Of a DNA stretch of 64,000 nt, positions 1-64,000 are shown one piece after another. The notes under the pieces are model-generated. The model had not been told where the DNA came from, ran no database searches, and saw only the letters and a program-made list of their open reading frames with translations. How positions within the stretch are numbered: the first letter of the stretch is position 1; each line of letters starts with the position of its first letter. The stretch is from Mobula birostris. Taxonomy: Eukaryota. The stretch covers positions 60,188,935 through 60,252,934 of the forward strand of contig NC_092376.1 in NCBI RefSeq assembly GCF_030028105.1, in the 5' to 3' direction. The position numbers and the translations under genes are program-made.

Positions 1-202
1 ACCTCAGAACTCATCTTGCAAACGGCTGCTCACAGGCACATGGTAAAGCAATGCTGGCGAGAATGCAGTTCCGAATCCAGGGGAGAGCAGCTGCTCAGAG
101 TGCGCGGCGCGCTGCCTTATATCGCGCGCTGATTTTTTTCATAACAGTGGAAACACCTTCTGAAAGTGAAAACAGGGTACTAATGTAGGTCTTTCGTAAC
201 AG

Positions 203-2749
203 AAACAGGAATTCTGCAGATGCCAGAAATTCAAGCAACACACATAAAAGTTGCTGGTGAACGCAGCAGGCCAGGCAACATCTGTAGGAAGAGGTGCAGT
301 CGACGTTTCAGGCCCAGACCCTTCGTCAGGACTAACTGAAGGAAGAGTGAGTAAGGGATTTGAAAGTTGGAGGGGGAGGGGGAGATCCAAAATGATAGGA
401 GAAGACAGGAGGGGGAGGGATGGAGCCAAGAGCTGGACAGGTGATAGGCAAAAGGGATATGAGAGGATCATGGGACAGGAGGTCCAGGAAGAAAGACGGG
501 GGGGAGGGGACCCAGAGGATGGGCAAGGGGTATATTCAGAGGGACAGAGGGAGAAAAAGGAGAGTGAGAAAGAATGTGTGTATAAAAATAAGTAACAGAT
601 GGAGTACAAGGGGGAGGTGGGCATTAGCGGAAGTTAGAGAAGTCGATGTTCATGCCATCAGGTTGGAGGCTACCCAGACGGAATATAAGGTGTTGTTCCT
701 CCAACCTGAGTGTGGCTTCATCTTTACAGCAGAGGAGGCCGTGGATAGACATGTCAGAATGGGAATGGGATGTGGAATTAAAATGTGTGGCCACTGGGAG
801 ATCCTGCTTTCTCTGGCGGACAGAGCATAGATGTTCAGCAAAGCGGTCTCCCAGTCTGCGTCGGGTCTCGCCAATATATAAAAGGCCACATCGGGAGCAC
901 CGGACGCAGTATATCACCCCAGTCGACTCACAGGTGAAGTGTTGCCTCACCTGGAAGGACTGTTTGGGGCCCTGAATGGTGGTAAGGGAGGAAGTGTAAG
1001 GGCATGTGTAGCACTTGTTCCGCTTACACGGATAAGTGCCAGGAGGGAGATCAGTGGGGAGGGATGGGGGGGACGAATGGACAAGGGAGTTGCGTAGGGA
1101 GCGATCCCTGCAGAATGCGGGGGGGGGGGGGAGGGAAAGATGTGCTTAGTAGTGGGATCCCGTTGGAGATGGCGGAAGTTACGGAGAATAATATGTTGGA
1201 CCCGGAGGCTGGTGGGGTGGTAGGTGAGGACCAGGGGAACCCTATTTCTAGTGGGGTGGCGGGAGGATGGAGTGAGAGCAGATGTACGTGAAATGGGGGA
1301 GATGCGTTTAAGAGCAGAGTTGATAGTGGAGGAAGGGAAGCCCCTTTCTTTAAAAAAGGAAGACATCTCCCTCGTCCTAGAATGAAAAGCCTCATCCTGA
1401 GAGCAGATGCGGCAGAGATGGAGGAATTGCGAGAAGGGGATGGCGTTTTTGCAAGAGACAGGGTGAGAAGAGGAATAGTCCAGACAGCTGTGAGAGTCAG
1501 TAGGCTTATAGTAGACATCAGTGGATAAGCTGTCTACAGAGACAGAAAGATCTAGAAAGGGGAGGGAGGTGTCGGAAATGGACCAGGTAAACTTGAGGGC
1601 AGGCTGAAAGTTGGAGGCAGAGTTAATAAAGTCAACGAGTTCTGCATGCTTGCAGGAAGCAGTGCCAATGCAGTCGTCTATGTAGCGAAAGAAAAGGTGG
1701 GGACAGATACCAGAATAGGCACGGAACATAGATTGTTCCACAAAGCCAACAAAAAGGCAGGCATAGCTAGGACCCATACGGGTGCCCATAGCTACACCTT
1801 TAGTTTGGAGGAAGTGGGAGGTGCCAAAGGAGAAATTATTAAGAGTAAGGACTAATTCCGCTAGACGGAGCAGAGTGGTGGTAGAGGGGAACTGATTAGG
1901 TCTGGAATCCAAAAAGAAGCGTAGAGCTTTGAGACCTTCCTGATGGGGGATGGAAGTATATAGGGACTGGACATCCATGGTGAAAATAAAGCGGTGGGGG
2001 CCAGGGAACTTAAAATCATCGAAAAGTTTAAGAGCGTGAGAAGTGTCATGAACATAGGTCGGAAGAGATTGAACAAGGGGGATAAAACCTTGTCGAGGTA
2101 TGCAGAAACGAGTTCGGTGGGGCAGGAGCAAGCTGAGACAATAGGTCGGCCAGGACAGGCAGGTTTGTGGATCTTGGGTAGGAGATAGAAACAGGAAGTG
2201 CGAGGTGTGGGAACTATAAGGTTGGTAGCAGTGGATGGGAGATCCTCTGAGCGGATAAAGTCGGTGATGGTGTGGGAGACAATGGCCTGGTGCTCCTTAG
2301 TGGGGTCACGATCGAGGGGTAAATAAGAGGAGGTATCCGCAAGTTGTCGCTGTGCCTCGGCAAGGTAGAGGTCAGTACACCAGACTACAACAACTGGTTT
2401 AATAATAAGGTTAGGATTAGTGCGGAGGGAGTGGAGAGCAGAGTGTTCCGAAGGAGTGAGGTTGGAATGGGGACAAGGTGCGGTGAAGTCGAGACGGTTG
2501 ATGTCCCGTCAGCAGTTAGCGATAAAGAGATCCAGAGCAGGCAGAAGACCAGAGTGGGGTGTCCATGAAGCAGAGGAGGGTTGAAGATGGGAGAAGGGGT
2601 CATCGGTGGGGGTGGAAGAGTCCTTACCGAAGAAGTAGGCTCGGAGACGGAGACGGTGGAAGAAAAGTTCCGCATCATGGCGAACACGGAACTCGCTGAG
2701 GTGTGGGCGAAGGGGGACAAACGTGAGGCCCTTACTGAGGACAGAGCGT
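203..2749 (-). mobile_element. Penelope-like retroelement (Neptune type), left arm of an inverted dimer; 5'-truncated, full 3' tail
   Basis: ORF 947..2131 has PLE RT motifs (FTMDVQSLYTSIP, QTKGVAMGTRMGPSYA, RYIDD). ORF 624..950 is a GIY-YIG endonuclease (VIYCVRCSRCGLLYIGET...RFAEH...EEQHLI...GMN). The two are separated by a frameshift at the G-run near 1119-1131. Confidence 0.93.
298..333 (-). ncRNA. Minimal type I hammerhead ribozyme (PLE-associated), intact core
   Basis: Minus strand reads AGUC-CUGACGA-AGGGUCUGGGCCU-GAAAC-GUC-GACU. This gives both conserved core boxes, stem I AGUC/GACU, a stem II hairpin and a GUC cleavage triplet. Confidence 0.8.
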
Positions 2750-5421
2750 CCCCTCAGAGGCTCCATCTTCCTCTCACCCCAACCCTCCCCTCTCCATTGA
2801 CACCCCCAGCCTCCCCCCTCCCCCCTCTGATCCCAGCGCTCATTCGTGCCGGGTCTTTACCATCCCCTCCGACCTTCAACTGTCGGAGGCAGAACGCTCT
2901 GTCCTCAGTAAGGGCCTCACGTTTGTCCCCCTTCGCCCACACCTCAGCGAGTTCCGTGTTCGCCATGATGCGGAACTTTTCTTCCGCCGTCTCCGAGCCT
3001 ACTTCTTCGGTAAGGACTCTTCCACCCCCACCGATGACCCCTTCTCCCATCTTCAACCCTCCTCTTCTTCATGGACACCCCACTCTGGTCTTCTGCCTGC
3101 TCTGGATCCCTTTATTGCTAACTGCCGACAGGACATCAACCGTCTCGACTTCACCGCACCTTGTCCCCATTCCAACCTCACTCCTTCGGAACGCTCTGCT
3201 CTCCACTCCCTCCGCACTAATCCTAACCTTATTATTAAACCCGCCGATAAGGGGGGTGCTGTTGTAGTCTGGCGTACTGACCTCTACCTTGCCGAGGCAC
3301 AGCGACAACTCGCGGATACCTCCTCTTATTTACCCCCCGATCGTGACCCCACTAAGGAGCACCAGGCCATTGTCTCCCACACCATCACCGACTTTATCCG
3401 CTCAGGGGATCTCCCATCCACTGCTACCAACCTTATAGTTCCCACACCTCGCACTTCCTGTTTCTATCTCCTACCCAAGATCCACAAACCTGCCTGTCCT
3501 GGCCGACCTATTGTCTCAGCTTGCTCCTGCCCCACCAAACTCGTTTCTGCATACCTCGACACGGTTTTATCACCCCTTGTTCAATCTCTTCCGACCTATG
3601 TTCGTGACACTTCTCACGCTCTTAAACTTTTCGATGATTTTAAGTTCCCTGGCCCCCACCGCTTTATTTTCACCATGGATGTCCAGTCCTTATGTACTTC
3701 CATCCCCCATCAGGAAGGTCTCAAAGCTCTACACTTCTTTTTGGATTCCAGACCTAATCAGTTCCCCTCTACCACCACTCTGCTCCGTCTAGCGGAATAA
3801 GTCCTTACTCTTAATAATTTCTCCTTTGGCTCCTCCCACTTCCTCCAAACTAAAGGTGTAGCTATGGGCACCCGTATGGGTCCTAGCTATGCCTGCCTTT
3901 TTGTTGGCTTTGTGGAACAATCTATGTTTCATGCCTATTCTGGTATCTGTCCTCCATTTTTCCTTCGCTACATCGACGACTGCATTGGCGCTGCTTCCTG
4001 CACGCATGCAGAACTCGTTGACTTTATTAACTTTGCCTCCAACTTTCACCCTGCCCTCAAGTTTACCTGGTCCATTTCCGACACCTCCCTCCCCTTTCTA
4101 GATCTTTCCGTCTCTGTCTCTGGAGACAGCTTATCCACTGATGTCTACTATAAGCCTACTGACTCTCACAGCTATCTGGACTATTCCTCTTCTCACCCTG
4201 TCTCTTGCAAAATCGCCATCCCCTTCTCGCAATTCCTCCGTCTCCGCCGCATCTACTCTCAGGATGAGGCTTTTCATTCTAGGATGAGGGAGATGTCTTC
4301 CTTTTTTAAAGAAAGGGGCTTCCCTTCCTCCACTATCAACTCTGCTCTTAAACGCATCTCCCCCATTTCACGTACATCTGCTCTCACTCCATCCTCCCAT
4401 CACCCCACTAGGAATAGGGTTCCCCTGGTCCTCACCTACCACCCCACCAGCCTCCGGGTCCAACATATTATTCTCTGTAATTTCCGCCACCTCCAATGGG
4501 ATCCCACCACTAAGCACATCTTTCCCTCCCCCCCCCCCCCCGCATTCTGCAGGGATCGCTCCCTACGCAACTCCCTTGTCCATTCGTCCCCCCCATCCCT
4601 CCCCACTGATCTCCCTCCTGGCACTTATCTGTGTAAGCGGAACAAGTGCTACACATGCCCTTACACTTCCTCCCTTACCACCATTCAGGGCCCCAAACAG
4701 TCCTTCCAGGTGAGGCAACACTTCACCTGTGAGTCAACTGGGGTGATATACTGCGTCCGGTGCTCCCGATGTGGCCTTGTATATATTGGCGAGACCCGAC
4801 GCAGAATGGGAGACCGCTTTGCTGAACATCTACACTCTGTCCGCCAGAGAAAGCAGGATCTCCCAGTGGCCACACATTTTAATTCCACATCCCATTCCCA
4901 TTCTGACATGTCTATCCACGGCCTCCTCTATTGTAAAGATGAAGCCACACTCAGGTTGGAGGAACAACACCTTATATTCCGTCTGGGTAGCCTCCAACCT
5001 GATGGCATGAACATCGACTTCTCTAACTTCCGCTACTGCCCACCTCCCCCTCGTACCCCATCTGTTACTTATTTTTATACACACATTCTTTCTCTCACTC
5101 TCCTTTTTCTCCCTCTGAATATACCCCTTGCCCATCCTCTGGGTCCCCTCCCCCCTTGTCTTTCTTCCCGGACCTCCTGTCCCATGATCCTCTCATATCC
5201 CTTTTGCCTATCACCTGTCCAGCTCTTGGCTCCATCCCTCCCCCTCCTGTCTTCTCCTATCATTTTGGATCTCCCCCTCCCCCTCCAACTTTCAAATCCC
5301 TTACTCACTCTTCCTTCAGTTAGTCCTGACGAAGGGTCTCGGCCTGAAACGTCGACTGCACCTCTTCCAACAGATGCTGCCTGGCCTGCTGCGTTCACCA
5401 GCAACTTTTATGTGTGTTGCT
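2750..5421 (+). mobile_element. Penelope-like retroelement (Neptune type), right arm of the inverted dimer
   Basis: ORF 3864..5447 contains the RT C-terminal half (YIDD), the Cys linker CKRNKCYTC and GIY-YIG. There is an upstream in-frame stop at about 3798-3800. The native stop has changed to TAC near 5034, which extends the ORF through the 3' UTR. Confidence 0.93.
5322..5357 (+). ncRNA. Minimal type I hammerhead ribozyme (PLE-associated), intact core, predicted cleavage after 5353
   Basis: AGTC(5322-25) CTGACGA(5326-32) AGGGTCTCGGCCT(5333-45) GAAAC(5346-50) GTC(5351-53) GACT(5354-57). Confidence 0.8.
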
Positions 5422-6405
5422 TCTTTCGTAACAGTGAGGTTTTGTAAAGCGAACGTTCGAAAAGCGGGGGACACTTGTACTGATGTGACATTCTGTTTTC
5501 AGTAGTGCAACTCCTCCACCTCTTTTACACATCCCACCATCACATCTAAAACAATGAAACCCAGGACTGTTGAGCTGCTAGTCCTGTCCTTAACAAAATC
5601 ACATTTCTAAAAGTTTTGTCTTAAATTATGTCTGTATACTCAACCCACTGTATACCCAGATTATAAATATACATCTACCAGCCACTAGAGAACATAGTAC
5701 TTACTTTGAGTTTGATACCATTTCCACCATTCTTTGTGGTTATGAAACTGATAACAAAAGTTTGTTGCCAAAGTTGCTTATCAAATGCACCCCCTCAAAC
5801 ATTGAGAGCATATAGTTTTCCAAGTGCTAATTCATGTATACTGTGCTTCATATAAAGTAAATGTTTTCATATTTGCATATATGCACACAGATACAATGTT
5901 AATCATTGATTTATTTAATGTCTCATTATTAATTATGGCTTAATACTCTTCCTAAGAGATTTATACAGGTGGTATACAGTGGACAACAGGAAGTACACAT
6001 TTTATAAAACTGGTGGGGTGGGAGAACCTTACTCCCCTCACCCCAATCCTTCAATGTTTTCCTTACCAAAAGTATTGATTTCAAGATTCAAGCACTTATC
6101 CAACATCTTTCCTGACCTCAAAGTCCTAAAATGAATTCCATCCACTTAAAGCATTCTGATTTCTTCCTTACCAATATATCTATACAAGATCTGCTTATAA
6201 ACCAATCGACATAAGACAATTGATGTGAAAGAAAACTAAGACAAGGTTCCGATATAAAACAGGTCTGTCAAGTAACAAAAAAAATTGACCACATTTGTGC
6301 AGCTCTGCAAGATGTTTATACCATCTAAGGAAGACTGCAGTTTAACAGGTAGTTAATAAATCTCATTTATATGCAGGATATAAAAAGTGGAAACCATGCT
6401 CTCAC

Positions 6406-6489
6406 CTTTGCTGGAATACGAGATTTTGTAAACTTCAATCGTTTGAATCCAGGCCATGGTGATAGAACAGCTTTTATTTCCACTAAGTT
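6406..6489 (-). CDS. MRPL30: Mitochondrial ribosomal protein L30, coding exon 2
   Basis: Splice context is tttttccag|exon|gtgag, 84 nt, phase 0. It translates to NLVEIKAVLSPWPGFKRLKFTKSRIPAK, matching the MRPL30 KFT(K/R)SRIP motif. Its head-to-head position with MITD1 is as in human. Confidence 0.85.
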
Positions 6490-7954
6490 CTGGAAAAACA
6501 AAGTAAGTTTTGAAGTAATTAATTTACTTCATGCAACAAATGAAATGTAATGTTAGCTTCCTGGGGTCCATGGAACATTCCAAATAAATGGAAGTCACAG
6601 AAGTAAGTGGTTGACAAATTGCCTTAATTTTAAATAGAAGGTGGATAATATCAACCACAGTTAAAATTTTTTAAATTTAAATGTTTGAAATAATAGTATT
6701 CGGTCCCATCCAGCTCAGTAGCCATGATCTGATATCTGATCCAGTAAATCAAGAGAATGATTGTAGGAAAATTGGCAATGGATTACATGGAGGCGAATGT
6801 CTGAAACCTGAATGTGTTTCATACCTGCCACTTGTGTACAATGATAATTACCAATTATTGATCCCCAAATACCACTCTCACAACTGATTCTTCAATGTGT
6901 TCAGGAAAGTTTTCTTAAGAAATATGTAGCTAGAAGTGAGACTGGGCAAGTGCTAAAGTGTTGGTAGGAAAGTGTTCATTCTGGGACTAGTGAACATAAT
7001 TTTTAGTTTTAGAACAGTTATAGAAAAAAAATACTGTTCCCACGCAATCTAGCTCTATGCGCATCATCTCAGTATTATGTAAATCCCTTTGCTAGATTGC
7101 CTCTATTCTGATTCATGGAGTTCTGCCTGACATTTCATTACGAACCCTTGCTTGTGACACTTAAAACATTTTGCAGCACTGTACTGATGAGCTTGAGCCA
7201 AGTGGTTCCAATGTCAACAAAGCCATTTGTGAATGCAAGAAAACAATATTGTTAATAGAAATAGAACCACTCAATTGTTTGACAATTGAAAAATTATAAC
7301 AGGGTTTCAACCATTCCCATTTGTGCATATACAACCCAGACTCCCATGTTGGAGTTCTTATCATTTTACCTGCTGTTGGTCTTTGAACCACATTTACTAA
7401 TCAAAACTCCCTCAGTTTTCCAATTTTTTTCATAAATGTTGCTATCCTGCACAATCATTTGAATATTAAATTATGCAGGTTTGGTAATTTAGCCATTGGT
7501 CCACAAATTAACCTCCTTCTCAGATAACTCTATCAAAAAATATATGCCAATGACAGGTTTTTCATATCACCATCTCCCCAATATTTGAGCAAAATTCCTA
7601 CACTTAATTCTTCACAAATTTTTTAAGTAGCTTTGGAATTTGTTTAATATTTCAATAAGTGTATGACAATAAAATGCAATTGTGTGCTTGAATGTCCAAC
7701 AAGATCATTTTCCTACATTCACAAGTGGCTTCATGAGCAGCATCTTGCCCTTCTGTTAATAATGTCGTTTGCTGGCTTATGACTCCAAATTTCATGGCTC
7801 TATGTTCTTTACTACCTCATTCTCGGAACTTGAGAAGGCCATACGTTTTCTGTGGATACTTAACATACAACTAAAACCCAAGCACCTGATACCCAGGCAG
7901 TTCAAAAGCTGGTGGTAGAGATCCAATACCCAACAAAAACGTGTAATATCAAAT

Positions 7955-8142
7955 CACAAACAACAGAAAATCTGCAGATGCTGGAAATCCGAGCAACACA
8001 CACAAAATGCTGGAGGAACTGAGCAGGCCAGGTAGCACCTATGGAAAAAAAAGGACTCCTGCCGAAGGGTTCTGGCCCAAAATGTCGACTGCATTTTTTC
8101 CATAGATGCTGCCGAGTTCCTCCAGTATTCTGTGTATGTTGC
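7955..8142. mobile_element. Short inverted PLE-derived insertion with a degenerate hammerhead
   Basis: A minus arm with tail (AACAGAAAATCTGCAGATGCTGG...) is followed by a plus arm CTGCCGAAGGGTTCTGGCCCAAAATGTCGACT...TGTTGC. Confidence 0.75.
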
Positions 8143-8614
8143 GTGTAGGATCAGCATGTTTTGAATACAAAGGGCATGCCTCTGAAAATGGTGCTGACTT
8201 TTAAATTACCATGTTGTCAATAGTAACAGACAACCAGTAACAGTTTTTGTGCAAGCAACAAGTATTCTAACAATCAGCAAGATGCAACCGGTGCATCGAG
8301 GGAAATCCATGTGGTCGCAAAGAGAAACGTACAAACTCCCTACCGAGGCCAGATTTGAATATGGGCTGCTGGAACTCTGAAGCCTTGGCTAAATTACTAG
8401 CACGGGGTGTACAAGCGCTAAGGCACTGAACATATTTACCCCCACTCAACAGTTACGGAAGGAAAACCTCATTTATTTTTGTAAATACCTCTGGCGAATA
8501 CATTTAAAAAAATACAATGACACATGAAATACTCAGGCAGGAGGACCGTGACTCCATTACACACAGCAGAAGAAGGCCTCAATGTGAAGTACGTCGTGAC
8601 CGCAACAAACTTAC

Positions 8615-8650
8615 CGTGAGTCGGTTAACGTTCCTGAAGAGAACGGCCAT
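8615..8650 (-). CDS. MRPL30: Mitochondrial ribosomal protein L30, coding exon 1 (start of targeting peptide MAVLFRNVNRLT)
   Basis: ATG in a gcgATGG context at 8650, then 12 codons, then a gtaag donor. Phase 0 matches exon 2. It lies in the CpG island. Confidence 0.8.
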
Positions 8651-9080
8651 CGCTGGAAAGCCGAAGGTCGCCAACTAAAGGCCGATTTAGTAGGAAACGC
8701 AGCTCGGCAAAGACCAGGCGTAGTGTCGTCAATCTACAGCAACGCCGGTCGGCCGAAACTACTGAGGGCAGATGGGTGTCCCGTCCCGTCCCGTCCCGCC
8801 CCGCCCCGCCCCGCCCCGTGGACCCCTACGGCCTCCCGGCCCCGCCCACCCGCCCTTCCCTAGCATTGTCGCTGATCGATACTGTCAGTTATGCCGCGTT
8901 CCATTGTTTTTGTAGCTATTCTAATTGATAGTTGATTTCCCCGATTCACTGCCGTGTTACGATGCGATTACATTGCCATATTTCGCACGGTTCTTAACAA
9001 GAGCGGCAGGCTGGCCGGCGCAGGCACTTTTCCGAGCGGCCTTCCGAACCACAACAACTGCTGCGTTCCGGATTTACAGT
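8651..9080. promoter_or_regulatory. CpG-rich bidirectional promoter MRPL30/MITD1 with a GC-box array; probable MITD1 non-coding exon 1 ending at 9078
   Basis: High CpG density, a (CCCGT)3(CCCGC)4 array at about 8780-8817, and a plus-strand donor ACA|GTAAGT at 9079. Confidence 0.7.
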
Positions 9081-10069
9081 AAGTACCAAGGCAGGGACAA
9101 ACAATAAAGACGTGAACGGGGCACAAGACCAGAGGGAGAGAGACTTTACAACATAGTTATAGGATAAAGAGCAAATTGCCGGAGGGACCCAGCGGCGGAG
9201 ATCCTTGATCCGGACTGAAGGAGGGAGATGGCCAGTACAGAGAGGCGAGAGGCCAGAGGCCAGATGGGGCAGGAGCTAGTAAGCGTTAGGAGCTGAGTGA
9301 GGAGGAGTAATAGAGTTGGGGGAGATGAGGGTTAAAATAATGACGGAAACTGGGAGTGTCAAGGTAGAGGCAACCCATCCACCGCTTGATCCCTTCCTCA
9401 TCCAAGTCATTATTTTGTTATTTTAACCCCACACCAGTTCACCAGTTTGTTTCAACAAATAAAAAAAACAAATGAATAATGGACTGTGCCTGTTTCATGG
9501 ACTAGAGAGGAAGATAGTTTAAGGTCCTGCTTCTGAACATTCACTGTGAAGTTGACATACGTCGAATTTACCGCCGATACTCAGTCTGGACTTGAGTGGG
9601 ATCATGGTGCTGACCACAAAGCGTGCTTAATGCAGACTTGGTGAATTGCGGTACATCTCAGTCATGTATATTTTACATGGCTGTATAAATCAAGTACCAA
9701 TATGACTCCATATATCATCCCCCCACCCTCGTTCATCAGTTTGCTTCAAATCCCCCCCTCAAACATCAATGTGACTCGGATATTACTGCCCGCGTGCCCT
9801 AATGGTGGACGGAGCAACAAAACTAACTTTTAAAATAAATGCAGCTTTGCCTCTCAGGGTCCAAATACAACTCCTTGTATTCCTGGAGCTCCAGCCACCA
9901 CCTGTCCTGAAGCCCTCGTGCCTGGCAGTTTCTTCGTTGGGCCATTGAAAAAGAAAGAAAAAAAAATCGCACTTGTCAATTTAACCAAAGGTAAAATTCT
10001 TCTCCTTGGAAAAATGAAAATGCTGTATCTCATATTTTACAACTCTTTTACAAATTCCTGATTAAATGC

Positions 10070-10785
10070 ACCTGAAGAGTGGTCAACAGACTGGGCATTA
10101 TTTTCAAAATAGGAAGAAAATTCAGAAACCAGAGGTGCAATGGGACTATTATTGCTAGTTTAGGATTACCTCAAGGTTCACTTGCAGATTGTGTCAGTAG
10201 TAAAGGTTGCAAATGCAATGTTGACATTCATTTTGAGAGGACTAGAATATAAAAGCAAGAATATACAGCTGAGGCTTTATAAGGCATTGATCAGACCACA
10301 TTTGGAAAACTGTGAGCCCCATAATCTAAGAAAGGATATGCTGGCCTTGAAGAGTGTTCAATGGAGATTCACAGAATTGATCTCAGGAATGAAAGGCTTA
10401 ACATTAACAGTGTTTAACGTCTGAGCCTGTCCTCATTGGAGTTCATAAGGATGGGGGAGGGGAGGGGAAGAGGGACCCACTGGATTCTGAAAGGCCTGGA
10501 TAGTGTGGACAAGGAGAGGATGTTTCCATTAGTAGGAAGAGTCTGGACCTGAGGATAGAACCTCAGAATAAAGGAAATTTCCTTTAAAACTGAGATGAAG
10601 AGGATTGTTTTTCAGCTGAAAAGTGGCAATTCTATGAAATTCATTGCCACAAAATGGCTGTGGAGGCCAAGGCCAAGAACCGAAAATGGGGGGAGTTTTA
10701 AAAAAAACAGCCTTAATTGAAAGGTAGTGCAGACTTGAAGGACTGAATAGCCTAATTCTGCTCCTTTGTGTTATGGTCTTATACC
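10070..10785 (+). mobile_element. CR1 LINE 3' fragment (degenerate)
   Basis: ORF 10182..10424 (ANAMLTFILRGLEYKSK...LYKALIRPHLE) is the CR1 RT C-terminus, followed by a CR1-type 3' UTR. Confidence 0.8.
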
Positions 10786-10904
10786 TTTGGAAAATTGAAA
10801 TGCTTTCCTGACTCAACAGAGTTCAACTTTAGATGCAGATCTTCAGATGAGAAACCTGTTTTACCTCTTGGTCCCATATTTTTCTTCCTAACTTATTATC
10901 ATTC

Positions 10905-12510
10905 TCAGAATCTGAATCAGGTTTAATATCTCTGGCATATGTCATGAAATTTGTTTTGCAGCAACAGTACATTGCAATATATGATTAAAAAAAGCTATAA
11001 ATTACAGTAGTTACATTAAAAAAATGAAATTAGTGCAAAAGGAGAGCAAAAGAGTGGTGAGGTGGTGTACATGGCAGAAGGGAAGAAGCTGCTCCTGAAA
11101 CTTCGAGTGTGTGTCTTCAGGCTCCTGTACCACCTCCTTGATCGTAGCAATGGGAAGAGGACGCGTCCTGGGTGATGGGGGTCCTTAATGAGCAGTACTG
11201 CCTTTTTGAGGCATTGGGTTTTGAAGGTGTCCCCGATGCTGGGAAGGCTATTGCCCACGATGGTTTACAACTTTCTGCAGATTTTTCTGTTCCTGGGCAG
11301 TGGCCGCCCCATACCAGACGGTGATGCAGCCAGTCAGAATGCTCTCCACGGTGCATCAGTAGAAATTTCCGAGGGTCTTTTTGTGGCAGACCAAGTCTCC
11401 TCAAACTCATAATGAAATGTAGCCACTGCCATGCCTTCTCTGTAATTACATGAATATGTTGGGCCCAGGATAGACTGTCAGAGATGTTGACACCTAGGAA
11501 CTTGAAATTGCTCACCTTATTCACCTCTGATCTGCCGAAAAGTGTGTTCACTCTATTTCCTCTTTCTGATGTCCATAATGAATTCTTTAGTCTTACTGAC
11601 ATTGAGTGCAAGGTTGTTTCGACACCACTCAACCAGCTGATCGATCTCACTCCTGTATGCCTCCTTGTCACCATCTGAAATTCTGACAGCAAATTTATAG
11701 ATGGCACTTGAGCTGTGCCTAGCCACACAGTTATGGGTATAGAAAGAGAGAAGAGCGGTGGATTAGGCATGAATCCTTGAGGTGCACCAGTCAGCAAGGA
11801 GGAGATGTTATTTCAGATACATGCTAACTATGGTCTCCTGACGAGGATCCAGTTGCAGAGGGAGGTAAAGAGGCCCACATTTTGGAGCTTGTTGATTAGA
11901 ACTGAGGGTGTGATGGTGTTGAGCACTGAGGTGTAATCAGTAAACATCAGCTTGACACAAGTATTAGTATTGTCCAGGTGATTCCAAGGCTGAGTAGAAA
12001 GCCAGTGAGACTGCATCCATTGTGGACCTATTGTGGTGACAGGCAAATTGCAGCAGGTCCAGGTACTTGCTTAGGCAGGAGCTGATTCTGGCCATGACCA
12101 ACCTCTCAAATCACATCATCAAAGTAGATGCGAACGCAACTGGGCAATGATCATTGAGGCAGCTCACCCTGCTCTTCTTGGGCTCTGATGTGATTGTCAC
12201 CCTTTTGAAGTAAATGGGACCCTCCAACTGCAGCAGCGAGAGATTGGAGATGTCTTTGAACACTCTCACCAGCTGGTTGGCACAGGTTTTCAGTGTCCTA
12301 CCAGGTACACCATCCGGGCCTCACACCTTGCGAAGGTTCAGCTTCTTGAAAGAAGTTCTGCTGTCTGCCTCTGAGAGAAAGATCATAGGGTCAGCAGATG
12401 CTACAGGGATTTGCAACGGTGTACAGTACTTTTATTCTCCCTTTCAAAGCGTGCATAAAAGGTATTGAACTCATCTGGGAGTGAAGCATCGCAGCCATTC
12501 ATGATGTTAG
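10905..12510 (-). mobile_element. Rex1/Babar-like LINE fragment
   Basis: RT motifs GAPQG...PPLFSL and VSNFKFLGVNISDSLSWAQHI, plus a (CTGATT)n-like 3' tail at about 10905-10920. Confidence 0.75.
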
Positions 12511-12780
12511 GTTTCGTCTTGTGGGAAGTCCTCTGCCTCCCTTGACCAAACCCTCTTGCATGACATTCTCTCTTGCATTTGTACCTTCAACCCTTTGATA
12601 TCAACATCTATAATGATAAAGCAGTTGATGTTTCCTACTGTCCAATCAAGTTGAGATTCATTGTCATAGGCATATAAACCCATGGTACAAGTGTCATACA
12701 AATTAGCTTTTTTATACAGCAGTTATATTAAAGAATGTTTTATAAGCTTTTGTTAACTGTTATTTATAGATTCTGCTGCC

Positions 12781-12925
12781 ATGTCTCAGAGCATGTTGAC
12801 AGGAATGGAGAACTCAGCCGTGACAGTGCTGAAGCGGGCTGTTGAATTGGACAATGATTCCCGTTTGCAAGATGCATTGATTTGCTATCAGGAAGGCATC
12901 CATCTTCTTATGGAAGTGTTGAAAG
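12781..12925 (+). CDS. MITD1: MIT domain-containing protein 1, coding exon 1 (MIT domain)
   Basis: Acceptor AG at 12768-69, ATG at 12781, [13 protein letters not shown]...[19 protein letters not shown] at 12926, phase 1. Confidence 0.93.
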
Positions 12926-13800
12926 GTAGTAAAGCCTCTAAAGTTCGCTCTGCTGAAATATCATGAGTTCTAGAACTTCCAAAAAAAACTGCAAGTACTT
13001 TTCCTGCTCTTATGTTTTTCAGAACTAAAGTAAGTATTAATTATGAAAATACTTATTGTTGCACAAGCTAAATAAACCAAACACGAGTATCAACTGAGAA
13101 GTAGGAAAATAAATCAGAGACTAGTTTTATTTGTCACATGTACATTGAACCATCGAAACATACAATGAAATGCATTATTTGTGTCAACAACCAACACAGA
13201 CCGAATATATAATTGGTGGGGCATGTAATAGGATCTATAAATGCACTATGCTAACCACTCCACTACTGTGATGCCCCAAATTACTTTTTAAAAAATAATG
13301 CAAAGGGTTCACTTTATTGTGTTATATGCTTATTGCCTTAATTGTTGCAATTGTTTTACAATTGCTTTTTTGATTGTTTAATGTATGAAATCTATATAGG
13401 ATGTGATTCACAAGCATATTAGCCTTGGAAGTACAAGGCTTGAACCCTAATTTGTTAGCATGCCTCAACTAAGCCGGAGCAGAAGAATTAACTGCAACAT
13501 GTCTTGGGTTAAAAGAGGAATGCACAATGCATTTCAAGCAGGTGGTAACACTGATCCTCACATTGAAAGGTCTAATGTTTAAAGTAAAAGTGGTCTCGAT
13601 CATATGACAATATAATCAAATCGTCTTTCAATTTTCAATGATGGATGAACACCTGGGTAAGATAAATAAGGGTTGTAAAACCTATGTAACCAAAAGCAAG
13701 CATGAGTCATCCACTTAAATCACAGAGGAATAGAAACTGAATGTAAACTGCTCATACGGCTAATGTCATGACTGCCGGACTAATTTGTTTGTTTTAATAG

Positions 13801-13902
13801 CTACAAAAGATGAAGCAAAAAAAGTCCATTATCGAAAGAAGATAACAGACTACATGGATCGAGCAGAAAAAATTAAAGAACGGCTGAATTACCTCAAAGA
13901 AA
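13801..13902 (+). CDS. MITD1: MITD1 coding exon 2
   Basis: AG|...|GT, 102 nt, (A)TKDEAKKVHYRKKITDYMDRAEKIKERLNYLKE (MIT helix 3). Confidence 0.92.
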
Positions 13903-14639
13903 GTAACTATTTTTGCAGTCATTGTTGTAAGTCCCACATTTGACGTATTTTCTCATGCCAGATGTAATCTTTGAATACATTTTTTTGTCTTAATCAATTC
14001 AAAAAGATAGAATGGTTAATCAGTTGTCTGAGCTGTTACATTGTCATACAGAAAAGGAAAAGTCCAATAGTCGACTGCTGGTAAGGGCTGATTTAACAGA
14101 TCTCATCTGGGAACAGACTAAATACAATCACAATATCCCCTGGTGAGGGGAAAAGTACCAACCAAATTCTCCATTCCAGTTCACTGCGCTGGAAAAGCAA
14201 TGATAAACTTAAGCTTGGCTGATGTATACACTGGGCTAAGAAAATAGTATAGGCTTACACACAGAAACATTGGAATTACATGGTAGCATGGATTACTTAT
14301 TCCAAATGCTTATTTTTTGAAAGGGAGAGGAAAACACGAGAAAATTCAAAGAAATAAACCACCTGAATTGTGTTTCAGAATTAGGTAGTACAGTTGTGTC
14401 AATATTTCAACAGCCTTAATGATGTATTACCGATCAATGTTATGTTTTCTTCCCCTCCCACCCCCAAAAGAAAATAGCAAAACATTTTGGTGGAGCCTCC
14501 TTGTGTTTTGCCCATACAGAATATGACAAAGAAATTAAAGCATTTATCTCAATTAAGCAATCTATTTAGCTCATGTGACAGATTCATGCTTTACACAAGT
14601 CTTTTATTGCCCCCGTATGAAATCATATTCTTGCAATCT

Positions 14640-14932
14640 TTATTTATTTTATTTACTGAGCTACAGCGTGGAACAGGCCCTTTGATCCCTTCAAGCCACT
14701 CCACCCAGCAACCCCCAATTTAATCCTAGCCAACTCACGGGACAATTTACAATGACCAATTAACCTACCAACGGGTACATCTTTGGACTGTGGCAGGAAA
14801 CCAGAACAACCGGAGGAAACCCACACGGTCACGGGGAGAATGTACAAGCTCCTTACAGGCAGTGGTGGGAATTTGAACACAGGTCACCTGTACTGTAAAG
14901 CATTGTGCTAACCACTACACTACCATGCCACC
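14640..14932 (-). mobile_element. tRNA-derived V-SINE (HE1-like) with a CR1-type tail
   Basis: A/B-box head (GGTAGTGTAGTGGTTAG...GTTCAAATTCC), V-domain GGGTTTCCTCCGG...GGTTTCC..CCACAGTCCAAAGA, and tail GGGCCTGTTCC...AATAAA. Confidence 0.8.
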
Positions 14933-16152
14933 CACTGACACATTTAAATAGTTTCTTCCTGTCTGCATCTGTGTTAATTATCTCACCTGCTCTCTGTGGC
15001 AGTGAGGTTCACATTCATAGAAAGTGGTCATCAGTCTATCAAAGCAATACTGTCAAAATCTTTATTTACTCTCATTGTTCAGTTTGAAGTAAATGGCTTC
15101 TTACTTTAAAGCACTTTGTGTGCTTATGCTGGTAGTTTTAAAATATGAGTGATGCTGTTTGGGTTTTCCCAGTCACTACCACTTAATCTCTGTTCCTTTT
15201 TGGCATCCTGTATCAAAGTCATAGTGCAGTAAAATTTTACTTTCACCAGTTAGGTGAGAATTAGAGCGTTTAAGGCAGTAACTTGAAATATTTGCCTTTA
15301 TCAGCTGAGACAGAATATGTTGGGTGGTCAGTTTGGATCTGCATAAAGCGATAGACTGCTTCACATTACCGTGGATTATATAGTAAGTGGCAACCCTACT
15401 CACGTTGTAACATGTTCTTGCTCTCCAAGTCCTGTGACAGTACTCTATACGATATACTTAATAGGCCAATGTAAGTTTCACACAACTTTTACTTTTCCAT
15501 CCTACACTATGGGAATGAACTTGGTGCTTTTATTTAAAAGGATTGCACTAAAATTAAGCTGCATCACAGTTTTATTGATCTGTGCACCTGCACCCCAAAT
15601 CCCTCTTCTTTCCCATTCAGTCACACTTTTCAAAGAGAATGCAATCTCCTGAATCTTCATACGAGTGGGAATACAATTTAATGTGAGAAACAACGAGAAA
15701 AATATTTCTAGCTGTTTGTTTAAAATGGAGTAAAGGCTTTAGTCGATATTTGTGGCTACTTAATAGCCAAGCACAGAACGGAATGCAATTGTACCCAGTC
15801 CAGACCAATTAATGGGACAGACTTCCTTTTCTACAGAATATTAATACATTGTATTTCATTTTAATTTCCAGAATGTTTTTAAAATCTGAAATAAAGTTCA
15901 GAAACTGCTATTGTAGTATTCTCTAAATATTCAGTAGCGGTTCTTGATGATGTCTTTTTCAGTAAAATTACCTCGTGAAATGGTAGCTTTGTTACCTCGT
16001 AAGATTTTGAAAAAACAGATTTCTTCCTGATTTAAAAACTACTGCATCTTCAAACAAGGGTATGGTTAATTGTCATAAAAGGTTGGCTCTGTGCAGTTTA
16101 GTTTGGACATGTTTTTCTCGTGAATAATTCAAAAGTAATCATCTTAAAAATT

Positions 16153-18036
16153 AACACACACAAAATGCTGGAGAAACTCAGCAAGTCAGGCAGCACCTAT
16201 GGAAAGGAATAAATTCTGAACTTGTGTCGGTACATCTTGACTCCATTTTATCCCCTTCAGTCCCTTCCCATATACAGCTACATCCATTACATTTCACACA
16301 TTCTCGATCTCTCCAACAACTTACAATTCCCTGTTCCTGATTGGCTCATTTTCACTATGGATGTCCAATCCCTATACTCTATCCCTCCGCCCCCCCCCCC
16401 CCCCATCAAGAAGGCCTTAAAGCCCTCCACTTCTTTATCAACTCCGGACCCATCCAGCACCTCCCTCCTCTATCTGGCAGAACTGGTCCTCCCACTCAAC
16501 GATTTCTCTTTCGGCTCCTCCCACTTTCTCCAAACCCAAGGTATAGCCATAGGCAACCACATGGGCCGCAGCTATCCCTGCCTTTTCATTGGCCATGTGG
16601 AACAGTCCATGTTCCCAGCCTTCACCGGTTATGCTCCCAAACTGTTTCTGTGCTACACTGATAACTGCATTGGTGCTGCTTCATGCTCCCATTGCTGAAC
16701 TCGTCAATTTCATCAACTTTGCCTCCAACTTCCATCGTCCTTAAATTCATTTGATCAGCTTCTAAAATCTCTCTCTCCTCAATCTGTCTACCTCCATTTC
16801 TAGGGACAAACTGTCTCAAAGAAATCTACTGATCGTCACAGGTGTCTTTTGACTATACTTCTTCCTACCCAGTCGCCTGTAAAAATGCCATTCCCTTTTC
16901 TCAATTCCTTCGTCTCCACTGCATTTGTTCTCAGAATGAGATTTCCTCCTTCTTCAATGAACAGGGTTTCCTTTCGTTGTTCACCATTGATGCTGCCCTC
17001 ACCTGCATCTCCTCCATTTCCCGGACATCCACCCTCACCTCACCTTCCCGCTGCATTAACAGTGATAGATTTTCTCTTGTCCTTTTCTAACACCTGATGA
17101 GCCTCCCCACCCAGCGCTTCATTCTCTGCAACTTCCACCACCTTCAATAGCATCCTAACATATCTTTACTCCTCTTCCCCTCAACTCTCTGCTTTCCATG
17201 GGAGTCCTTTTCTCCATGATTCACTAGTTCAGTCATCCCTCCCCACTATTCTCCCTCCCAGCCCTTATCCCTGCAAGCAGGAGAAGTGCTCACTTGTCCG
17301 TTCACCTCCTCCATCCCCTACATTCAGGGCCCAAACAGTCCTTCCAGGAGAGACAACACTTCAGCTGCAAATCTCTTGAGGTAGTTTACTGTATCTGGTG
17401 CTCCTAATGTACCCTCCTGTACATCGATGACACCCAGTGTAGAGTGGGAAACTGCTTTGTCAAGCATTTTCATTCCATCCACAACAACCAAGATTTCCTG
17501 GTGGTCAACCATTTTAATTCCAATCCCTATTTCAATTCTAACATGATGGTCCATGGCCCCCTCTACTGCAACGATGAGGCTACTCTCAGGTTGGATGAGT
17601 AACACCTCATTCCATCTCAGTAGCTTCCAGCCTGAAAGCATGAATATTGATTTCTCTAACCTCTGTTAATTTTCCCCCTGCCCCTCTTCCATTCTCCACT
17701 CTGACTGCCCTCTTACCTCTTCTCTTCTCCTCACATCCCTATCACTTCCCCCTGGTGCACCTCCTCCTTCCCTTTCTCCCATGGTCCACTCTCCTCTCCT
17801 ATCAGATTCCTCCTTCTTCAGCACTTTACCTTTTCCACCTATCACATCCCAGCTTCTCACTGCATCCCCTCCTCCCTCACCTTCTTATTTGAATTCTTCC
17901 CCCTTCTATTCCAGCCTGATGAATGGTCTCAGCCTGAAACAGTGACTGTTTTTCCTTTCCATAGATGCTGCCTGACTTGCTGTTTCTCCAGCATTTTGTG
18001 TGTGTTGCTGTGGATTAACAGCATCTACATCATTTT
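16153..18036 (+). mobile_element. Older degenerate Penelope-like element with a short inverted 5' arm
   Basis: RT remnants FTMDVQSLY and QTQGIAIGNHMGRSY; degenerate hammerhead CTGATGA...GAAAC at 17916-17940; inverted arm at 16153-16212. Flanks ATCTTAAAAATTAA (16141) and ATCTTAAAATTTAA (18037) resemble a TSD. Confidence 0.85.
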
Positions 18037-18127
18037 ATCTTAAAATTTAAACTGTTATAAAGAATTTTAATCCAGATACAAAAATGGAAATTGTTTTGTG
18101 TACAGAATATTTACTGTAAATTATAAG

Positions 18128-18391
18128 GTAGCCACGATAATGTAGTGGTTAGCGTGACGCTAATACAGCTCGTTGGAGTTTAATTCCAACATCATCTGTG
18201 AGAAGTCTATACGTCTTCCCTGTGGAATGTGTGGGGTTTCTCCAGGTCCTCTGGTTTCCTCCTCCAGTCCCAAGACAGCCCAGTTAGAAAACTGTCCTCT
18301 GATTAGTCTCCGATTAAATTGGAATTGCTGGACAGCACAGCTTGAAGTGCCAGAGAAAGCTATTCTGCACTGTTAATTAATAATAAATAAA
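18128..18391 (+). mobile_element. tRNA-derived V-SINE (degenerate)
   Basis: GTAGTGGTTAGC head, GGGGTTTCTCCAGGTCCTCTGGTTTCCTCC V-domain, AATAAATAAA tail. Confidence 0.7.
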
Positions 18392-18608
18392 TTCCAAGCC
18401 TTCAAGCTCCTTGTTAAAGTGAAACTCCCATGTTTCTGTGGTTTCATATTTACACTTAATTAAATACTGAATTTTAAATTTTCATTATTGCAGAATTTTT
18501 TATTTGGAAGTTAAAATATGCTAGTTCATTAAATATAAATCTAAAACATGCCTAAAAGATGATAAAAATTGTGTTTATATAATCTTGTACTACCTTTCTG
18601 TATTTTAG

Positions 18609-18745
18609 AAGGAAAATATCATGAGCAGATCAAAATTCCAGAAGATGCTACTGGATTTAGTTACGAAAAGTTGTTCAAACCATACCTGGATTCTTTTGTT
18701 ACTGAGGTCTGGGTAGAAGATCCGTACATCAGGCATGTTCATCAG
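18609..18745 (+). CDS. MITD1: MITD1 coding exon 3
   Basis: AG|...|GT, 137 nt, [22 protein letters not shown]...[13 protein letters not shown]. Confidence 0.93.
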
Positions 18746-19003
18746 GTGACAATCATCCTAGTGTATCATTAAAACATCTTGTTGCCTTGCAAGTTTTGTC
18801 TTAATTTGTAAACAAGGTCACCATTTCTGTATTTTGTCCCATTCAGGTTGTTGAATATCCAAATCTAAATATTTTACAAATATTCAAATCTGTTCAGACA
18901 AAAATAGACTAAGAAATTGAAGTATACTACTTTTAAACTTAATTGCAATTTTAACTTTACAATCTACATAACCAATACTCATTTCATGGCATTTATTTTT
19001 TAG

Positions 19004-19087
19004 CTGTACAACTTCCTGAGATTCTGTGAGATGCTTATAAAAGGACCTTGCAGTGTGAAAACTATCCATCTGCTGACTTCACTTGAT
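19004..19087 (+). CDS. MITD1: MITD1 coding exon 4
   Basis: AG|...|GT, 84 nt, [28 protein letters not shown]. Confidence 0.92.
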
Positions 19088-19914
19088 GTACGTAATTTAC
19101 AGCGATTCATTGTGTTAGGGCTAGGAGACCATGGTTTTCATTGCAAGTTTGTAATTAATTTAGTACACAACTACAGCTAGATTGCTGCAGGTACATTATT
19201 AAAGGTGCTAACTGTACCTGTGTGGGGTTTTACAATTCATTTACTCTACTTTGAAAGTATCTTTCTTTTTGTGGAAAGGGATGTTTATATTCACACTTTT
19301 CCAGATTTACTTCTACTTTGTGTACTTCACAACCTCAGCTGTTTTAATGTGATGTTGATCAAGGAGAAATTTCCAAAGGAATAAGTTAAAATTTCAGCAG
19401 TAATGACTTGTCTGTGGAGATTAACTTCATTTGGTCAGAGCTACACTCCTGTTAGATCCAAGAACAGACCTTGTCTTTTAACCACACAAGGTGCACTCCC
19501 TGGGGCAAACATCTCTTTAACTAATCATTAAGTTATCTGAAAGCCAGAAAATAATTTTTAAAAATACTTAACATTGTTTTTGCATAACTAATATGAAACT
19601 AAGCTACCTTTGCCTCTTTTGTATATTAGCTATTGGCTAATTTTATAAGGGCATAAATTGGAACCTTTGAGCAGATTTCTTATATCCACAGTTATGGAAT
19701 AAGAATGCTACAAAAGGACAAATTACAGAAAGGAGGAAAAATATTTTAAGGCGATGCCAAAATTATAACTATTAACTTATTTTTATGATTCCAAGTCTTA
19801 ATTTATTGGGATCTTACATATAGTATTGTTAATGCTATTTCTAAAATACTTGTATCAGATTTTTTAAACTATAATTATGATATATATTCTTTAATTTAAT
19901 CTATTCAATTTTAG

Positions 19915-20030
19915 GATGGTAATAACTCGCAGCAGACCAGTGGTCTTGAGGAAATAAAACAGTCATTGCAGAGTTACAAGATAATGTTGGAGATAAAATA
20001 TTCCTCGTCAATACATGATCGAGAAATCAG
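19915..20030 (+). CDS. MITD1: MITD1 coding exon 5
   Basis: AG|...|GT, 116 nt, [21 protein letters not shown]...[10 protein letters not shown](R) (PLD-like domain). Confidence 0.92.
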
Positions 20031-20264
20031 GTAAATTATTTGTAGTTTTTTTTTGTAAGAAATCGAAATTTTACTTTGTCACTCCTAGTGTTATTTTGCT
20101 CTTGTTAATAGGTCTCAGTATTCTTTAGAATCAGAATCAGGTTTAGTATCATCCGCATATGTCATGAAATTTGTTAACTTTACAGCAGCAGTACAATGAG
20201 ATATATAATGTAACTCAGTTGGTTTTTCTCTATATTTATTTGTTATATATGTTCGTATATTATA

Positions 20265-20572
20265 TATAGGCATCCCTTAGTCTCATGAGACCATGGATTT
20301 ACGTCTTGGAAGGTTTCCAGGGCGCAGGCCTGGGCAAGGTTGTATGGAAGACCAGCAGTTGTCTATGCTGCAAGTCTCCCCTCTCCACGCCACCGATGTT
20401 GTCCAAGGGAAGGGCATTAGGACCCATACAGCTTGGCACCAGTGTCGTCACAGAGCAATGTGTGGTAAAGTGCCTTGCTCAAGGACACACATGCTGCCTC
20501 AGCCAAGGCTCAAACTAGCAACCTTTGAATCACTAGACGAACGCCTTAACCACTTGGCCACGCGCCAACACG
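20265..20572 (-). mobile_element. tRNA-derived SINE with a CORE-like central domain
   Basis: Head TGGCGCGTGGCCAAGTGGTTAAGGCG...GTTTGAGCC, then GTGTCCTTGAGCAAGGCACTTTACC (CORE-like), ending in a TA-rich tail. It sits inside a Rex-like tail remnant (about 20126-20620). Confidence 0.65.
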
Positions 20573-21727
20573 TGTGTATATATCTTTCTATTAAATAGTT
20601 AAAATAAGTAGTGCAAAAAAAATTTTTTGAGACAGTGGAGATTCCTTCCTAATATTTGTGCCTCCAAAGAAGCTAATAACATTGATCTAGATCTATCTAA
20701 TAAGAACTAAGATTTGATCCTGCCATTACATCATTATAAACAAGAATTCACATTTGTATAGCTTTTGGAATGACAAGGACAATGAACCTTAAAATAATAA
20801 ATGGATTGAACTCGATTAAAAGGCAATGGAATTAGATTCATTAATGACTTTCCTAAAACAATTAGGTAGCAAGGGAAAAAGATTTGTGGGTTTGATACAA
20901 GAGAGGAAGAGTGAAAGTAAGCGGCTTGCTCAAAAGTGAGGAAGATTTGATGATCCAATTGTCTTCCTGCATTATTGAACTATTTTAGACTGCCTTGAGT
21001 GTTACAAGCACTTAACTGCTATGATTCAATCTTTGATTCAATCAGACAAATTAGCTGCTCTCTTGAAGACATAAGAAAATTAATATCCACCACCCAACTG
21101 CCACTGTATTCCAAATACTTTTAATTCTCAGTTACAGCAGGAAAATAGGGACACTGACAATTCCTTTTAATCCTGGTGTAGACCACTCATCAGGTCACTT
21201 CAGTGAACAGTAAAATACAGAGGAAGCAAAAGACAATTATGGAAAACATACAGCAGGGCAGGCAGCTTACAGGGAATAAGAATGAGTTAACATTTTAGAT
21301 TGATTACATGCAAGCAAATCATTCAAGGTATCAAACTGAAGAGCTAACTTTATTCTTTCTGTACACATGCTGGCAGTCTGTTGTGCATTTTCAGTTTTTA
21401 CGCTAATGGAGAACGACCAAGGTGCTTGTGTGCAGACAAGGTTCTTCAGGTCATCCTATAGAGCAGTGGAGTACCACAGCACAGAAATAGACCATCTGGC
21501 CCTTCCGGTCCGCGCCAAGCTGTTATTCTGCCTCGTCTCATTGACCTGCACTTGGACCATAGCATCTATTTCCCTTCCACTCATGTACCTCTCCAGATGC
21601 CTCTTAAATGTTCTACTGAACCTGCGTCCATCACTTCCACTTTCACCCTTAATCTATGACGTCTAGTTCTAGTCTCACCCAACCTCTGGAAAAAGCTTGC
21701 TATGGAAACTAAAACTACTTTGTTAAA

Positions 21728-22016
21728 GATTAGTTTTATTTGTCACGTGTACATTGAAACAGATAGTGAAATGTGTTGTTTGCGTCAACGACCAATGCAA
21801 TTGAGATGTGCTGAAGTTAGACTGTAAGTCGTTGAGCATCTAGCACCAACATAACATGCCCAAAACTCACTAACCCTAACTCATATGTCTATGGAATGTG
21901 GGAAGAAATTGGAGCAGACAGAGGAAACTCCTTACAGACAGCGATGGGAATTGAACCCCCATCACATAGCTGGCACTTTAATAGTGTTACGCTAACTGCT
22001 ACACTACTGGGCTGCA
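21728..22016 (-). mobile_element. V-SINE variant with a Rex/Babar-like 3' tail
   Basis: Head GTAGTGTAGCAGTTAGCG...GGTTCAATTCC, partial V-domain, and tail ...GTGACAAATAAAACTAATC. A related remnant lies at about 13120-13277. Confidence 0.6.
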
Positions 22017-22435
22017 CTCACAGTATTGATATCATCTGTTCAATATGTACTGTAATAGCATTTAATTATATTAATACATGGACTTTAGCTATGTTTTTCT
22101 ACATTAAGTAGATTTCTGTACAAGGTAATAATTAGATGTTATTGACATATTGCTTCTATCTTTGTAATCCCTTCAGCAACCTTTAACGTGAAATGAATGT
22201 AGGCTAATGGAAGTAATATATCCCACATTATAAATTGTAGAAAATAACTTCTAGAATGTGATTGGAATATTTACAGGTTTCCTATTTTATTTTCTAAATG
22301 TAAAGTAAATCTCTTATAATCAATGTTTTGATGTTCTTTGTGCCAGAACATTAAGTATACATTTTAAATTACTCTTCAGAAAGCTACCTTTTTAAAATAA
22401 AAAGTATGTAATTGTAATATTTTTATTCATGCTAG

Positions 22436-22496
22436 ATTCAACAATGGGTTAATGATCAAGATTGGAAGAGGATTAGATTACTTTAAAAAAACACAG
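22436..22496 (+). CDS. MITD1: MITD1 coding exon 6
   Basis: AG|...|GT, 61 nt, [20 protein letters not shown]. Confidence 0.92.
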
Positions 22497-24229
22497 GTTT
22501 GTTTCTTGAAGGAAGGCTGACCATCAAAGAATACAATTTCTAATTAAACTGAATGCTCATATTTCTACATATTTTGGGTCGGCTATTTAGCAGAAATTTA
22601 TCATTCTTTAAAATTTGACTTATAGCTGACGGCCTGATTTTCTTTTTCTGCCTTTAGCAGCAACTAGTGGTTGAGAAATGGAACTTCATGCTAACACTGA
22701 TTTCAAAACCAGGTTTATCAAAAGGAGTTGTAGCACGTCCTGCAGAATTTATTTGGACTGCAGTCCCAGATTTTCATTTTGCATGCATGTATTCAAGGAG
22801 CTACTGTTCTGTGTCAAATATTGCTTTCAAAATAATGGCACTGTATTATTTGAGAAGAGATAACTACATTTACAAAAAAAGACTATTGTTTAGGATGAGA
22901 CTTTATTCAGAATGAGACTTGGGGTACGAGTTCAAACAGGGAGGTAAACAGCAATGGGGATGATGTAGACAGACAGGCAGGATCATGCTGATGGTTAGCC
23001 AACAGGAGTGTAGAATACCAGCAAATAACAATCACGGAGGGAGGGGGGCACTGGAAACACTACCCTTAGTTTCTAATGTCTGCTGTGCACTAGTAACCAC
23101 ATTACCACAAATCATGGGACTAGCATGGGGAAGACCAACTCAAAGGTTGGGTTAAGCATGATCCACCCTAATGAATCACGTTGGAGTTTTGAATCCTGAT
23201 CAAAGCATCAATGATACCAGGACAGATTTACCCTGAACAAATAACACATAATAGAAATGGAATGGACAGTGCAGGGAAAGATAAGCTAATTAATATGCAA
23301 ATGTCAGTACGGAACATGTTTAGCTTATGCATAAGATTGTCCGCTGTTGAACTGGACAAACTTCTATTCTTCTGTAATGTGCCCATTTTTCCTATGATGC
23401 CAATGCAGCCATAGGGTAAAATTATGTCTTTTATTTCAGCAAGAAAGCAGACTTCATGGAAAGCAACTCTGCTTTCTCTGCATAGTGAAGTCCTTATTTC
23501 TAATTCCTTGTGATATGATTAGTTGACTTGTATCCCATGATTGACTGGGAGAAACCTTACTTTTCAGTTGTACCTTGATGCAGGTTATGAACAAGACATT
23601 AGAGGAGGCAGATCAGGTAATGGTCAGAAGCATTTAGTAAGGGAGATAAGAAATAAATCCATCAGAATTATCAAGAAGCACACCTGAAAGGCAAGGATCT
23701 CTGGCAGCATGAAAGAATATATCTACTTCAAATTTTATTTATAAAATGTTTTATTTCTAAATTAATTACGATGTATTTCAAAGCTTTTTAGGCATAGAAC
23801 AAACATTTAAAAATTAAACAATCTCTTTCGCCATTATTTTTTTTATTGCAAAATGTTTAGTATGTCCCAGAATGTGTCATATCTCCCTGGCATTTGAGTG
23901 TGAGGAATATATTTTACAGTAACTGACTTGTGTAATCTAGTTAACCTTAAGATCAGTTGCTTCCATCCTATTACTTTCATGGGTTAATTTAAACATTTGT
24001 TTTGGAACATCTCTCTCATCAATTTTGCTGGTGGTTGATACAAGTTTGGTTCCACTAAAGTTACTGTCTGATTGCAATTTAAGTCACTTCCTTATGGGTT
24101 GGCTGATTCAGTGCCAATAACAATATTCCATTCTAATGTGAAGCTCTGTTTATTGCATGTGCTTTCTCCATTATTCTGATGTACTAAGCAAGCATGTTGT
24201 GGAGAATTAATAGGCAACGTAAGTAAAAT

Positions 24230-25365
24230 ATAAACTGTTAGAAGTCAGCAGGTTTGACTGTATCTGTGAAGGCAAAAGAGTGGTTGATAATTTGGGTCAA
24301 GACCCTCCATCAGGACTGAGTGTAGAGTGAAGACAGCTGGTGTATAGAAGTAAAAAGGAAGGGTAAGGCAAAGGCTGGTAGGTGACATATAAAATGAGAT
24401 TTCAGGGCCGGGGGTGATGGGGAGAGACAGCTAAGAGAGGGAGTGGGGATTGTTGAAACAGAGGCTGGTAGGTGATAGGTGGAACTAGGCAATAGAGGGT
24501 GATGGATAACAGAACCAGATGCTTGAGGGGAAAGGAAAGGTTGAGGTAGACAGACACCCCAATAGTTTGAACATTTCATTTAACAAATTCCCTGTGCTTT
24601 TTATGCAGTCACCAATCCAACTACAGTAGAGTTTATCCCCACCACCACCATCTCCACCCTCATTACCAAGATTAATCACTCTGTCCATCTGCTCATCATC
24701 CACATACCTCTATGGGTTTCTTCTTCCTTGGTTCACTTTTCCTGTCATTCACCTTCCTTCCCCCCCAACCCCAGCCCACTCAGTCTGGTGCCATCTGCTC
24801 ATACCTCCCTTATCTGGTTCCACTTATTACCTATAGCCTCTATTCTTCCCTCCCTCACCTGGCTCCTCTGTTTAAAATTTTCTTCCTTTTCTTTATTTAT
24901 GTTTCTGCTTATTGCCTACCAGCCTCTGTCTCTACTCTTTTCTCCCTCATCTGGCTCCACCTTCTTAAAATTTTCTTTACGCAAACAACAGGAATTCTGC
25001 AGATGCTGGAAATTCAAGCAACACACATCAAAGTTGCTGCTTGGCCTGCTGCGTTCACCAGCAACTTTGATGTGTGTTGCTAAAATTTTCTTTATTTGTG
25101 TTTCCACTTATCACCTAGCAGCCTCTTGTTGTTACCCAGCCCATCATCCACCCCACCCCCCACATTTGGTTCCATCTATCAGCTACTAAACTGTTTCACC
25201 CTTCCTCAATTCTATATATAGGCTTTCTTCTCTCTACATTCTGTCTTGACCTGAAACATGAAACATTCCTTTGTCTCCACAGGTGCTGCTGACCTGCTGA
25301 GTTCTTCCAGCAATTTATCATTTTTTGCTCCGGATTCCATCATTTGCAGCCTCTTGTGTCTTCCA
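24230..25365. mobile_element. Old inverted non-coding PLE-derived element
   Basis: A purine-rich minus arm (hammerhead relic ...GACCCTCCATCAGGACT near 24301-24317) is followed by a pyrimidine-rich plus arm ending in a PLE-like tail (...CCAGCAATTTATC...TTGCTCCGGATTCCATCATTTGCAG). Confidence 0.55.
24980..25080. mobile_element. 101-bp mini inverted PLE insertion with a perfect 14-bp TSD
   Basis: TSD TAAAATTTTCTTTA at 24966-24979 and 25081-25094. A 23-bp perfect stem forms between 25017-25039 and 25059-25081. The sequence is nearly identical to the ends of the 203-5421 element. Confidence 0.9.
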
Positions 25366-26206
25366 ATAACCTGCCTTATTTCCATAAGACATAGGAGCAG
25401 AATTGGGCCATTTGGCCCATTGAGTCTGCTCCACCATTCAATCATGGCTGATCTTTTTTCCTCCCCCCCCCCCACCTCCTCAGCCCCACTCCCCATAACC
25501 TTTGATGCCATGTCCAATCAAAAACCTATCAACCTCTGCCTTAAATATGACATGGCCTCCACAGCCGCCCGTGGTAACAAATTTCGAAGTACATTGAAAA
25601 GGCAGTACTTAGTTTTTTCATGAAAGATATGATGTAATAATGCAAAGTATATACAATCCAACAAAGGTGAAATTGAACAATATCCCCTTGTACATCCAAG
25701 ACCTGACTTCTATCAGACACATCTTCCAATATTCAGAGATATATGCAAATCAAAGATTTCCCAACACAGGATATCACCTATTTTCCTGGATACTCAGTAT
25801 ACAAATTATATCTTGTATTTGATTTTGTGTAACTAATCAATTTTTACCCAAGGGTATGTTGATAATTTTTTTTAAATTCAAAATAACTGTTTCTGCAAAT
25901 CATCAACCATCCTAGTTTCATTTGGTGTATTTAGCTAAATCATTTGGGCAACCTGACACATCAAGTGCATAAAGGAGAAATTAGTGAGGTTTTAAATGAT
26001 AAATGGAGGAAAGAATAGCAAAGAAGAGGGGAGAAAATAAAAATAACCATGAGCAATCTGATAACCACCAAATTGGTGATTGAGACAATTTGGTCAATTT
26101 ATCACAAAACTGTCTCTTTAAATCAAAAGTACTAAAAATGGTGAGATTTTATTTTATTTTAAGCTAACAAATAATTTTAAAGATAATTTTCATGTTTTGT
26201 CTCCAG

Positions 26207-26302
26207 GGCCGATTTTCCATTGGTTACTGTGATTTTGACCTGAGACACTGTCATGAAACTACAGTCGACATTTTCCATATCAAGCATACAAAGAATTCAT
26301 AA
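26207..26302 (+). CDS. MITD1: MITD1 last coding exon
   Basis: ctccag|[31 protein letters not shown]. The spliced CDS totals 741 nt (246 aa plus stop). AATAAA at 26442-26447. Confidence 0.93.
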
Positions 26303-27198
26303 TTAGGAGAAACGACTATTCTGATGATTTTATTACTGTTATGGTTGAAAGTTATGTTTAAAAGATTTAAATATTTTGTAATTATTAAGTTACTATCACT
26401 TGAATACTTGGCACACTGAAGAAGTGATTTCTTATCATGACAATAAACTGAAGATACTGAATATAACAATTTTTCTGTTTTTGCTTTGAACATTTAATAG
26501 TTTAGTTTACACGTGATAACAGTTTTGTCTTACAGCTCCATGTTAATGTTTGGCTACTATACACACATACTTTGTGCACAAGCAGTACTGTAAGGAATGA
26601 ACAATTTTAATAAGATTGATTACAACAATGCTGGAAATTGATCACATGCTGTTCCAAAAGCATTAATTTCATTTGCTATACATTCTCAGGTCAGCTTTAC
26701 ACAACGTGTACAATACAAAAATATTAAATGCATATTCATATTTAATCTGCATACATGCAGCAATTTAACAAAGGTGGTAACAATGACCACAGATCATAGT
26801 TAAAGAAAAACGGCAGGTCTTCAGAAGACTCTCAATTGGCCTGTATTTTCCTTGCTCAACTAAGACTTTGTTTTGATAGTTTAATTTTTCATGTCTCCAT
26901 TTCTAATAGTAACAAACAAACACCATTATATTTATTTTAAAATTTTCATTGAGAAAGAAGAGCATGAAAGAAAATAATGTTATTGTGGATTCTTTTGACT
27001 CTCAAAAGTCAGTTTGATACTTGCGTCATTACCATTAGCTATCAAAAACATCTTTAACCACAGAGGATTGGTTCATACCTCAATGTAGATGTGCAAATAT
27101 AAAGGTAAATCATTTAAAATACGCTGAGGAAATAAATTTCCATGATTTTGCAAGTGGCCATTAATTTGCAGCTTGTATATACACAAGCATTGATCTAG

Positions 27199-27718
27199 CA
27201 GGGGTGGTGAACCTATGGCACTCGTGCCCATGAGGGCACGTGCAAAGATTTTGTTGAAACGCAATAAGCAGTGGCACCTCTCGATTTTTTTTAAACCCTG
27301 CCCACAATAATAAAAACTACATACAATTTTTCTTTACTACCAAATGAGGCAGTGAATGCTTTTTTTTACTACCGCAGTGTAGTGCGACGTTTTCACAGGA
27401 AACATCTCACCAGCTTGGCGCCAGCTAAGCAGTTGTGAGAACATATGACATTGGATGATACGTTTTGAAATTCTCACAGACCTAGTGTAGACATTTGTGC
27501 TTGGATAGTAAATAGTTACAGTAACAATACTACTTTGAAATGTTACTTCGCAATTGCCTTTTTAAAAGACTAACAATTTTTGAACAGGTTTTCTAAAATG
27601 GTTCATTTATTTCAATCTGTCTCTGTTATACTTTTATTAATACTAAAACATTGAATACACATAAATAAACAACAGGACTCAATTTGAGCACATGATCTCA
27701 AAAGGTTCACCACCCCGG
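27199..27718. mobile_element. Non-autonomous hAT (Charlie-type) MITE
   Basis: TIRs CAGGGGTGGTGAACCT / AGGTTCACCACCCCGG. Both flanks contain TCTAG, matching the Charlie NTCTAGAN target preference, though the TSD is imperfect. Confidence 0.8.
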
Positions 27719-30395
27719 CTCTAGAGAATAGTTTTAACAACTGTTGAAAATTTTTAAAGAATTGTTTTTTTAAATGTAAAATGCTAGAATGTCACGCAAT
27801 CTTTCAGGCACTGGTTAAATTTTAAGTTTGATTCAAAAATGCCACAGCTTTAGCAATGCTTAAGTTATTCTACTTGAAGCAAAAAGTACTGCAACAGTTA
27901 GGAGCAGCTCACCAGAACTTCAAATTCTCAGCAGCATTCCCATAACAAGAAGTCCTTTTAACCATATTATTGAAGCTAGATATACAGTAGTAGATATTGG
28001 ACAGAATATGCAAAAGCAATTGTCACCAAACAAGAAACAAATTCTCCATGCAGGGAAACCTCTGAAACACTTCCACTGATGGAGGAAAAGCAGACAGCCT
28101 AATGTAGGCCCACTCCACGGCACAACAATGAAGATCAGCCCATCTATACAGAGCAATTCATAACATGTCAACTGCATCTTCAATTTTAATCAGGCCCATT
28201 AAATGAGTTGGACTACCACTGAAGGCTTCAAGTAAATTACATCTGATGTATTATTTTACTTCTTTAGTTTGCCGCAAGAACTTCCTCATAAGGAACATTT
28301 GCCTATGTCTTTCACAAGCATACTTTTTAAATCGAGCAATTATAACATGTGCACGATACGTTGAACCGATTTTCAACCTTAAGACTTTAATATTTCTTAA
28401 TTGATAATCTTACTTTTTTGGAACACTTAAATATGAAATAATATACTTATGTTATACATATTACAGTATTAATTCCCAATTTCTTCATTTTCATAATAAT
28501 TGAAAATATCTGAGCCTTTCCAAATATTAGGATCGTAAATAGAGCTTGGAAACAGTTCTTTCAATTCACTGAGTGCACACTGACTGTAAACACCCTTGGA
28601 ACACTAATGCTACATTGTTCATTTTTCCTTCTCATCAATTTCCCTAAAGTTCTACCACTCTCCTATACAGTACACAAGGGGTAGCCTGGGGAAGCCCACC
28701 CCATCACAGGGGGATGTGCAAACTTCACACAGAGAACACCAGATGTCACTGGAACTAGGAGGCAGTAGCTCTACCATCGACACCTCAGTGATGTCCTCAT
28801 TAAAAGTTAATTATATCTGTCATATTGCCCTAATTTTTTTCAGTTTGCTGAAAGAGTTCCTACATAAGCAACATTTATATACATACACACACCTGTTCTT
28901 TATGGGTTTAGTTCCAAGTGTACAAATACACACACTTCATGCAAAAGTTCACACAATAATCTAATTTTATCTGGTTTTATTAGATTAACTGACAGTATCT
29001 TTTTGCCCATTCTTGTCTGACTGCTGTCCTTTCCGTTCCTACTGTACATCTCTGCCATCCTTGCCAGCTTATGATCTCTTCCCTGTTGTTTGATGACTTG
29101 TTCACCTTCTGGGGGGAAAAAAACTTTCAACTTCTCTCTTTGTAGTTTTAGACATTACTTCTGTAACTCAAGTTAGCTTTGCAATATAGTTTAGCCTTTC
29201 TTCATTAAATCTGGCTTGATCACATTAATTTCTTTCCCACAGTATTTCAGAATTGCATTCTACAACAAACCTTTCCATCTCAAAGAACAAATGGATGACC
29301 ACAACTTCAATAATGCACCGCTGCTTTTGCCATCATTTGCTCCAATTAGCTCCACACTTATTCTGCAGTACCTCTTCCACATTTTTAACTCCACTCATTC
29401 AAAGGCAATTTTCAATACTTTTGTGACTCCTCAAAGTAATTTACAATTTTTCAGGCCACCTCACTAACATTCTTAATGATCTTCTTTGCTGAAGCACCAT
29501 GCCTATTCCTTTCAAAACTTCTATTTTCAACCTCTAGCTTAAAAAAAACTTATCTGTCTCTACTTATTTTTCCAGGAAAATTGTATTTTGCCCTTTCATA
29601 AACCGGTACTAAAGTTTGTTGCCATTGTTAATGAAAGTTATTTCCAACTTATGATCAGAAATAATAATTAGTTTCATTGCATTTTCTCAAGCAGGATCTC
29701 AACCCTTATTTTCAGGAACTCTCAACTGCTACTTCTATGTTCTTATTACAAGTCCAGTATCCACCTAAATCTGCATAGACCATATTTCTTGTAGCAGTTA
29801 CTACAACTTATCAGGAATGTCTTATCACATAATATTTTGTAGTTATAAAATTATTTTATAAAATATATCATGATACTAGAATCAAGTATTCAATCAGTAA
29901 ATATCTGGTAAGTTATCCTATTTCTATTTTCCTTGATATCTGTACAATATCGGAATCATGGATGTTAAGAAATATATTCATTTATTCATCATAAATTGTG
30001 AAAACTACTTTATAAAAAATCTTGTGATTTTTTTTGCAACCCTTCAGCTAAAGCATGATACATAGGCCAAAATGATGGGTGATATTTCTTTTATAAGTTA
30101 AACAATTGCAGTGTTATTAGAAGTATTTTTTCAAAGCTATACATTTCATTTCAAAATTATTTGTACAACACCTCAGTAATTGTAAAAGCTGGGTAAAAAT
30201 AAATTGTTGGACTTCGCCAATATCATCACAAAATAAACTATCACATAGATTACATTGGTAAGCTCTTATTACTCAGGTTTAGTAAATGCAGCAATTTAAC
30301 TTAAAGTGCCATATAGTTTAGGAGGAAAATAATTTAAGGCTTTTACTGTTATACAGTAATACAAGTACAATTATTAATACTTTAGGAGAAGTTTT

Positions 30396-31178
30396 CTATT
30401 TATATCGGACTAGACGAAGAACCTTGTAATTCATGAAGTCAGAGGAATCTGGCTGTAGTGAATCTACATGGAATCCATCACTCATTGCTGTTTTTAGCAC
30501 TTCCTCCACAAACAACTGAAAATTATTAACTTGCTCATTTGTAGGCACAATCCAAAGTCTTTTTAAATGTTGCCTTGTGTATTCATCTTCAGGCAGCACT
30601 GCCACATGTCCAACCCACTGTAATGTCAAATGATGTGGATCCTTTATCTCATAGCCAATTGGTAAAAGTTTACCATTAACAAAGTAACAAAACTTGGAGC
30701 TCAAATACTTCAAGAATTCGGCTGATGTGCAAAATATGTTGGCATCAAAGACTTCTGTACTACACGAGGTTAGGTTGTACATTTGTGGGGCTGGTTTAAC
30801 AGTGAAGTACACAGTCTGTAGTCTCTGGTCCAGAGTAATGTTGAGCATTGCATTCCTTTCTGCCTTGGCAATTTCAGATTCTCTCTCCTGTAAAGCCTCG
30901 ATTAAAGGCTGGATCTGGTAAAAATCAGCTTCTCTCTTCAAAAGTCTAACTTCTTGAAAATCATCTGGGAGGTCGAGGTTTGATGTGCGCAAAAAGTTTA
31001 GAATATATCGAAATATTTTCCCATCTCTGTCAATGAAGTAATTACCGTGCTGATCACTAGTTGAGGGCATTTTCCCACTGAACATCACACCCAGCATTGA
31101 GTCTGGGTATCGCGTTAAAGTTGCCAGAGAACTGGTATACAATTTTCCTCCTACATTTAATGTTATAGGCTCAGACAT
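30396..31178 (-). CDS. KCTD21: BTB/POZ domain-containing protein KCTD21 (single coding exon, 260 aa)
   Basis: [21 protein letters not shown]...[17 protein letters not shown] is the BTB/T1 domain. The C-terminus is KCTD21-specific ([33 protein letters not shown]). A polypyrimidine tract and AG acceptor lie at 31214-31215. Confidence 0.93.
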
Positions 31179-32374
31179 ATTGAATTGATACTGTAATCTT
31201 AATTTCCTATAATCTGTGTCATAGAAGGAGACAAAAAGAGAGAAAGATTTTATGAAACAGTACTTAATGCAAAGAACAAAAACACTCCGCACCACACATA
31301 AAGTACTGTTTCTAGCCTCCATACTTTTGTTTCTTTATGTGAATGCACTGGTACTACATACTCTTTGTTTCTTTATTTCATTAGCAACCACACATAGAAT
31401 GATTTATTTCCAATATAGCTGGAAGGATAAGAGATTGGTTTTGTTGCAGATACCATCTTATGTGGCTGATAATGTTGAACACCTCTTCTAATTTTGTAGA
31501 GTATTATTACATTATGAAATGATTAACTGAAGGAGGAAATTTGGAAAAGGGGAATGCAAGTTTCAATATTGGTAAAGAGGGAATACATATTGCTGAGAAG
31601 ATTGATGTAACTAAGGAAAGGTGCAGATTCAATGTGGAATTAAAGTTACCTTTATATATTATCAGATTGTGGGAAGGAAATAAGAGAGGAACTCTGTGGT
31701 CGGATTACATACAAAGGAATTACTACAAAGACAAGTGATTGCAGATGCTGGAATATGGAGCAAAATAATATCCATTGTAATAACTCAGCAGAATGAGCAA
31801 CATTCTTCGAAGTAAAGGTTGCATGTAGAGTCTCAACCTGAGATGTTAATCAAACTTATTATAGTCAGTTTTAATTATTGATTTGACCATTGATACAAAA
31901 TTTAAATTGAGAAAAAGGAGAAAGAGGAATAGAATTTCAAAAGATGCAAAAGGATCCTACTTTAAGCCAATAAGGTGGCAGGGATGGATCACATTTTGAA
32001 TTAATAAAAAGATGAGGCTAAATATGAAACGAGGAAAATCATTCTCCAAATCATGGTCACTACTTGATCAAAGTCAAAACAGACCAGTTCACAATACTTT
32101 TTAAATAGGTGAGCAGCTGACTAAGGCATAGTGAAAAGAGAAATTGTCACTAAGTACTGACAATTCTTGTCAATAAAACATCAAGAAGTAATAAAACAAA
32201 CTGATGAAAGTAGAGTGGTGGATTTAGTGTGTATCGATCTTAGTAAGGCACAGGGATAGAAGAAAAAAAGCATTATGGGCTATATAGGAGGGAAGGTTAA
32301 ATTGATCATGGAGTAGGTTAAAAAGTCAGCACAACATCATGGACCACAGGGCCTGTACTGTTCCATGTTCTCTA

Positions 32375-33770
32375 ATATAAGCAAAATCTTGATAAACCCC
32401 TTCTGCACACTCACAAAGTCTACACAGCTTTCATATATGTTGCAACCACACACTTTTTAATTGTGGCTTCAAAATGTTACTCAACTGCAACTCGACTTAC
32501 CAAGTTTTATATTCAATACCCTGACTGGTGCAAGCAAGTATTCCACTCACCTTTATCACCCACATACTATTGTTGCCACTTTCAGGGAACTATATGGACT
32601 GCATCACAACATCCCTTCTAGGGGTCCTGCCACATACAATGCTGTTACATCTGATCTCCCAATGTGCATTACCTCATATGTCTATGTTAAATTCCATCTG
32701 CCATTTTCCTGCCAACATTTCCAACTGGTGCCAAATCCTTTGGCAAGCTTCCTCACTATCCACAGTTCCATCAATTTCCGTGTCATCTGCAAGCTCACTA
32801 CTCAGACCACTTACATATTTGTCCAGATAACTTACACACTTCACAAGTATCAAAAGTCCAAACACACCTCACTGTCATGTACTCTCTGCCATGATGCTTT
32901 GTCTTCTATGAAGAAGCCAACATTGAATCTAATCTACCAAGTTTCCATGAATCCCACATGGCTTAACCTTCTGGATCACCTTACCACATTGGAAACTATA
33001 CTGAAGTCCATGCATATAATATCCACCACCCTGGTTCATCATTCATCTTCGTCACCTCCCAAAAATTCAATCTAGTTTGTAAGATGTGACATCTCCATGA
33101 TGACTATCCCCAATAAGTCTATGCTTCTGCAAATGTGAGTAGATTCTGTCCCTAAGAATCTTCTCCAATAATTCCCCAACCATTGATGCAAACCCCTCCA
33201 GTATAAATTTCCTGGTTTGTCTCTAGTGCCTTAAATAAAGGAAGAAAATTTAGCTATTCGATTGAGACCTCATCTGTGACTAAAGACCCAAAGATCTCCA
33301 TTAAGGCCCAGCAATCTCCTCATTGCTTCAATAATCTGGGATAGATTCCATCAGCCCCCCCCCCACCCCGAGGACTTACACCATATATGTTCTTCAGGAG
33401 CCCCCAATAACTGCTTGTCATCCTCCTCCTCCTCGATATCAACCTGCCCGAGAATATCAGTATATCCATCCCCTATCTCATTCTCCTCCATGTCCTTCCT
33501 CTTAGGAATACTGATGCAGAGAACTCATTTAGTAACTAGCCCACTTCCTTTCTTTAGTTACCCTCCTGTTTTTAATGTATCTATAAAATGGCTTAAGATT
33601 CTATTTAATCCAACCTGCCATATACATTTCATGGTCCCTTTCAGAATTCCCGATTCCCTGTTTAATTTCTATTGTTTTTCCTTTATGTTCATCCAAGGAA
33701 CCCTCTGGTTTCAGCTTTCTAAATCTTACACATGCTTCTTTCCTCTTCTTGACTAAATTTACAACATCTC
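32375..33770 (-). mobile_element. Degenerate CR1 LINE fragments
   Basis: ORF 32674..32865 (SELADDTEIDGTVDSEEACQ...WQMEFN) is a CR1 RT remnant. Confidence 0.7.
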
Positions 33771-34695
33771 TTTACAACAAAGGATTATGATTTATTATTT
33801 ATATTATTCTGGAATTATATCTGGGAAGTACACATTTTAGACTGAAGAAAGCAAAGAAAAATAAGGCTACATGCTTCAAAAAAAGGTTCAAGATAAACCT
33901 AAAATCAACTGTATTTCACAGTTCAATTTATTTTTCTGCCTGCTTTGAAATTGAGATATCTAAAGTCACTTCATGAAATGCAAACTTTCTTTTACAGACC
34001 TCTTCATTTAAAAAAATAACCATTTCTCATGTTCAATAAATTACAAGTGGTACCATACCATCTTAATAAGAGAAAAAAACAGCAGTTATCAATATTCAAC
34101 GGAGTCAAAATGTGGTCTCGAGGCTGTATATCTGTCGCAACAAGGTTAAAACAAAAAAAACACTCACATCTTCTGTGACAACTGTTAATATATTTAATGC
34201 ATTCATATATGTTCTTCTTAAAGGAGGCTTTGATAAGCGGTACTCTAACTTCAAACGTCTATCAAATTCTTCGAGCAGACATTCCATAAAGTAGCAGGTT
34301 AACACAAAGCAGAAATTTTATTTCCAAAGTTTATTCTGCTGGTCAATGTCATTTCTGCATTTCAGCGGCTAAATATTCAACTAGGTAAACAAATACATGT
34401 CAAAACTTAACTTTAACGGAGCATATACTTTCCTCCCAGTGCGCTCTGAATCTGTTTTCGTATCCACTACTTTAATCGTGAAAGCATGATTTGCGCCGAC
34501 AGCGGATTTGTTATGTAAAAAAAACCCTTTCCGATTGAAACGTACTTAATGCAGAAGATTACGACACTATTCGAAAATGCACTTTTTACTGCAACCATGT
34601 CCTGAATCACTGTTTCCGCAAGCACAACATCGCCAAACACTGCGAAGATGAGTGCACCTGCGATTCACACAACCCTACATCGTGCAGTGCATGGC

Positions 34696-34870
34696 ACTCA
34701 CCTTGCTTCAACCCAACTTCGTGACGAACCCGTGGTGGAAGCTGGTAGCGCATCGACGTCCGGACTTTGTAGTTTCATGTCCGTGTGTTTACATGACTTT
34801 CCCTAATCTTGATCCAATAATGAACCACAACTCCCAGATTGCAAAGCAGCACACATGCGCATTACCATGT
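34696..34870 (-). promoter_or_regulatory. Probable KCTD21 promoter and non-coding exon 1 (donor at 34701)
   Basis: Local CpG enrichment; minus-strand donor AAG|GTGAGT; ACTACAAAGTCC (-, 34762-73); AACCACAACTCCCAGATTGCA (+, 34823-43), which resembles the ZNF143/THAP11 motif; CCAAT at 34814. Confidence 0.6.
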
Positions 34871-35696
34871 GGATGGCTGTAATCAGCATTTAGCCTAATG
34901 CAGTTCTTTCGTTTTCTATGCTGGGTTAATGAAACTCAACAGGCTTGTATTGCTGGATTCATGAAGCAATACTTAAGTCACCCCCTCCCCAAACAAAATG
35001 TCTAAAAGTTCTGCTGAACATTCTAAAATGTTAGAATATTCAGCAGCAGTATTAAAAGAGAAAAGCTGAGTCAATATTTCAAATTAATGAAATAATTCTG
35101 AACTATAATTTATTATTCTTTCATCAAAACTAATCAAAATGAAATCATGATATTTTATGTTTAATATTTAAATCCATTACAGTGTTTAAGAGTTGGACAT
35201 GGAATTGGAATTGCTGGTTATTTAAAAGCCAAGGGATCCAAGGAAGTGTGAGAAACTCGATACAACATTGGCTCAGTGTTAGGAAGAAAAGGAAATAGTT
35301 AACATGTTTTTTGTAACTAGAAGTTAAGTTACAAGTTGAGTTACGTGGGGCTCAATTGGAGACGTGAATGAGACGAAGATAACTATGAGGAAACTTCAAG
35401 ACTGAAGGAAAATATGGATTGTCAGTTGTGTAGAAAAGTGGCAAATGCAGAAGTATGCAGTTATGTCTTTGGGAGATTTATGACATGGAGTGAAACTTCT
35501 AACCCATTGGTATTTTGATGTTGTTGGTATCCTTGGGTTCCAGGCCATGAAGATTATAGGTTTGGAATGGATTGTTGAAGAAGACTTTGTATACTCAATC
35601 TAGTGCATTTGATGGCTGGTGTTGAGTGAAACAAATGCTTAGGGTTCAAAGTAAATTTATTATTAAAGTATCCACATGATACCTTGAGATTCATTT

Positions 35697-37340
35697 CAGC
35701 TTGAGGTGTGGCAGGGCTTGAATGCTAACACCTCTTATAAATTTAAATCATGCAACATAAGCGACAGCAGGGCTTTGCTTCCAGAAGGACTCAATGCCTT
35801 CTATGCTCGCTTTGACTGTCAAAACAAGGCGGAACATTCATGAACTCCAACAGCCCCTGATGATCCTGTGATTTCAGTATCTGAGGCGAACTTGTGAGCA
35901 GCCTCATGAGCGTGAAGCCACAAAAAGCATCTGGCCCAGACAGGGTACCTGGCCAAGTACTAAAGACATGTGCTGATCAACTGGCTGGGGTGTTCACTGA
36001 GATCTTTTACCTCTCACTTTGGCAGTCTTTACCCACCTGCTTCAAGCGGGATTCAATTATACTTCAACTATGCCCAAGAAGAACATGGCGACCTGCCCCA
36101 ATGACTATCATCCAGTAGCACTTACATTCACAGTGATGAAGTGCTTTGAGAGGATGGTGATGAAACATGTCAACTCCTGCCTAAGAAGTGACTTGGATCC
36201 ACTCCAATTTGCCTGCCAGAGCAACAGGTCCACAGCAGATGCCATCTCATTGGCTCTTCTCTCAATCCTGAAACAGCATACGTCAGGATGTTCTGTATCA
36301 ACTGCAGCTCAGCACTCAATACCATCATCTACTCAAAACTAATCAATAAGCTCCAAGACCTTGGCCTCAATACCTCCTTTTGCAGTTGGATTCTGGAACT
36401 CCTCACTTGTAGCCCCTAGTCAATTCAGATTGGCAACAACAGCTACCCAATCTCCACCAGTGCAGGTACACCACAAGGCTGTGAGCTTAGCCTCCTGTTC
36501 TACTCACTTTACACTTCGGACCGTGCGGCTAAGCACTGCTCCAATTCCATATTCAGGTTTGCTGATGACACCACTGTCACAGGCAAAATCGAAGGTGGTG
36601 ATAAAACAACATATAGGAGGGAGATGGAAAATCTGGCTGAGTGGTGCCATAGCAAAAACCCCTTACTCAAAGTCAACAAGACCAAGGAGCTGATTATTGG
36701 TTTCAAAAGAAGGAAACCAGAGGTCCATGTGCCAGTCCTCATTAGACGATCAGAGGTAGAGAGGATCAGCAACTTGAAATTCCTCATTGTTATTTTTTTG
36801 GAGGACTTGGCCTGGGCCCAGCACGTAAGTGCAATTATGAAGAAAGCACACCAACGCCTCCACTTCCTTAGGAGTTTATGTAGATTGGGCATGACATCTA
36901 AAACTTTGAGAACTTCTATGGACGTGTAGTGAAGAGTATATTGACTGGCTGCATCACAGCCTGGTATGGAAACACTAATGCCCATGAATGAAAAACCCTA
37001 TAAAAACCTAGTGGATATGAACCACTCCATCATGGCTAGCCCTCTCAACTATTGAGCACATCTGTGTGCAATGCTGTTGTAGGAGAGCAACATTCATCAT
37101 CAGGACGTGCTCTCTTCTCATTGTTGTCATCAGGAAGAAAGTGCAGGAACCTCAGGACTCAAACCACCATGTTCGGGAACAGTTATTACCCCTCAGCCAT
37201 CAGGCCCTTGAACTAAAGGGGATAACTTCTGTTACGGTTATTATTTTATGGGTTTATTGAGTATGCTCATAATAAAATTAATCTCAGGGTTGTATATGAT
37301 GACATACATATATTTTGATAATAAATTTACTGTGAACTTT
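35697..37340 (+). mobile_element. Rex1/Babar-like LINE, degenerate ORF2 and 3' end
   Basis: KASGPDRVPGQVLKTCADQLAGVF, NDYHPVALTFTVMKCFER, LDPLQFA, LKVNKTKELI, and a 3' tail AATAAATTTACT(TTGAAC)n. Confidence 0.8.
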
Positions 37341-37739
37341 GAACTTTTTGCAGGCATTTACAGAAAAAGAAATGTAATAGAATGTTACAGAAATCCATAC
37401 ATACACAAGGACTGACAAATAACCAATTGTGCAAATAAAGAAAATATTGAAAACATGAGTTTTAAAGTCCTTGAAAGTCATAGAATCAGTTCAAAGTAGT
37501 GGAGAATGAAGTAATCCATGCTGGTTCAGGAGCCTGATGGTTGTTAGGGTAATACCAAGGTGGTGTGGGGCCTAAGGGTTCTGTACCTGCTGCCCAGTAG
37601 TAGTAATGAGAAGAGGGCAATGCCTAGATTGTAGAGTCTTTGAAAATGGATTCTGCTTTCTTGGGGCAACACACCATGTAAATTTTCTCACTGGTGGAGA
37701 GGGCTTTGCCTAACATATTTTGCGTGCCGCGGTTCCGAG

Positions 37740-40700
37740 GAGATGCTGGATTGCATAAAGGGAGAGAGAGTTTAAAAGAAGCAAGGAGGGGCAGCCTGCA
37801 CATTTCCCACAGTTCCCGACGAGACACTAGATCGCGCAAAGTTAGGCACTTGAGAAGGACCAATAAAAAGAAGTTTTAGCAGGACGTCCATTGTGTGGAC
37901 GCCAGTGTTAGAGTGGGGAGTTGAGGCTTCAGCTCATCAAGGCTTAGGAGAGGTGTAGGCCATATGGAGATTTTTTTGTTGTTGTTGTTTATTCTTTATT
38001 TCTTTTTTATTGAACATTTAGAGCTGTGGGGTTGCCAGACAGGATACTGGAATGCTCCTCTTGTGAGATGTGGGAAGGCAGGGAGACCTCCAGTGTCCCT
38101 GATAACTATACCTGCGAGAGGTGCATCCAGCTGCAGCTTCTAACAGACCATGTTAAGGAGTTGGAGCTGGAACTGGATGTACTCCGGATCATCTGGGAGG
38201 CTGAAAAGTTGATAGACAGGACATACAGGGAGGTAGTTACACCCAAGATGCAGGACACAGATAACTGGGAGGGGGAAAGGGGATAGGTAGCCTCTGTGGC
38301 TGTTCCCCTCAACAACAGGTGTATCACTTTGGATACTGTTGGTGGAGGGGGAATGGAGATTGCTCTAGCAGAGGAAAGCCACAGCAGTTAGGTTCTGGTA
38401 TTCGGTCATTTACTGCCCCCCCCCTTCTGAGTCTGGCTCCCTAGCTCAGAAGGGAAAGGGGGAGAGGTAGTGATCGAGAAATTGTTGGTTAGGGGAACAG
38501 AAAGGAGGTTCTGTGAATGAGAACGAGATTCCTGGATAGTTTTTTTGCCTCCCAAGTGTTAGAGTGAGGGACATCTCAGACTGAGTGCACAGCGTTCTTC
38601 CGTGGGATAGTGAGCATCCAGTGGCCATGGTCCACGTTGGTACCAGCGACATGGGTAGGAAAAACTGTAGACATTTCAGGCCAAGATGCTTCATCAGGAC
38701 AGTTGAAGGGGTCTCACCATGAAATGTCGACTGTTTACTCTTTTCCATAGATGCTGCCGGGCCTGCTAAATTCCTCCAGCATTTTGTACACGTTGCTTGG
38801 ATTAGGACAAGTTGTTTTCTGACAAAGATATACTTAGTAAGTGGGAGGCCTTCAGAAGTGAATTCTTGAGATTACACAGTAAAAGGCAAGGATAACAGGT
38901 TTAAGGAACCTTGGCTTTTGAGAGATATTGAACCCCTGGTTAAGAAAAAGAGGAGGTGCAGAGCAGATATAGGCAAGCAGGAACAAATGAGGTACTTGAG
39001 GAGTATAAAAAATGCAAGAGAACACTTAAGGAAATCAGAGGGCTAAAAGAAGACTGGAGGTTGTTCTAGTGGACAAGGTGAAGAAGAATCCAAAGATCTT
39101 CTACAAAGATATTAAGAGCAAAAGGATTACAGGGGACAAATTTGGTCCTCTGCAAGATCAAAGTGGTAACCTATGCATGGAGCCGAACGAGATGTAGGCG
39201 ATCTTAAATGGATTTTTAACATGTGTATATAATCAGGAGATGGACACAGAGTCTATAGTTGTGAGTCAAAGCAGCAGAAAGGCCATGGACCCTACACAGG
39301 TTACAGAGGAGGAGTTGTTTGCTCTTTTGAGGCAAATTACAGTGGATAAATTCCCAGGGCCTGACAGTGTGATCCCTCGGACCCTGTGGAAGGTTAGTGC
39401 AGAAATTGCAGTGGCCCTAGCAGAGATATTTAAAACATATTTAGCTACAGGTGAGATGCTGGAGGATTGGACAATAGCTAATGTTGTTCCAAACAAGAGA
39501 AAATCTGCAGATACTGGAAATCCAAGAAACACACACAAAATACAGGAGAAACTCAGCAGGCCAGGCAGCATCTGTGGAAAAGAGTACAGTCAATGTTTCT
39601 GGCCGAAACCCCTCAGCAGGACTAGAGAAAAAAAATGAGGAGTTAGAGTTAGAGGGAGGGGAGGGAAAAACACAAGGTGAAAGATAAAACCAAGTGGGGG
39701 GTAGGGATGGTAAAGAGTTGGGAAGTTGGTTGGTAAAAGAGATACAGAGCTGGAGAAGGGTGAATCTAATTGGAGAGGACAAAAGGCCAAGGAAGAAAGA
39801 AAAGGGGGAGGAGCAACAGAGAGAGGCAATGGGCAGGCAAGGAGATAAAGTGAGAGAGGGAAAAGAGGATGGGGAATGGTGAAGGGGGGGCCATTACTGA
39901 AGGTTCAAGAAATCAATGTTCATGCCATCAGGTTGGAGGCTATCCAGAAGGAATATAAGAAAAAAATGTTCTATTGTTTAAGAAAAAGCTCTAAGAATAA
40001 GCCAAGAAATTATAGGCCAGTGAGCCTGATATCAGTATTGGAAAGTTATTGGAAAGTGTTCTAAGGGGACCAGATATATAAGTATTTAGGTAGAGAAGGA
40101 CTAATTAGCGATAGCAAACATGGCTTCGTGCATGGGACAGTTGGTTGTGACTAACCAATCTTACAGATTTTTCATGGAACTTATCAGGGAAGTTAATAAA
40201 GGCAAGACAGTGGATGTTGTCTACATGGACTTTAGCAAGGCCTTTGACATGAGATGTTGGTCAGAAGGTTCAGTTGCTTGGCATTCAAGATGAGGGATTA
40301 AATTAGATTTGACATTTGCTTCACAGAAGAAACCAGAGAGAGGTTGCAGGTGGTTGCTTCATTGACTGGAGGTTTGTGACTAGTGGTATGCCACAGGGAT
40401 CGGTGCAGGGTCTGTTGTTGTTTGCCATCTATATCAATGATCTGGATGAGAATATGGTAAACTGGATCAGCAAATTTGCGGATGACACCAAAACTGGAGG
40501 TGTATTGGACAGCAAAGAAGACTATCAAAGCTTGCAGTGGGATCTGGAGCAACTGGAAAAATGGTCCTAAAAATGGTAGATGGAAATTTATTGCAGACAA
40601 GTTTGAGGTGTTGCAATTTGGTAGAGCCAACCAGAGTAGGTCTTACACAGTGAATAGTAGGGTGCTGAGGAGCGCGATAGAACAGAGGAGTCTGGGAAAA

Positions 40701-41356
40701 CAGATCCATAATTTCTTGAAAGTAGCATCTCAGGTGGATAGGGTCACATGGGAAGCTTTTGGGACATTGACCTCCATAAATCAATATGTTGAGTACAGGT
40801 GTTGGGATGTTATGTTGAAGTTGTGTAAGACATTGGAGAGGCCTAATTTGGAGTATTATGTGCAGTTTTGGTCACCTACCTGCAGGAAAGAAAGAAATAA
40901 GATTAAAAGAGTGCAGAGAAAACTTTTAAGTATGTTGCTTGGACTTGAGGACCTGAGTTATAACAAAAGATTGAATAGGTTAGGCCTTTATTCCCTAGAA
41001 CATAAAAGACTGAGGGGAGATTTGATAGAGGTATACAAAAATATAAGGAGTATATAGGGTAAATGCAAGCAGTTGAGACTACAACTGGAGGTCATGGATT
41101 AAGGGTGAAAGGTGAAACATTTAAGGGGACTATGAGGGAGAACTTCCTCACTCAGAGTGTGGAACAAGTTGTTGGCACAGGTGGTGGATGCAGGGTCGAT
41201 TTCAACGTTTAAGAGAACTTTAGGTAGGTACATGGATGGGAAGGGTATGGAGGCCTGTGATCCGGGTACAAATCAATGGGATTATGCAGATTAATGGTTT
41301 GGCACAGACTAAATGGGATGAAGGGCCATCCCATCTAGTCTGTGCTGTATGACTCT
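37740..41356 (+). mobile_element. Degenerate CR1 LINE spanning ORF1 (Zn-finger/coiled coil) and ORF2 remnants
   Basis: ORF1 ILECSSCEMWE...YTCERCIQLQLLTDHVKELELEL; ORF2 pieces DKFPGPD, NYRPVSL, SGMPQGSV, KFADD, RPNLEYYVQFWSP, RLRGDLIEVYK. Interrupted by PLE pieces at about 38665-38800 and 39493-39960. Confidence 0.85.
39493..39960 (-). mobile_element. 5'-truncated PLE 3' end inserted in CR1 ORF2
   Basis: PLE tail, hammerhead relic (about 39587-39623) and the GIY-YIG C-terminal coding end. It interrupts the CR1 ANVVP|LFKK coding sequence. Confidence 0.8.
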
Positions 41357-41459
41357 TTGTTGGACTGCACTGTATCTACTACTTCTTGTAGCTTTTTCTG
41401 TGCCGTGCATATCAGATGATGGTAACAGGAGAGACAAAAAAACTTAGTACTGTATTACA

Positions 41460-41683
41460 GCAACACACACAAAATGCTGGAGGAACTCAGCAGGCCAGGC
41501 AGTATCTATGGAAAAGAGTAAACAGTCAATGTTTGGGGCTGAGGCCTTTTATGTGAAGGATCTTGGCCCGAAATATCAACTGTTAACTCTTTTCCATAGA
41601 CGCTGCCTGGCCTACTGAGTTCCTCCAGCATTTTGTGAGTGTTGCTTTGATTTCCAGCAACTGCAGATTTTCTCTTGTTTTTG
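41460..41683. mobile_element. ~225-bp inverted (hairpin) PLE-derived insertion
   Basis: The minus arm starts GCAACACACACAAAATGCTGG and the plus arm ends in the full tail. Flanks AACTTAGTACTG (41441-52) and AACTTAGTATTG (41684-95) form an 11/12 TSD. Confidence 0.85.
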
Positions 41684-42399
41684 AACTTAGTATTGCAGGT
41701 GGATGACCTATGAATGGAGAAAACAAGTTACCTTAAATTATTGGAATCACTTGTGAATTTGGTAGACTGCAGAGAGTCCAGATGGGTCAAGCCAAAGTCA
41801 AAGTAAATTTTTTATCAAAGTACAAATATGTCACCATATACTACTTTGAGCTTTTGAGATTCATTTTCTTGCAGGCACTTACAGGAAAATAAATGCAATA
41901 GAATTTGTAAAAAAATATAAATAACAAATTCTGACAAATAACCAATGTGCAAAAGAAGACAAATTGTACAAATATTAAAAAACAGTAAATCAATAATACT
42001 GAGAACTTGAGTTGTAGAGTCCTTGAAGGTTGTGGAGTCAGTTCATAAGACCATAGACAAAGGAGCAGAAGTCGGCCCAGTGTTGATGCAAGTGAAGTTA
42101 TCTACGTTGGTTCAGGAGCCTGATGATTATAGGGTAATAACTCAAAGTTCAAAGTTCAAAGAAATTTTATTATCAAAGTATATATATGTCATCAGGTACA
42201 ACCCTGAGATTCATTTTATTTTGTGAGCATACTCAATAAATCTAATAACCATAATATAATCAATGGAAAACTGCACCAACAGAGCAGACAACCAACTGTA
42301 CAAGCACAAAAAGAAAGCAAATCTATAAATAGACAGACAAATAGATAGATAGATGAATTAGTAAATAAACAGATATGCAAATAACTTAATCCCGTTAGA

Positions 42400-43040
42400 C
42401 ACATTAAGTCAAATACAGCATGAAGTAACACAAGAGCTAGGAAGAAACCAACCTAAAGACCACAACAATACTATACAAGAAAATAATGAAGATACCACAT
42501 CCCGAAGCTCTGATGAAAAAGCATTATTTCAACAACTGCACTGCAGCTTGATGGTAATAGCTATAACACAGATGTAGAGCCTCTGCAAAATGTTGATGAT
42601 GAAGCTGAGCTTACAGACAAAATTATCCTAACATTTAACTTGACACTCACAGAATATGTGGGCACTGACCTAACAAAAAGACTCTACATACTAAAACAAA
42701 ACACGTCATCAAAATTTGTAAAAGTTGTTAACACTCTCAACAATATTTACTTCCATAATATTTAGGAAAACTCAAAACATTTGAAGAACTACACATAATA
42801 TCATACTGTGCAGCATTAACAGCAGCACAGTGCAATGGCTCCAGAATAGAGGTACTCATTAATAGAAACTCAAAACTGAGTAATGAAATGAGAATATCAA
42901 AATGGCGGAAGAGATTAAGAAACAAAATTGAAACCCTAAGAGCAGAATTACCACCTAATAGAAATAGATGGTCCACACAAGATACAATCAACCTAACAAG
43001 AGTTTTGCAGAATTTATAAACACACTAAAACAAAAGCTTT
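42400..43040 (+). mobile_element. Probable R4/Dong-clade non-LTR retrotransposon N-terminal relic
   Basis: Manual translation gives TEYVGTDLTKRLYILKQ...EELHIISYCAALT...SKWRKRLRNKIETLRAEL and a later LKQKL. These recall pre-RT motifs of R4/Dong ORFs. The segment is very A-rich. Confidence 0.5.
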
Positions 43041-43284
43041 GGTTTGGTGGGAAGAGTGGAAGGAGAAATTACTGAGAGTGAGGACCAGTTTCGCCAGATG
43101 GAGGAGAGTGGTGGTTGAGTACAACAGGTTGACCCATTGTTCCTGCTTGTTCCTGTCTCACCAAATTTATATCAGCATATCTCAACTCTGTTTTATCCTC
43201 TCTTCCTATCTACATCCATGATACTTCACTAGATCTTTTCCATGACTTCAAGTTCCAGAGATGCCTGGTAAAAAGCAGTTTCAC

Positions 43285-43800
43285 AAGCAAAGCTATCCCA
43301 TCATTGAGCACGTTTACTTGGAGCACTGCCGCAAAAAAGAAGCATCTATTATCAAGGTCTCCCACCATCCAGGCCTTATTTTCTTCTCACTACTACTGGA
43401 GATACAGGAGCCTTAAGACCCTCATCACTAGGTTCAAGACCAGTTTCAACGTTCAATACCATCATCCCCTGAAAAAGTAATTAATAAGCTTTAAGACCTT
43501 GGCCTCAATATATCCTTGTGCAATTGGATCCTCAGTTTCCTCACTTGCAGATCCCAATCAGTTCAGATTGGCTGCACATCTCCTCCACAATCTCCATCAG
43601 AACAGGTCCACCACAAGGTTATGTGCTTAGACTCCTGTTCCACTTACTTTACACTTATAACTGTGTAGCTAAACACAGCTCCAATGCCATATTTAACTTT
43701 GTTAATGACAAGCCAATTCAAAAGGTGGTGACAAATCAGCATATGGAAGGGAGATTAAAGATCTGGATGAGTGGTGCCACAACAACAACAACAACAATGT
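43285..43800 (+). mobile_element. Rex1/Babar-like fragments
   Basis: STISIRTGPPQGYVLRLLFHLLYTYNCVAKHSSNAIFNFVND is an RT remnant. Confidence 0.65.
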
Positions 43801-44979
43801 CTGGATGAACGTAACAATTATTTTGTGTCATTCTTCACTGTGGAAGACACTAGCATATGCCAGAAATTTGAGAGTGTCTGAAAGCAAAATTGAGTGCAGT
43901 TGCTATTGAAGGTCCTGAAAGGTCTGAAGGTAGATACACCTCTTGGACCAGATGCACTACACCACAAGATTCTGAAAGTGGTAGCTGAAGAGATTGTGGA
44001 GGCACTATTAATGATCATTCAAGAATCATTAGATTCTGGAATGGTTCTGGAGGAACCACTCTTTAAGAAGAGAGGGACGCAGAAAAAAGGAAATTATAGG
44101 CCACTTAGTGGTGTTCCACAGGGGTCAGTGTTGGGACCGCTTCTTTTCACATTATATGTCTATGATTTGGATGATGGAATTGATAACTTTGTGGCCAAGT
44201 TTGTGGACGATATGAAGATAAATGGAGGGGCAGGTAGTGTTGAGGAAGCAGGGAGTCTGCTGAAGGACTTAGACAGATTTGGCAAAGAAGTGGCAGATGG
44301 AATATAGTGTAGGGAAATGTATTGTCATGCACTTTGATGGAAGAAATAAAGGCACAGACTATCTTTGAAATGGGAAGAAAATTCAAAAATCAGAGATGCA
44401 TAGAGACTTGGGAGCCCTTGTGTGGGGTTCCCTTAAGGTTAACTTGCAGGTTGAGGTGGTGGTAAGGAAGGCAATTGCAATATGAGCATTCATTTTGAGA
44501 GAACTACAATATAAGGGGCAAAGATGTCATACTGAGGCTTGATATGGCATTGGTCAGGTCACACGTGGAGTGTTGTGACTGGTTCTGAGCTCCTTTTCTA
44601 AAAAAAGATGTGCTAGCATTGGAGGTTCACAAGAATGATTCTGGGAATGAGAGTGTTAACATATGAGGAGCATTTGATAACCTTGGGCTTGTACTCGCTT
44701 GAGCTTAGAAGAATGGAGGGGGATCTCATTGAAACCTATTGAAACACGAGAAAGTCTGCAGAGGCTGAAGATGCTGGAGGAACTCAGCAGGTCGGGCAGC
44801 ATCTATAGAAATGAATAAATGGTTGATGTTTCAAGCCGAAACCCTTTTCAGGATGGAGAAGGAAGGGGGAAGACACCAAAATAAAAAGGTGGGGGGTAGG
44901 GAAGGAGGGTAGCTGGAAGGTGATAGGTGAAGGTGAAGCCAGGTGAGTGGGAAAGGTCAAGGGTTGGAGAAGAAGGAAT

Positions 44980-46246
44980 CTGACTCTCACAGCTATCTGG
45001 ACTATTCCTCTTCTCACCCTGTCTCTTGCAAAAACGCCATCCCCTTCTCGCAATTCCTCCGTCTCCGCCGCATCTGCTCTCAGGATGAGGCTTTTCATTC
45101 TAGGACGAGGGAGATGTCTTCCTTTTTTAAAGAAAAGGGCTTCCCTTCCTCCACTATCAACTCTGCTCTTAAACGCATCTCCCCCATTTCACGTACATCT
45201 GCTCTCACTCCATCCTCCCACCACCCCTCTAGGAATAGGGTTCCCCTGGTCCTCACCTACCACCCCGCCAGCCTCCGGGTCCAACATATTATTCTCCGTA
45301 ACTTCCGCCACCTCCAACGGGATCCCACCACTAAGCACATCTTTCCCTCCCCCCGCCTCTGCATTCCGCAGGGATCGCTCCCTACACAGCTCCCTTGTCC
45401 ATTCGTCCCCCTCATCCCTCCCCACTGATCTCCCTCCTGGCACTTATCCGCGTAAGCGGAACAAGCGCTACACATGCCCTTACACTTCCTCCCTTACCAC
45501 CATTCAGGGCCCCAAACAGTCCTTCCAGGTGAGGCAACACTTCACCTGTGAGTCGACTGGGGTGATATACTGCGTCCGGTGCTCCCGATGTGGCCTTTTA
45601 TATATTGGCGAGACCCAACGCAGACTGGGAGACCGCTTTACTGAACATCTATGCTCTGTCCGCCAGAGAAAGCAGGATCTCCCAGTGGCCACACATTTTA
45701 ATTCCACATCCCATTCCCATTCTGACATGTCTATCCACGGCCTCCTCTACTGTAAAGATGAAGCCACACTCAGGTTGGAGGAACAACACCTTATATTCCG
45801 TCTGGGTAGCCTCCAACCTGACGGCATGAACATCGACTTCTCTAACTTCCGCTAGGCCCCACCTCCCCCTCGTACCCCATCTGTTACTTATTTTTATGCA
45901 CACATTCTTTCTCTCACTCTCCTTTTTCTCCCTCTGTCCCTCTGAATATACCTCTTGCCCATCCTCTGGGTCCCCCCCCCTTGTCTTTCTTCTCGGACCT
46001 CCTGTTCCATGATCCTCTCATATCCCCTTTTGCCAATCACCTGTCCAGCTCTTGGCTCCATCCCTCCCCCTCCTGTCTTCTCCTATCATTTTGGATCTCC
46101 CCCTCCCCCTCCAACTTTCAAATCCCTTACTCACTCTTCCTTCAGTTAGTCCTGACGAAGGGTCTCGGCCTGAAACATCGACTGCACCTCTTCCTAGAGA
46201 TGCTGCCTGGCCTGCTGCGTTCACCAGCAACTTTGATGTGTGTTGC
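44980..46246 (+). mobile_element. Young 5'-truncated Penelope-like element (same family as 203-5421)
   Basis: RT thumb plus GIY-YIG (ORFs 44943..45428 and 44947..45855); ends at TGTGTTGC. Flanks AAGGAATCTGA (44973-83) and AGGGAATCTGA (46247-57). Confidence 0.9.
46148..46183 (+). ncRNA. Minimal hammerhead ribozyme variant (AUC triplet)
   Basis: AGTC CTGACGA AGGGTCTCGGCCT GAAAC ATC GACT. Confidence 0.7.
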
Positions 46247-46754
46247 AGGGAATCTGATAGTAGTGGGGATTAGACCATAGGAGAAAGGTAAGGATGAGGG
46301 GACCCAGGGGGAAGTAATAGGCTGGCAAGAAGAGGTAAAATGTTAGTGTGGGGAATAGAGGAAGGTGGGGGGGGGAAGTGAGTTTTTTTTACCACAAGGA
46401 GAAATCCATCAGGTTGGAGGCTACCTATCGAATATTGAAAGACATAGATAGAATGGATGTGGAGAGGATGTTTTGTATCAGACCAGAGGGCACCGCCTCA
46501 GAATAGAGAGATGTCCATTTAGAGCAGAAATGAGGAGGAATTTCTTTAGCCAGAGCGAATCAAAACTGTGGAATGCATTGCCAAAGATAACTGGATGCCA
46601 TGTTATTGAGGATATTTAAAGTGGACGTTGATTGGTTACATGGAGCAAGCAGGAGAATGAGATTGAGAGGGATAATAAATCAGCCATGATGAAAAGGTAG
46701 AGCAGACTCATTGGGCTGAATGGCCTAATTCTGCTCCTTTGTTCTGTGGTCTTA

Positions 46755-47346
46755 TAGCTCATGGACCTTTGGCTTCTTCCTTCCACAATTAATAATCAGC
46801 TCTTTGTGTTTCCTGACATTGAGTGTGAGGTTATTATTATGACACCATTCAACGAGATTTTCAATCTCCCTCCTATATACTGACTCGTCACCATCTTTGA
46901 TTTGGCCAACAACAGTGATGTTGTTAGCATACTTGTATATGGCATTGGAGCTGTACTTAGCCACATAATCATATGTATAAAGTGAATAGTGGAGGGGCTA
47001 AGCACACATTCTTGTGGTGCACCTTTGCTGATGGTGATTGTGGAGGAGATATTGTTGCCAATCAGTACTGGCTCAGGTCTGTAAGTGAGGAAATCAAAGA
47101 TCTAGTTGCACAGGGAAGTATCAAGGCAAAGGTCTTGGAGTTTAGTGGTTAGTCTTGAGGGGATGACAGTATTGAGTACTGGGCTGTAGTCAATAAAGAG
47201 CATCCTGATGTATTCATTTTCATTGTCCAGATGTTCTGGAGATGAGTGAAGTGTCAATGAAACGGCACCTGCTGTTTATCCGTTGTGACGGTAGGCAAAT
47301 TGGAGTGCATCCATGTCACTGCTCAGGCAGAAGTTGATATATTCAT
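46755..47346 (-). mobile_element. Rex1/Babar-like LINE fragment (continues at 55932-55980 beyond the Gypsy insertion)
   Basis: AKYSSNAIYKYANNITVVGQI...LVEWCHNNNLTLNVRKHKELI. The join across the Gypsy element is colinear with the Rex copy at about 12070-12140. Confidence 0.75.
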
Positions 47347-47483
47347 TGAAATTTATAGATCTATTTATTTTTGAGCAATGACTCCTTCCCCCTTAGCACA
47401 ATATATTGATCTGTCATCTGTGCATACGCTGTTGTCTACTTGTGTGCATTGTTCTCTCTCTCTTGCTGCAATGTAAATACACC

Positions 47484-49191
47484 CAGGGCTGGACTTTAGG
47501 CAGGGCTAGGCTGGGCTACAGCCCAGGGGCCAGAGCTGCAAAGCAGCCCAAAATAGGTAGTTATCATCATGGCGGACAGAAAAAAAATATGAGAGTGGAG
47601 CACAGAAAAGAAAAAAGAGGACCGTGAGAGAGAAGCATTAAAAAAGACATTGAAATTGACAGAATTTTTTAAACCTGCTCTCAATGATGCAGCAGTACCA
47701 TCGCTCTTGTTACAGTCTGAGACCGGTGGACAAATGGAGACTTGTTCAACAGCTAGCGCTAGCACCAGCAGTAGCACAGGACCACCGTCCTTGCCACAGT
47801 CAGCAGCTAATGTTGAAGAGGCAGAGAGCATGATTTTAGGATTGTCGACCACAGAGGCCTCCAAACAACCAAGTCAGGCCGCCATTAATGTTAACGTTAC
47901 CACTACTGAGGATCCTTACAGCACTGATCCTGCTCGCCGGGGAAAGGAAACAGTAGATGATTCAGTCCGAGCATACTGGGCTAAGAAAGGGCTGGAGTCT
48001 TGCCAGAATAAGGATGTGGATATCAAAGCTTTGGGACGAGTATACAAACAGCAGAGACATTTTTCCTCCAAATTTCACTTTAAACGCAAGCTCGTAAATG
48101 GTGAGTACATATCAAGGCAATGGCTCTTATATTCCCCTTCCACCGGCTGTGTGTTTTGTTTTGTGGAGGAGATTGTCCATTTCAGGGAGTTTGTAAGTGG
48201 CGAAGATATTTCATCTGCAACAGAGCTTTTATGGTTCCTCAGAGAAAATAACTTGCAGGTCATCTTCCCAAATGTAAGCATTGCTTTGAGACTTTACCTG
48301 ACTCTCCCCATCAAAATGCAAGTGGTGAGCGATCTTTCTCCAAGCTCAAGCTAGTGAAGAACAGGCTCAGATCCACAATGGGACAGGACAGGCTGAATCA
48401 TCTTACTCTGATGTCACTTGAAAGTGATCTTGTTCGGAATCTGGATTTTAGTGATCTGATCAAGAACTTTGCTGTGAAGAAATCCAGAAGAACTAGGCTC
48501 TAATTTTAAAAAGCAAGCATCTGACTTTGTAAATATCTAGGCTTGTGTGTCAGTGCTGTTCCTGTTTCTGTGGCAATAGGTTAATAATTGACTGTGTACA
48601 AACCTAGTAAGTATACGTGGTTTTTACTCTGCAAGCCACACAGCACAGCAATAGGTTAGTATGTGCTAGATCTCAGTTTTCAAAGAGATTGTTGGAGTAT
48701 TGTCAAGTTTCCTAGTTTGCCATAGTGCTATCTCTCTTGGCCTTTTTGTCTCTCATTTCCATTTTACTTTCTCAGAACACACGGTTGAGAAAAATACCTA
48801 GATAAAAATGTTTTGTCATTGTTTGAGAAATAAGCCCTATGGTATGTGCAGCAATAGCTAAATAAAGATGTAAGACTGGGTACATCATACTTCGTCTCCC
48901 TCATAACTTTACTAAGCCAACTAAGCCTAGATCAATTTTTAAGTGCTTTAGATGCTGTCCTTCAAACTAAGAATCTGCATTACTTTCTGTCCTCCCTCTT
49001 AAGGCCTGTAAGTTTATAGCCTACATATTGTACTAAACCAATGTCTTGATCCACAGCTTTGATATTTAGACCAGTATGACCTTTGCTCTTGTTCTAGTTT
49101 TTTTGCTTGGTACAGCAGCATTTTACGGTGTCGGCAGGGGCCCATCAGGGCCTCCAGCCCAGGGGCCCTGGTCCCACTAAATCCGGCCCTG
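47484..49191 (+). mobile_element. Internally deleted hAT DNA transposon (Tip100-like) inserted in the Gypsy 5' LTR
   Basis: TIRs CAGGGCTGGACTTTAG / CTAAATCCGGCCCTG and a perfect 8-bp TSD AATACACC (47476-83, 49192-99). ORF 47650..48354 fuses the TTF-type Zn-finger start (RQWLLYSPSTGCVFCF) directly to the hATC dimerisation region (FPNVSIALRLYLTLP; then ERSFSKLKLVKNRLRSTMGQDRL in a shifted frame). Confidence 0.92.
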
Positions 49192-51333
49192 AATACACCA
49201 GTTAAAACCATCTCCCGCGTATGTGCTTTTATTTAATCGATACATAGTTGTGCACAGACACAACAAATTGGCGACAAGTACCAACCTGAACATCAGAGAA
49301 TATCACCATCTGCACTGACAGTTATGCGATGAAACAACGAGATTTAAACAGCACGAAAAGGCCATCACAGACGCTAACAGAGGAACGCGTAAGTAACAGT
49401 GAAAGACACGCTGAATTTAAAGTAAAAATGACGTGGCGATGCTTTCAGTTGGGAAAGTTGATAAATTTCTTAGCGCTAATGAAAGCTAGGAATTGTATAT
49501 CAAGAGGGTTGAACTGTGTTGTAACGCGAACAAAGTGGAGGAGCAAAAGAAAGCCCCTAGATTTCTGAGCTTAATGGGCCCAAGAACATACAGTCTCTTA
49601 GGCAACTTAATAACCCCTGCAAAGCCAGCAAGCAAGATGTTCGACAAAATTGTTACAATTTTACAAAATCACTTGAGTCCTAAACTGCTGGAAATAGCTG
49701 AGAGATTTAAATTTTACACAAGGAACCAGTCAAAAGATGAAAAGCCTTTCTGAATACGTTGCAGAACTGCACAAATTTTCCCAGTACTTTGACTTCAGAG
49801 ATGTACTTTCTGGTGCATTAAGGGACAGGCTTGTATGTGGCATGCACAGTTGAAGCACTCAAATGAGGCTACTGGCAGAAAGAGAGCTAACCATAGAATG
49901 GGCACTGGCCATTGCAATATCATTAGACAGTGCAGCAAATGATCAGCAGGACTACAGAAAAGGAAGTTGGAATGTGAAATGCACAGAATGTCCCTGAATG
50001 GTGCAAAAAGCCACTGTTATCCATGTGGCAAGTCCACCCATGATGCCACTGACTGTTGATTCAAAGAAAAAATCTGCAGAAAGTGTCACAGCCAAGGTCA
50101 CATAGAGAGAGTGTGTAAGGCAGACAGAGAGAACAACCAAGTGAGAAGTCTCAAAAACAAAACGAAGCAAGTGCATAAAGTTACTGAACGTAAAACAAAA
50201 TCCGACAACATAGAGTCTGACAAAGGTGAACTGTCGCGCCTGGAACTGCATAATATTACGGAAGCAAATCACTATGTACTGTAATATAGGTGTGTCTGGT
50301 GTAACACTGACAGTGGAGCTGGATACAGTGTCAGCTTTGTCTGTAATTCCAGAGGCTGGCCACAACAGACTGTTTTCTAAGATACCATTAGAGAAGACGT
50401 CGGTGATGCTAAAGGCCTGCACAGGTGAAAAAGTGTCCTCCAAAGGCAAACTGAAAGTGAGGGTGATGTATGGAGGCCAAACAGAGCAGTGAGCTTTAGG
50501 TATTGAAAAGTGGAGGAACAGCACTTTTCAGATGTGAATGGTTTTGAAAATTTCAACCAGACTGGCACTCAATCAAAGCTCTCAGTGTGACATCAATGGG
50601 CAATGGTAACCTAAATGATAGTGGCAACCAGAGACTGGTAGAGCTGCTTAATGCTAATGAGGAGGTATTTGAGAAAGGGATTGGTAAACTCAAAGGCCTG
50701 GAGGCCAGAATTGAACTCGATGAAGCAGCAACTCCAAGAATCCATAAAGCGTGCCCAGTGCCTTATGCATTACGTCCCAAAGTGGATGCTGAACTTCAGA
50801 ACTTAGAGGCATCTGGCACTGTCTCCAAGGTTGAATGGAGTGGTCGGGTCATGCCCATCGTCTGGGTGATCAAGAAAGGAAAGGCTGGAGCTGTTCGTAT
50901 ATGTGGGGATTTCAAAGTGAGCATCAACCTGGTGCTGTGTACTGTGCAGCATCCCCTGTCACAAATAGAAGACTTTTTTGCATCTTTAGCAGATAGGGAG
51001 AGGATTTCAAAGATTGACTTGTCACAAGCCTATCTGCAAATGGAGATTGAGGAGTTAAGCAGGGAGTTCTTCATAATCAGCACTCACAAAGGACTGTTCT
51101 AGTATAATTGTCTTATCTTTGGCATCCCATCAGCTCCAGCAATTTGGCCAAGATATCCTAGGAACACAATGTTACCTTGATGACATCATTGTGACTGGTA
51201 AAAATGATGAAGAGCACCTCCAGAACCTTCACAAAGTGCTTACCAGGCTGAGTGAGTATGGTCTGCACGCAAAGAGAGAGAATGTGAGTTTTTCAAGAAT
51301 GAAATCTCATATTGTAGACATGTCATTAACAAG

Positions 51334-52315
51334 TGCAAACATGAGGAAATCTGCAGATGCTGGAAATTCGAGCAACACACACAGCATCCATAAGAAAAAA
51401 ACACAGTCGACATTTCGGGCCGAGACCCTTTATCAGGATTAACTGAAGTCTAGTGTGATATACTGCGTCCAGTGCTCCTGGTGCGGCCTTCTATACATTG
51501 GTGTCACCTGTGAGTCAGCTGGTGTGATATATTGCGTCCGGTCCTCCCGCTGCAGCCTCCTATATATTGGTATCACCTGTGAGTCGGCTGGTGTGATATA
51601 CTGCGTCTGGTGCTCCCTTCTATATATTGGGGAGACCCGACGCAGACTAGGAGACTGTTTTGCTGAACACCTACGCTCCTGTCTCCCAGAGAAAGCAGGA
51701 TCTCCCAGTGACCACACATTTTATTTCCACGTCCCATTCCCATTCTGATATGTCAATCCATGGCCTCCTCAACTGTCAAAATGAAGTCACACTCAGGTTG
51801 GAGGAACAACACCTTATATTCTGTCTGGGTAGCCTCCAACCTGATGGCATGAACATTGACCTCTCTAACTTCCGTTAATGCCCCTCCTCCCCTTCTTACC
51901 CCATTTCTTATTTATTTATTTATTTATCTATCTATCTATCTATTAATTAATTAATTAATTCCCCCTTTTTTTCTCTCTCTGTCCCTCTCACAATAACTCC
52001 TTGCCTGCTGTCCATCTTCCTCTGGTGCTCCCCTCCACCCTTCTCTCTCCCTAGGCCTCCCATCCCATGATCCTCTCCCTTCTCCAGCCTTGCATCCCTT
52101 TTGCCAATCGACTTTCCAGCTCTTAGCTCCATCCCTCCTCCTCCTGTCTTCTCCTGTCATTTCGGATCTCCCCCCCCCACTCCCACTTTCAAATCTCTAA
52201 CTATCTCTTCTTTCAGTTAGTCCTGACAAAGGGTCTCAGCCCGAAACGTCGACTGTGTTTTTTCCTATGGATGCTGTCTGGCCTGCTGCGTTCCACCAGT
52301 ATTTTGTGTGTGTTG
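51334..52315. mobile_element. Inverted PLE insertion within the Gypsy RT
   Basis: Perfect 14-bp TSD ATGTCATTAACAAG (51320-33, 52316-29). A short tailed minus arm (51334-51448) precedes a plus arm with GIY-YIG remnants that ends TGTGTTG. Hammerhead variants at about 51405-51440 (-) and 52219-52254 (+). Confidence 0.9.
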
Positions 52316-52840
52316 ATGTCATTAACAAGCATAGCTTATATAAGTCACAAGAGTAGACTGAAGCAGTGCTACAGGGACCCAAACTGGAAAATGTGTCACA
52401 ACTCAGGTCATACGTGGGCCTTGCAAACTGCTATCACCGGTTTCTCCCAAACATTGCAACAGTGCTGTATCCATTGAACGCACTGTTACAGAGAGGAGCA
52501 AAATGAGAATGGTCAGAAAGATGTGAAAGAGCATTCAAGGAAACAAAAAGACTAATTACATGCAATAAGCTGCTCACCTATTATGAACCATCTCTGCCCA
52601 TCAGACTGGCGTGCAATGTATTCCGTTATGGCATTGGAGCCGTTTTGTTACGGATTATGAAAGATGGATCTGAATGCCCATTTGCATTTTCTTCAAGATC
52701 ACTGAGGAGCGCAGAACACAACGGTGCACAGATCAACTGAGAGACCCTTAGTCCAGGCCCTTATGCTGTAGAAAAATGGCATCAGACATTTCAATCAGCT
52801 CCTTGCCACCCATCAATGAACGGGCTGGCTGAAAGGTTTA

Positions 52841-55482
52841 GAAACATAGAAACATAGAAAATAGGTGCAGGAGTAGGCCATTCGGCCCTTCGAGCCTGCA
52901 CCGCCATTTATTATGATCATGGCTGATCATCCAACTCAGAACCCCGCCCCAGCCTTCCCTCCATACCCCCTGACCCCCGTAGCCACAAGGGCCATATCTA
53001 ACTCCCTCTTAAATATAGCCAATGAACTGGCCTCAACTGTTTCCTGTGGCAGAGAATTCCGCAGATTCACCACTCTCTGTGTGAAGAAGTTTTTCCTAAG
53101 GTCCTAAAAGGCTTCCCCTTTATCCTCAAACTGTGGCCCCTCGTTCTGGACTTCCCCAACATCGGGAACAATCTTCCTGCATCTAGCCTGTCCAATCCCT
53201 TTAGGATTTTATACGTTTCAATCAGATCCCCCCTCAATCTTCTAAATTCCAACCAGTACAAGCCCAGTTCATCCAGTCTTTCTCCATATGAAAGTCCTGC
53301 CATCCCAGGAATCAATCTGGTGAACCTTCTTTGTACTCCCTCTATGGCAAGGATGTCTTTCCTCAGATTAGTGGACCAAAACTGCACACAATACTCCACG
53401 TGTGGTCTCACCAAGGCCTTGTACAACTGCAGTAGTACCTCCCTGCTCCTGTACTCGAATCCTCTCGCTATAAATGCCAGCATACCATTCGCCTTTTTCA
53501 CCGCCTGCTGTACCTGCATGCCCACTTTCAATGACTGGTGTATAATGACACTCAGGTCTCGTTGCACCCCCCCTTTTCCTAATCGGCCACCATTCACATA
53601 ATAATCTGTTTTCTTATTTTTGCCACCAAAGTGGATAACTTCACATTTATCCACATTAAATTGCATCTGCCATGAATTTGCCCACTCACCCAACCTATCC
53701 AAGTCACCCTGCATCCTCTTAGCATCCTCCTCACAGCTAACACTGCCACCCAGCTTCGTGTCATCCGCAAACTTGGAGATGCTGCATTTAATTCCCTCAT
53801 CCAAGTCATTAATATATATTGTAAACAACTGGGGTCCCAACACTGAGCCTTGCGGTACCCCACTAGTCACCGCCTGCCATTCTGAAAAGGTCCCGTTTAT
53901 TCCCTCTCTTTGCTTCCTGTCTGCCAACAAATTCTCTATCCACATCAATACCTTACCCCCAATACCATGTGCTTTAAGTTTGCACACTAATCTCCTGTGT
54001 GGGACCTTGTCAAAAGCCTTTTGAAAATCCAAATATACCACATCCACTGGTTCTCCCCTATCCACTCTACTAGTTACATCCTCAAAAAATTCTATGAGAT
54101 TCGTCAGACATGATTTTCCTTTCACAAATCCATGCTGACTTTGTCTGATGATTTCACCGCTTTCCAAATGTGCTGTTATCACATCTTTGATAACTGACTC
54201 CAGCAGTTTCCCCACCACCGACGTTAGGCTAACCAGTCTATAATTCCCCGGTTTCTCTCTCCCTCCTTTTTTAAAAAGTGGGGTTACATTAGCCACCCTC
54301 CAATCCTCAGGAACTAGTCCAGAATCTAACGAGTTTTGAAAAATTATCACTAATGCATCCACTATTTCTTGGGCTACTTCCTTAAGCACTCTGGGATGCA
54401 GATCATCTGGCCCTGGGGATTTATCTGCCTTCAATCCCTTCAATTTACCTAACACCACTTCCCTACTAACATGTATTTCGCTCAGTTCCTCCATCTCACT
54501 GGACCCTCTGTCCCCTACTATTTCTGGAAGATTATTTATGTCCTCTTTAGTGAAGACAGAACCAAAGTAATTATTCAATTGGTCTGCCATGTCCTTGCTC
54601 CCCATAATCAATTCACCTGTTTCTGTCTGCAGGGGACCTACATTTGTCTTTACCAGTCTTTTCCTTTTCACGTATCTATAAAAGCTTTTACAGTCAGTTT
54701 TTATGTTCCCTGCCAGTTTTCTGTCATAATCTTTTTTCCCCTTCCTAATTAAGCCCTTTGTCCTCCTCTGCTGAACTCTGAATTTCTCCCAGTCCTCAGG
54801 TGAGCCACTTTCTCTGGCTAATTTGTATGCTTCTTCTTTGGAATTGATACTATCCCTAATTTCTCTTGTCAGCCACGGGTGCACTACCTTCCTTGATTTA
54901 TTCTTTTGCCAAACTGGGATGAACAATTGTTGTAGTTCATCCATGCAATCTTTAAATGCTTGCCATTGCATATCCACCGTCAATCCTTTAAGTGTCATTT
55001 GCCAGTCTATCTTAGCTAATTCACGTCTCATACCTTCAAAGTTACCCCTCTTTAAGTTCAGAACCTTTGTTTCTGAATTAACTATGTCACTCTCCATCTT
55101 AATGAAGAATTCCACCATATTATGGTCACTCTTATCCAAGGGGCCTCTCACGACAAGATTGCTAATTAACCCTTCCTCGTTGCTCAAAACCCAATCCAGA
55201 ATAGCCTGCTCTCTAGTTGGTTCCTCGACATGTTGGTTCAAAAAACCATCCCGCATACAATCCAAGAAATCCTCTTCCTCAGCACCTTTACCAATTTGGT
55301 TCACCCAATCTACATGTAGATTGAAGTCACCCATTATAACTGCTGTTCCTTTATTGCACACATTTCTAATTTCCTGTTTAATACCATCTCCGACCTCACT
55401 ACTACTGTTAGGTGGCCCGTACACAGCTCCCACCAGCGTCTTCTGCCCCTTAGTGTTACGCAGCTCTACCCATATCGATTTA
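52841..55482 (-). mobile_element. Young 5'-truncated CR1 LINE (ORF2: partial APE endonuclease plus RT)
   Basis: ORF 53067..55568 has GDFN, SDH, YLDFQKAFDKV, SGVPQGSVLGPQLF and KFADD. The 3' tail is (TTTCTATG)n at 52841-52860. It interrupts the Gypsy integrase at a TTTA microhomology/TSD. Confidence 0.95.
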
Positions 55483-56499
55483 TCCAAACCTTCAAGCACA
55501 GGGTGGACAACTTCCTGTTTGTGTATCGGATTCGGAACTCTGTTCACGCAATGACAAATTCTGTTCATGAACAGGAATCTGAGATCTCACACAGACCTCC
55601 TGAAATCAGATCTATGGAGGGAAATACAGAATACAGAGGAAGTCCTAGCACGTGATTACCGAGAAGACAAATGGACACCCAGTCGGATAGCTGCAAGAAC
55701 TCTCACTGACAGCAAAGTGACACTGTAAACCAAGAACATGGTCTTAGACAAGGCACCTACCAAATCTGAGTGATGTCACTCCACAGCTCCAGAGGTGCGA
55801 CAAGAACATTATTGTTTGACAGAACTCCCTCTCTCTCTCACACACATCAGCAATGAGAATACACCAGTTAAAGCCATCTCTCGGGTGCGTGCTTCTATTC
55901 AATTAATATGTAGTTGTGTACAGACACAACATTCATGATCAACCTCTCAAAGCACTTCATTACAGTGGATGTAAATGCTACTTCATAAGACCATAAGATA
56001 TAGGAGCAGAATTAGGCCATTTGGTCCATCGAGTCGACTCCGCCATTTCATCATGCCCGATCCAACTTCCCTCTCTGTGCCTTCTCCCAGTGTCCTTTCA
56101 TGCCCTGACCTATCAAGAATCTACCAACCTCTGCCTTAAATATGCATAAAGACTTGAATGATAGTCTTTGAGGTCTCGTTTAAACAGTGCATGAAGCCTT
56201 GGACAGGTAGGTTGGAGGGATGGAAAATTAAAGTATCAGGTTGATGTAAACTCAGAGTATGGATGGAACTCAGGTGTTCCGAAGGAGTAGTCGTCCGTTG
56301 GAACTTCTGCCTCTCTGTTTCACTCCCCAGCTGATCGTTTCCAGCATTTTTTGTCTTTATTTCAGTTTTCCAGGATTATATTTTGTTTTTGATTTACAAT
56401 TAACGCTCCCAGAGTATAAGATCCATAGAGCTGCTTAAAGCACAACCTGCTGAAAAGCAATAGCTGTTGCCAGAGCGTTACCCTGCGTGAAGCAGGTGT

Positions 56500-56900
56500 G
56501 GAGAATGCAGCTGTTTTTTCCCTGCCCCCTATTGATTGGTCAGTGGGAGATTTAGCCGCGATCTGATTGGCTACTGGGGAGGACAGAAGGGCGGGTGTTT
56601 CTGTGGCTCGATGAGCGCGCGTGCGCGCTGAGTGACTTTAACTGCGTTTTTAAAATCGGACCGAGAGCAGGAATGGTCAGGTAGTTGTGGTTGGTGGCAG
56701 AGATCTTTAAGTTTAATGCCGTTCCCTCGCCGTGTCCGTCAGATAACTGGTTGAAGGTGAGAGGCTTGCAGACGCGGTGGGGTGAGGGTGACTGGCGGTT
56801 CTGGATGGGCGAGGAGGGAGCGAATGGCCCGGACAGAGTGGCCGGTCACTCGGTCGTGAAGGTACTGTACTGCTTACCCAGGTGCGGAGATGTCGTCGGA
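56500..56900 (+). promoter_or_regulatory. CpG-rich promoter and probable non-coding first exon of USP35
   Basis: Two inverted CCAAT boxes (56535, 56566), GC box GGGCGG at 56589, GCGCGCGTGCGCGC (NRF1-like) at 56615, and candidate donors such as CAG|GTAGTT at 56681. Confidence 0.65.
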
Positions 56901-57351
56901 ATGCTGCGGGGACAGCACAGGCATACTTCAGATTAAATTTAAACTTTCATTTTAAAAAAGGCCCCGTGAAATGTTAAAATCAGAATTAGTTCATCAATAT
57001 GATAGTAATTTCGGCATCAAGACAACGCCGTTAGTCTCGCAGTTGTTTTTAGCTCCTTTGATTTTACATTTTCCTTTAGTGTCACCCATCAAAAATCCTC
57101 ATGAAAATGGTAGCGCATCTACCCTTACAATCTATTCCCTCATCATCAGTCACTCCTTAAGCGAAGCTATCCAATGGGATGTAGCCTCTCAAGTTTGTGT
57201 CCATGTTATTTTTCACTTCCAACTTTAATCGGCGAGGGGAAAAAAAAGTTAGCCTTCATAGATGCTGTTTGCCTTGCCCAGTATTTCTAATATTTTCAAG
57301 AATGCCAGCCCCTATATAGAAAGACATTTATAGTTGTAGTTTTTTAACCCA

Positions 57352-58286
57352 TTGACTTGCTTACAGTTCCTGACAGTGTTGTTGATGCTGCTATCATTTT
57401 AATGCAATTTCCTCCATCTGATGACTAGTGATCTAATTCTAGTCTTGTGATTACCCTTTAGTGTCTGTGAATCTGTCTGCAGACTTTCTCTCCCTGTACC
57501 TCTCCTTCCATCTTTAAGACATTCCTTAAAACGCTTCAGGTCATGTTCTTTTATCTTCGCTCCCACTCAGAACGTTTTGTTTGCTGATTACTGAATGGTC
57601 TTGTCACCAACTTCAAGACTTCAGTGTGTGATTATGTGCCTTTTGAGAATATACTGAGTTCTCTCAAACCAGAATTCCCAGATAAAGCAGTATGCTAAGG
57701 TTTAGATCAGTGATCTTCAAGACTGGAATGCCAGAATCTTTTGAGAACTTTGGGTTTAACTTGGAGAAGGTCATCATGAGAACAAAGGTAATTTTGTATG
57801 AAGTTAGTGAACCAATTGGATGCACAACTGTGGCAGGGTTTACGTGCCATTATTTCCTATAAATTGAAACTAACAGCATAAATGACAATGGTGCCTCACT
57901 GCCCAATAATTCAGTGGGTTTTATGCACACTTGAAAAGAAGGACACCATGACACTGCAAATCCACAAGCACCCAGTGATCCTGTGTCTTAGAAATTAATG
58001 TCAGAACATCCTCTGTTACTAAACCTTTGCAAGGTGTCAGGCCCCAAATGTCTACTTTGCTGGATGTCTTCAACCTCTCTCTACTGTGGTCTGAATGCCT
58101 GCCCCTATATGGAAAGAATTAATAAAATCAATTGGGACACTTGTAATTATTATACTTTTTGGCTTGCTTATGGTTTCTAACACTGTTGTTGATGTTACTA
58201 TCATTTTAATGCAATTTCCTTCATTTGGTAACTACTTGTTATCTAATTGTGGTCTTGGATTGCCCTTCAGTGCCTGTGAATTTGTC
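57352..58286. repeat. Diverged ~126-bp direct repeat pair (57352-57477 and 58159-58286)
   Basis: Shared core TGTTGTTGATG(C/T)T(G/A)CTATCATTTTAATGCAATTTCCT...ATCTAATT...GTCTTG...CCCTT(T/C)AGTG(T/C)CTGTGAAT(C/T)TGTC. Confidence 0.75.
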
Positions 58287-59696
58287 CCTAAAGAGCAGCA
58301 ATCATACTGGTACCCAAGAGGAGGAGAGTGAAATGCCTCAATTGGCTATCTCTTAGTCACTGTCACCTCAACTGTCGTGAAGTACTTCAAGGCTGGGTAT
58401 GTCCAGAATTAACTCCTGCCTGAGCAAGGATCTGCACCTTCTGCAGTTTGCCGATTGCTACAGCAGGTCTTCGAGGCCCTCTGTTGGTAAGGGTCAATCC
58501 TGGGTTTGGATCACAGCTGTCTACGTGATGCGCCAGCTAGGGCAGTACAACGTGGAGTGCAAGACTTTGCCCCCCCCCTCCCCCCGGCATGCAGCTGATG
58601 AATCCAAAGTAATGGCATTAAACCTGATTCTGACTCTAATCACATCCTTGTATAGAGGCTCTACTGCAAAGGATTGCAAATGGCTGCAGAAAGTTGTAGA
58701 CTCCGAGAGCTCCATGAGCATGGCCCTCCTCATTATAAAAGACACTTTCAAGAAGGTGACATTCATCACTGGGACATGCCCTCCTCATATTACTATCATC
58801 AAGGAGAAGGTACAAGAACCTGAAGACCCACACAACAATTTATGAACAGCTCTTTCCCCTCTGCCATGTGATTTCTTGGTGGTCCATAAACTCTAACTCA
58901 TTATTCCTTTTGTTCTTGCACTTAAGTTACAAATTAAACTAGAGTAGTTCTTTTTCTTTGCACTCTGTCCTAAAGTGTTAGCTATTTCCAGCATGAAAAT
59001 GAGTTGCTTCTACTCGTTCTCTGGATTCTGAGGTGATCTGCAAATTTTGCTGCAGGTTGTAACTGATGGTATGTTTCTTGCGCCACTTTAACTAGTTTGT
59101 TGCATGCTTGTGAAAGGGAATCTTAAGATTCTCAATACCAGTTCAGATGCTTTTCTCCATTTTGGTTAGTTATGGGTCAGGGATACCTGAGACAGTCGGG
59201 ATGTATTTATCAAGGGGGCTTTGAACATCCTTGAAGCACAGGATTTTTTTGGATTCCTATTTGAAAGTATAACATAATGCTGAATATATTTACAAATGAA
59301 TCAATGATTTTAAGTTTTGGTATTGGCTGGTTCTATGTTTAACTTTAACTTGCTGTCATTTTCTGATTCTCATTTCTTGTCTTAATGGCAGGAGTCCATT
59401 GCTGAGAGCTAGCTTATGCTCAATCTTGTCAATCCCCTTCCATTGCATGTTTCCTTGCAAGCTATTCTCTCTAATACATACACCCACTAACACTAAAGAT
59501 GATTTCCAGTAAGCATATCTTGATCACGTTGGAGGAAACTGGGATGTACAATGGCTACCGGTACCATTACAGTGAGAACATGTAAACTCTATGCAGCAAT
59601 GGAGGTTCAGATCAAAACCTGGTCACTGGAGCTCTGAGGCATTAGCACTACTTGCTGTACAGCTATGCTGTTGATATTCTTTTCGAACAATGCTAT

Positions 59697-60382
59697 GATT
59701 AGATTATGAGGACACGCAGTCCTCTTTTATTAGAATATGAGGACATGCAGTCCTCTTTTATTGTCATTTAGTAATGCATGCATTAAGAAATGATACAATT
59801 TGTTCCTCCAGAATGATATCACAGAAACACAAGACAAACCAAGACTAAAAAAACTGACAAAAACCACATAATTATAACATATAGTTACAACAGTGCACGC
59901 AATACCATAATTTGATAAAAGAACAGACCATGGGCACATTTAAAAAAAAAATCTCAAAGTCTCTCGAAAGTCCCATCATCTCACGCAGACGGTTGAAGGA
60001 AGAAAACTCTTCCTGCCATGAGCTTCCAGTGCTGCAAACTTGCCGATGCAGCATCCTGGAAGCACCTGACCACAGTACGACTCCGTCCAAAAACTTTGCG
60101 CCTCCGACCAGCTCTCCGACACCGAGCACCATCTCTGCCGAGCGCTTCAACCCCGGCCCCAGCAACAGGCAATAGGCAAAGCCGAGGATTTGGGGCCTTC
60201 CCCTCCGGAGATTCTCGATCACACAGTAGCAGCGGCAGCGAAGCAGGCATTTCAGAAGTTTCTCCAGGTGTTCCTCCATGCTTCTCATGGCTGTCTCCAT
60301 CAAATCAGGATTGTGCACAGCATCCTACTTCACAAATATATCAATTCGGAGCGGCCGCGTGCGCCGCCTTCTCCTCCCCCTC
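59697..60382 (-). mobile_element. Unclassified GC-rich non-autonomous retroelement with a duplicated 3' terminus
   Basis: CpG-rich body starting ...GAGAAGGCGGCGCACGCGGCCGC on the minus strand. The terminal AATAAAAGAGGACTGC(G/A)TGTCCTCATA is present twice in tandem (about 59702-59762). Confidence 0.5.
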
Positions 60383-61354
60383 CTTAGTTTTGTTTAAAAT
60401 TACTCTCAAGTATTGCAATATGACAGTTGCTTTTTTTTCCCTTGGATAACGCACAGAGTTGCAAGTGCCTTGTGTTTCAGGTGTAATGAATACAGCTAGT
60501 TTATGCAATAATTCAATAGGTTGACATGCTTGACATAGACAAAGCAACAAAATTATTTATTATTTTTGGAATTACTTTATCAAATGGTTTTTGATTAACC
60601 CTCAGATGTGGTTACTGTCTGTGTTGGTCATTAGCATTCATTGTTAAAGTTTCTGTGTATTTAAAAAAAACTCCCTTGTCGAAAAGTCTTGTAATTACTG
60701 GCCTCCTGGTTCTAATTATTTTCCATTCAATGTGTATGTTCCAAGAGGACAATATTTTAGCCAATTGCATGTTTTAATTCTGTTCTCCAGCACTGACCAT
60801 CACACTTAATGTGCCCTGCTTGTTGTAACACTCTCTCCTACTGTCTACGCCTTGTTAAGTCTAACCCCATCTACAGTTTAAAAACTCAGCTCTACTTGCA
60901 GTGTCATCTCTATTATTTTTGCTCTTGTTTGGTTTCCTTTTCTGCTCCTTATCCCATTTTATGATAATAAATTTTATTATTTTGCTGTATAAATACAAAT
61001 TGTTGTTTTGAGCTATTATTTTAAGTTGAAGTGGTGGACAATTTACTTTCCTTGATAGTGTCACTGAATTAGACCTGAATTAGACCATAGCTGGTACAAT
61101 AGTTTGACCTGTTGCTAAAAGTTTTATTTTGTCTATTTGCAGGATGATCTCAACTTATAATTTTCCGGGGAAGGTGTGTAGAAAATTGAGTATTTGTTGT
61201 TCAGGAACCTTGGTGTGATTGAAGTGTAAAACACCTTGGTTGAAGAAAACGGGTAAATATTTAATCCTTTTCCCTTCTACAGGAAGTGGGATTAGTGGTT
61301 TATCTTATTGAATGGCAAGAGATTTGCTTAATTGAATTGCTTTGAAAATGGGCT

Positions 61355-62350
61355 TTTTGACCCAACGTCCTTGCTGACCAAAGTTTTCACTTACATTAGT
61401 ATGATTTTTGTCTGCGCTTGGCCCATATCTCTCTAAACCATTTCTATCCATTCACCTATCCAAATGTTTTATTGTACCTGCCTCAGTGACTTTTTTTGGC
61501 ATTTGTTCCATAACCACTCCACCTTCTGAAGAAAGTTTTTAGTTTGCTTACCTTGGGAAGAGACTACATGCATCTGCCCTAACTGTGTTGCTCATGATTT
61601 TATATACTTCTGAGGTCATCCCCTACCTTCTACATTCAACTAAATAAAGTCTTAGTTTGTACAACCTGTTCTTATAACTCAAGCTGTTAAGACCTGGCAG
61701 TTTTTTCAAATCTTTGTGCCTTTTCCAGCTTAACAATGTCTTTCCTATGATGGGGTAACCAAAATTATACACAGTACTAGAAGTTCAGCCGTGCTAACAC
61801 CTTGCACAATGGCAACATAATGTCCCAATTATTGCACGCTGTGCCCTGGCAGATGAAGACCCATGTGCCAAACGCATTCTTCTCCACTCTGCCTACCTGT
61901 GACTCGGTGAATATGTATTTGGATTTCTAAGTCCTTCTGTTCTATAACACTTCCCAGGGCTCTACCACTCACTGTACAAGTCATATCTTGTTTTGACTTC
62001 TTGAGATGCAATACCTTTCTCTTATCTGCATTGAAAGCCATTTGTCAGTCTTTGGCTCTCTTGCCTTGCTGATTAAGATTCCACTAATTATTGCTAACAT
62101 TTTGTTATCTACAAAGCCATTTATTTTAGCATTACCTACAAACTACAAAATTCTGTTTTGTTCATTTCCATCTAAATCATTATATAATTAATAAATAGCA
62201 GAAATCCTAACACTAATTCTGTTGCAGACACTGGTCACGGAGCTCCGCTCTGTGAAACAGCTTTTCACCATCAGCCTCTGTTACCTCAAGCCAATTATGA
62301 ATCCAGATAGGTCTTTCTCCCTGGATAGCATGTAATCTGATTTTCCAGAC
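61355..62350 (-). mobile_element. Degenerate CR1 LINE 3' fragment
   Basis: MAFNADKRKVLHL...EQKDLEIQIH is the CR1 RT C-terminal region; a CR1-like 3' UTR lies near 61355-61460. Confidence 0.7.
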
Positions 62351-62858
62351 TAGTGTAGATCACCAATTTCATTATATTAACAATTGAACATCCCAGATTA
62401 ATCCTTGTGGCTAATCTCCTTTAACAAAAAAAAAGTTTGGAGTAATGTGATTTTTAAAATGACCACTTTTTGATAATACATCTTCTATACAAAATTTAAA
62501 ATCATCTTGGGGTTAACTTTTCATGTTCACAATACAGGAGGTTATTGTATTTGTGGCAGTCCTGGATAAGGAATACACATCCACTCCAGGATATTAATAA
62601 ATACAGCATTGAATCTGATTGAATAAACACCATAACTATTCATCAACTTCGTGGCTTTCGATTTCAAAGCCATCAAATGTGTGCTATGGCATGGTACGTT
62701 TGTATTACTGTTACCAATGTTAGCACACTGCACATCACAAAATCAGGATCTTGGCCGACTATTGAAAGGACACTTTGAAATGAGTGGGTATCCTCAAAAT
62801 TTTGTAATTAAGTGAAATTAGAATTAATGTGGACTTTTTGTTTTAGGATTGAGAAGAC

Positions 62859-63540
62859 ATGGACAAGATTTTGGAAGCTCTGATGTTGTCCTGCCATCCG
62901 ATGTCTGTAAAGTATATTCTTGTAAGACGTATTTTAGAAGCAGCAAAAGAACCTCTCAACAGTAAACAGTGCATAGCCATGTTTGAGTTGTCTACAAAGT
63001 TCATTCTGTTGAGTGATACACAATTCCAAAAAGATGTGGGTAAGGAGGTTCTAGAAGCTTTTGCCCTGAACCACTCTTCAGACTTTGAGAACTTTTTAAC
63101 TGTGCAATTTATCTTAAAGCTTATGCAAGATGGTTATGGAACATTGAGCAAAGGAAGCATTGACATTTTGGAGTACATTCAGCTAGGATTAAAATATATT
63201 CAGGATAATCCATCTTCTGATGAAGTATTTCATGCCCTTCAGGTTGAGCTTCTCCGACTAGTGTGTGAGAAGCCTGGATCAAAGCTTTGTGCTTGCATTA
63301 GTAAAATTCTTATTCAATATCCTCGGTGTATTCCTAGTGGAAAGTTCCAAGTGGTGTTCTGCCAGCAACTTGTTAGAAGTATAGGGCAGTTCCAATGTAA
63401 ATCACAAGAAGAAGATGAAATTGTGGAATTCCTGGATGAAGTAAACAAAGTAAGCGGGTTGTTGCAAAGAATCTGGCAGACACAAACTGCAGCTATGATT
63501 CCATCCTTGCAGGAGCTGTTCACTGTTATTTCATCAACTG
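62859..63540 (+). CDS. USP35: Ubiquitin-specific peptidase 35, first coding exon (N-terminal helical region); gene continues off-window
   Basis: Acceptor ttttag at 62846, ATG 12 nt into the exon, MDKILEA...RRILEAAKEPL...FCQQLVR...ELFTVISST, donor GTAAG at 63541. The sequence belongs to the USP35/USP38 family. USP35 is preferred from KCTD21 synteny and the 5' UTR intron. Confidence 0.85.
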
Positions 63541-63653
63541 GTAAGGAAAATGTATGTTAAACTTGAGGGAATGATTTTTTTTTGGCTATTTTTCTTTCTC
63601 TCACCCCCATGTCTCGCATGCTTCTTGCAAACCAAGCTAGTTGTCACAGTGAC

Positions 63654-63920
63654 ACAAGAAAAAAAACCCTGCAGATGCTGAAATCTGGAGCAATAATCTG
63701 CCGGGGGAATTCAGTAGGTCGAACAGCATTTGTGGGAGGAAAGGAATTGTGGACACTTTGGGATGAAACCGGAGGAATTCAGCAAGTCAAACAGCATTTG
63801 TGGGAGGAAAGGAATTGTGGAAACCCTGTGTTAGGATTCTGACCTGAAATATCAACAGTTCCTTTCCTCCCACAGATACTTCTTGACCCTCAGAGTTCCC
63901 TTGAGCAGATTGTCTATTGC
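63654..63920. mobile_element. Old inverted PLE-derived insertion
   Basis: Tailed minus arm with an internal ~45-bp duplication; the plus arm ends TTGC. Flanks GCTAGTTGTCACAGTGAC (63636-53) and GCTACTTGTCATGGTGAC (63919-36). Confidence 0.7.
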
Positions 63921-64000
63921 TACTTGTCATGGTGACTAAAGCACCTGCATACTATGCTTGGGGAGATCTAGAAGAAACTGAATATAACATGTCCTATATT

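Follow-up and report, generated by a model that had tools for sequence, protein, structure and literature searches.

The window analysed here, a stretch of 64,000 nt of the 4.0-Gb Mobula birostris assembly (G000:C8:60188935 onward), carries near its start two copies of a Penelope-like retroelement (PLE) lying head to head in an intron, and this raises the question of whether they arrived in one integration and, if so, by what route. An earlier note, made from the sequence alone, had described inverted arms of about 2.5 kb, a perfect 13-bp target site duplication (TSD) around the whole unit, an extra tail on the left arm only, and deletions and a stop-to-TAC change that distinguish the arms. 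We aligned the arms locally (233-2749, minus strand, against 2894-5422, plus strand) and recovered all of these features. The arms are 97.4% identical (K2P 0.026) over 2,503 columns, with 2,439 matches, 64 substitutions (46 transitions, 22 of them at CpG, and 18 transversions) and 8 indels; the differences include a 6-nt gap near 1546, a 15-nt gap at 2395 and a TAA-to-TAC change at 5036. The unit, 5,219 nt in total with a mirrored length of 2.5 kb, is a dead head-to-head pair of 5'-truncated PLE copies in one TSD (Table 1).

Table 1. Features at the locus (window positions) and pairs of dimers on C1 that have an inversion junction in common (distance).
Feature	Position or distance	Strand or orientation	Remarks
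Older 1.6-kb host repeat, left part	1-189		80-87% identity to L071-L090; starts ~1.35 kb before the window
Left TSD copy, 13 nt	190-202		occurs once per empty site of the host repeat (2,514 sites)
Left-arm tail, about 30 nt	204-232	-	matches the family's pLTR/5' read-through
Left arm, 5'-truncated PLE copy	233-2749	-	reference positions 1022-3569; RT and GIY-YIG coding, frameshifts
Hammerhead-like motif, left pLTR end	298-333	-	by inspection; no Rfam match
Inversion junction	2750		one base continuing neither arm; no microhomology
Right-arm 5' extension (the earlier note's spacer)	2751-2893	+	family sequence
Right arm, mirrored part, 5'-truncated PLE copy	2894-5421	+	stop at 3798-3800; tail absent
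Hammerhead-like motif	5322-5358	+	CTGACGA at 5326, GAAACGTC at 5346, short palindromic stem III; by inspection
Right TSD copy, 13 nt	5422-5434		first base also compatible with the element end
Older host repeat, right terminus	5435-5480		TA-CA.. end
Host-gene exon, MRPL30-like, upstream of insertion	6406-6489	-	next exon about 4 kb before the window
Twin pair L193/L195	156 kb apart	opposite
Twin pair L194/L196	391 kb apart	opposite
Twin pair L192 (=L218)/L217	373 kb apart	same

What had been taken for a separate 144-bp spacer proved to be family sequence that continues the right arm 5'-ward, as 40 of 40 scored genome matches span 2750-2893 plus the following 67 nt; a separate spacer element was therefore rejected. 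We mapped both arms on L049, a natural near-full-length copy with a unit of about 3.52 kb, on which the left arm covers 1022-3598 (tail included) and the right arm 880-3569. The arms are unequal, with the tail on the left only and 143 nt of extra 5' sequence on the right, and base 203 fits neither family nor target. A genome search allowing up to 3 mismatches returned the central junction a single time, and we found no stem at it. This uniqueness rules out a dispersed palindromic subfamily, and a TIR DNA transposon or foldback element was rejected on the same ground and because the arms are RT-coding copies of variable length. Both arms had been said to encode RT and GIY-YIG; the sequence is indeed coding-derived, but neither protein is intact, the right arm having a stop codon and lacking ~253 N-terminal codons, the left arm having frameshifts and lacking ~300. 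Pfam searches of left-arm frames gave RVT_1 (E 8e-6, below cut-off) and GIY-YIG (E 9e-5), and two right-arm frames gave no match at 0.001. As far as tested, the unit plays no role of its own in the intron.

The integration site lies within an older repeat of ~1.6 kb that the earlier note did not mention. We searched the genome for the uninterrupted target, in which the 13-mer stands once, and found 2,514 occurrences at up to 2 mismatches (control 0). Because these empty sites of the host repeat, used here in place of the orthologous empty site, hold a single 13-mer, the 13-nt duplication (TCTTTCGTAACAG) is a true TSD. The host repeat (found also from L070:8090 onward) is present at least 2,514 times, ends in imperfect inverted termini flanked by TA, contains an inverted repeat of 230-250 nt and is likely a non-autonomous DNA transposon. 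Another copy of it contains a 193-nt mini-palindrome of two pLTR ends (L071:1066-1257). The insertion does lie in an intron, as proposed; the gene is on the minus strand, and two downstream exons match Ribosomal_L30 weakly (E 0.0013 and 0.0075; below cut-off); a search for the first coding exon of the gene found none. The gene is likely MRPL30, a name that also draws on motifs of that protein. Four runs (X1, X5, X9 and X11) were checked on 5000-6500. The unique right flank is present identically in X1 contigs (from 5453) and with 14 differences in X5 contigs (from 5457), and in both runs the contigs break inside repeats.

The family itself is best read in copy L060, whose open frame of 1,114 codons holds RT motifs, a CX4CxxC linker and a CCHH-type GIY-YIG domain. 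In the available text of PMC8557442 (Craig et al. 2021), EN+ PLEs are defined by features that we found in this family: a single ORF with RT and C-terminal GIY-YIG (in L060, broken in the window arms; GVIYCVRCSRCGLLYIG..EH..THF in the family protein), partial tandems forming pLTRs (in L035, L037, L045, L047, L049 and L065, not at this locus), and an optional 30-40-nt tail, an inverted 5'-truncated neighbour and a variable TSD. The same text defines Neptune/Nematis by a CX2-5CxxC linker with CCHH and Penelope/Poseidon by a linker without CX2-5CxxC; the linker here reads CKRNKCYTC, which gives the former combination and departs from the latter. Judged by these motifs, the family is of Neptune/Nematis type and not strict Penelope/Poseidon. 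Neptune is presumably the better choice than Nematis, which is a guess on our part. By inspection, a minimal putative hammerhead-like motif lies near each 3' end (core motifs at 5326-5353), and an Rfam search gave no hammerhead match; minimal hammerhead-like motifs are described in the available part of PMC6765202.

The family is dense, with 40,071 exact genome matches to an 18-mer near the 3' end and 1,517 to an 18-mer 2.5 kb upstream. In several copies (L067, L121, L132, L138 and L149) the ORF breaks off and the sequence resumes in a short 3' piece with its start near reference position 3469, where the hammerhead-like motif has its upstream edge; many short copies start at this point too. 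Within the Pro/Ser-rich N-terminal region of the ORF, an in-frame tandem duplication of 212 nt (L049 positions 759-970) differs in copy number between copies, e.g. L042, L060, L096 and L129. Further pieces of the same or an older related PLE family lie in the window at 7962-8000, about 45900-46200 and 52100-52300 (minus strand).

Arms from different subfamilies with separate TSDs had been named as the sign of two independent insertions. We found the opposite, one TSD and arms closer to each other than to any other copy compared (rank 1 of 108; 132 background copies), which argues for one event. Compared with 36 other copies, 23 non-majority letters are common to both arms, 3 of them non-CpG and private, and the differences number 37 in the left arm only and 29 in the right arm only. 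Across 43 dimers, 24 rare non-CpG variants are shared, versus 1.5 expected. With the true TSD and the unique junction, it is well supported that one integration event lies behind both arms, most of the ORF having been copied twice in opposite orientation, as the earlier note had it. One RNA, or two RNAs of one donor, could each account for the shared variants, as could later arm-to-arm conversion; the differences are evenly distributed (longest identical run 171 nt, simulated median 160), and we rejected long conversion tracts between these arms. The suggestion that arm divergence might date the insertion as it does for LTRs survives in reduced form. About 1.3% per arm is reasonable as a rough relative age at this locus only, since among the 43 dimers the arm-to-arm rank, in the top tenth for 20, falls in the lower half for 8, whose arms are no closer than random copies, and some dimers show signs of later copying. 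The arms are compatible with a datable pair here, but fail to be so, or are so doubtfully, in other dimers.

To place this unit among its relatives, we used three samples. Set A comprised the 39 best matches to the spacer sequence, of which 7 had an inverted partner. Set B comprised the first 100 matches listed of the upstream 18-mer on C1 (99 analysable); 34 of these, about a third, had an adjacent inverted piece, or 32 once a segmental triplicate was collapsed, and the inverted arm exceeded 1 kb in 10/32. Total lengths reached 5,217 nt (L165), 5,069 nt (L127) and 4,998 nt (L177), and no pair among the first 100 listed had both arms reaching the upstream 18-mer. The mirrored length of 2.5 kb at this locus is the extreme of the sample, the next being 2.17 kb (L177), and represents the long tail of a continuum. 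Set C comprised the first 100 3'-end matches listed on C1, in which all 15 neighbours within 4 kb stood head to head (15/15); 14 were dimers, and L200 was excluded as a pair of insertions, each with its own TSD. Scaling up from 28 of the first 100 ends (one 7.3-Mb stretch) gives a likely genome total of several thousand such dimers. The triplicate mentioned above (L108, L109 and L110; G000:C1:35.28-35.37 Mb) is one dimer that recurs, flanks included, as three segmental tandem copies spaced 43 kb apart. The structure is thus not the unusual one that had been supposed: the unit is a real single event but an ordinary one, with a published PLE architecture that is common in this genome.

We counted tails by hand in the 48 dimers with both 3' ends (7 from set A, 26 from set B, 14 from set C and this locus), leaving out those with one 3' end missing (L103, L131, L134, L174 and L176), duplicates (L109, L110 and L185) and the chance pair L200. 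Exactly one tail was present in 46/48, two tails in none and no tail in 2 (L124 and L182). Independent ends would yield one tail in at most 50% of dimers (P about 4e-12); among solo copies, 20/55 are tailed and 35/55 tail-less. The tail sits on the 5'-shorter arm in 27/46 dimers, this locus included, and on the 5'-longer arm in 19/46. As here, each arm holds sequence absent from the other in L094, L120 and L187. TSDs, mostly 12-16 nt, were found in 42/48 dimers (one by eye with a mismatch), versus at most 7 nt in a control of 56 pairs of mismatched flanks; none was found in the tail-less L124 and L182.

The earlier note had offered two routes, a fold-back or priming on both target strands, and the second now stands in front. 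We consider it probable that both-strand priming on one staggered cut built the unit. The GIY-YIG domain would nick the two target strands 13 nt apart and each 3'-OH would prime a cDNA, one at the RNA start site at the tail end and the other ~33 nt upstream; both cDNAs would stop early, at about 2.55 and 2.67 kb, and their free ends would be joined bluntly with one extra base and then filled in. The near-strict one-tail rule suggests that the two primings use both sites of one RNA junction, probably via an RT dimer. In the available text of PMC11167929, a Poseidon PLE protein, predicted to be a dimer, cuts and extends both strands in vitro, with two RT start sites bracketing the tail. These in vitro data come from another clade and, in that text, show no complete insertion, which counts against both-strand priming, as do the 8 of 43 dimers with arms in the lower half of ranks and the two dimers with neither arm tailed.

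An unlikely alternative is that a tail-primed cDNA folded and was copied back, the endonuclease resolving the second end at the tail-less site, with a central deletion later on. Such a fold-back would account for the one-tail rule as well as for the shared variants. The available parts of PMC3846280 and PMC8557442 put forward self-priming and resolution by the endonuclease, and some junctions have tiny spacers (about 20 nt in L199). The tail counts nevertheless favour both-strand priming, because a tail on the 5'-shorter arm, as here, would oblige a fold-back to undergo an extra deletion, of up to about 2.9 kb (L107). Since each arm at this locus holds sequence missing from the other, a simple fold-back is disfavoured; the stemless junction and the frequency of tail-less ends among solo copies also speak against it. 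Deletion at the palindrome centre could, all the same, be another source of the 5' asymmetry. Still less likely is twin priming on a tandem RNA, with the second strand priming at the upstream unit's pLTR/tail as L1 does internally. Partial tandems exist in the family (L035, L045, L047, L049 and L065) and donor variants would be common to both arms, but each junction would offer both start sites, so that the one-tail rule is not predicted, and most dimers fall far below one 3.5-kb unit. Two independent insertions at one spot, homogenised afterwards, are very improbable and already largely refuted: the family is dense enough for chance pairs such as L200, but a single TSD encloses both arms with none at the junction, neighbours in set C are always head to head, and the even spread of differences speaks against homogenisation. 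An assembly artefact from fold-back reads is scarcely credible, given the 64 substitutions and 8 indels, ends that differ by the tail and a biological TSD; that none of the listed contigs of X1, X5, X6 and X9 crosses the junction is uninformative.

Three pairs of dimers on C1 (3.10-4.35 Mb; Table 1) share their exact inversion junction, each junction occurring exactly twice in the genome. Their TSDs differ, only old repeats are common to their flanks, and two of the pairs carry their tails on opposite arms; the shared junctions suggest later DNA-level copying. The two members of L192/L217 have rare variants in common close to the centre and their arms differ by about 4-6% overall, fitting a centre copied from a neighbour. 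We also searched six junctions for which no twin had been seen beforehand (this locus, L192, L198, L199, L204 and L205) and found one near twin, one 30-nt stub on C29 and four with none. The stub belongs to a short tailed copy (L223:2495-2808, G000:C29) with a junction like that of L199 and no TSD found. No twins were seen among 32 long dimers over 188 Mb, so the phenomenon is possibly regional. We tentatively raise the possibility, doubtful as it is, that PLE dimers are built by a single RT dimer using the two start sites of one RNA junction and that a dimer's centre may derive, by copying in cis, from a neighbouring dimer. If true, this would amount to template-assisted completion of integration or to palindrome-centre repair, neither of which turned up in our literature searches.

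The locus itself, a dead intronic copy with a published layout, matters little. As a class, the dimers are numerous enough for testing PLE integration, and the one-tail rule ties a signature known from genomes to the pair of RT start sites observed in vitro, while the twin junctions advise caution in dating dimers by arm divergence without a check for copying. Tail asymmetry may, reportedly, already have been given in more detail by Arkhipova in 2006, and the supplementary figures on PAc might already describe it more fully. In L1 twin priming, both target strands prime and an inverted 5' part results within one TSD; there, two non-overlapping pieces of one RNA are copied, whereas here both copies start from the 3' end and overlap almost fully. 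In the available text on PAc, an Anolis Poseidon element (Frangieh et al. 2024, PMC11167929), two RT start sites bracket the tail and both strands are cut and extended, as is proposed here, and a hammerhead lies near the junction (a hammerhead-like motif by inspection here); PAc belongs to another clade, the Mobula family having the CX4CxxC linker, and the tail of the Mobula family is placed upstream of the first ATG rather than within the ORF. Closer in layout is Pen2a_Av/Pen2 of Adineta vaga (Arkhipova et al. 2013, PMC3846280), for which the available text gives inverted pLTRs, one of them with a 31-bp tail, a single TSD of 9-10 bp enclosing the unit and head-to-head as the most frequent arrangement; the inverted part is about 180-210 bp there, and its authors favour self-priming, whereas the junction here has no stem. 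In our searches, counts of the one-tail rule or kilobase arms were found nowhere beyond the layout in the available parts of PMC8557442 and PMC3846280; in the former, arm lengths and counts are absent, whereas here the inverted copy is 2.5 kb and a single tail was counted in 46/48. The closest likeness is to the EN+ PLE insertion units of PMC8557442, described in its available text with 5'-truncated copies, an adjoining inverted 5'-truncated copy, a C-terminal GIY-YIG with CCHH and a 30-40-nt tail that is often at one end only.

Follow-up and report, generated by a model that had tools for sequence, protein, structure and literature searches.

Penelope-like elements (PLEs) are the sister group of telomerase reverse transcriptase (RT). 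In L1 twin priming, another cDNA is primed from the second nick in the target, which leaves an inverted 5' part inside the target site duplication (TSD); the arms derive from separate, non-overlapping stretches of one RNA, with internal microhomology as the starting point. For PLEs, both the layout of inverted copies and two internal RT start sites have already been described (PMC3846280, PMC8557442, PMC11167929, in the parts available). An inverted 5'-truncated pLTR, placed head-to-head, is shared by Adineta vaga Pen2a_Av and Pen2 (PMC3846280), by the elements of Craig et al. 2021 (PMC8557442), by Drosophila virilis Penelope form C (PMC2377424) and by the element studied here. The original prediction gave as known a tail on one copy; this understated the record, as the available text of PMC3846280 describes inverted pLTR, one-arm tail and 9-10 bp TSD together. 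For the Anolis carolinensis Poseidon element PAc, PMC11167929 shows in vitro that both strands are cut and extended and that two internal starts bracket the tail, and a dimer is predicted. Completion of PLE integration and formation of inverted repeats are stated as open in the available parts of PMC8557442 and PMC11167929.

The insertions in the window (the whole 64,000-nt stretch of Mobula birostris DNA that was analysed; Table 1) are a Neptune/Nematis-type PLE. The element has the single ORF of EN+ PLEs, RT followed by C-terminal GIY-YIG; both domains are present in homologues, and every PLE copy read is broken. RVT_1 was matched on copy L123 (E 3e-5, below the cut-off) and GIY-YIG on window positions 624-1142 in the tailed arm (E 9e-5, above the cut-off), and no PDB sequence matched the RT region. 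The CCHH motif with two Cys between GIY and YIG was read in translation, and the RT-EN linker carries the Neptune/Nematis signature CX2-5CxxC as CX4CxxC (both definitions from the available text of PMC8557442). Placement in Penelope/Poseidon, which needs a linker without this signature, was rejected; since the signature is present, the element is not filed as Poseidon, although its ends behave like those of PAc. Partial pLTR-ORF-pLTR tandems, inverted copies and a 30-40 bp tail were found (L252, L260, L269, L270), the unit being about 3.5 kb. A MITE or DNA transposon with TIRs was also rejected: symmetric termini, fixed length and a short fixed TSD would be expected, whereas the inverted copies have asymmetric termini, lengths from about 90 bp to over 5 kb and TSDs of 9-19.

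Table 1. PLE-related features of the window. Signed positions are counted from the last C of the end motif (0).
Feature	Position	Strand	Remarks
Left TSD copy, large insertion	190..202	+	13/13 exact with 5422-5434
Tailed arm, large insertion	203..2749	-	End at +32 from motif; about 2.5 kb; RT-EN frameshifted
Tail between the two end sites, large insertion	203..234	-	
Minimal type-I hammerhead-like motif, tailed arm	297..334	-	Read from sequence
Untailed arm, large insertion	2750..5421	+	End at +1; codes for RT and, C-terminally, GIY-YIG; one stop, at 3798-3800
CX4CxxC linker motif, Neptune/Nematis type	4632..4658	+	From translation
GIY-YIG endonuclease core	4740..4964	+	Two Cys between GIY and YIG; E 0.0017
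Minimal hammerhead-like motif	5321..5358	+	Predicted cut after 5353 (-67)
Untailed end motif (site N)	5413..5420	+	
Right TSD copy, large insertion	5422..5434	+	Pairs with 190-202
Short inverted copy, older	7955..8142		Tail left; TSD 7941-7954/8143-8156 degenerate, 9/14 (binomial p 0.005 at a hand-chosen register; none from automatic search)
Old inverted copy	16153..18036		Left arm short, untailed (-2); right arm long, tail shortened; TSD 16141-16152/18037-18048, 11/12
Young 101-bp inverted copy	24980..25080		Tail left (+38), untailed right (0); TSD 24966-24979/25081-25094 exact, 14/14; junction microhomology 5 nt
Single-arm tailed copy	39490..39960		No TSD found around it; absent from the original prediction
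Older inverted copy	41455..41683		Untailed left, tail right; TSD 41441-41454/41684-41697, 12/14; 5 extra bases precede the untailed end
Young single-arm copy ending at site N	44980..46246	+	TSD of ~11 bp; absent from the original prediction
Inverted copy	51334..52315		Left arm short and tailed; right arm untailed (-1), 700 bp; TSD 51320-51333/52316-52329 exact, 14/14
Inverted copy, third divergent subfamily	63654..63920		Variant end motif; TSD 63638-63653/63921-63936, 13/16

All seven insertions named in the original prediction consist of two PLE 3' arms, head-to-head, one tailed (T) and one untailed (N), which bears out the stereotyped integration footprint and its one-sided tail. Their TSDs, compared in fixed register, are exact in three cases, imperfect in three and doubtful in one (in a chance control of the TSD search, 15/593 mismatched flank pairs scored at least 10); the lengths are 12-16 and not, as claimed, 10-14. 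The predicted end TGTGTTG(C) occurs literally in some window copies only: the 16153 copy is without its last two bases, 51334-52315 without the last one, and the copies at 7955 and 63654 carry variants. What stands, therefore, is a homologous end position shared by at least three subfamilies. The single-arm copy at 44980 is a counter-example to a rule of always two arms.

The genome count of young arms is about 69,000. Across the genome, T/N pairing in head-to-head copies is near-obligate. It was found in 93/93 TSD-bounded inverted copies of the genome samples (median TSD 14), 40/40 of them in an unbiased subset, and in 35/35 short loci collected regardless of tail (28 overlap with the 93); a further set of loci gave 12/12, further copies judged by homology ends 11/11, and an older subfamily 11/12. 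Both tail tags are carried by 5 of 153 short inverted copies genome-wide, versus 36 expected (tag counts 5/139/9 versus 36/76/40, with both tail tags as the first figure; p 4e-24). Inspection of nine tail/tail candidate loci left no clean tail/tail copy bounded by a TSD: in two, an untailed end is followed by a TSD that starts like the tail, three are T/N at the outer boundary, and four are complex or have one arm reaching only 6-11 nt into the tail.

The ends fall into two classes, at about 0 and at +29..+45. As predicted, the non-tailed termini are peaked and not random, 30 of 40 unbiased copies ending within -5..+1; the other ten end at -6..-13, so that the untailed end is a peak and not a point, and in three unbiased copies outside the 40 (L053, L203, L227) the untailed arm stops about 20-55 nt short. 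Tailed ends at +40..+45 (15/93) mostly lie along read-through sequence toward the ORF. Both nicks have one common target base preference: T content at +5..+8 after the nick is 154/308 at the T end and 150/308 at the N end, versus 99/308 and 87/308 further out. Overlap of the junction with the template averages 1.61 nt (N) and 1.15 nt (T), compared with 0.68 nt in simulation. Arm polarity, TSD and target preference argue for target-primed reverse transcription, as had been proposed. By analogy with the two start sites shown in vitro for Anolis Poseidon (PMC11167929, available text), the most fitting interpretation of the untailed boundary is that first-strand synthesis has two internal start sites, of which this is the second.

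The centre was predicted to be variable, which holds in part: the 5' stops cluster at the 5' edge of the hammerhead motif. Among 97 arms reaching -92, 32 stop within -103 to -92 (8 breaks at -97, 6 at -98), a stop rate about 5x the per-base rate just downstream and 13x that just upstream. The putative hammerhead has its stem I (83% of cells paired across 9 copies) and its core motifs, in line with the minimal type-I description in PMC4209133; an Rfam scan gave no hammerhead match, only chance miRNA hairpin matches. The ribozyme cut site was not retained as the main stop: 5/115 arms end at -70..-62, all of them in inverted copies (5/68 versus 0/47), too few to call. Neither a cap-templated G at the hotspot (10 G, 14 C and 6 A among 30 stopped copies) nor a spliced-exon origin (no common upstream sequence among 25 stopped copies) was retained. 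A predicted RNA stem joins -53..-46 with +9..+16 (94% paired in 9 copies, with no compensatory change found in these 9). Contigs from four runs, compared with a full-length 5' end, have loose ends near -98, 0 and +36..+41, which cannot show RNA starts. Copies L108, L115 and L130, considered as L1-type internal inversions, are same-strand deletions.

Arm haplotypes bear on whether one template or two were copied. Among 21 long pairs, five reject a single template at p<0.01: in these pairs the arms have nearer relatives among copies elsewhere than in one another, and they disagree at 36-50% of diagnostic sites, distributed over overlaps of 0.2-1.1 kb, and several arms of unlike pairs have exact or near haplotype matches elsewhere. 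Nine pairs are near-identical, differing at 10% or fewer of the diagnostic sites, and the arms of 203-5421 differ at 2/30 sites, versus 6 or more to any other copy. Taken together, the two arms of a pair resemble each other more than independent copies would (discordance in 72 of 407 diagnostic cells, versus 155 expected).

We consider it probable that the head-to-head form arises when both target strands are cut in like manner by the protein and first-strand synthesis is primed from each 3' end, beginning at one of two internal sites on the RNA. A complex with two active sites would nick the strands in a stagger that leaves 3' overhangs of 13-14 nt. Synthesis would begin at the motif in one active site and about 36 nt farther 3' in the other, and base-pairing of 1-4 nt to the target end may assist these starts. 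If both sites fire, the two cDNA 3' ends would be end-joined, with or without microhomology, into the inverted form; if one fires, an ordinary 5'-truncated single arm would result. The two active sites may use one RNA or two. More tentatively, and with somewhat less than even confidence, PLE integration as such might be asymmetric double first-strand synthesis, in which the two cuts of a dimer in a dyad target lie 13-14 nt apart and the dimer's RTs keep to separate registers, one at the motif and one at the tail end, even on two RNAs. One event would then fuse two source elements head-to-head, no conventional second-strand primer would be needed, and the tail would be the offset between the two active sites. 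Several points weigh against the explanation favoured here. The overall similarity of arms and the near-identical pairs are predicted by one-RNA models; and according to the available text of PMC11167929 the start site did not differ between strands and no homology to the cut DNA was seen, in contrast to the weak microhomology present here. Four untailed partner arms stop 20-55 nt before the motif, one T plus one N from two RNAs rests on an assumed asymmetry of the complex, and gene conversion between dispersed copies may mimic two templates.

It is unlikely, in our estimate, that one RNA is always primed twice, at the motif and in the single-stranded tail with displacement of the first cDNA, haplotype differences coming from tandem transcripts of unlike units or from later gene conversion. 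Such double priming would account for strict T/N pairing without an asymmetric protein, and the nine near-identical pairs, the closeness of the 203-5421 arms and the correlation of arm lengths (rho 0.47) are in its favour; the five pairs with strongly unlike arms, several of these arms being matched in haplotype elsewhere, oppose it. Self-priming or fold-back of one cDNA (or an antisense template), with a tail left by endonuclease resolution of a DNA intermediate, was proposed in PMC3846280 and PMC8557442 (available parts). It agrees with the inverted microhomology at the centres of short copies (mean 3.5 nt, n=41) and with the existence of recurrent junction pairs. A folded-back copy cannot exceed or differ from its template, yet among 38 unbiased inverted copies the N arm is the longer in 19 (T in 15), 21 of 38 centres are without microhomology, arms differ in haplotype in the five pairs above, and both end classes occur in single arms; this reading is already disfavoured and appears very improbable.

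Even less probable is the original prediction's reading of the fixed boundary as a defined RNA end or a second-strand priming site. Many full-length copies end at the motif (3/4 in one set), which implies transcripts without the 3' tail, and a second RNA species, e.g. from untailed master copies, would supply such an end. Against this, four full-length copies run on through motif and tail into the ORF leader, T and N arms have the same allele frequencies at 11/11 variable columns tested, and two independent RNA species would not give such strict pairing. A second-strand primer conflicts with the polarity of both arms, which is that of a first strand from a target 3' end, and with TSD-bounded single arms, which end at the motif (20) about as often as at the tail (21; n=41).

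The element and its layout are ordinary; the value lies in the constraint on mechanism. Near-obligate T/N pairing and two-template evidence were not found in the published literature; the counts join two published facts, the one-arm tail and the two RT start sites, into one rule. If the rule holds, the existing in vitro system should yield double-ended products that each combine one T with one N; 3' overhangs of 13-14 nt, a preference shared by the two nicks and mixed templates are predicted as well.

Compared with canonical EN+ PLE units (PMC3846280, PMC8557442, PMC2377424, available text), this PLE likewise has a short TSD, partial tandems and a tail of 30-40 bp confined to one end. It differs in TSD length (median 14 versus 8-10 bp), in the truncation hotspot at the centre, and in the counted near-obligate pairing, where those accounts call the tail optional or 'often at one end'. 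With PAc (PMC11167929, available text) it shares two internal RT starts 3' of the hammerhead motif that bracket the tail, a ribozyme cut site not prominent among the ends and, probably, cutting and extension of both strands. Poseidon is without the CX2-5CxxC linker; the PAc starts lie in an AC-rich stem inside the ORF, whereas those of this PLE are U/G-rich and upstream of the first in-frame ATG (+72), and weak target-template microhomology is seen here, unlike in PAc. The two start sites are not tied to the two arms of inverted copies in the portion of PMC11167929 available. The likeness to L1 twin priming lies in a second nick-primed cDNA and an inversion within the TSD. L1-type twin priming itself was rejected, since the arms overlap from the same 3' region; unlike in L1, the two starts in this PLE lie no more than about 36 nt apart, the arms cover one common region, and their source copies can differ.

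At all seven places in the window where the original prediction had put them, head-to-head pairs of Penelope-like element (PLE) 3' arms were confirmed, each with one tailed (T) and one untailed (N) end. Many copies of one retroelement group are present within the window, and single-arm copies also occur there.

Features in the window (contig C8:60188935-60252934; genome size 4.0 Gb)
Feature	Position	TSD	Remark
Inverted copy	203-5421	exact, 13 bp
Inverted copy	7955-8142	doubtful, 9/14
Inverted copy	16153-18036	imperfect, 11/12
Inverted copy	24980-25080	exact, 14 bp
Inverted copy	41460-41683	imperfect, 12/14
Inverted copy	51334-52315	exact, 14 bp
Inverted copy	63654-63920	imperfect, 13/16
Single-arm copy	44980-46246	present	N end
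Older PLE copy, another subfamily	44768-46246		encloses young single-arm copy
5'-truncation hotspot	5317-5328		5' edge of hammerhead motif; also at homologous places genome-wide
ORF tandem repeat	2750-2895		also in sampled locus L123:3207-3602
KCTD21-like BTB protein exon	30396-31331 (-)		host gene
Decayed LTR-retroelement-like RT fragment	50548-51442		apparent insertion target of copy 51334-52315 (reading-frame translation only)
LINE (APE-RT) ORF2	53067-55583 (-)		838-codon open frame
USP38-like N-terminal domain exon	62853-63557 (+)		host gene

The coding region of the element comprises RT followed by a C-terminal GIY-YIG endonuclease whose GIY and YIG motifs flank two Cys, while a CX4CxxC motif occupies the linker; by these sequence features we place it with Neptune/Nematis, not Poseidon, as defined in the available text of PMC8557442. 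Relatives of its N-terminal domain were found in a stingray and a carpet shark, which places the element in an elasmobranch lineage. The pLTR, tail, leader and ORF are contiguous in four full-length copies (unit about 3.5 kb), where the first in-frame ATG lies at +72, position 0 being the last C of the untailed-end motif TGTGTTG(C). A minimal hammerhead-like motif can be read from -99 to -62, the cut being predicted at -67, in agreement with the description in the accessible part of PMC4209133; it gave no Rfam detection. The 5' pLTRs of three full-length copies (L261, L252 and L260) extend 44-638 nt past one unit; therefore the cDNA exceeds unit length, and a tandem or circular template is needed. 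Between the coding regions for the N-terminal domain and RT, the ORF holds an approximately 210-bp tandem repeat whose copy number differs among elements.

The genome contains 69,018 exact matches to an inner 23-mer that does not distinguish the end types. DNA was sampled at the first 100 listed places, all within the first 5 Mb of contig C1, as well as from a 200-kb block chosen at random, 39 long copies from an ORF query (two near-duplicate loci left out), 35 of 153 short head-to-head copies found by a tail-blind pattern, and loci from further queries. The unbiased set is regional and young, and comprises only arms with the 23-mer. A PLE-bearing block present three times, about 43 kb apart, as a tandem segmental duplication (L271-L273, C1 35.27-35.37 Mb) was counted once. 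The parser yielded 99 inverted copies in five sets, of which six were removed for a weak or absent TSD or for being an inner duplicate, all six likewise T/N by homology end; the remaining 93 include 40 unbiased, 12 long and 28 short copies and 13 from a query biased toward the paired T/N layout.

Each of these 93 copies pairs a T with an N end. The N ends range from -13 to +4, with 66/93 in -3..+1 (unbiased set: 30/40 in -5..+1, and 7/40 exactly at 0), and the T ends from +29 to +45, with 71/93 in +32..+38; 15 T ends extend to +40..+45, mostly along read-through sequence. Four further inverted copies, initially scored as single, combine a T arm with a partner stopping about 20-55 nt before the motif. 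The pairing was replicated in 35/35 short tail-blind loci (28 copies shared with the main set), in 12/12 TSD-bounded pairs from a further 30-locus sample, and, by homology ends, in 11/11 from another 40-locus sample, eight with a clear TSD. An older subfamily showed it in 11/12, the exception being N/N without TSD. Genome-wide, 149 tail tags are spread over the 153 short copies; 5 copies have two, vs 36 expected under independent ends, and no clean tail/tail copy was seen among nine double-tagged loci inspected. Single-arm copies are divided evenly: 21 T and 20 N with TSD, and 31 T and 30 N among all unbiased ones. About four in ten young insertions are inverted (40/103 rows of the unbiased set).

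The TSD has a median length of 14 (range 9-19; 12-15 in 77/93). Base preference matches at both inferred nicks, each read on its own strand: A is frequent directly preceding the nick, as is T over positions +5..+8 beyond it (154/308 at the T end and 150/308 at the N end, vs 99/308 and 87/308 farther out; n=77). Overlap between target end and template slightly exceeds chance, at 1.61 nt for N ends and 1.15 nt for T ends against a null of 0.68, and reaches at least 3 nt in 23/93 N and 11/93 T ends vs about 5 by chance. These data fit two like nicks 13-14 nt apart, with RNA primed from each 3' end.

At 38 unbiased two-piece junctions the longer arm is T in 15, N in 19 and neither in 4; microhomology is absent in 21, and extra bases occur in 20. 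Inverted microhomology at the centre of 41 short copies averages 3.5 nt. At C1 3.9-4.35 Mb, two pairs of separate insertions have identical centre breakpoints: -437/-387 in L204 and L210, where the T and N arms have exchanged roles, and -561/-298 in L217 and L205. No clear microhomology is seen at these breakpoints, and their recurrence hints that RT prefers certain stops or that joined forms are copied again. As for 5' breaks, 32/97 arms that reach -92 stop within -103..-92, a rate of 0.028 per base, compared with 0.006 on the downstream side and 0.002 on the upstream side. Singles and inverted copies both show this clustering; 5/115 arms stop at the predicted ribozyme cut site. The sequence just 5' of this hotspot resembles an AG-terminated pyrimidine tract, and also an initiator. 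Stops at the hotspot may mark the 5' end of an RNA; a spliced exon or cap G was looked for in copies stopped there and not found. In D. virilis an intron end falls at the same helix edge (PMC4209133, accessible part).

Arms within insertions, compared without CpG-prone and homopolymer columns, disagree at 72/407 diagnostic cells, against 155 expected for independent copies and a background of 2%; overall they are more alike than random sources and less alike than one template. Among 21 pairs with at least seven diagnostic sites, nine differ at no more than 10% of sites and six at 25% or more; one template is rejected at p<0.01 in five, a generous error rate being allowed, and independence at p<0.05 in only three. 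In discordant pairs, copies elsewhere resemble each arm more than its partner does, while the arms of the window copy 203-5421 are each other's closest relatives. Allele frequencies are common to T and N arms in 11/11 columns tested. Gene conversion or tandem transcripts of unlike units are possible sources of discordance.

The left arm reads as cDNA started at the target end of the top strand, the right one as cDNA started at that of the bottom strand; both are therefore first strands. Both T and N ends lie inside the transcript unit. The original prediction took the fixed boundary for a defined RNA end or second-strand priming site, which fails on read-through and single arms and appears very improbable. 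Fold-back, or resolution by the endonuclease, conflicts with both arm lengths and arm haplotypes, and we regard it as improbable. Priming one RNA twice would account for T/N pairing more cheaply, but requires extra events for the discordant pairs and seems rather unlikely. The simplest reading, which we favour with some reserve, is double target-primed synthesis: after staggered like nicks 13-14 nt apart, each target 3' end would prime on RNA, one active site starting at each of the two internal start sites. For an Anolis PLE in vitro, the available text of PMC11167929 describes cutting and extension of both strands, two internal start sites, one on each side of the tail, and a predicted protein dimer.

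Strict pairing, symmetric target preference and the evidence that two source RNAs contribute leave fewer options for a mechanism that is still open, and can be tested now. Obligate T/N pairing or two templates were stated in no paper found in a literature search that had key subscription reviews outside its reach, and the accessible portions of PMC8969392, PMC9977147 and bioRxiv 10.64898/2026.07.22.740005 contain nothing further on pairing. It is well supported that the footprint is real and comes from a known kind of element, with a layout already published: as far as the available texts go, Adineta Pen2a and Pen2 combine inverted pLTRs with a single tailed arm and a TSD of 9-10 bp (PMC3846280), and such a layout is drawn as typical in PMC8557442 and PMC2377424.
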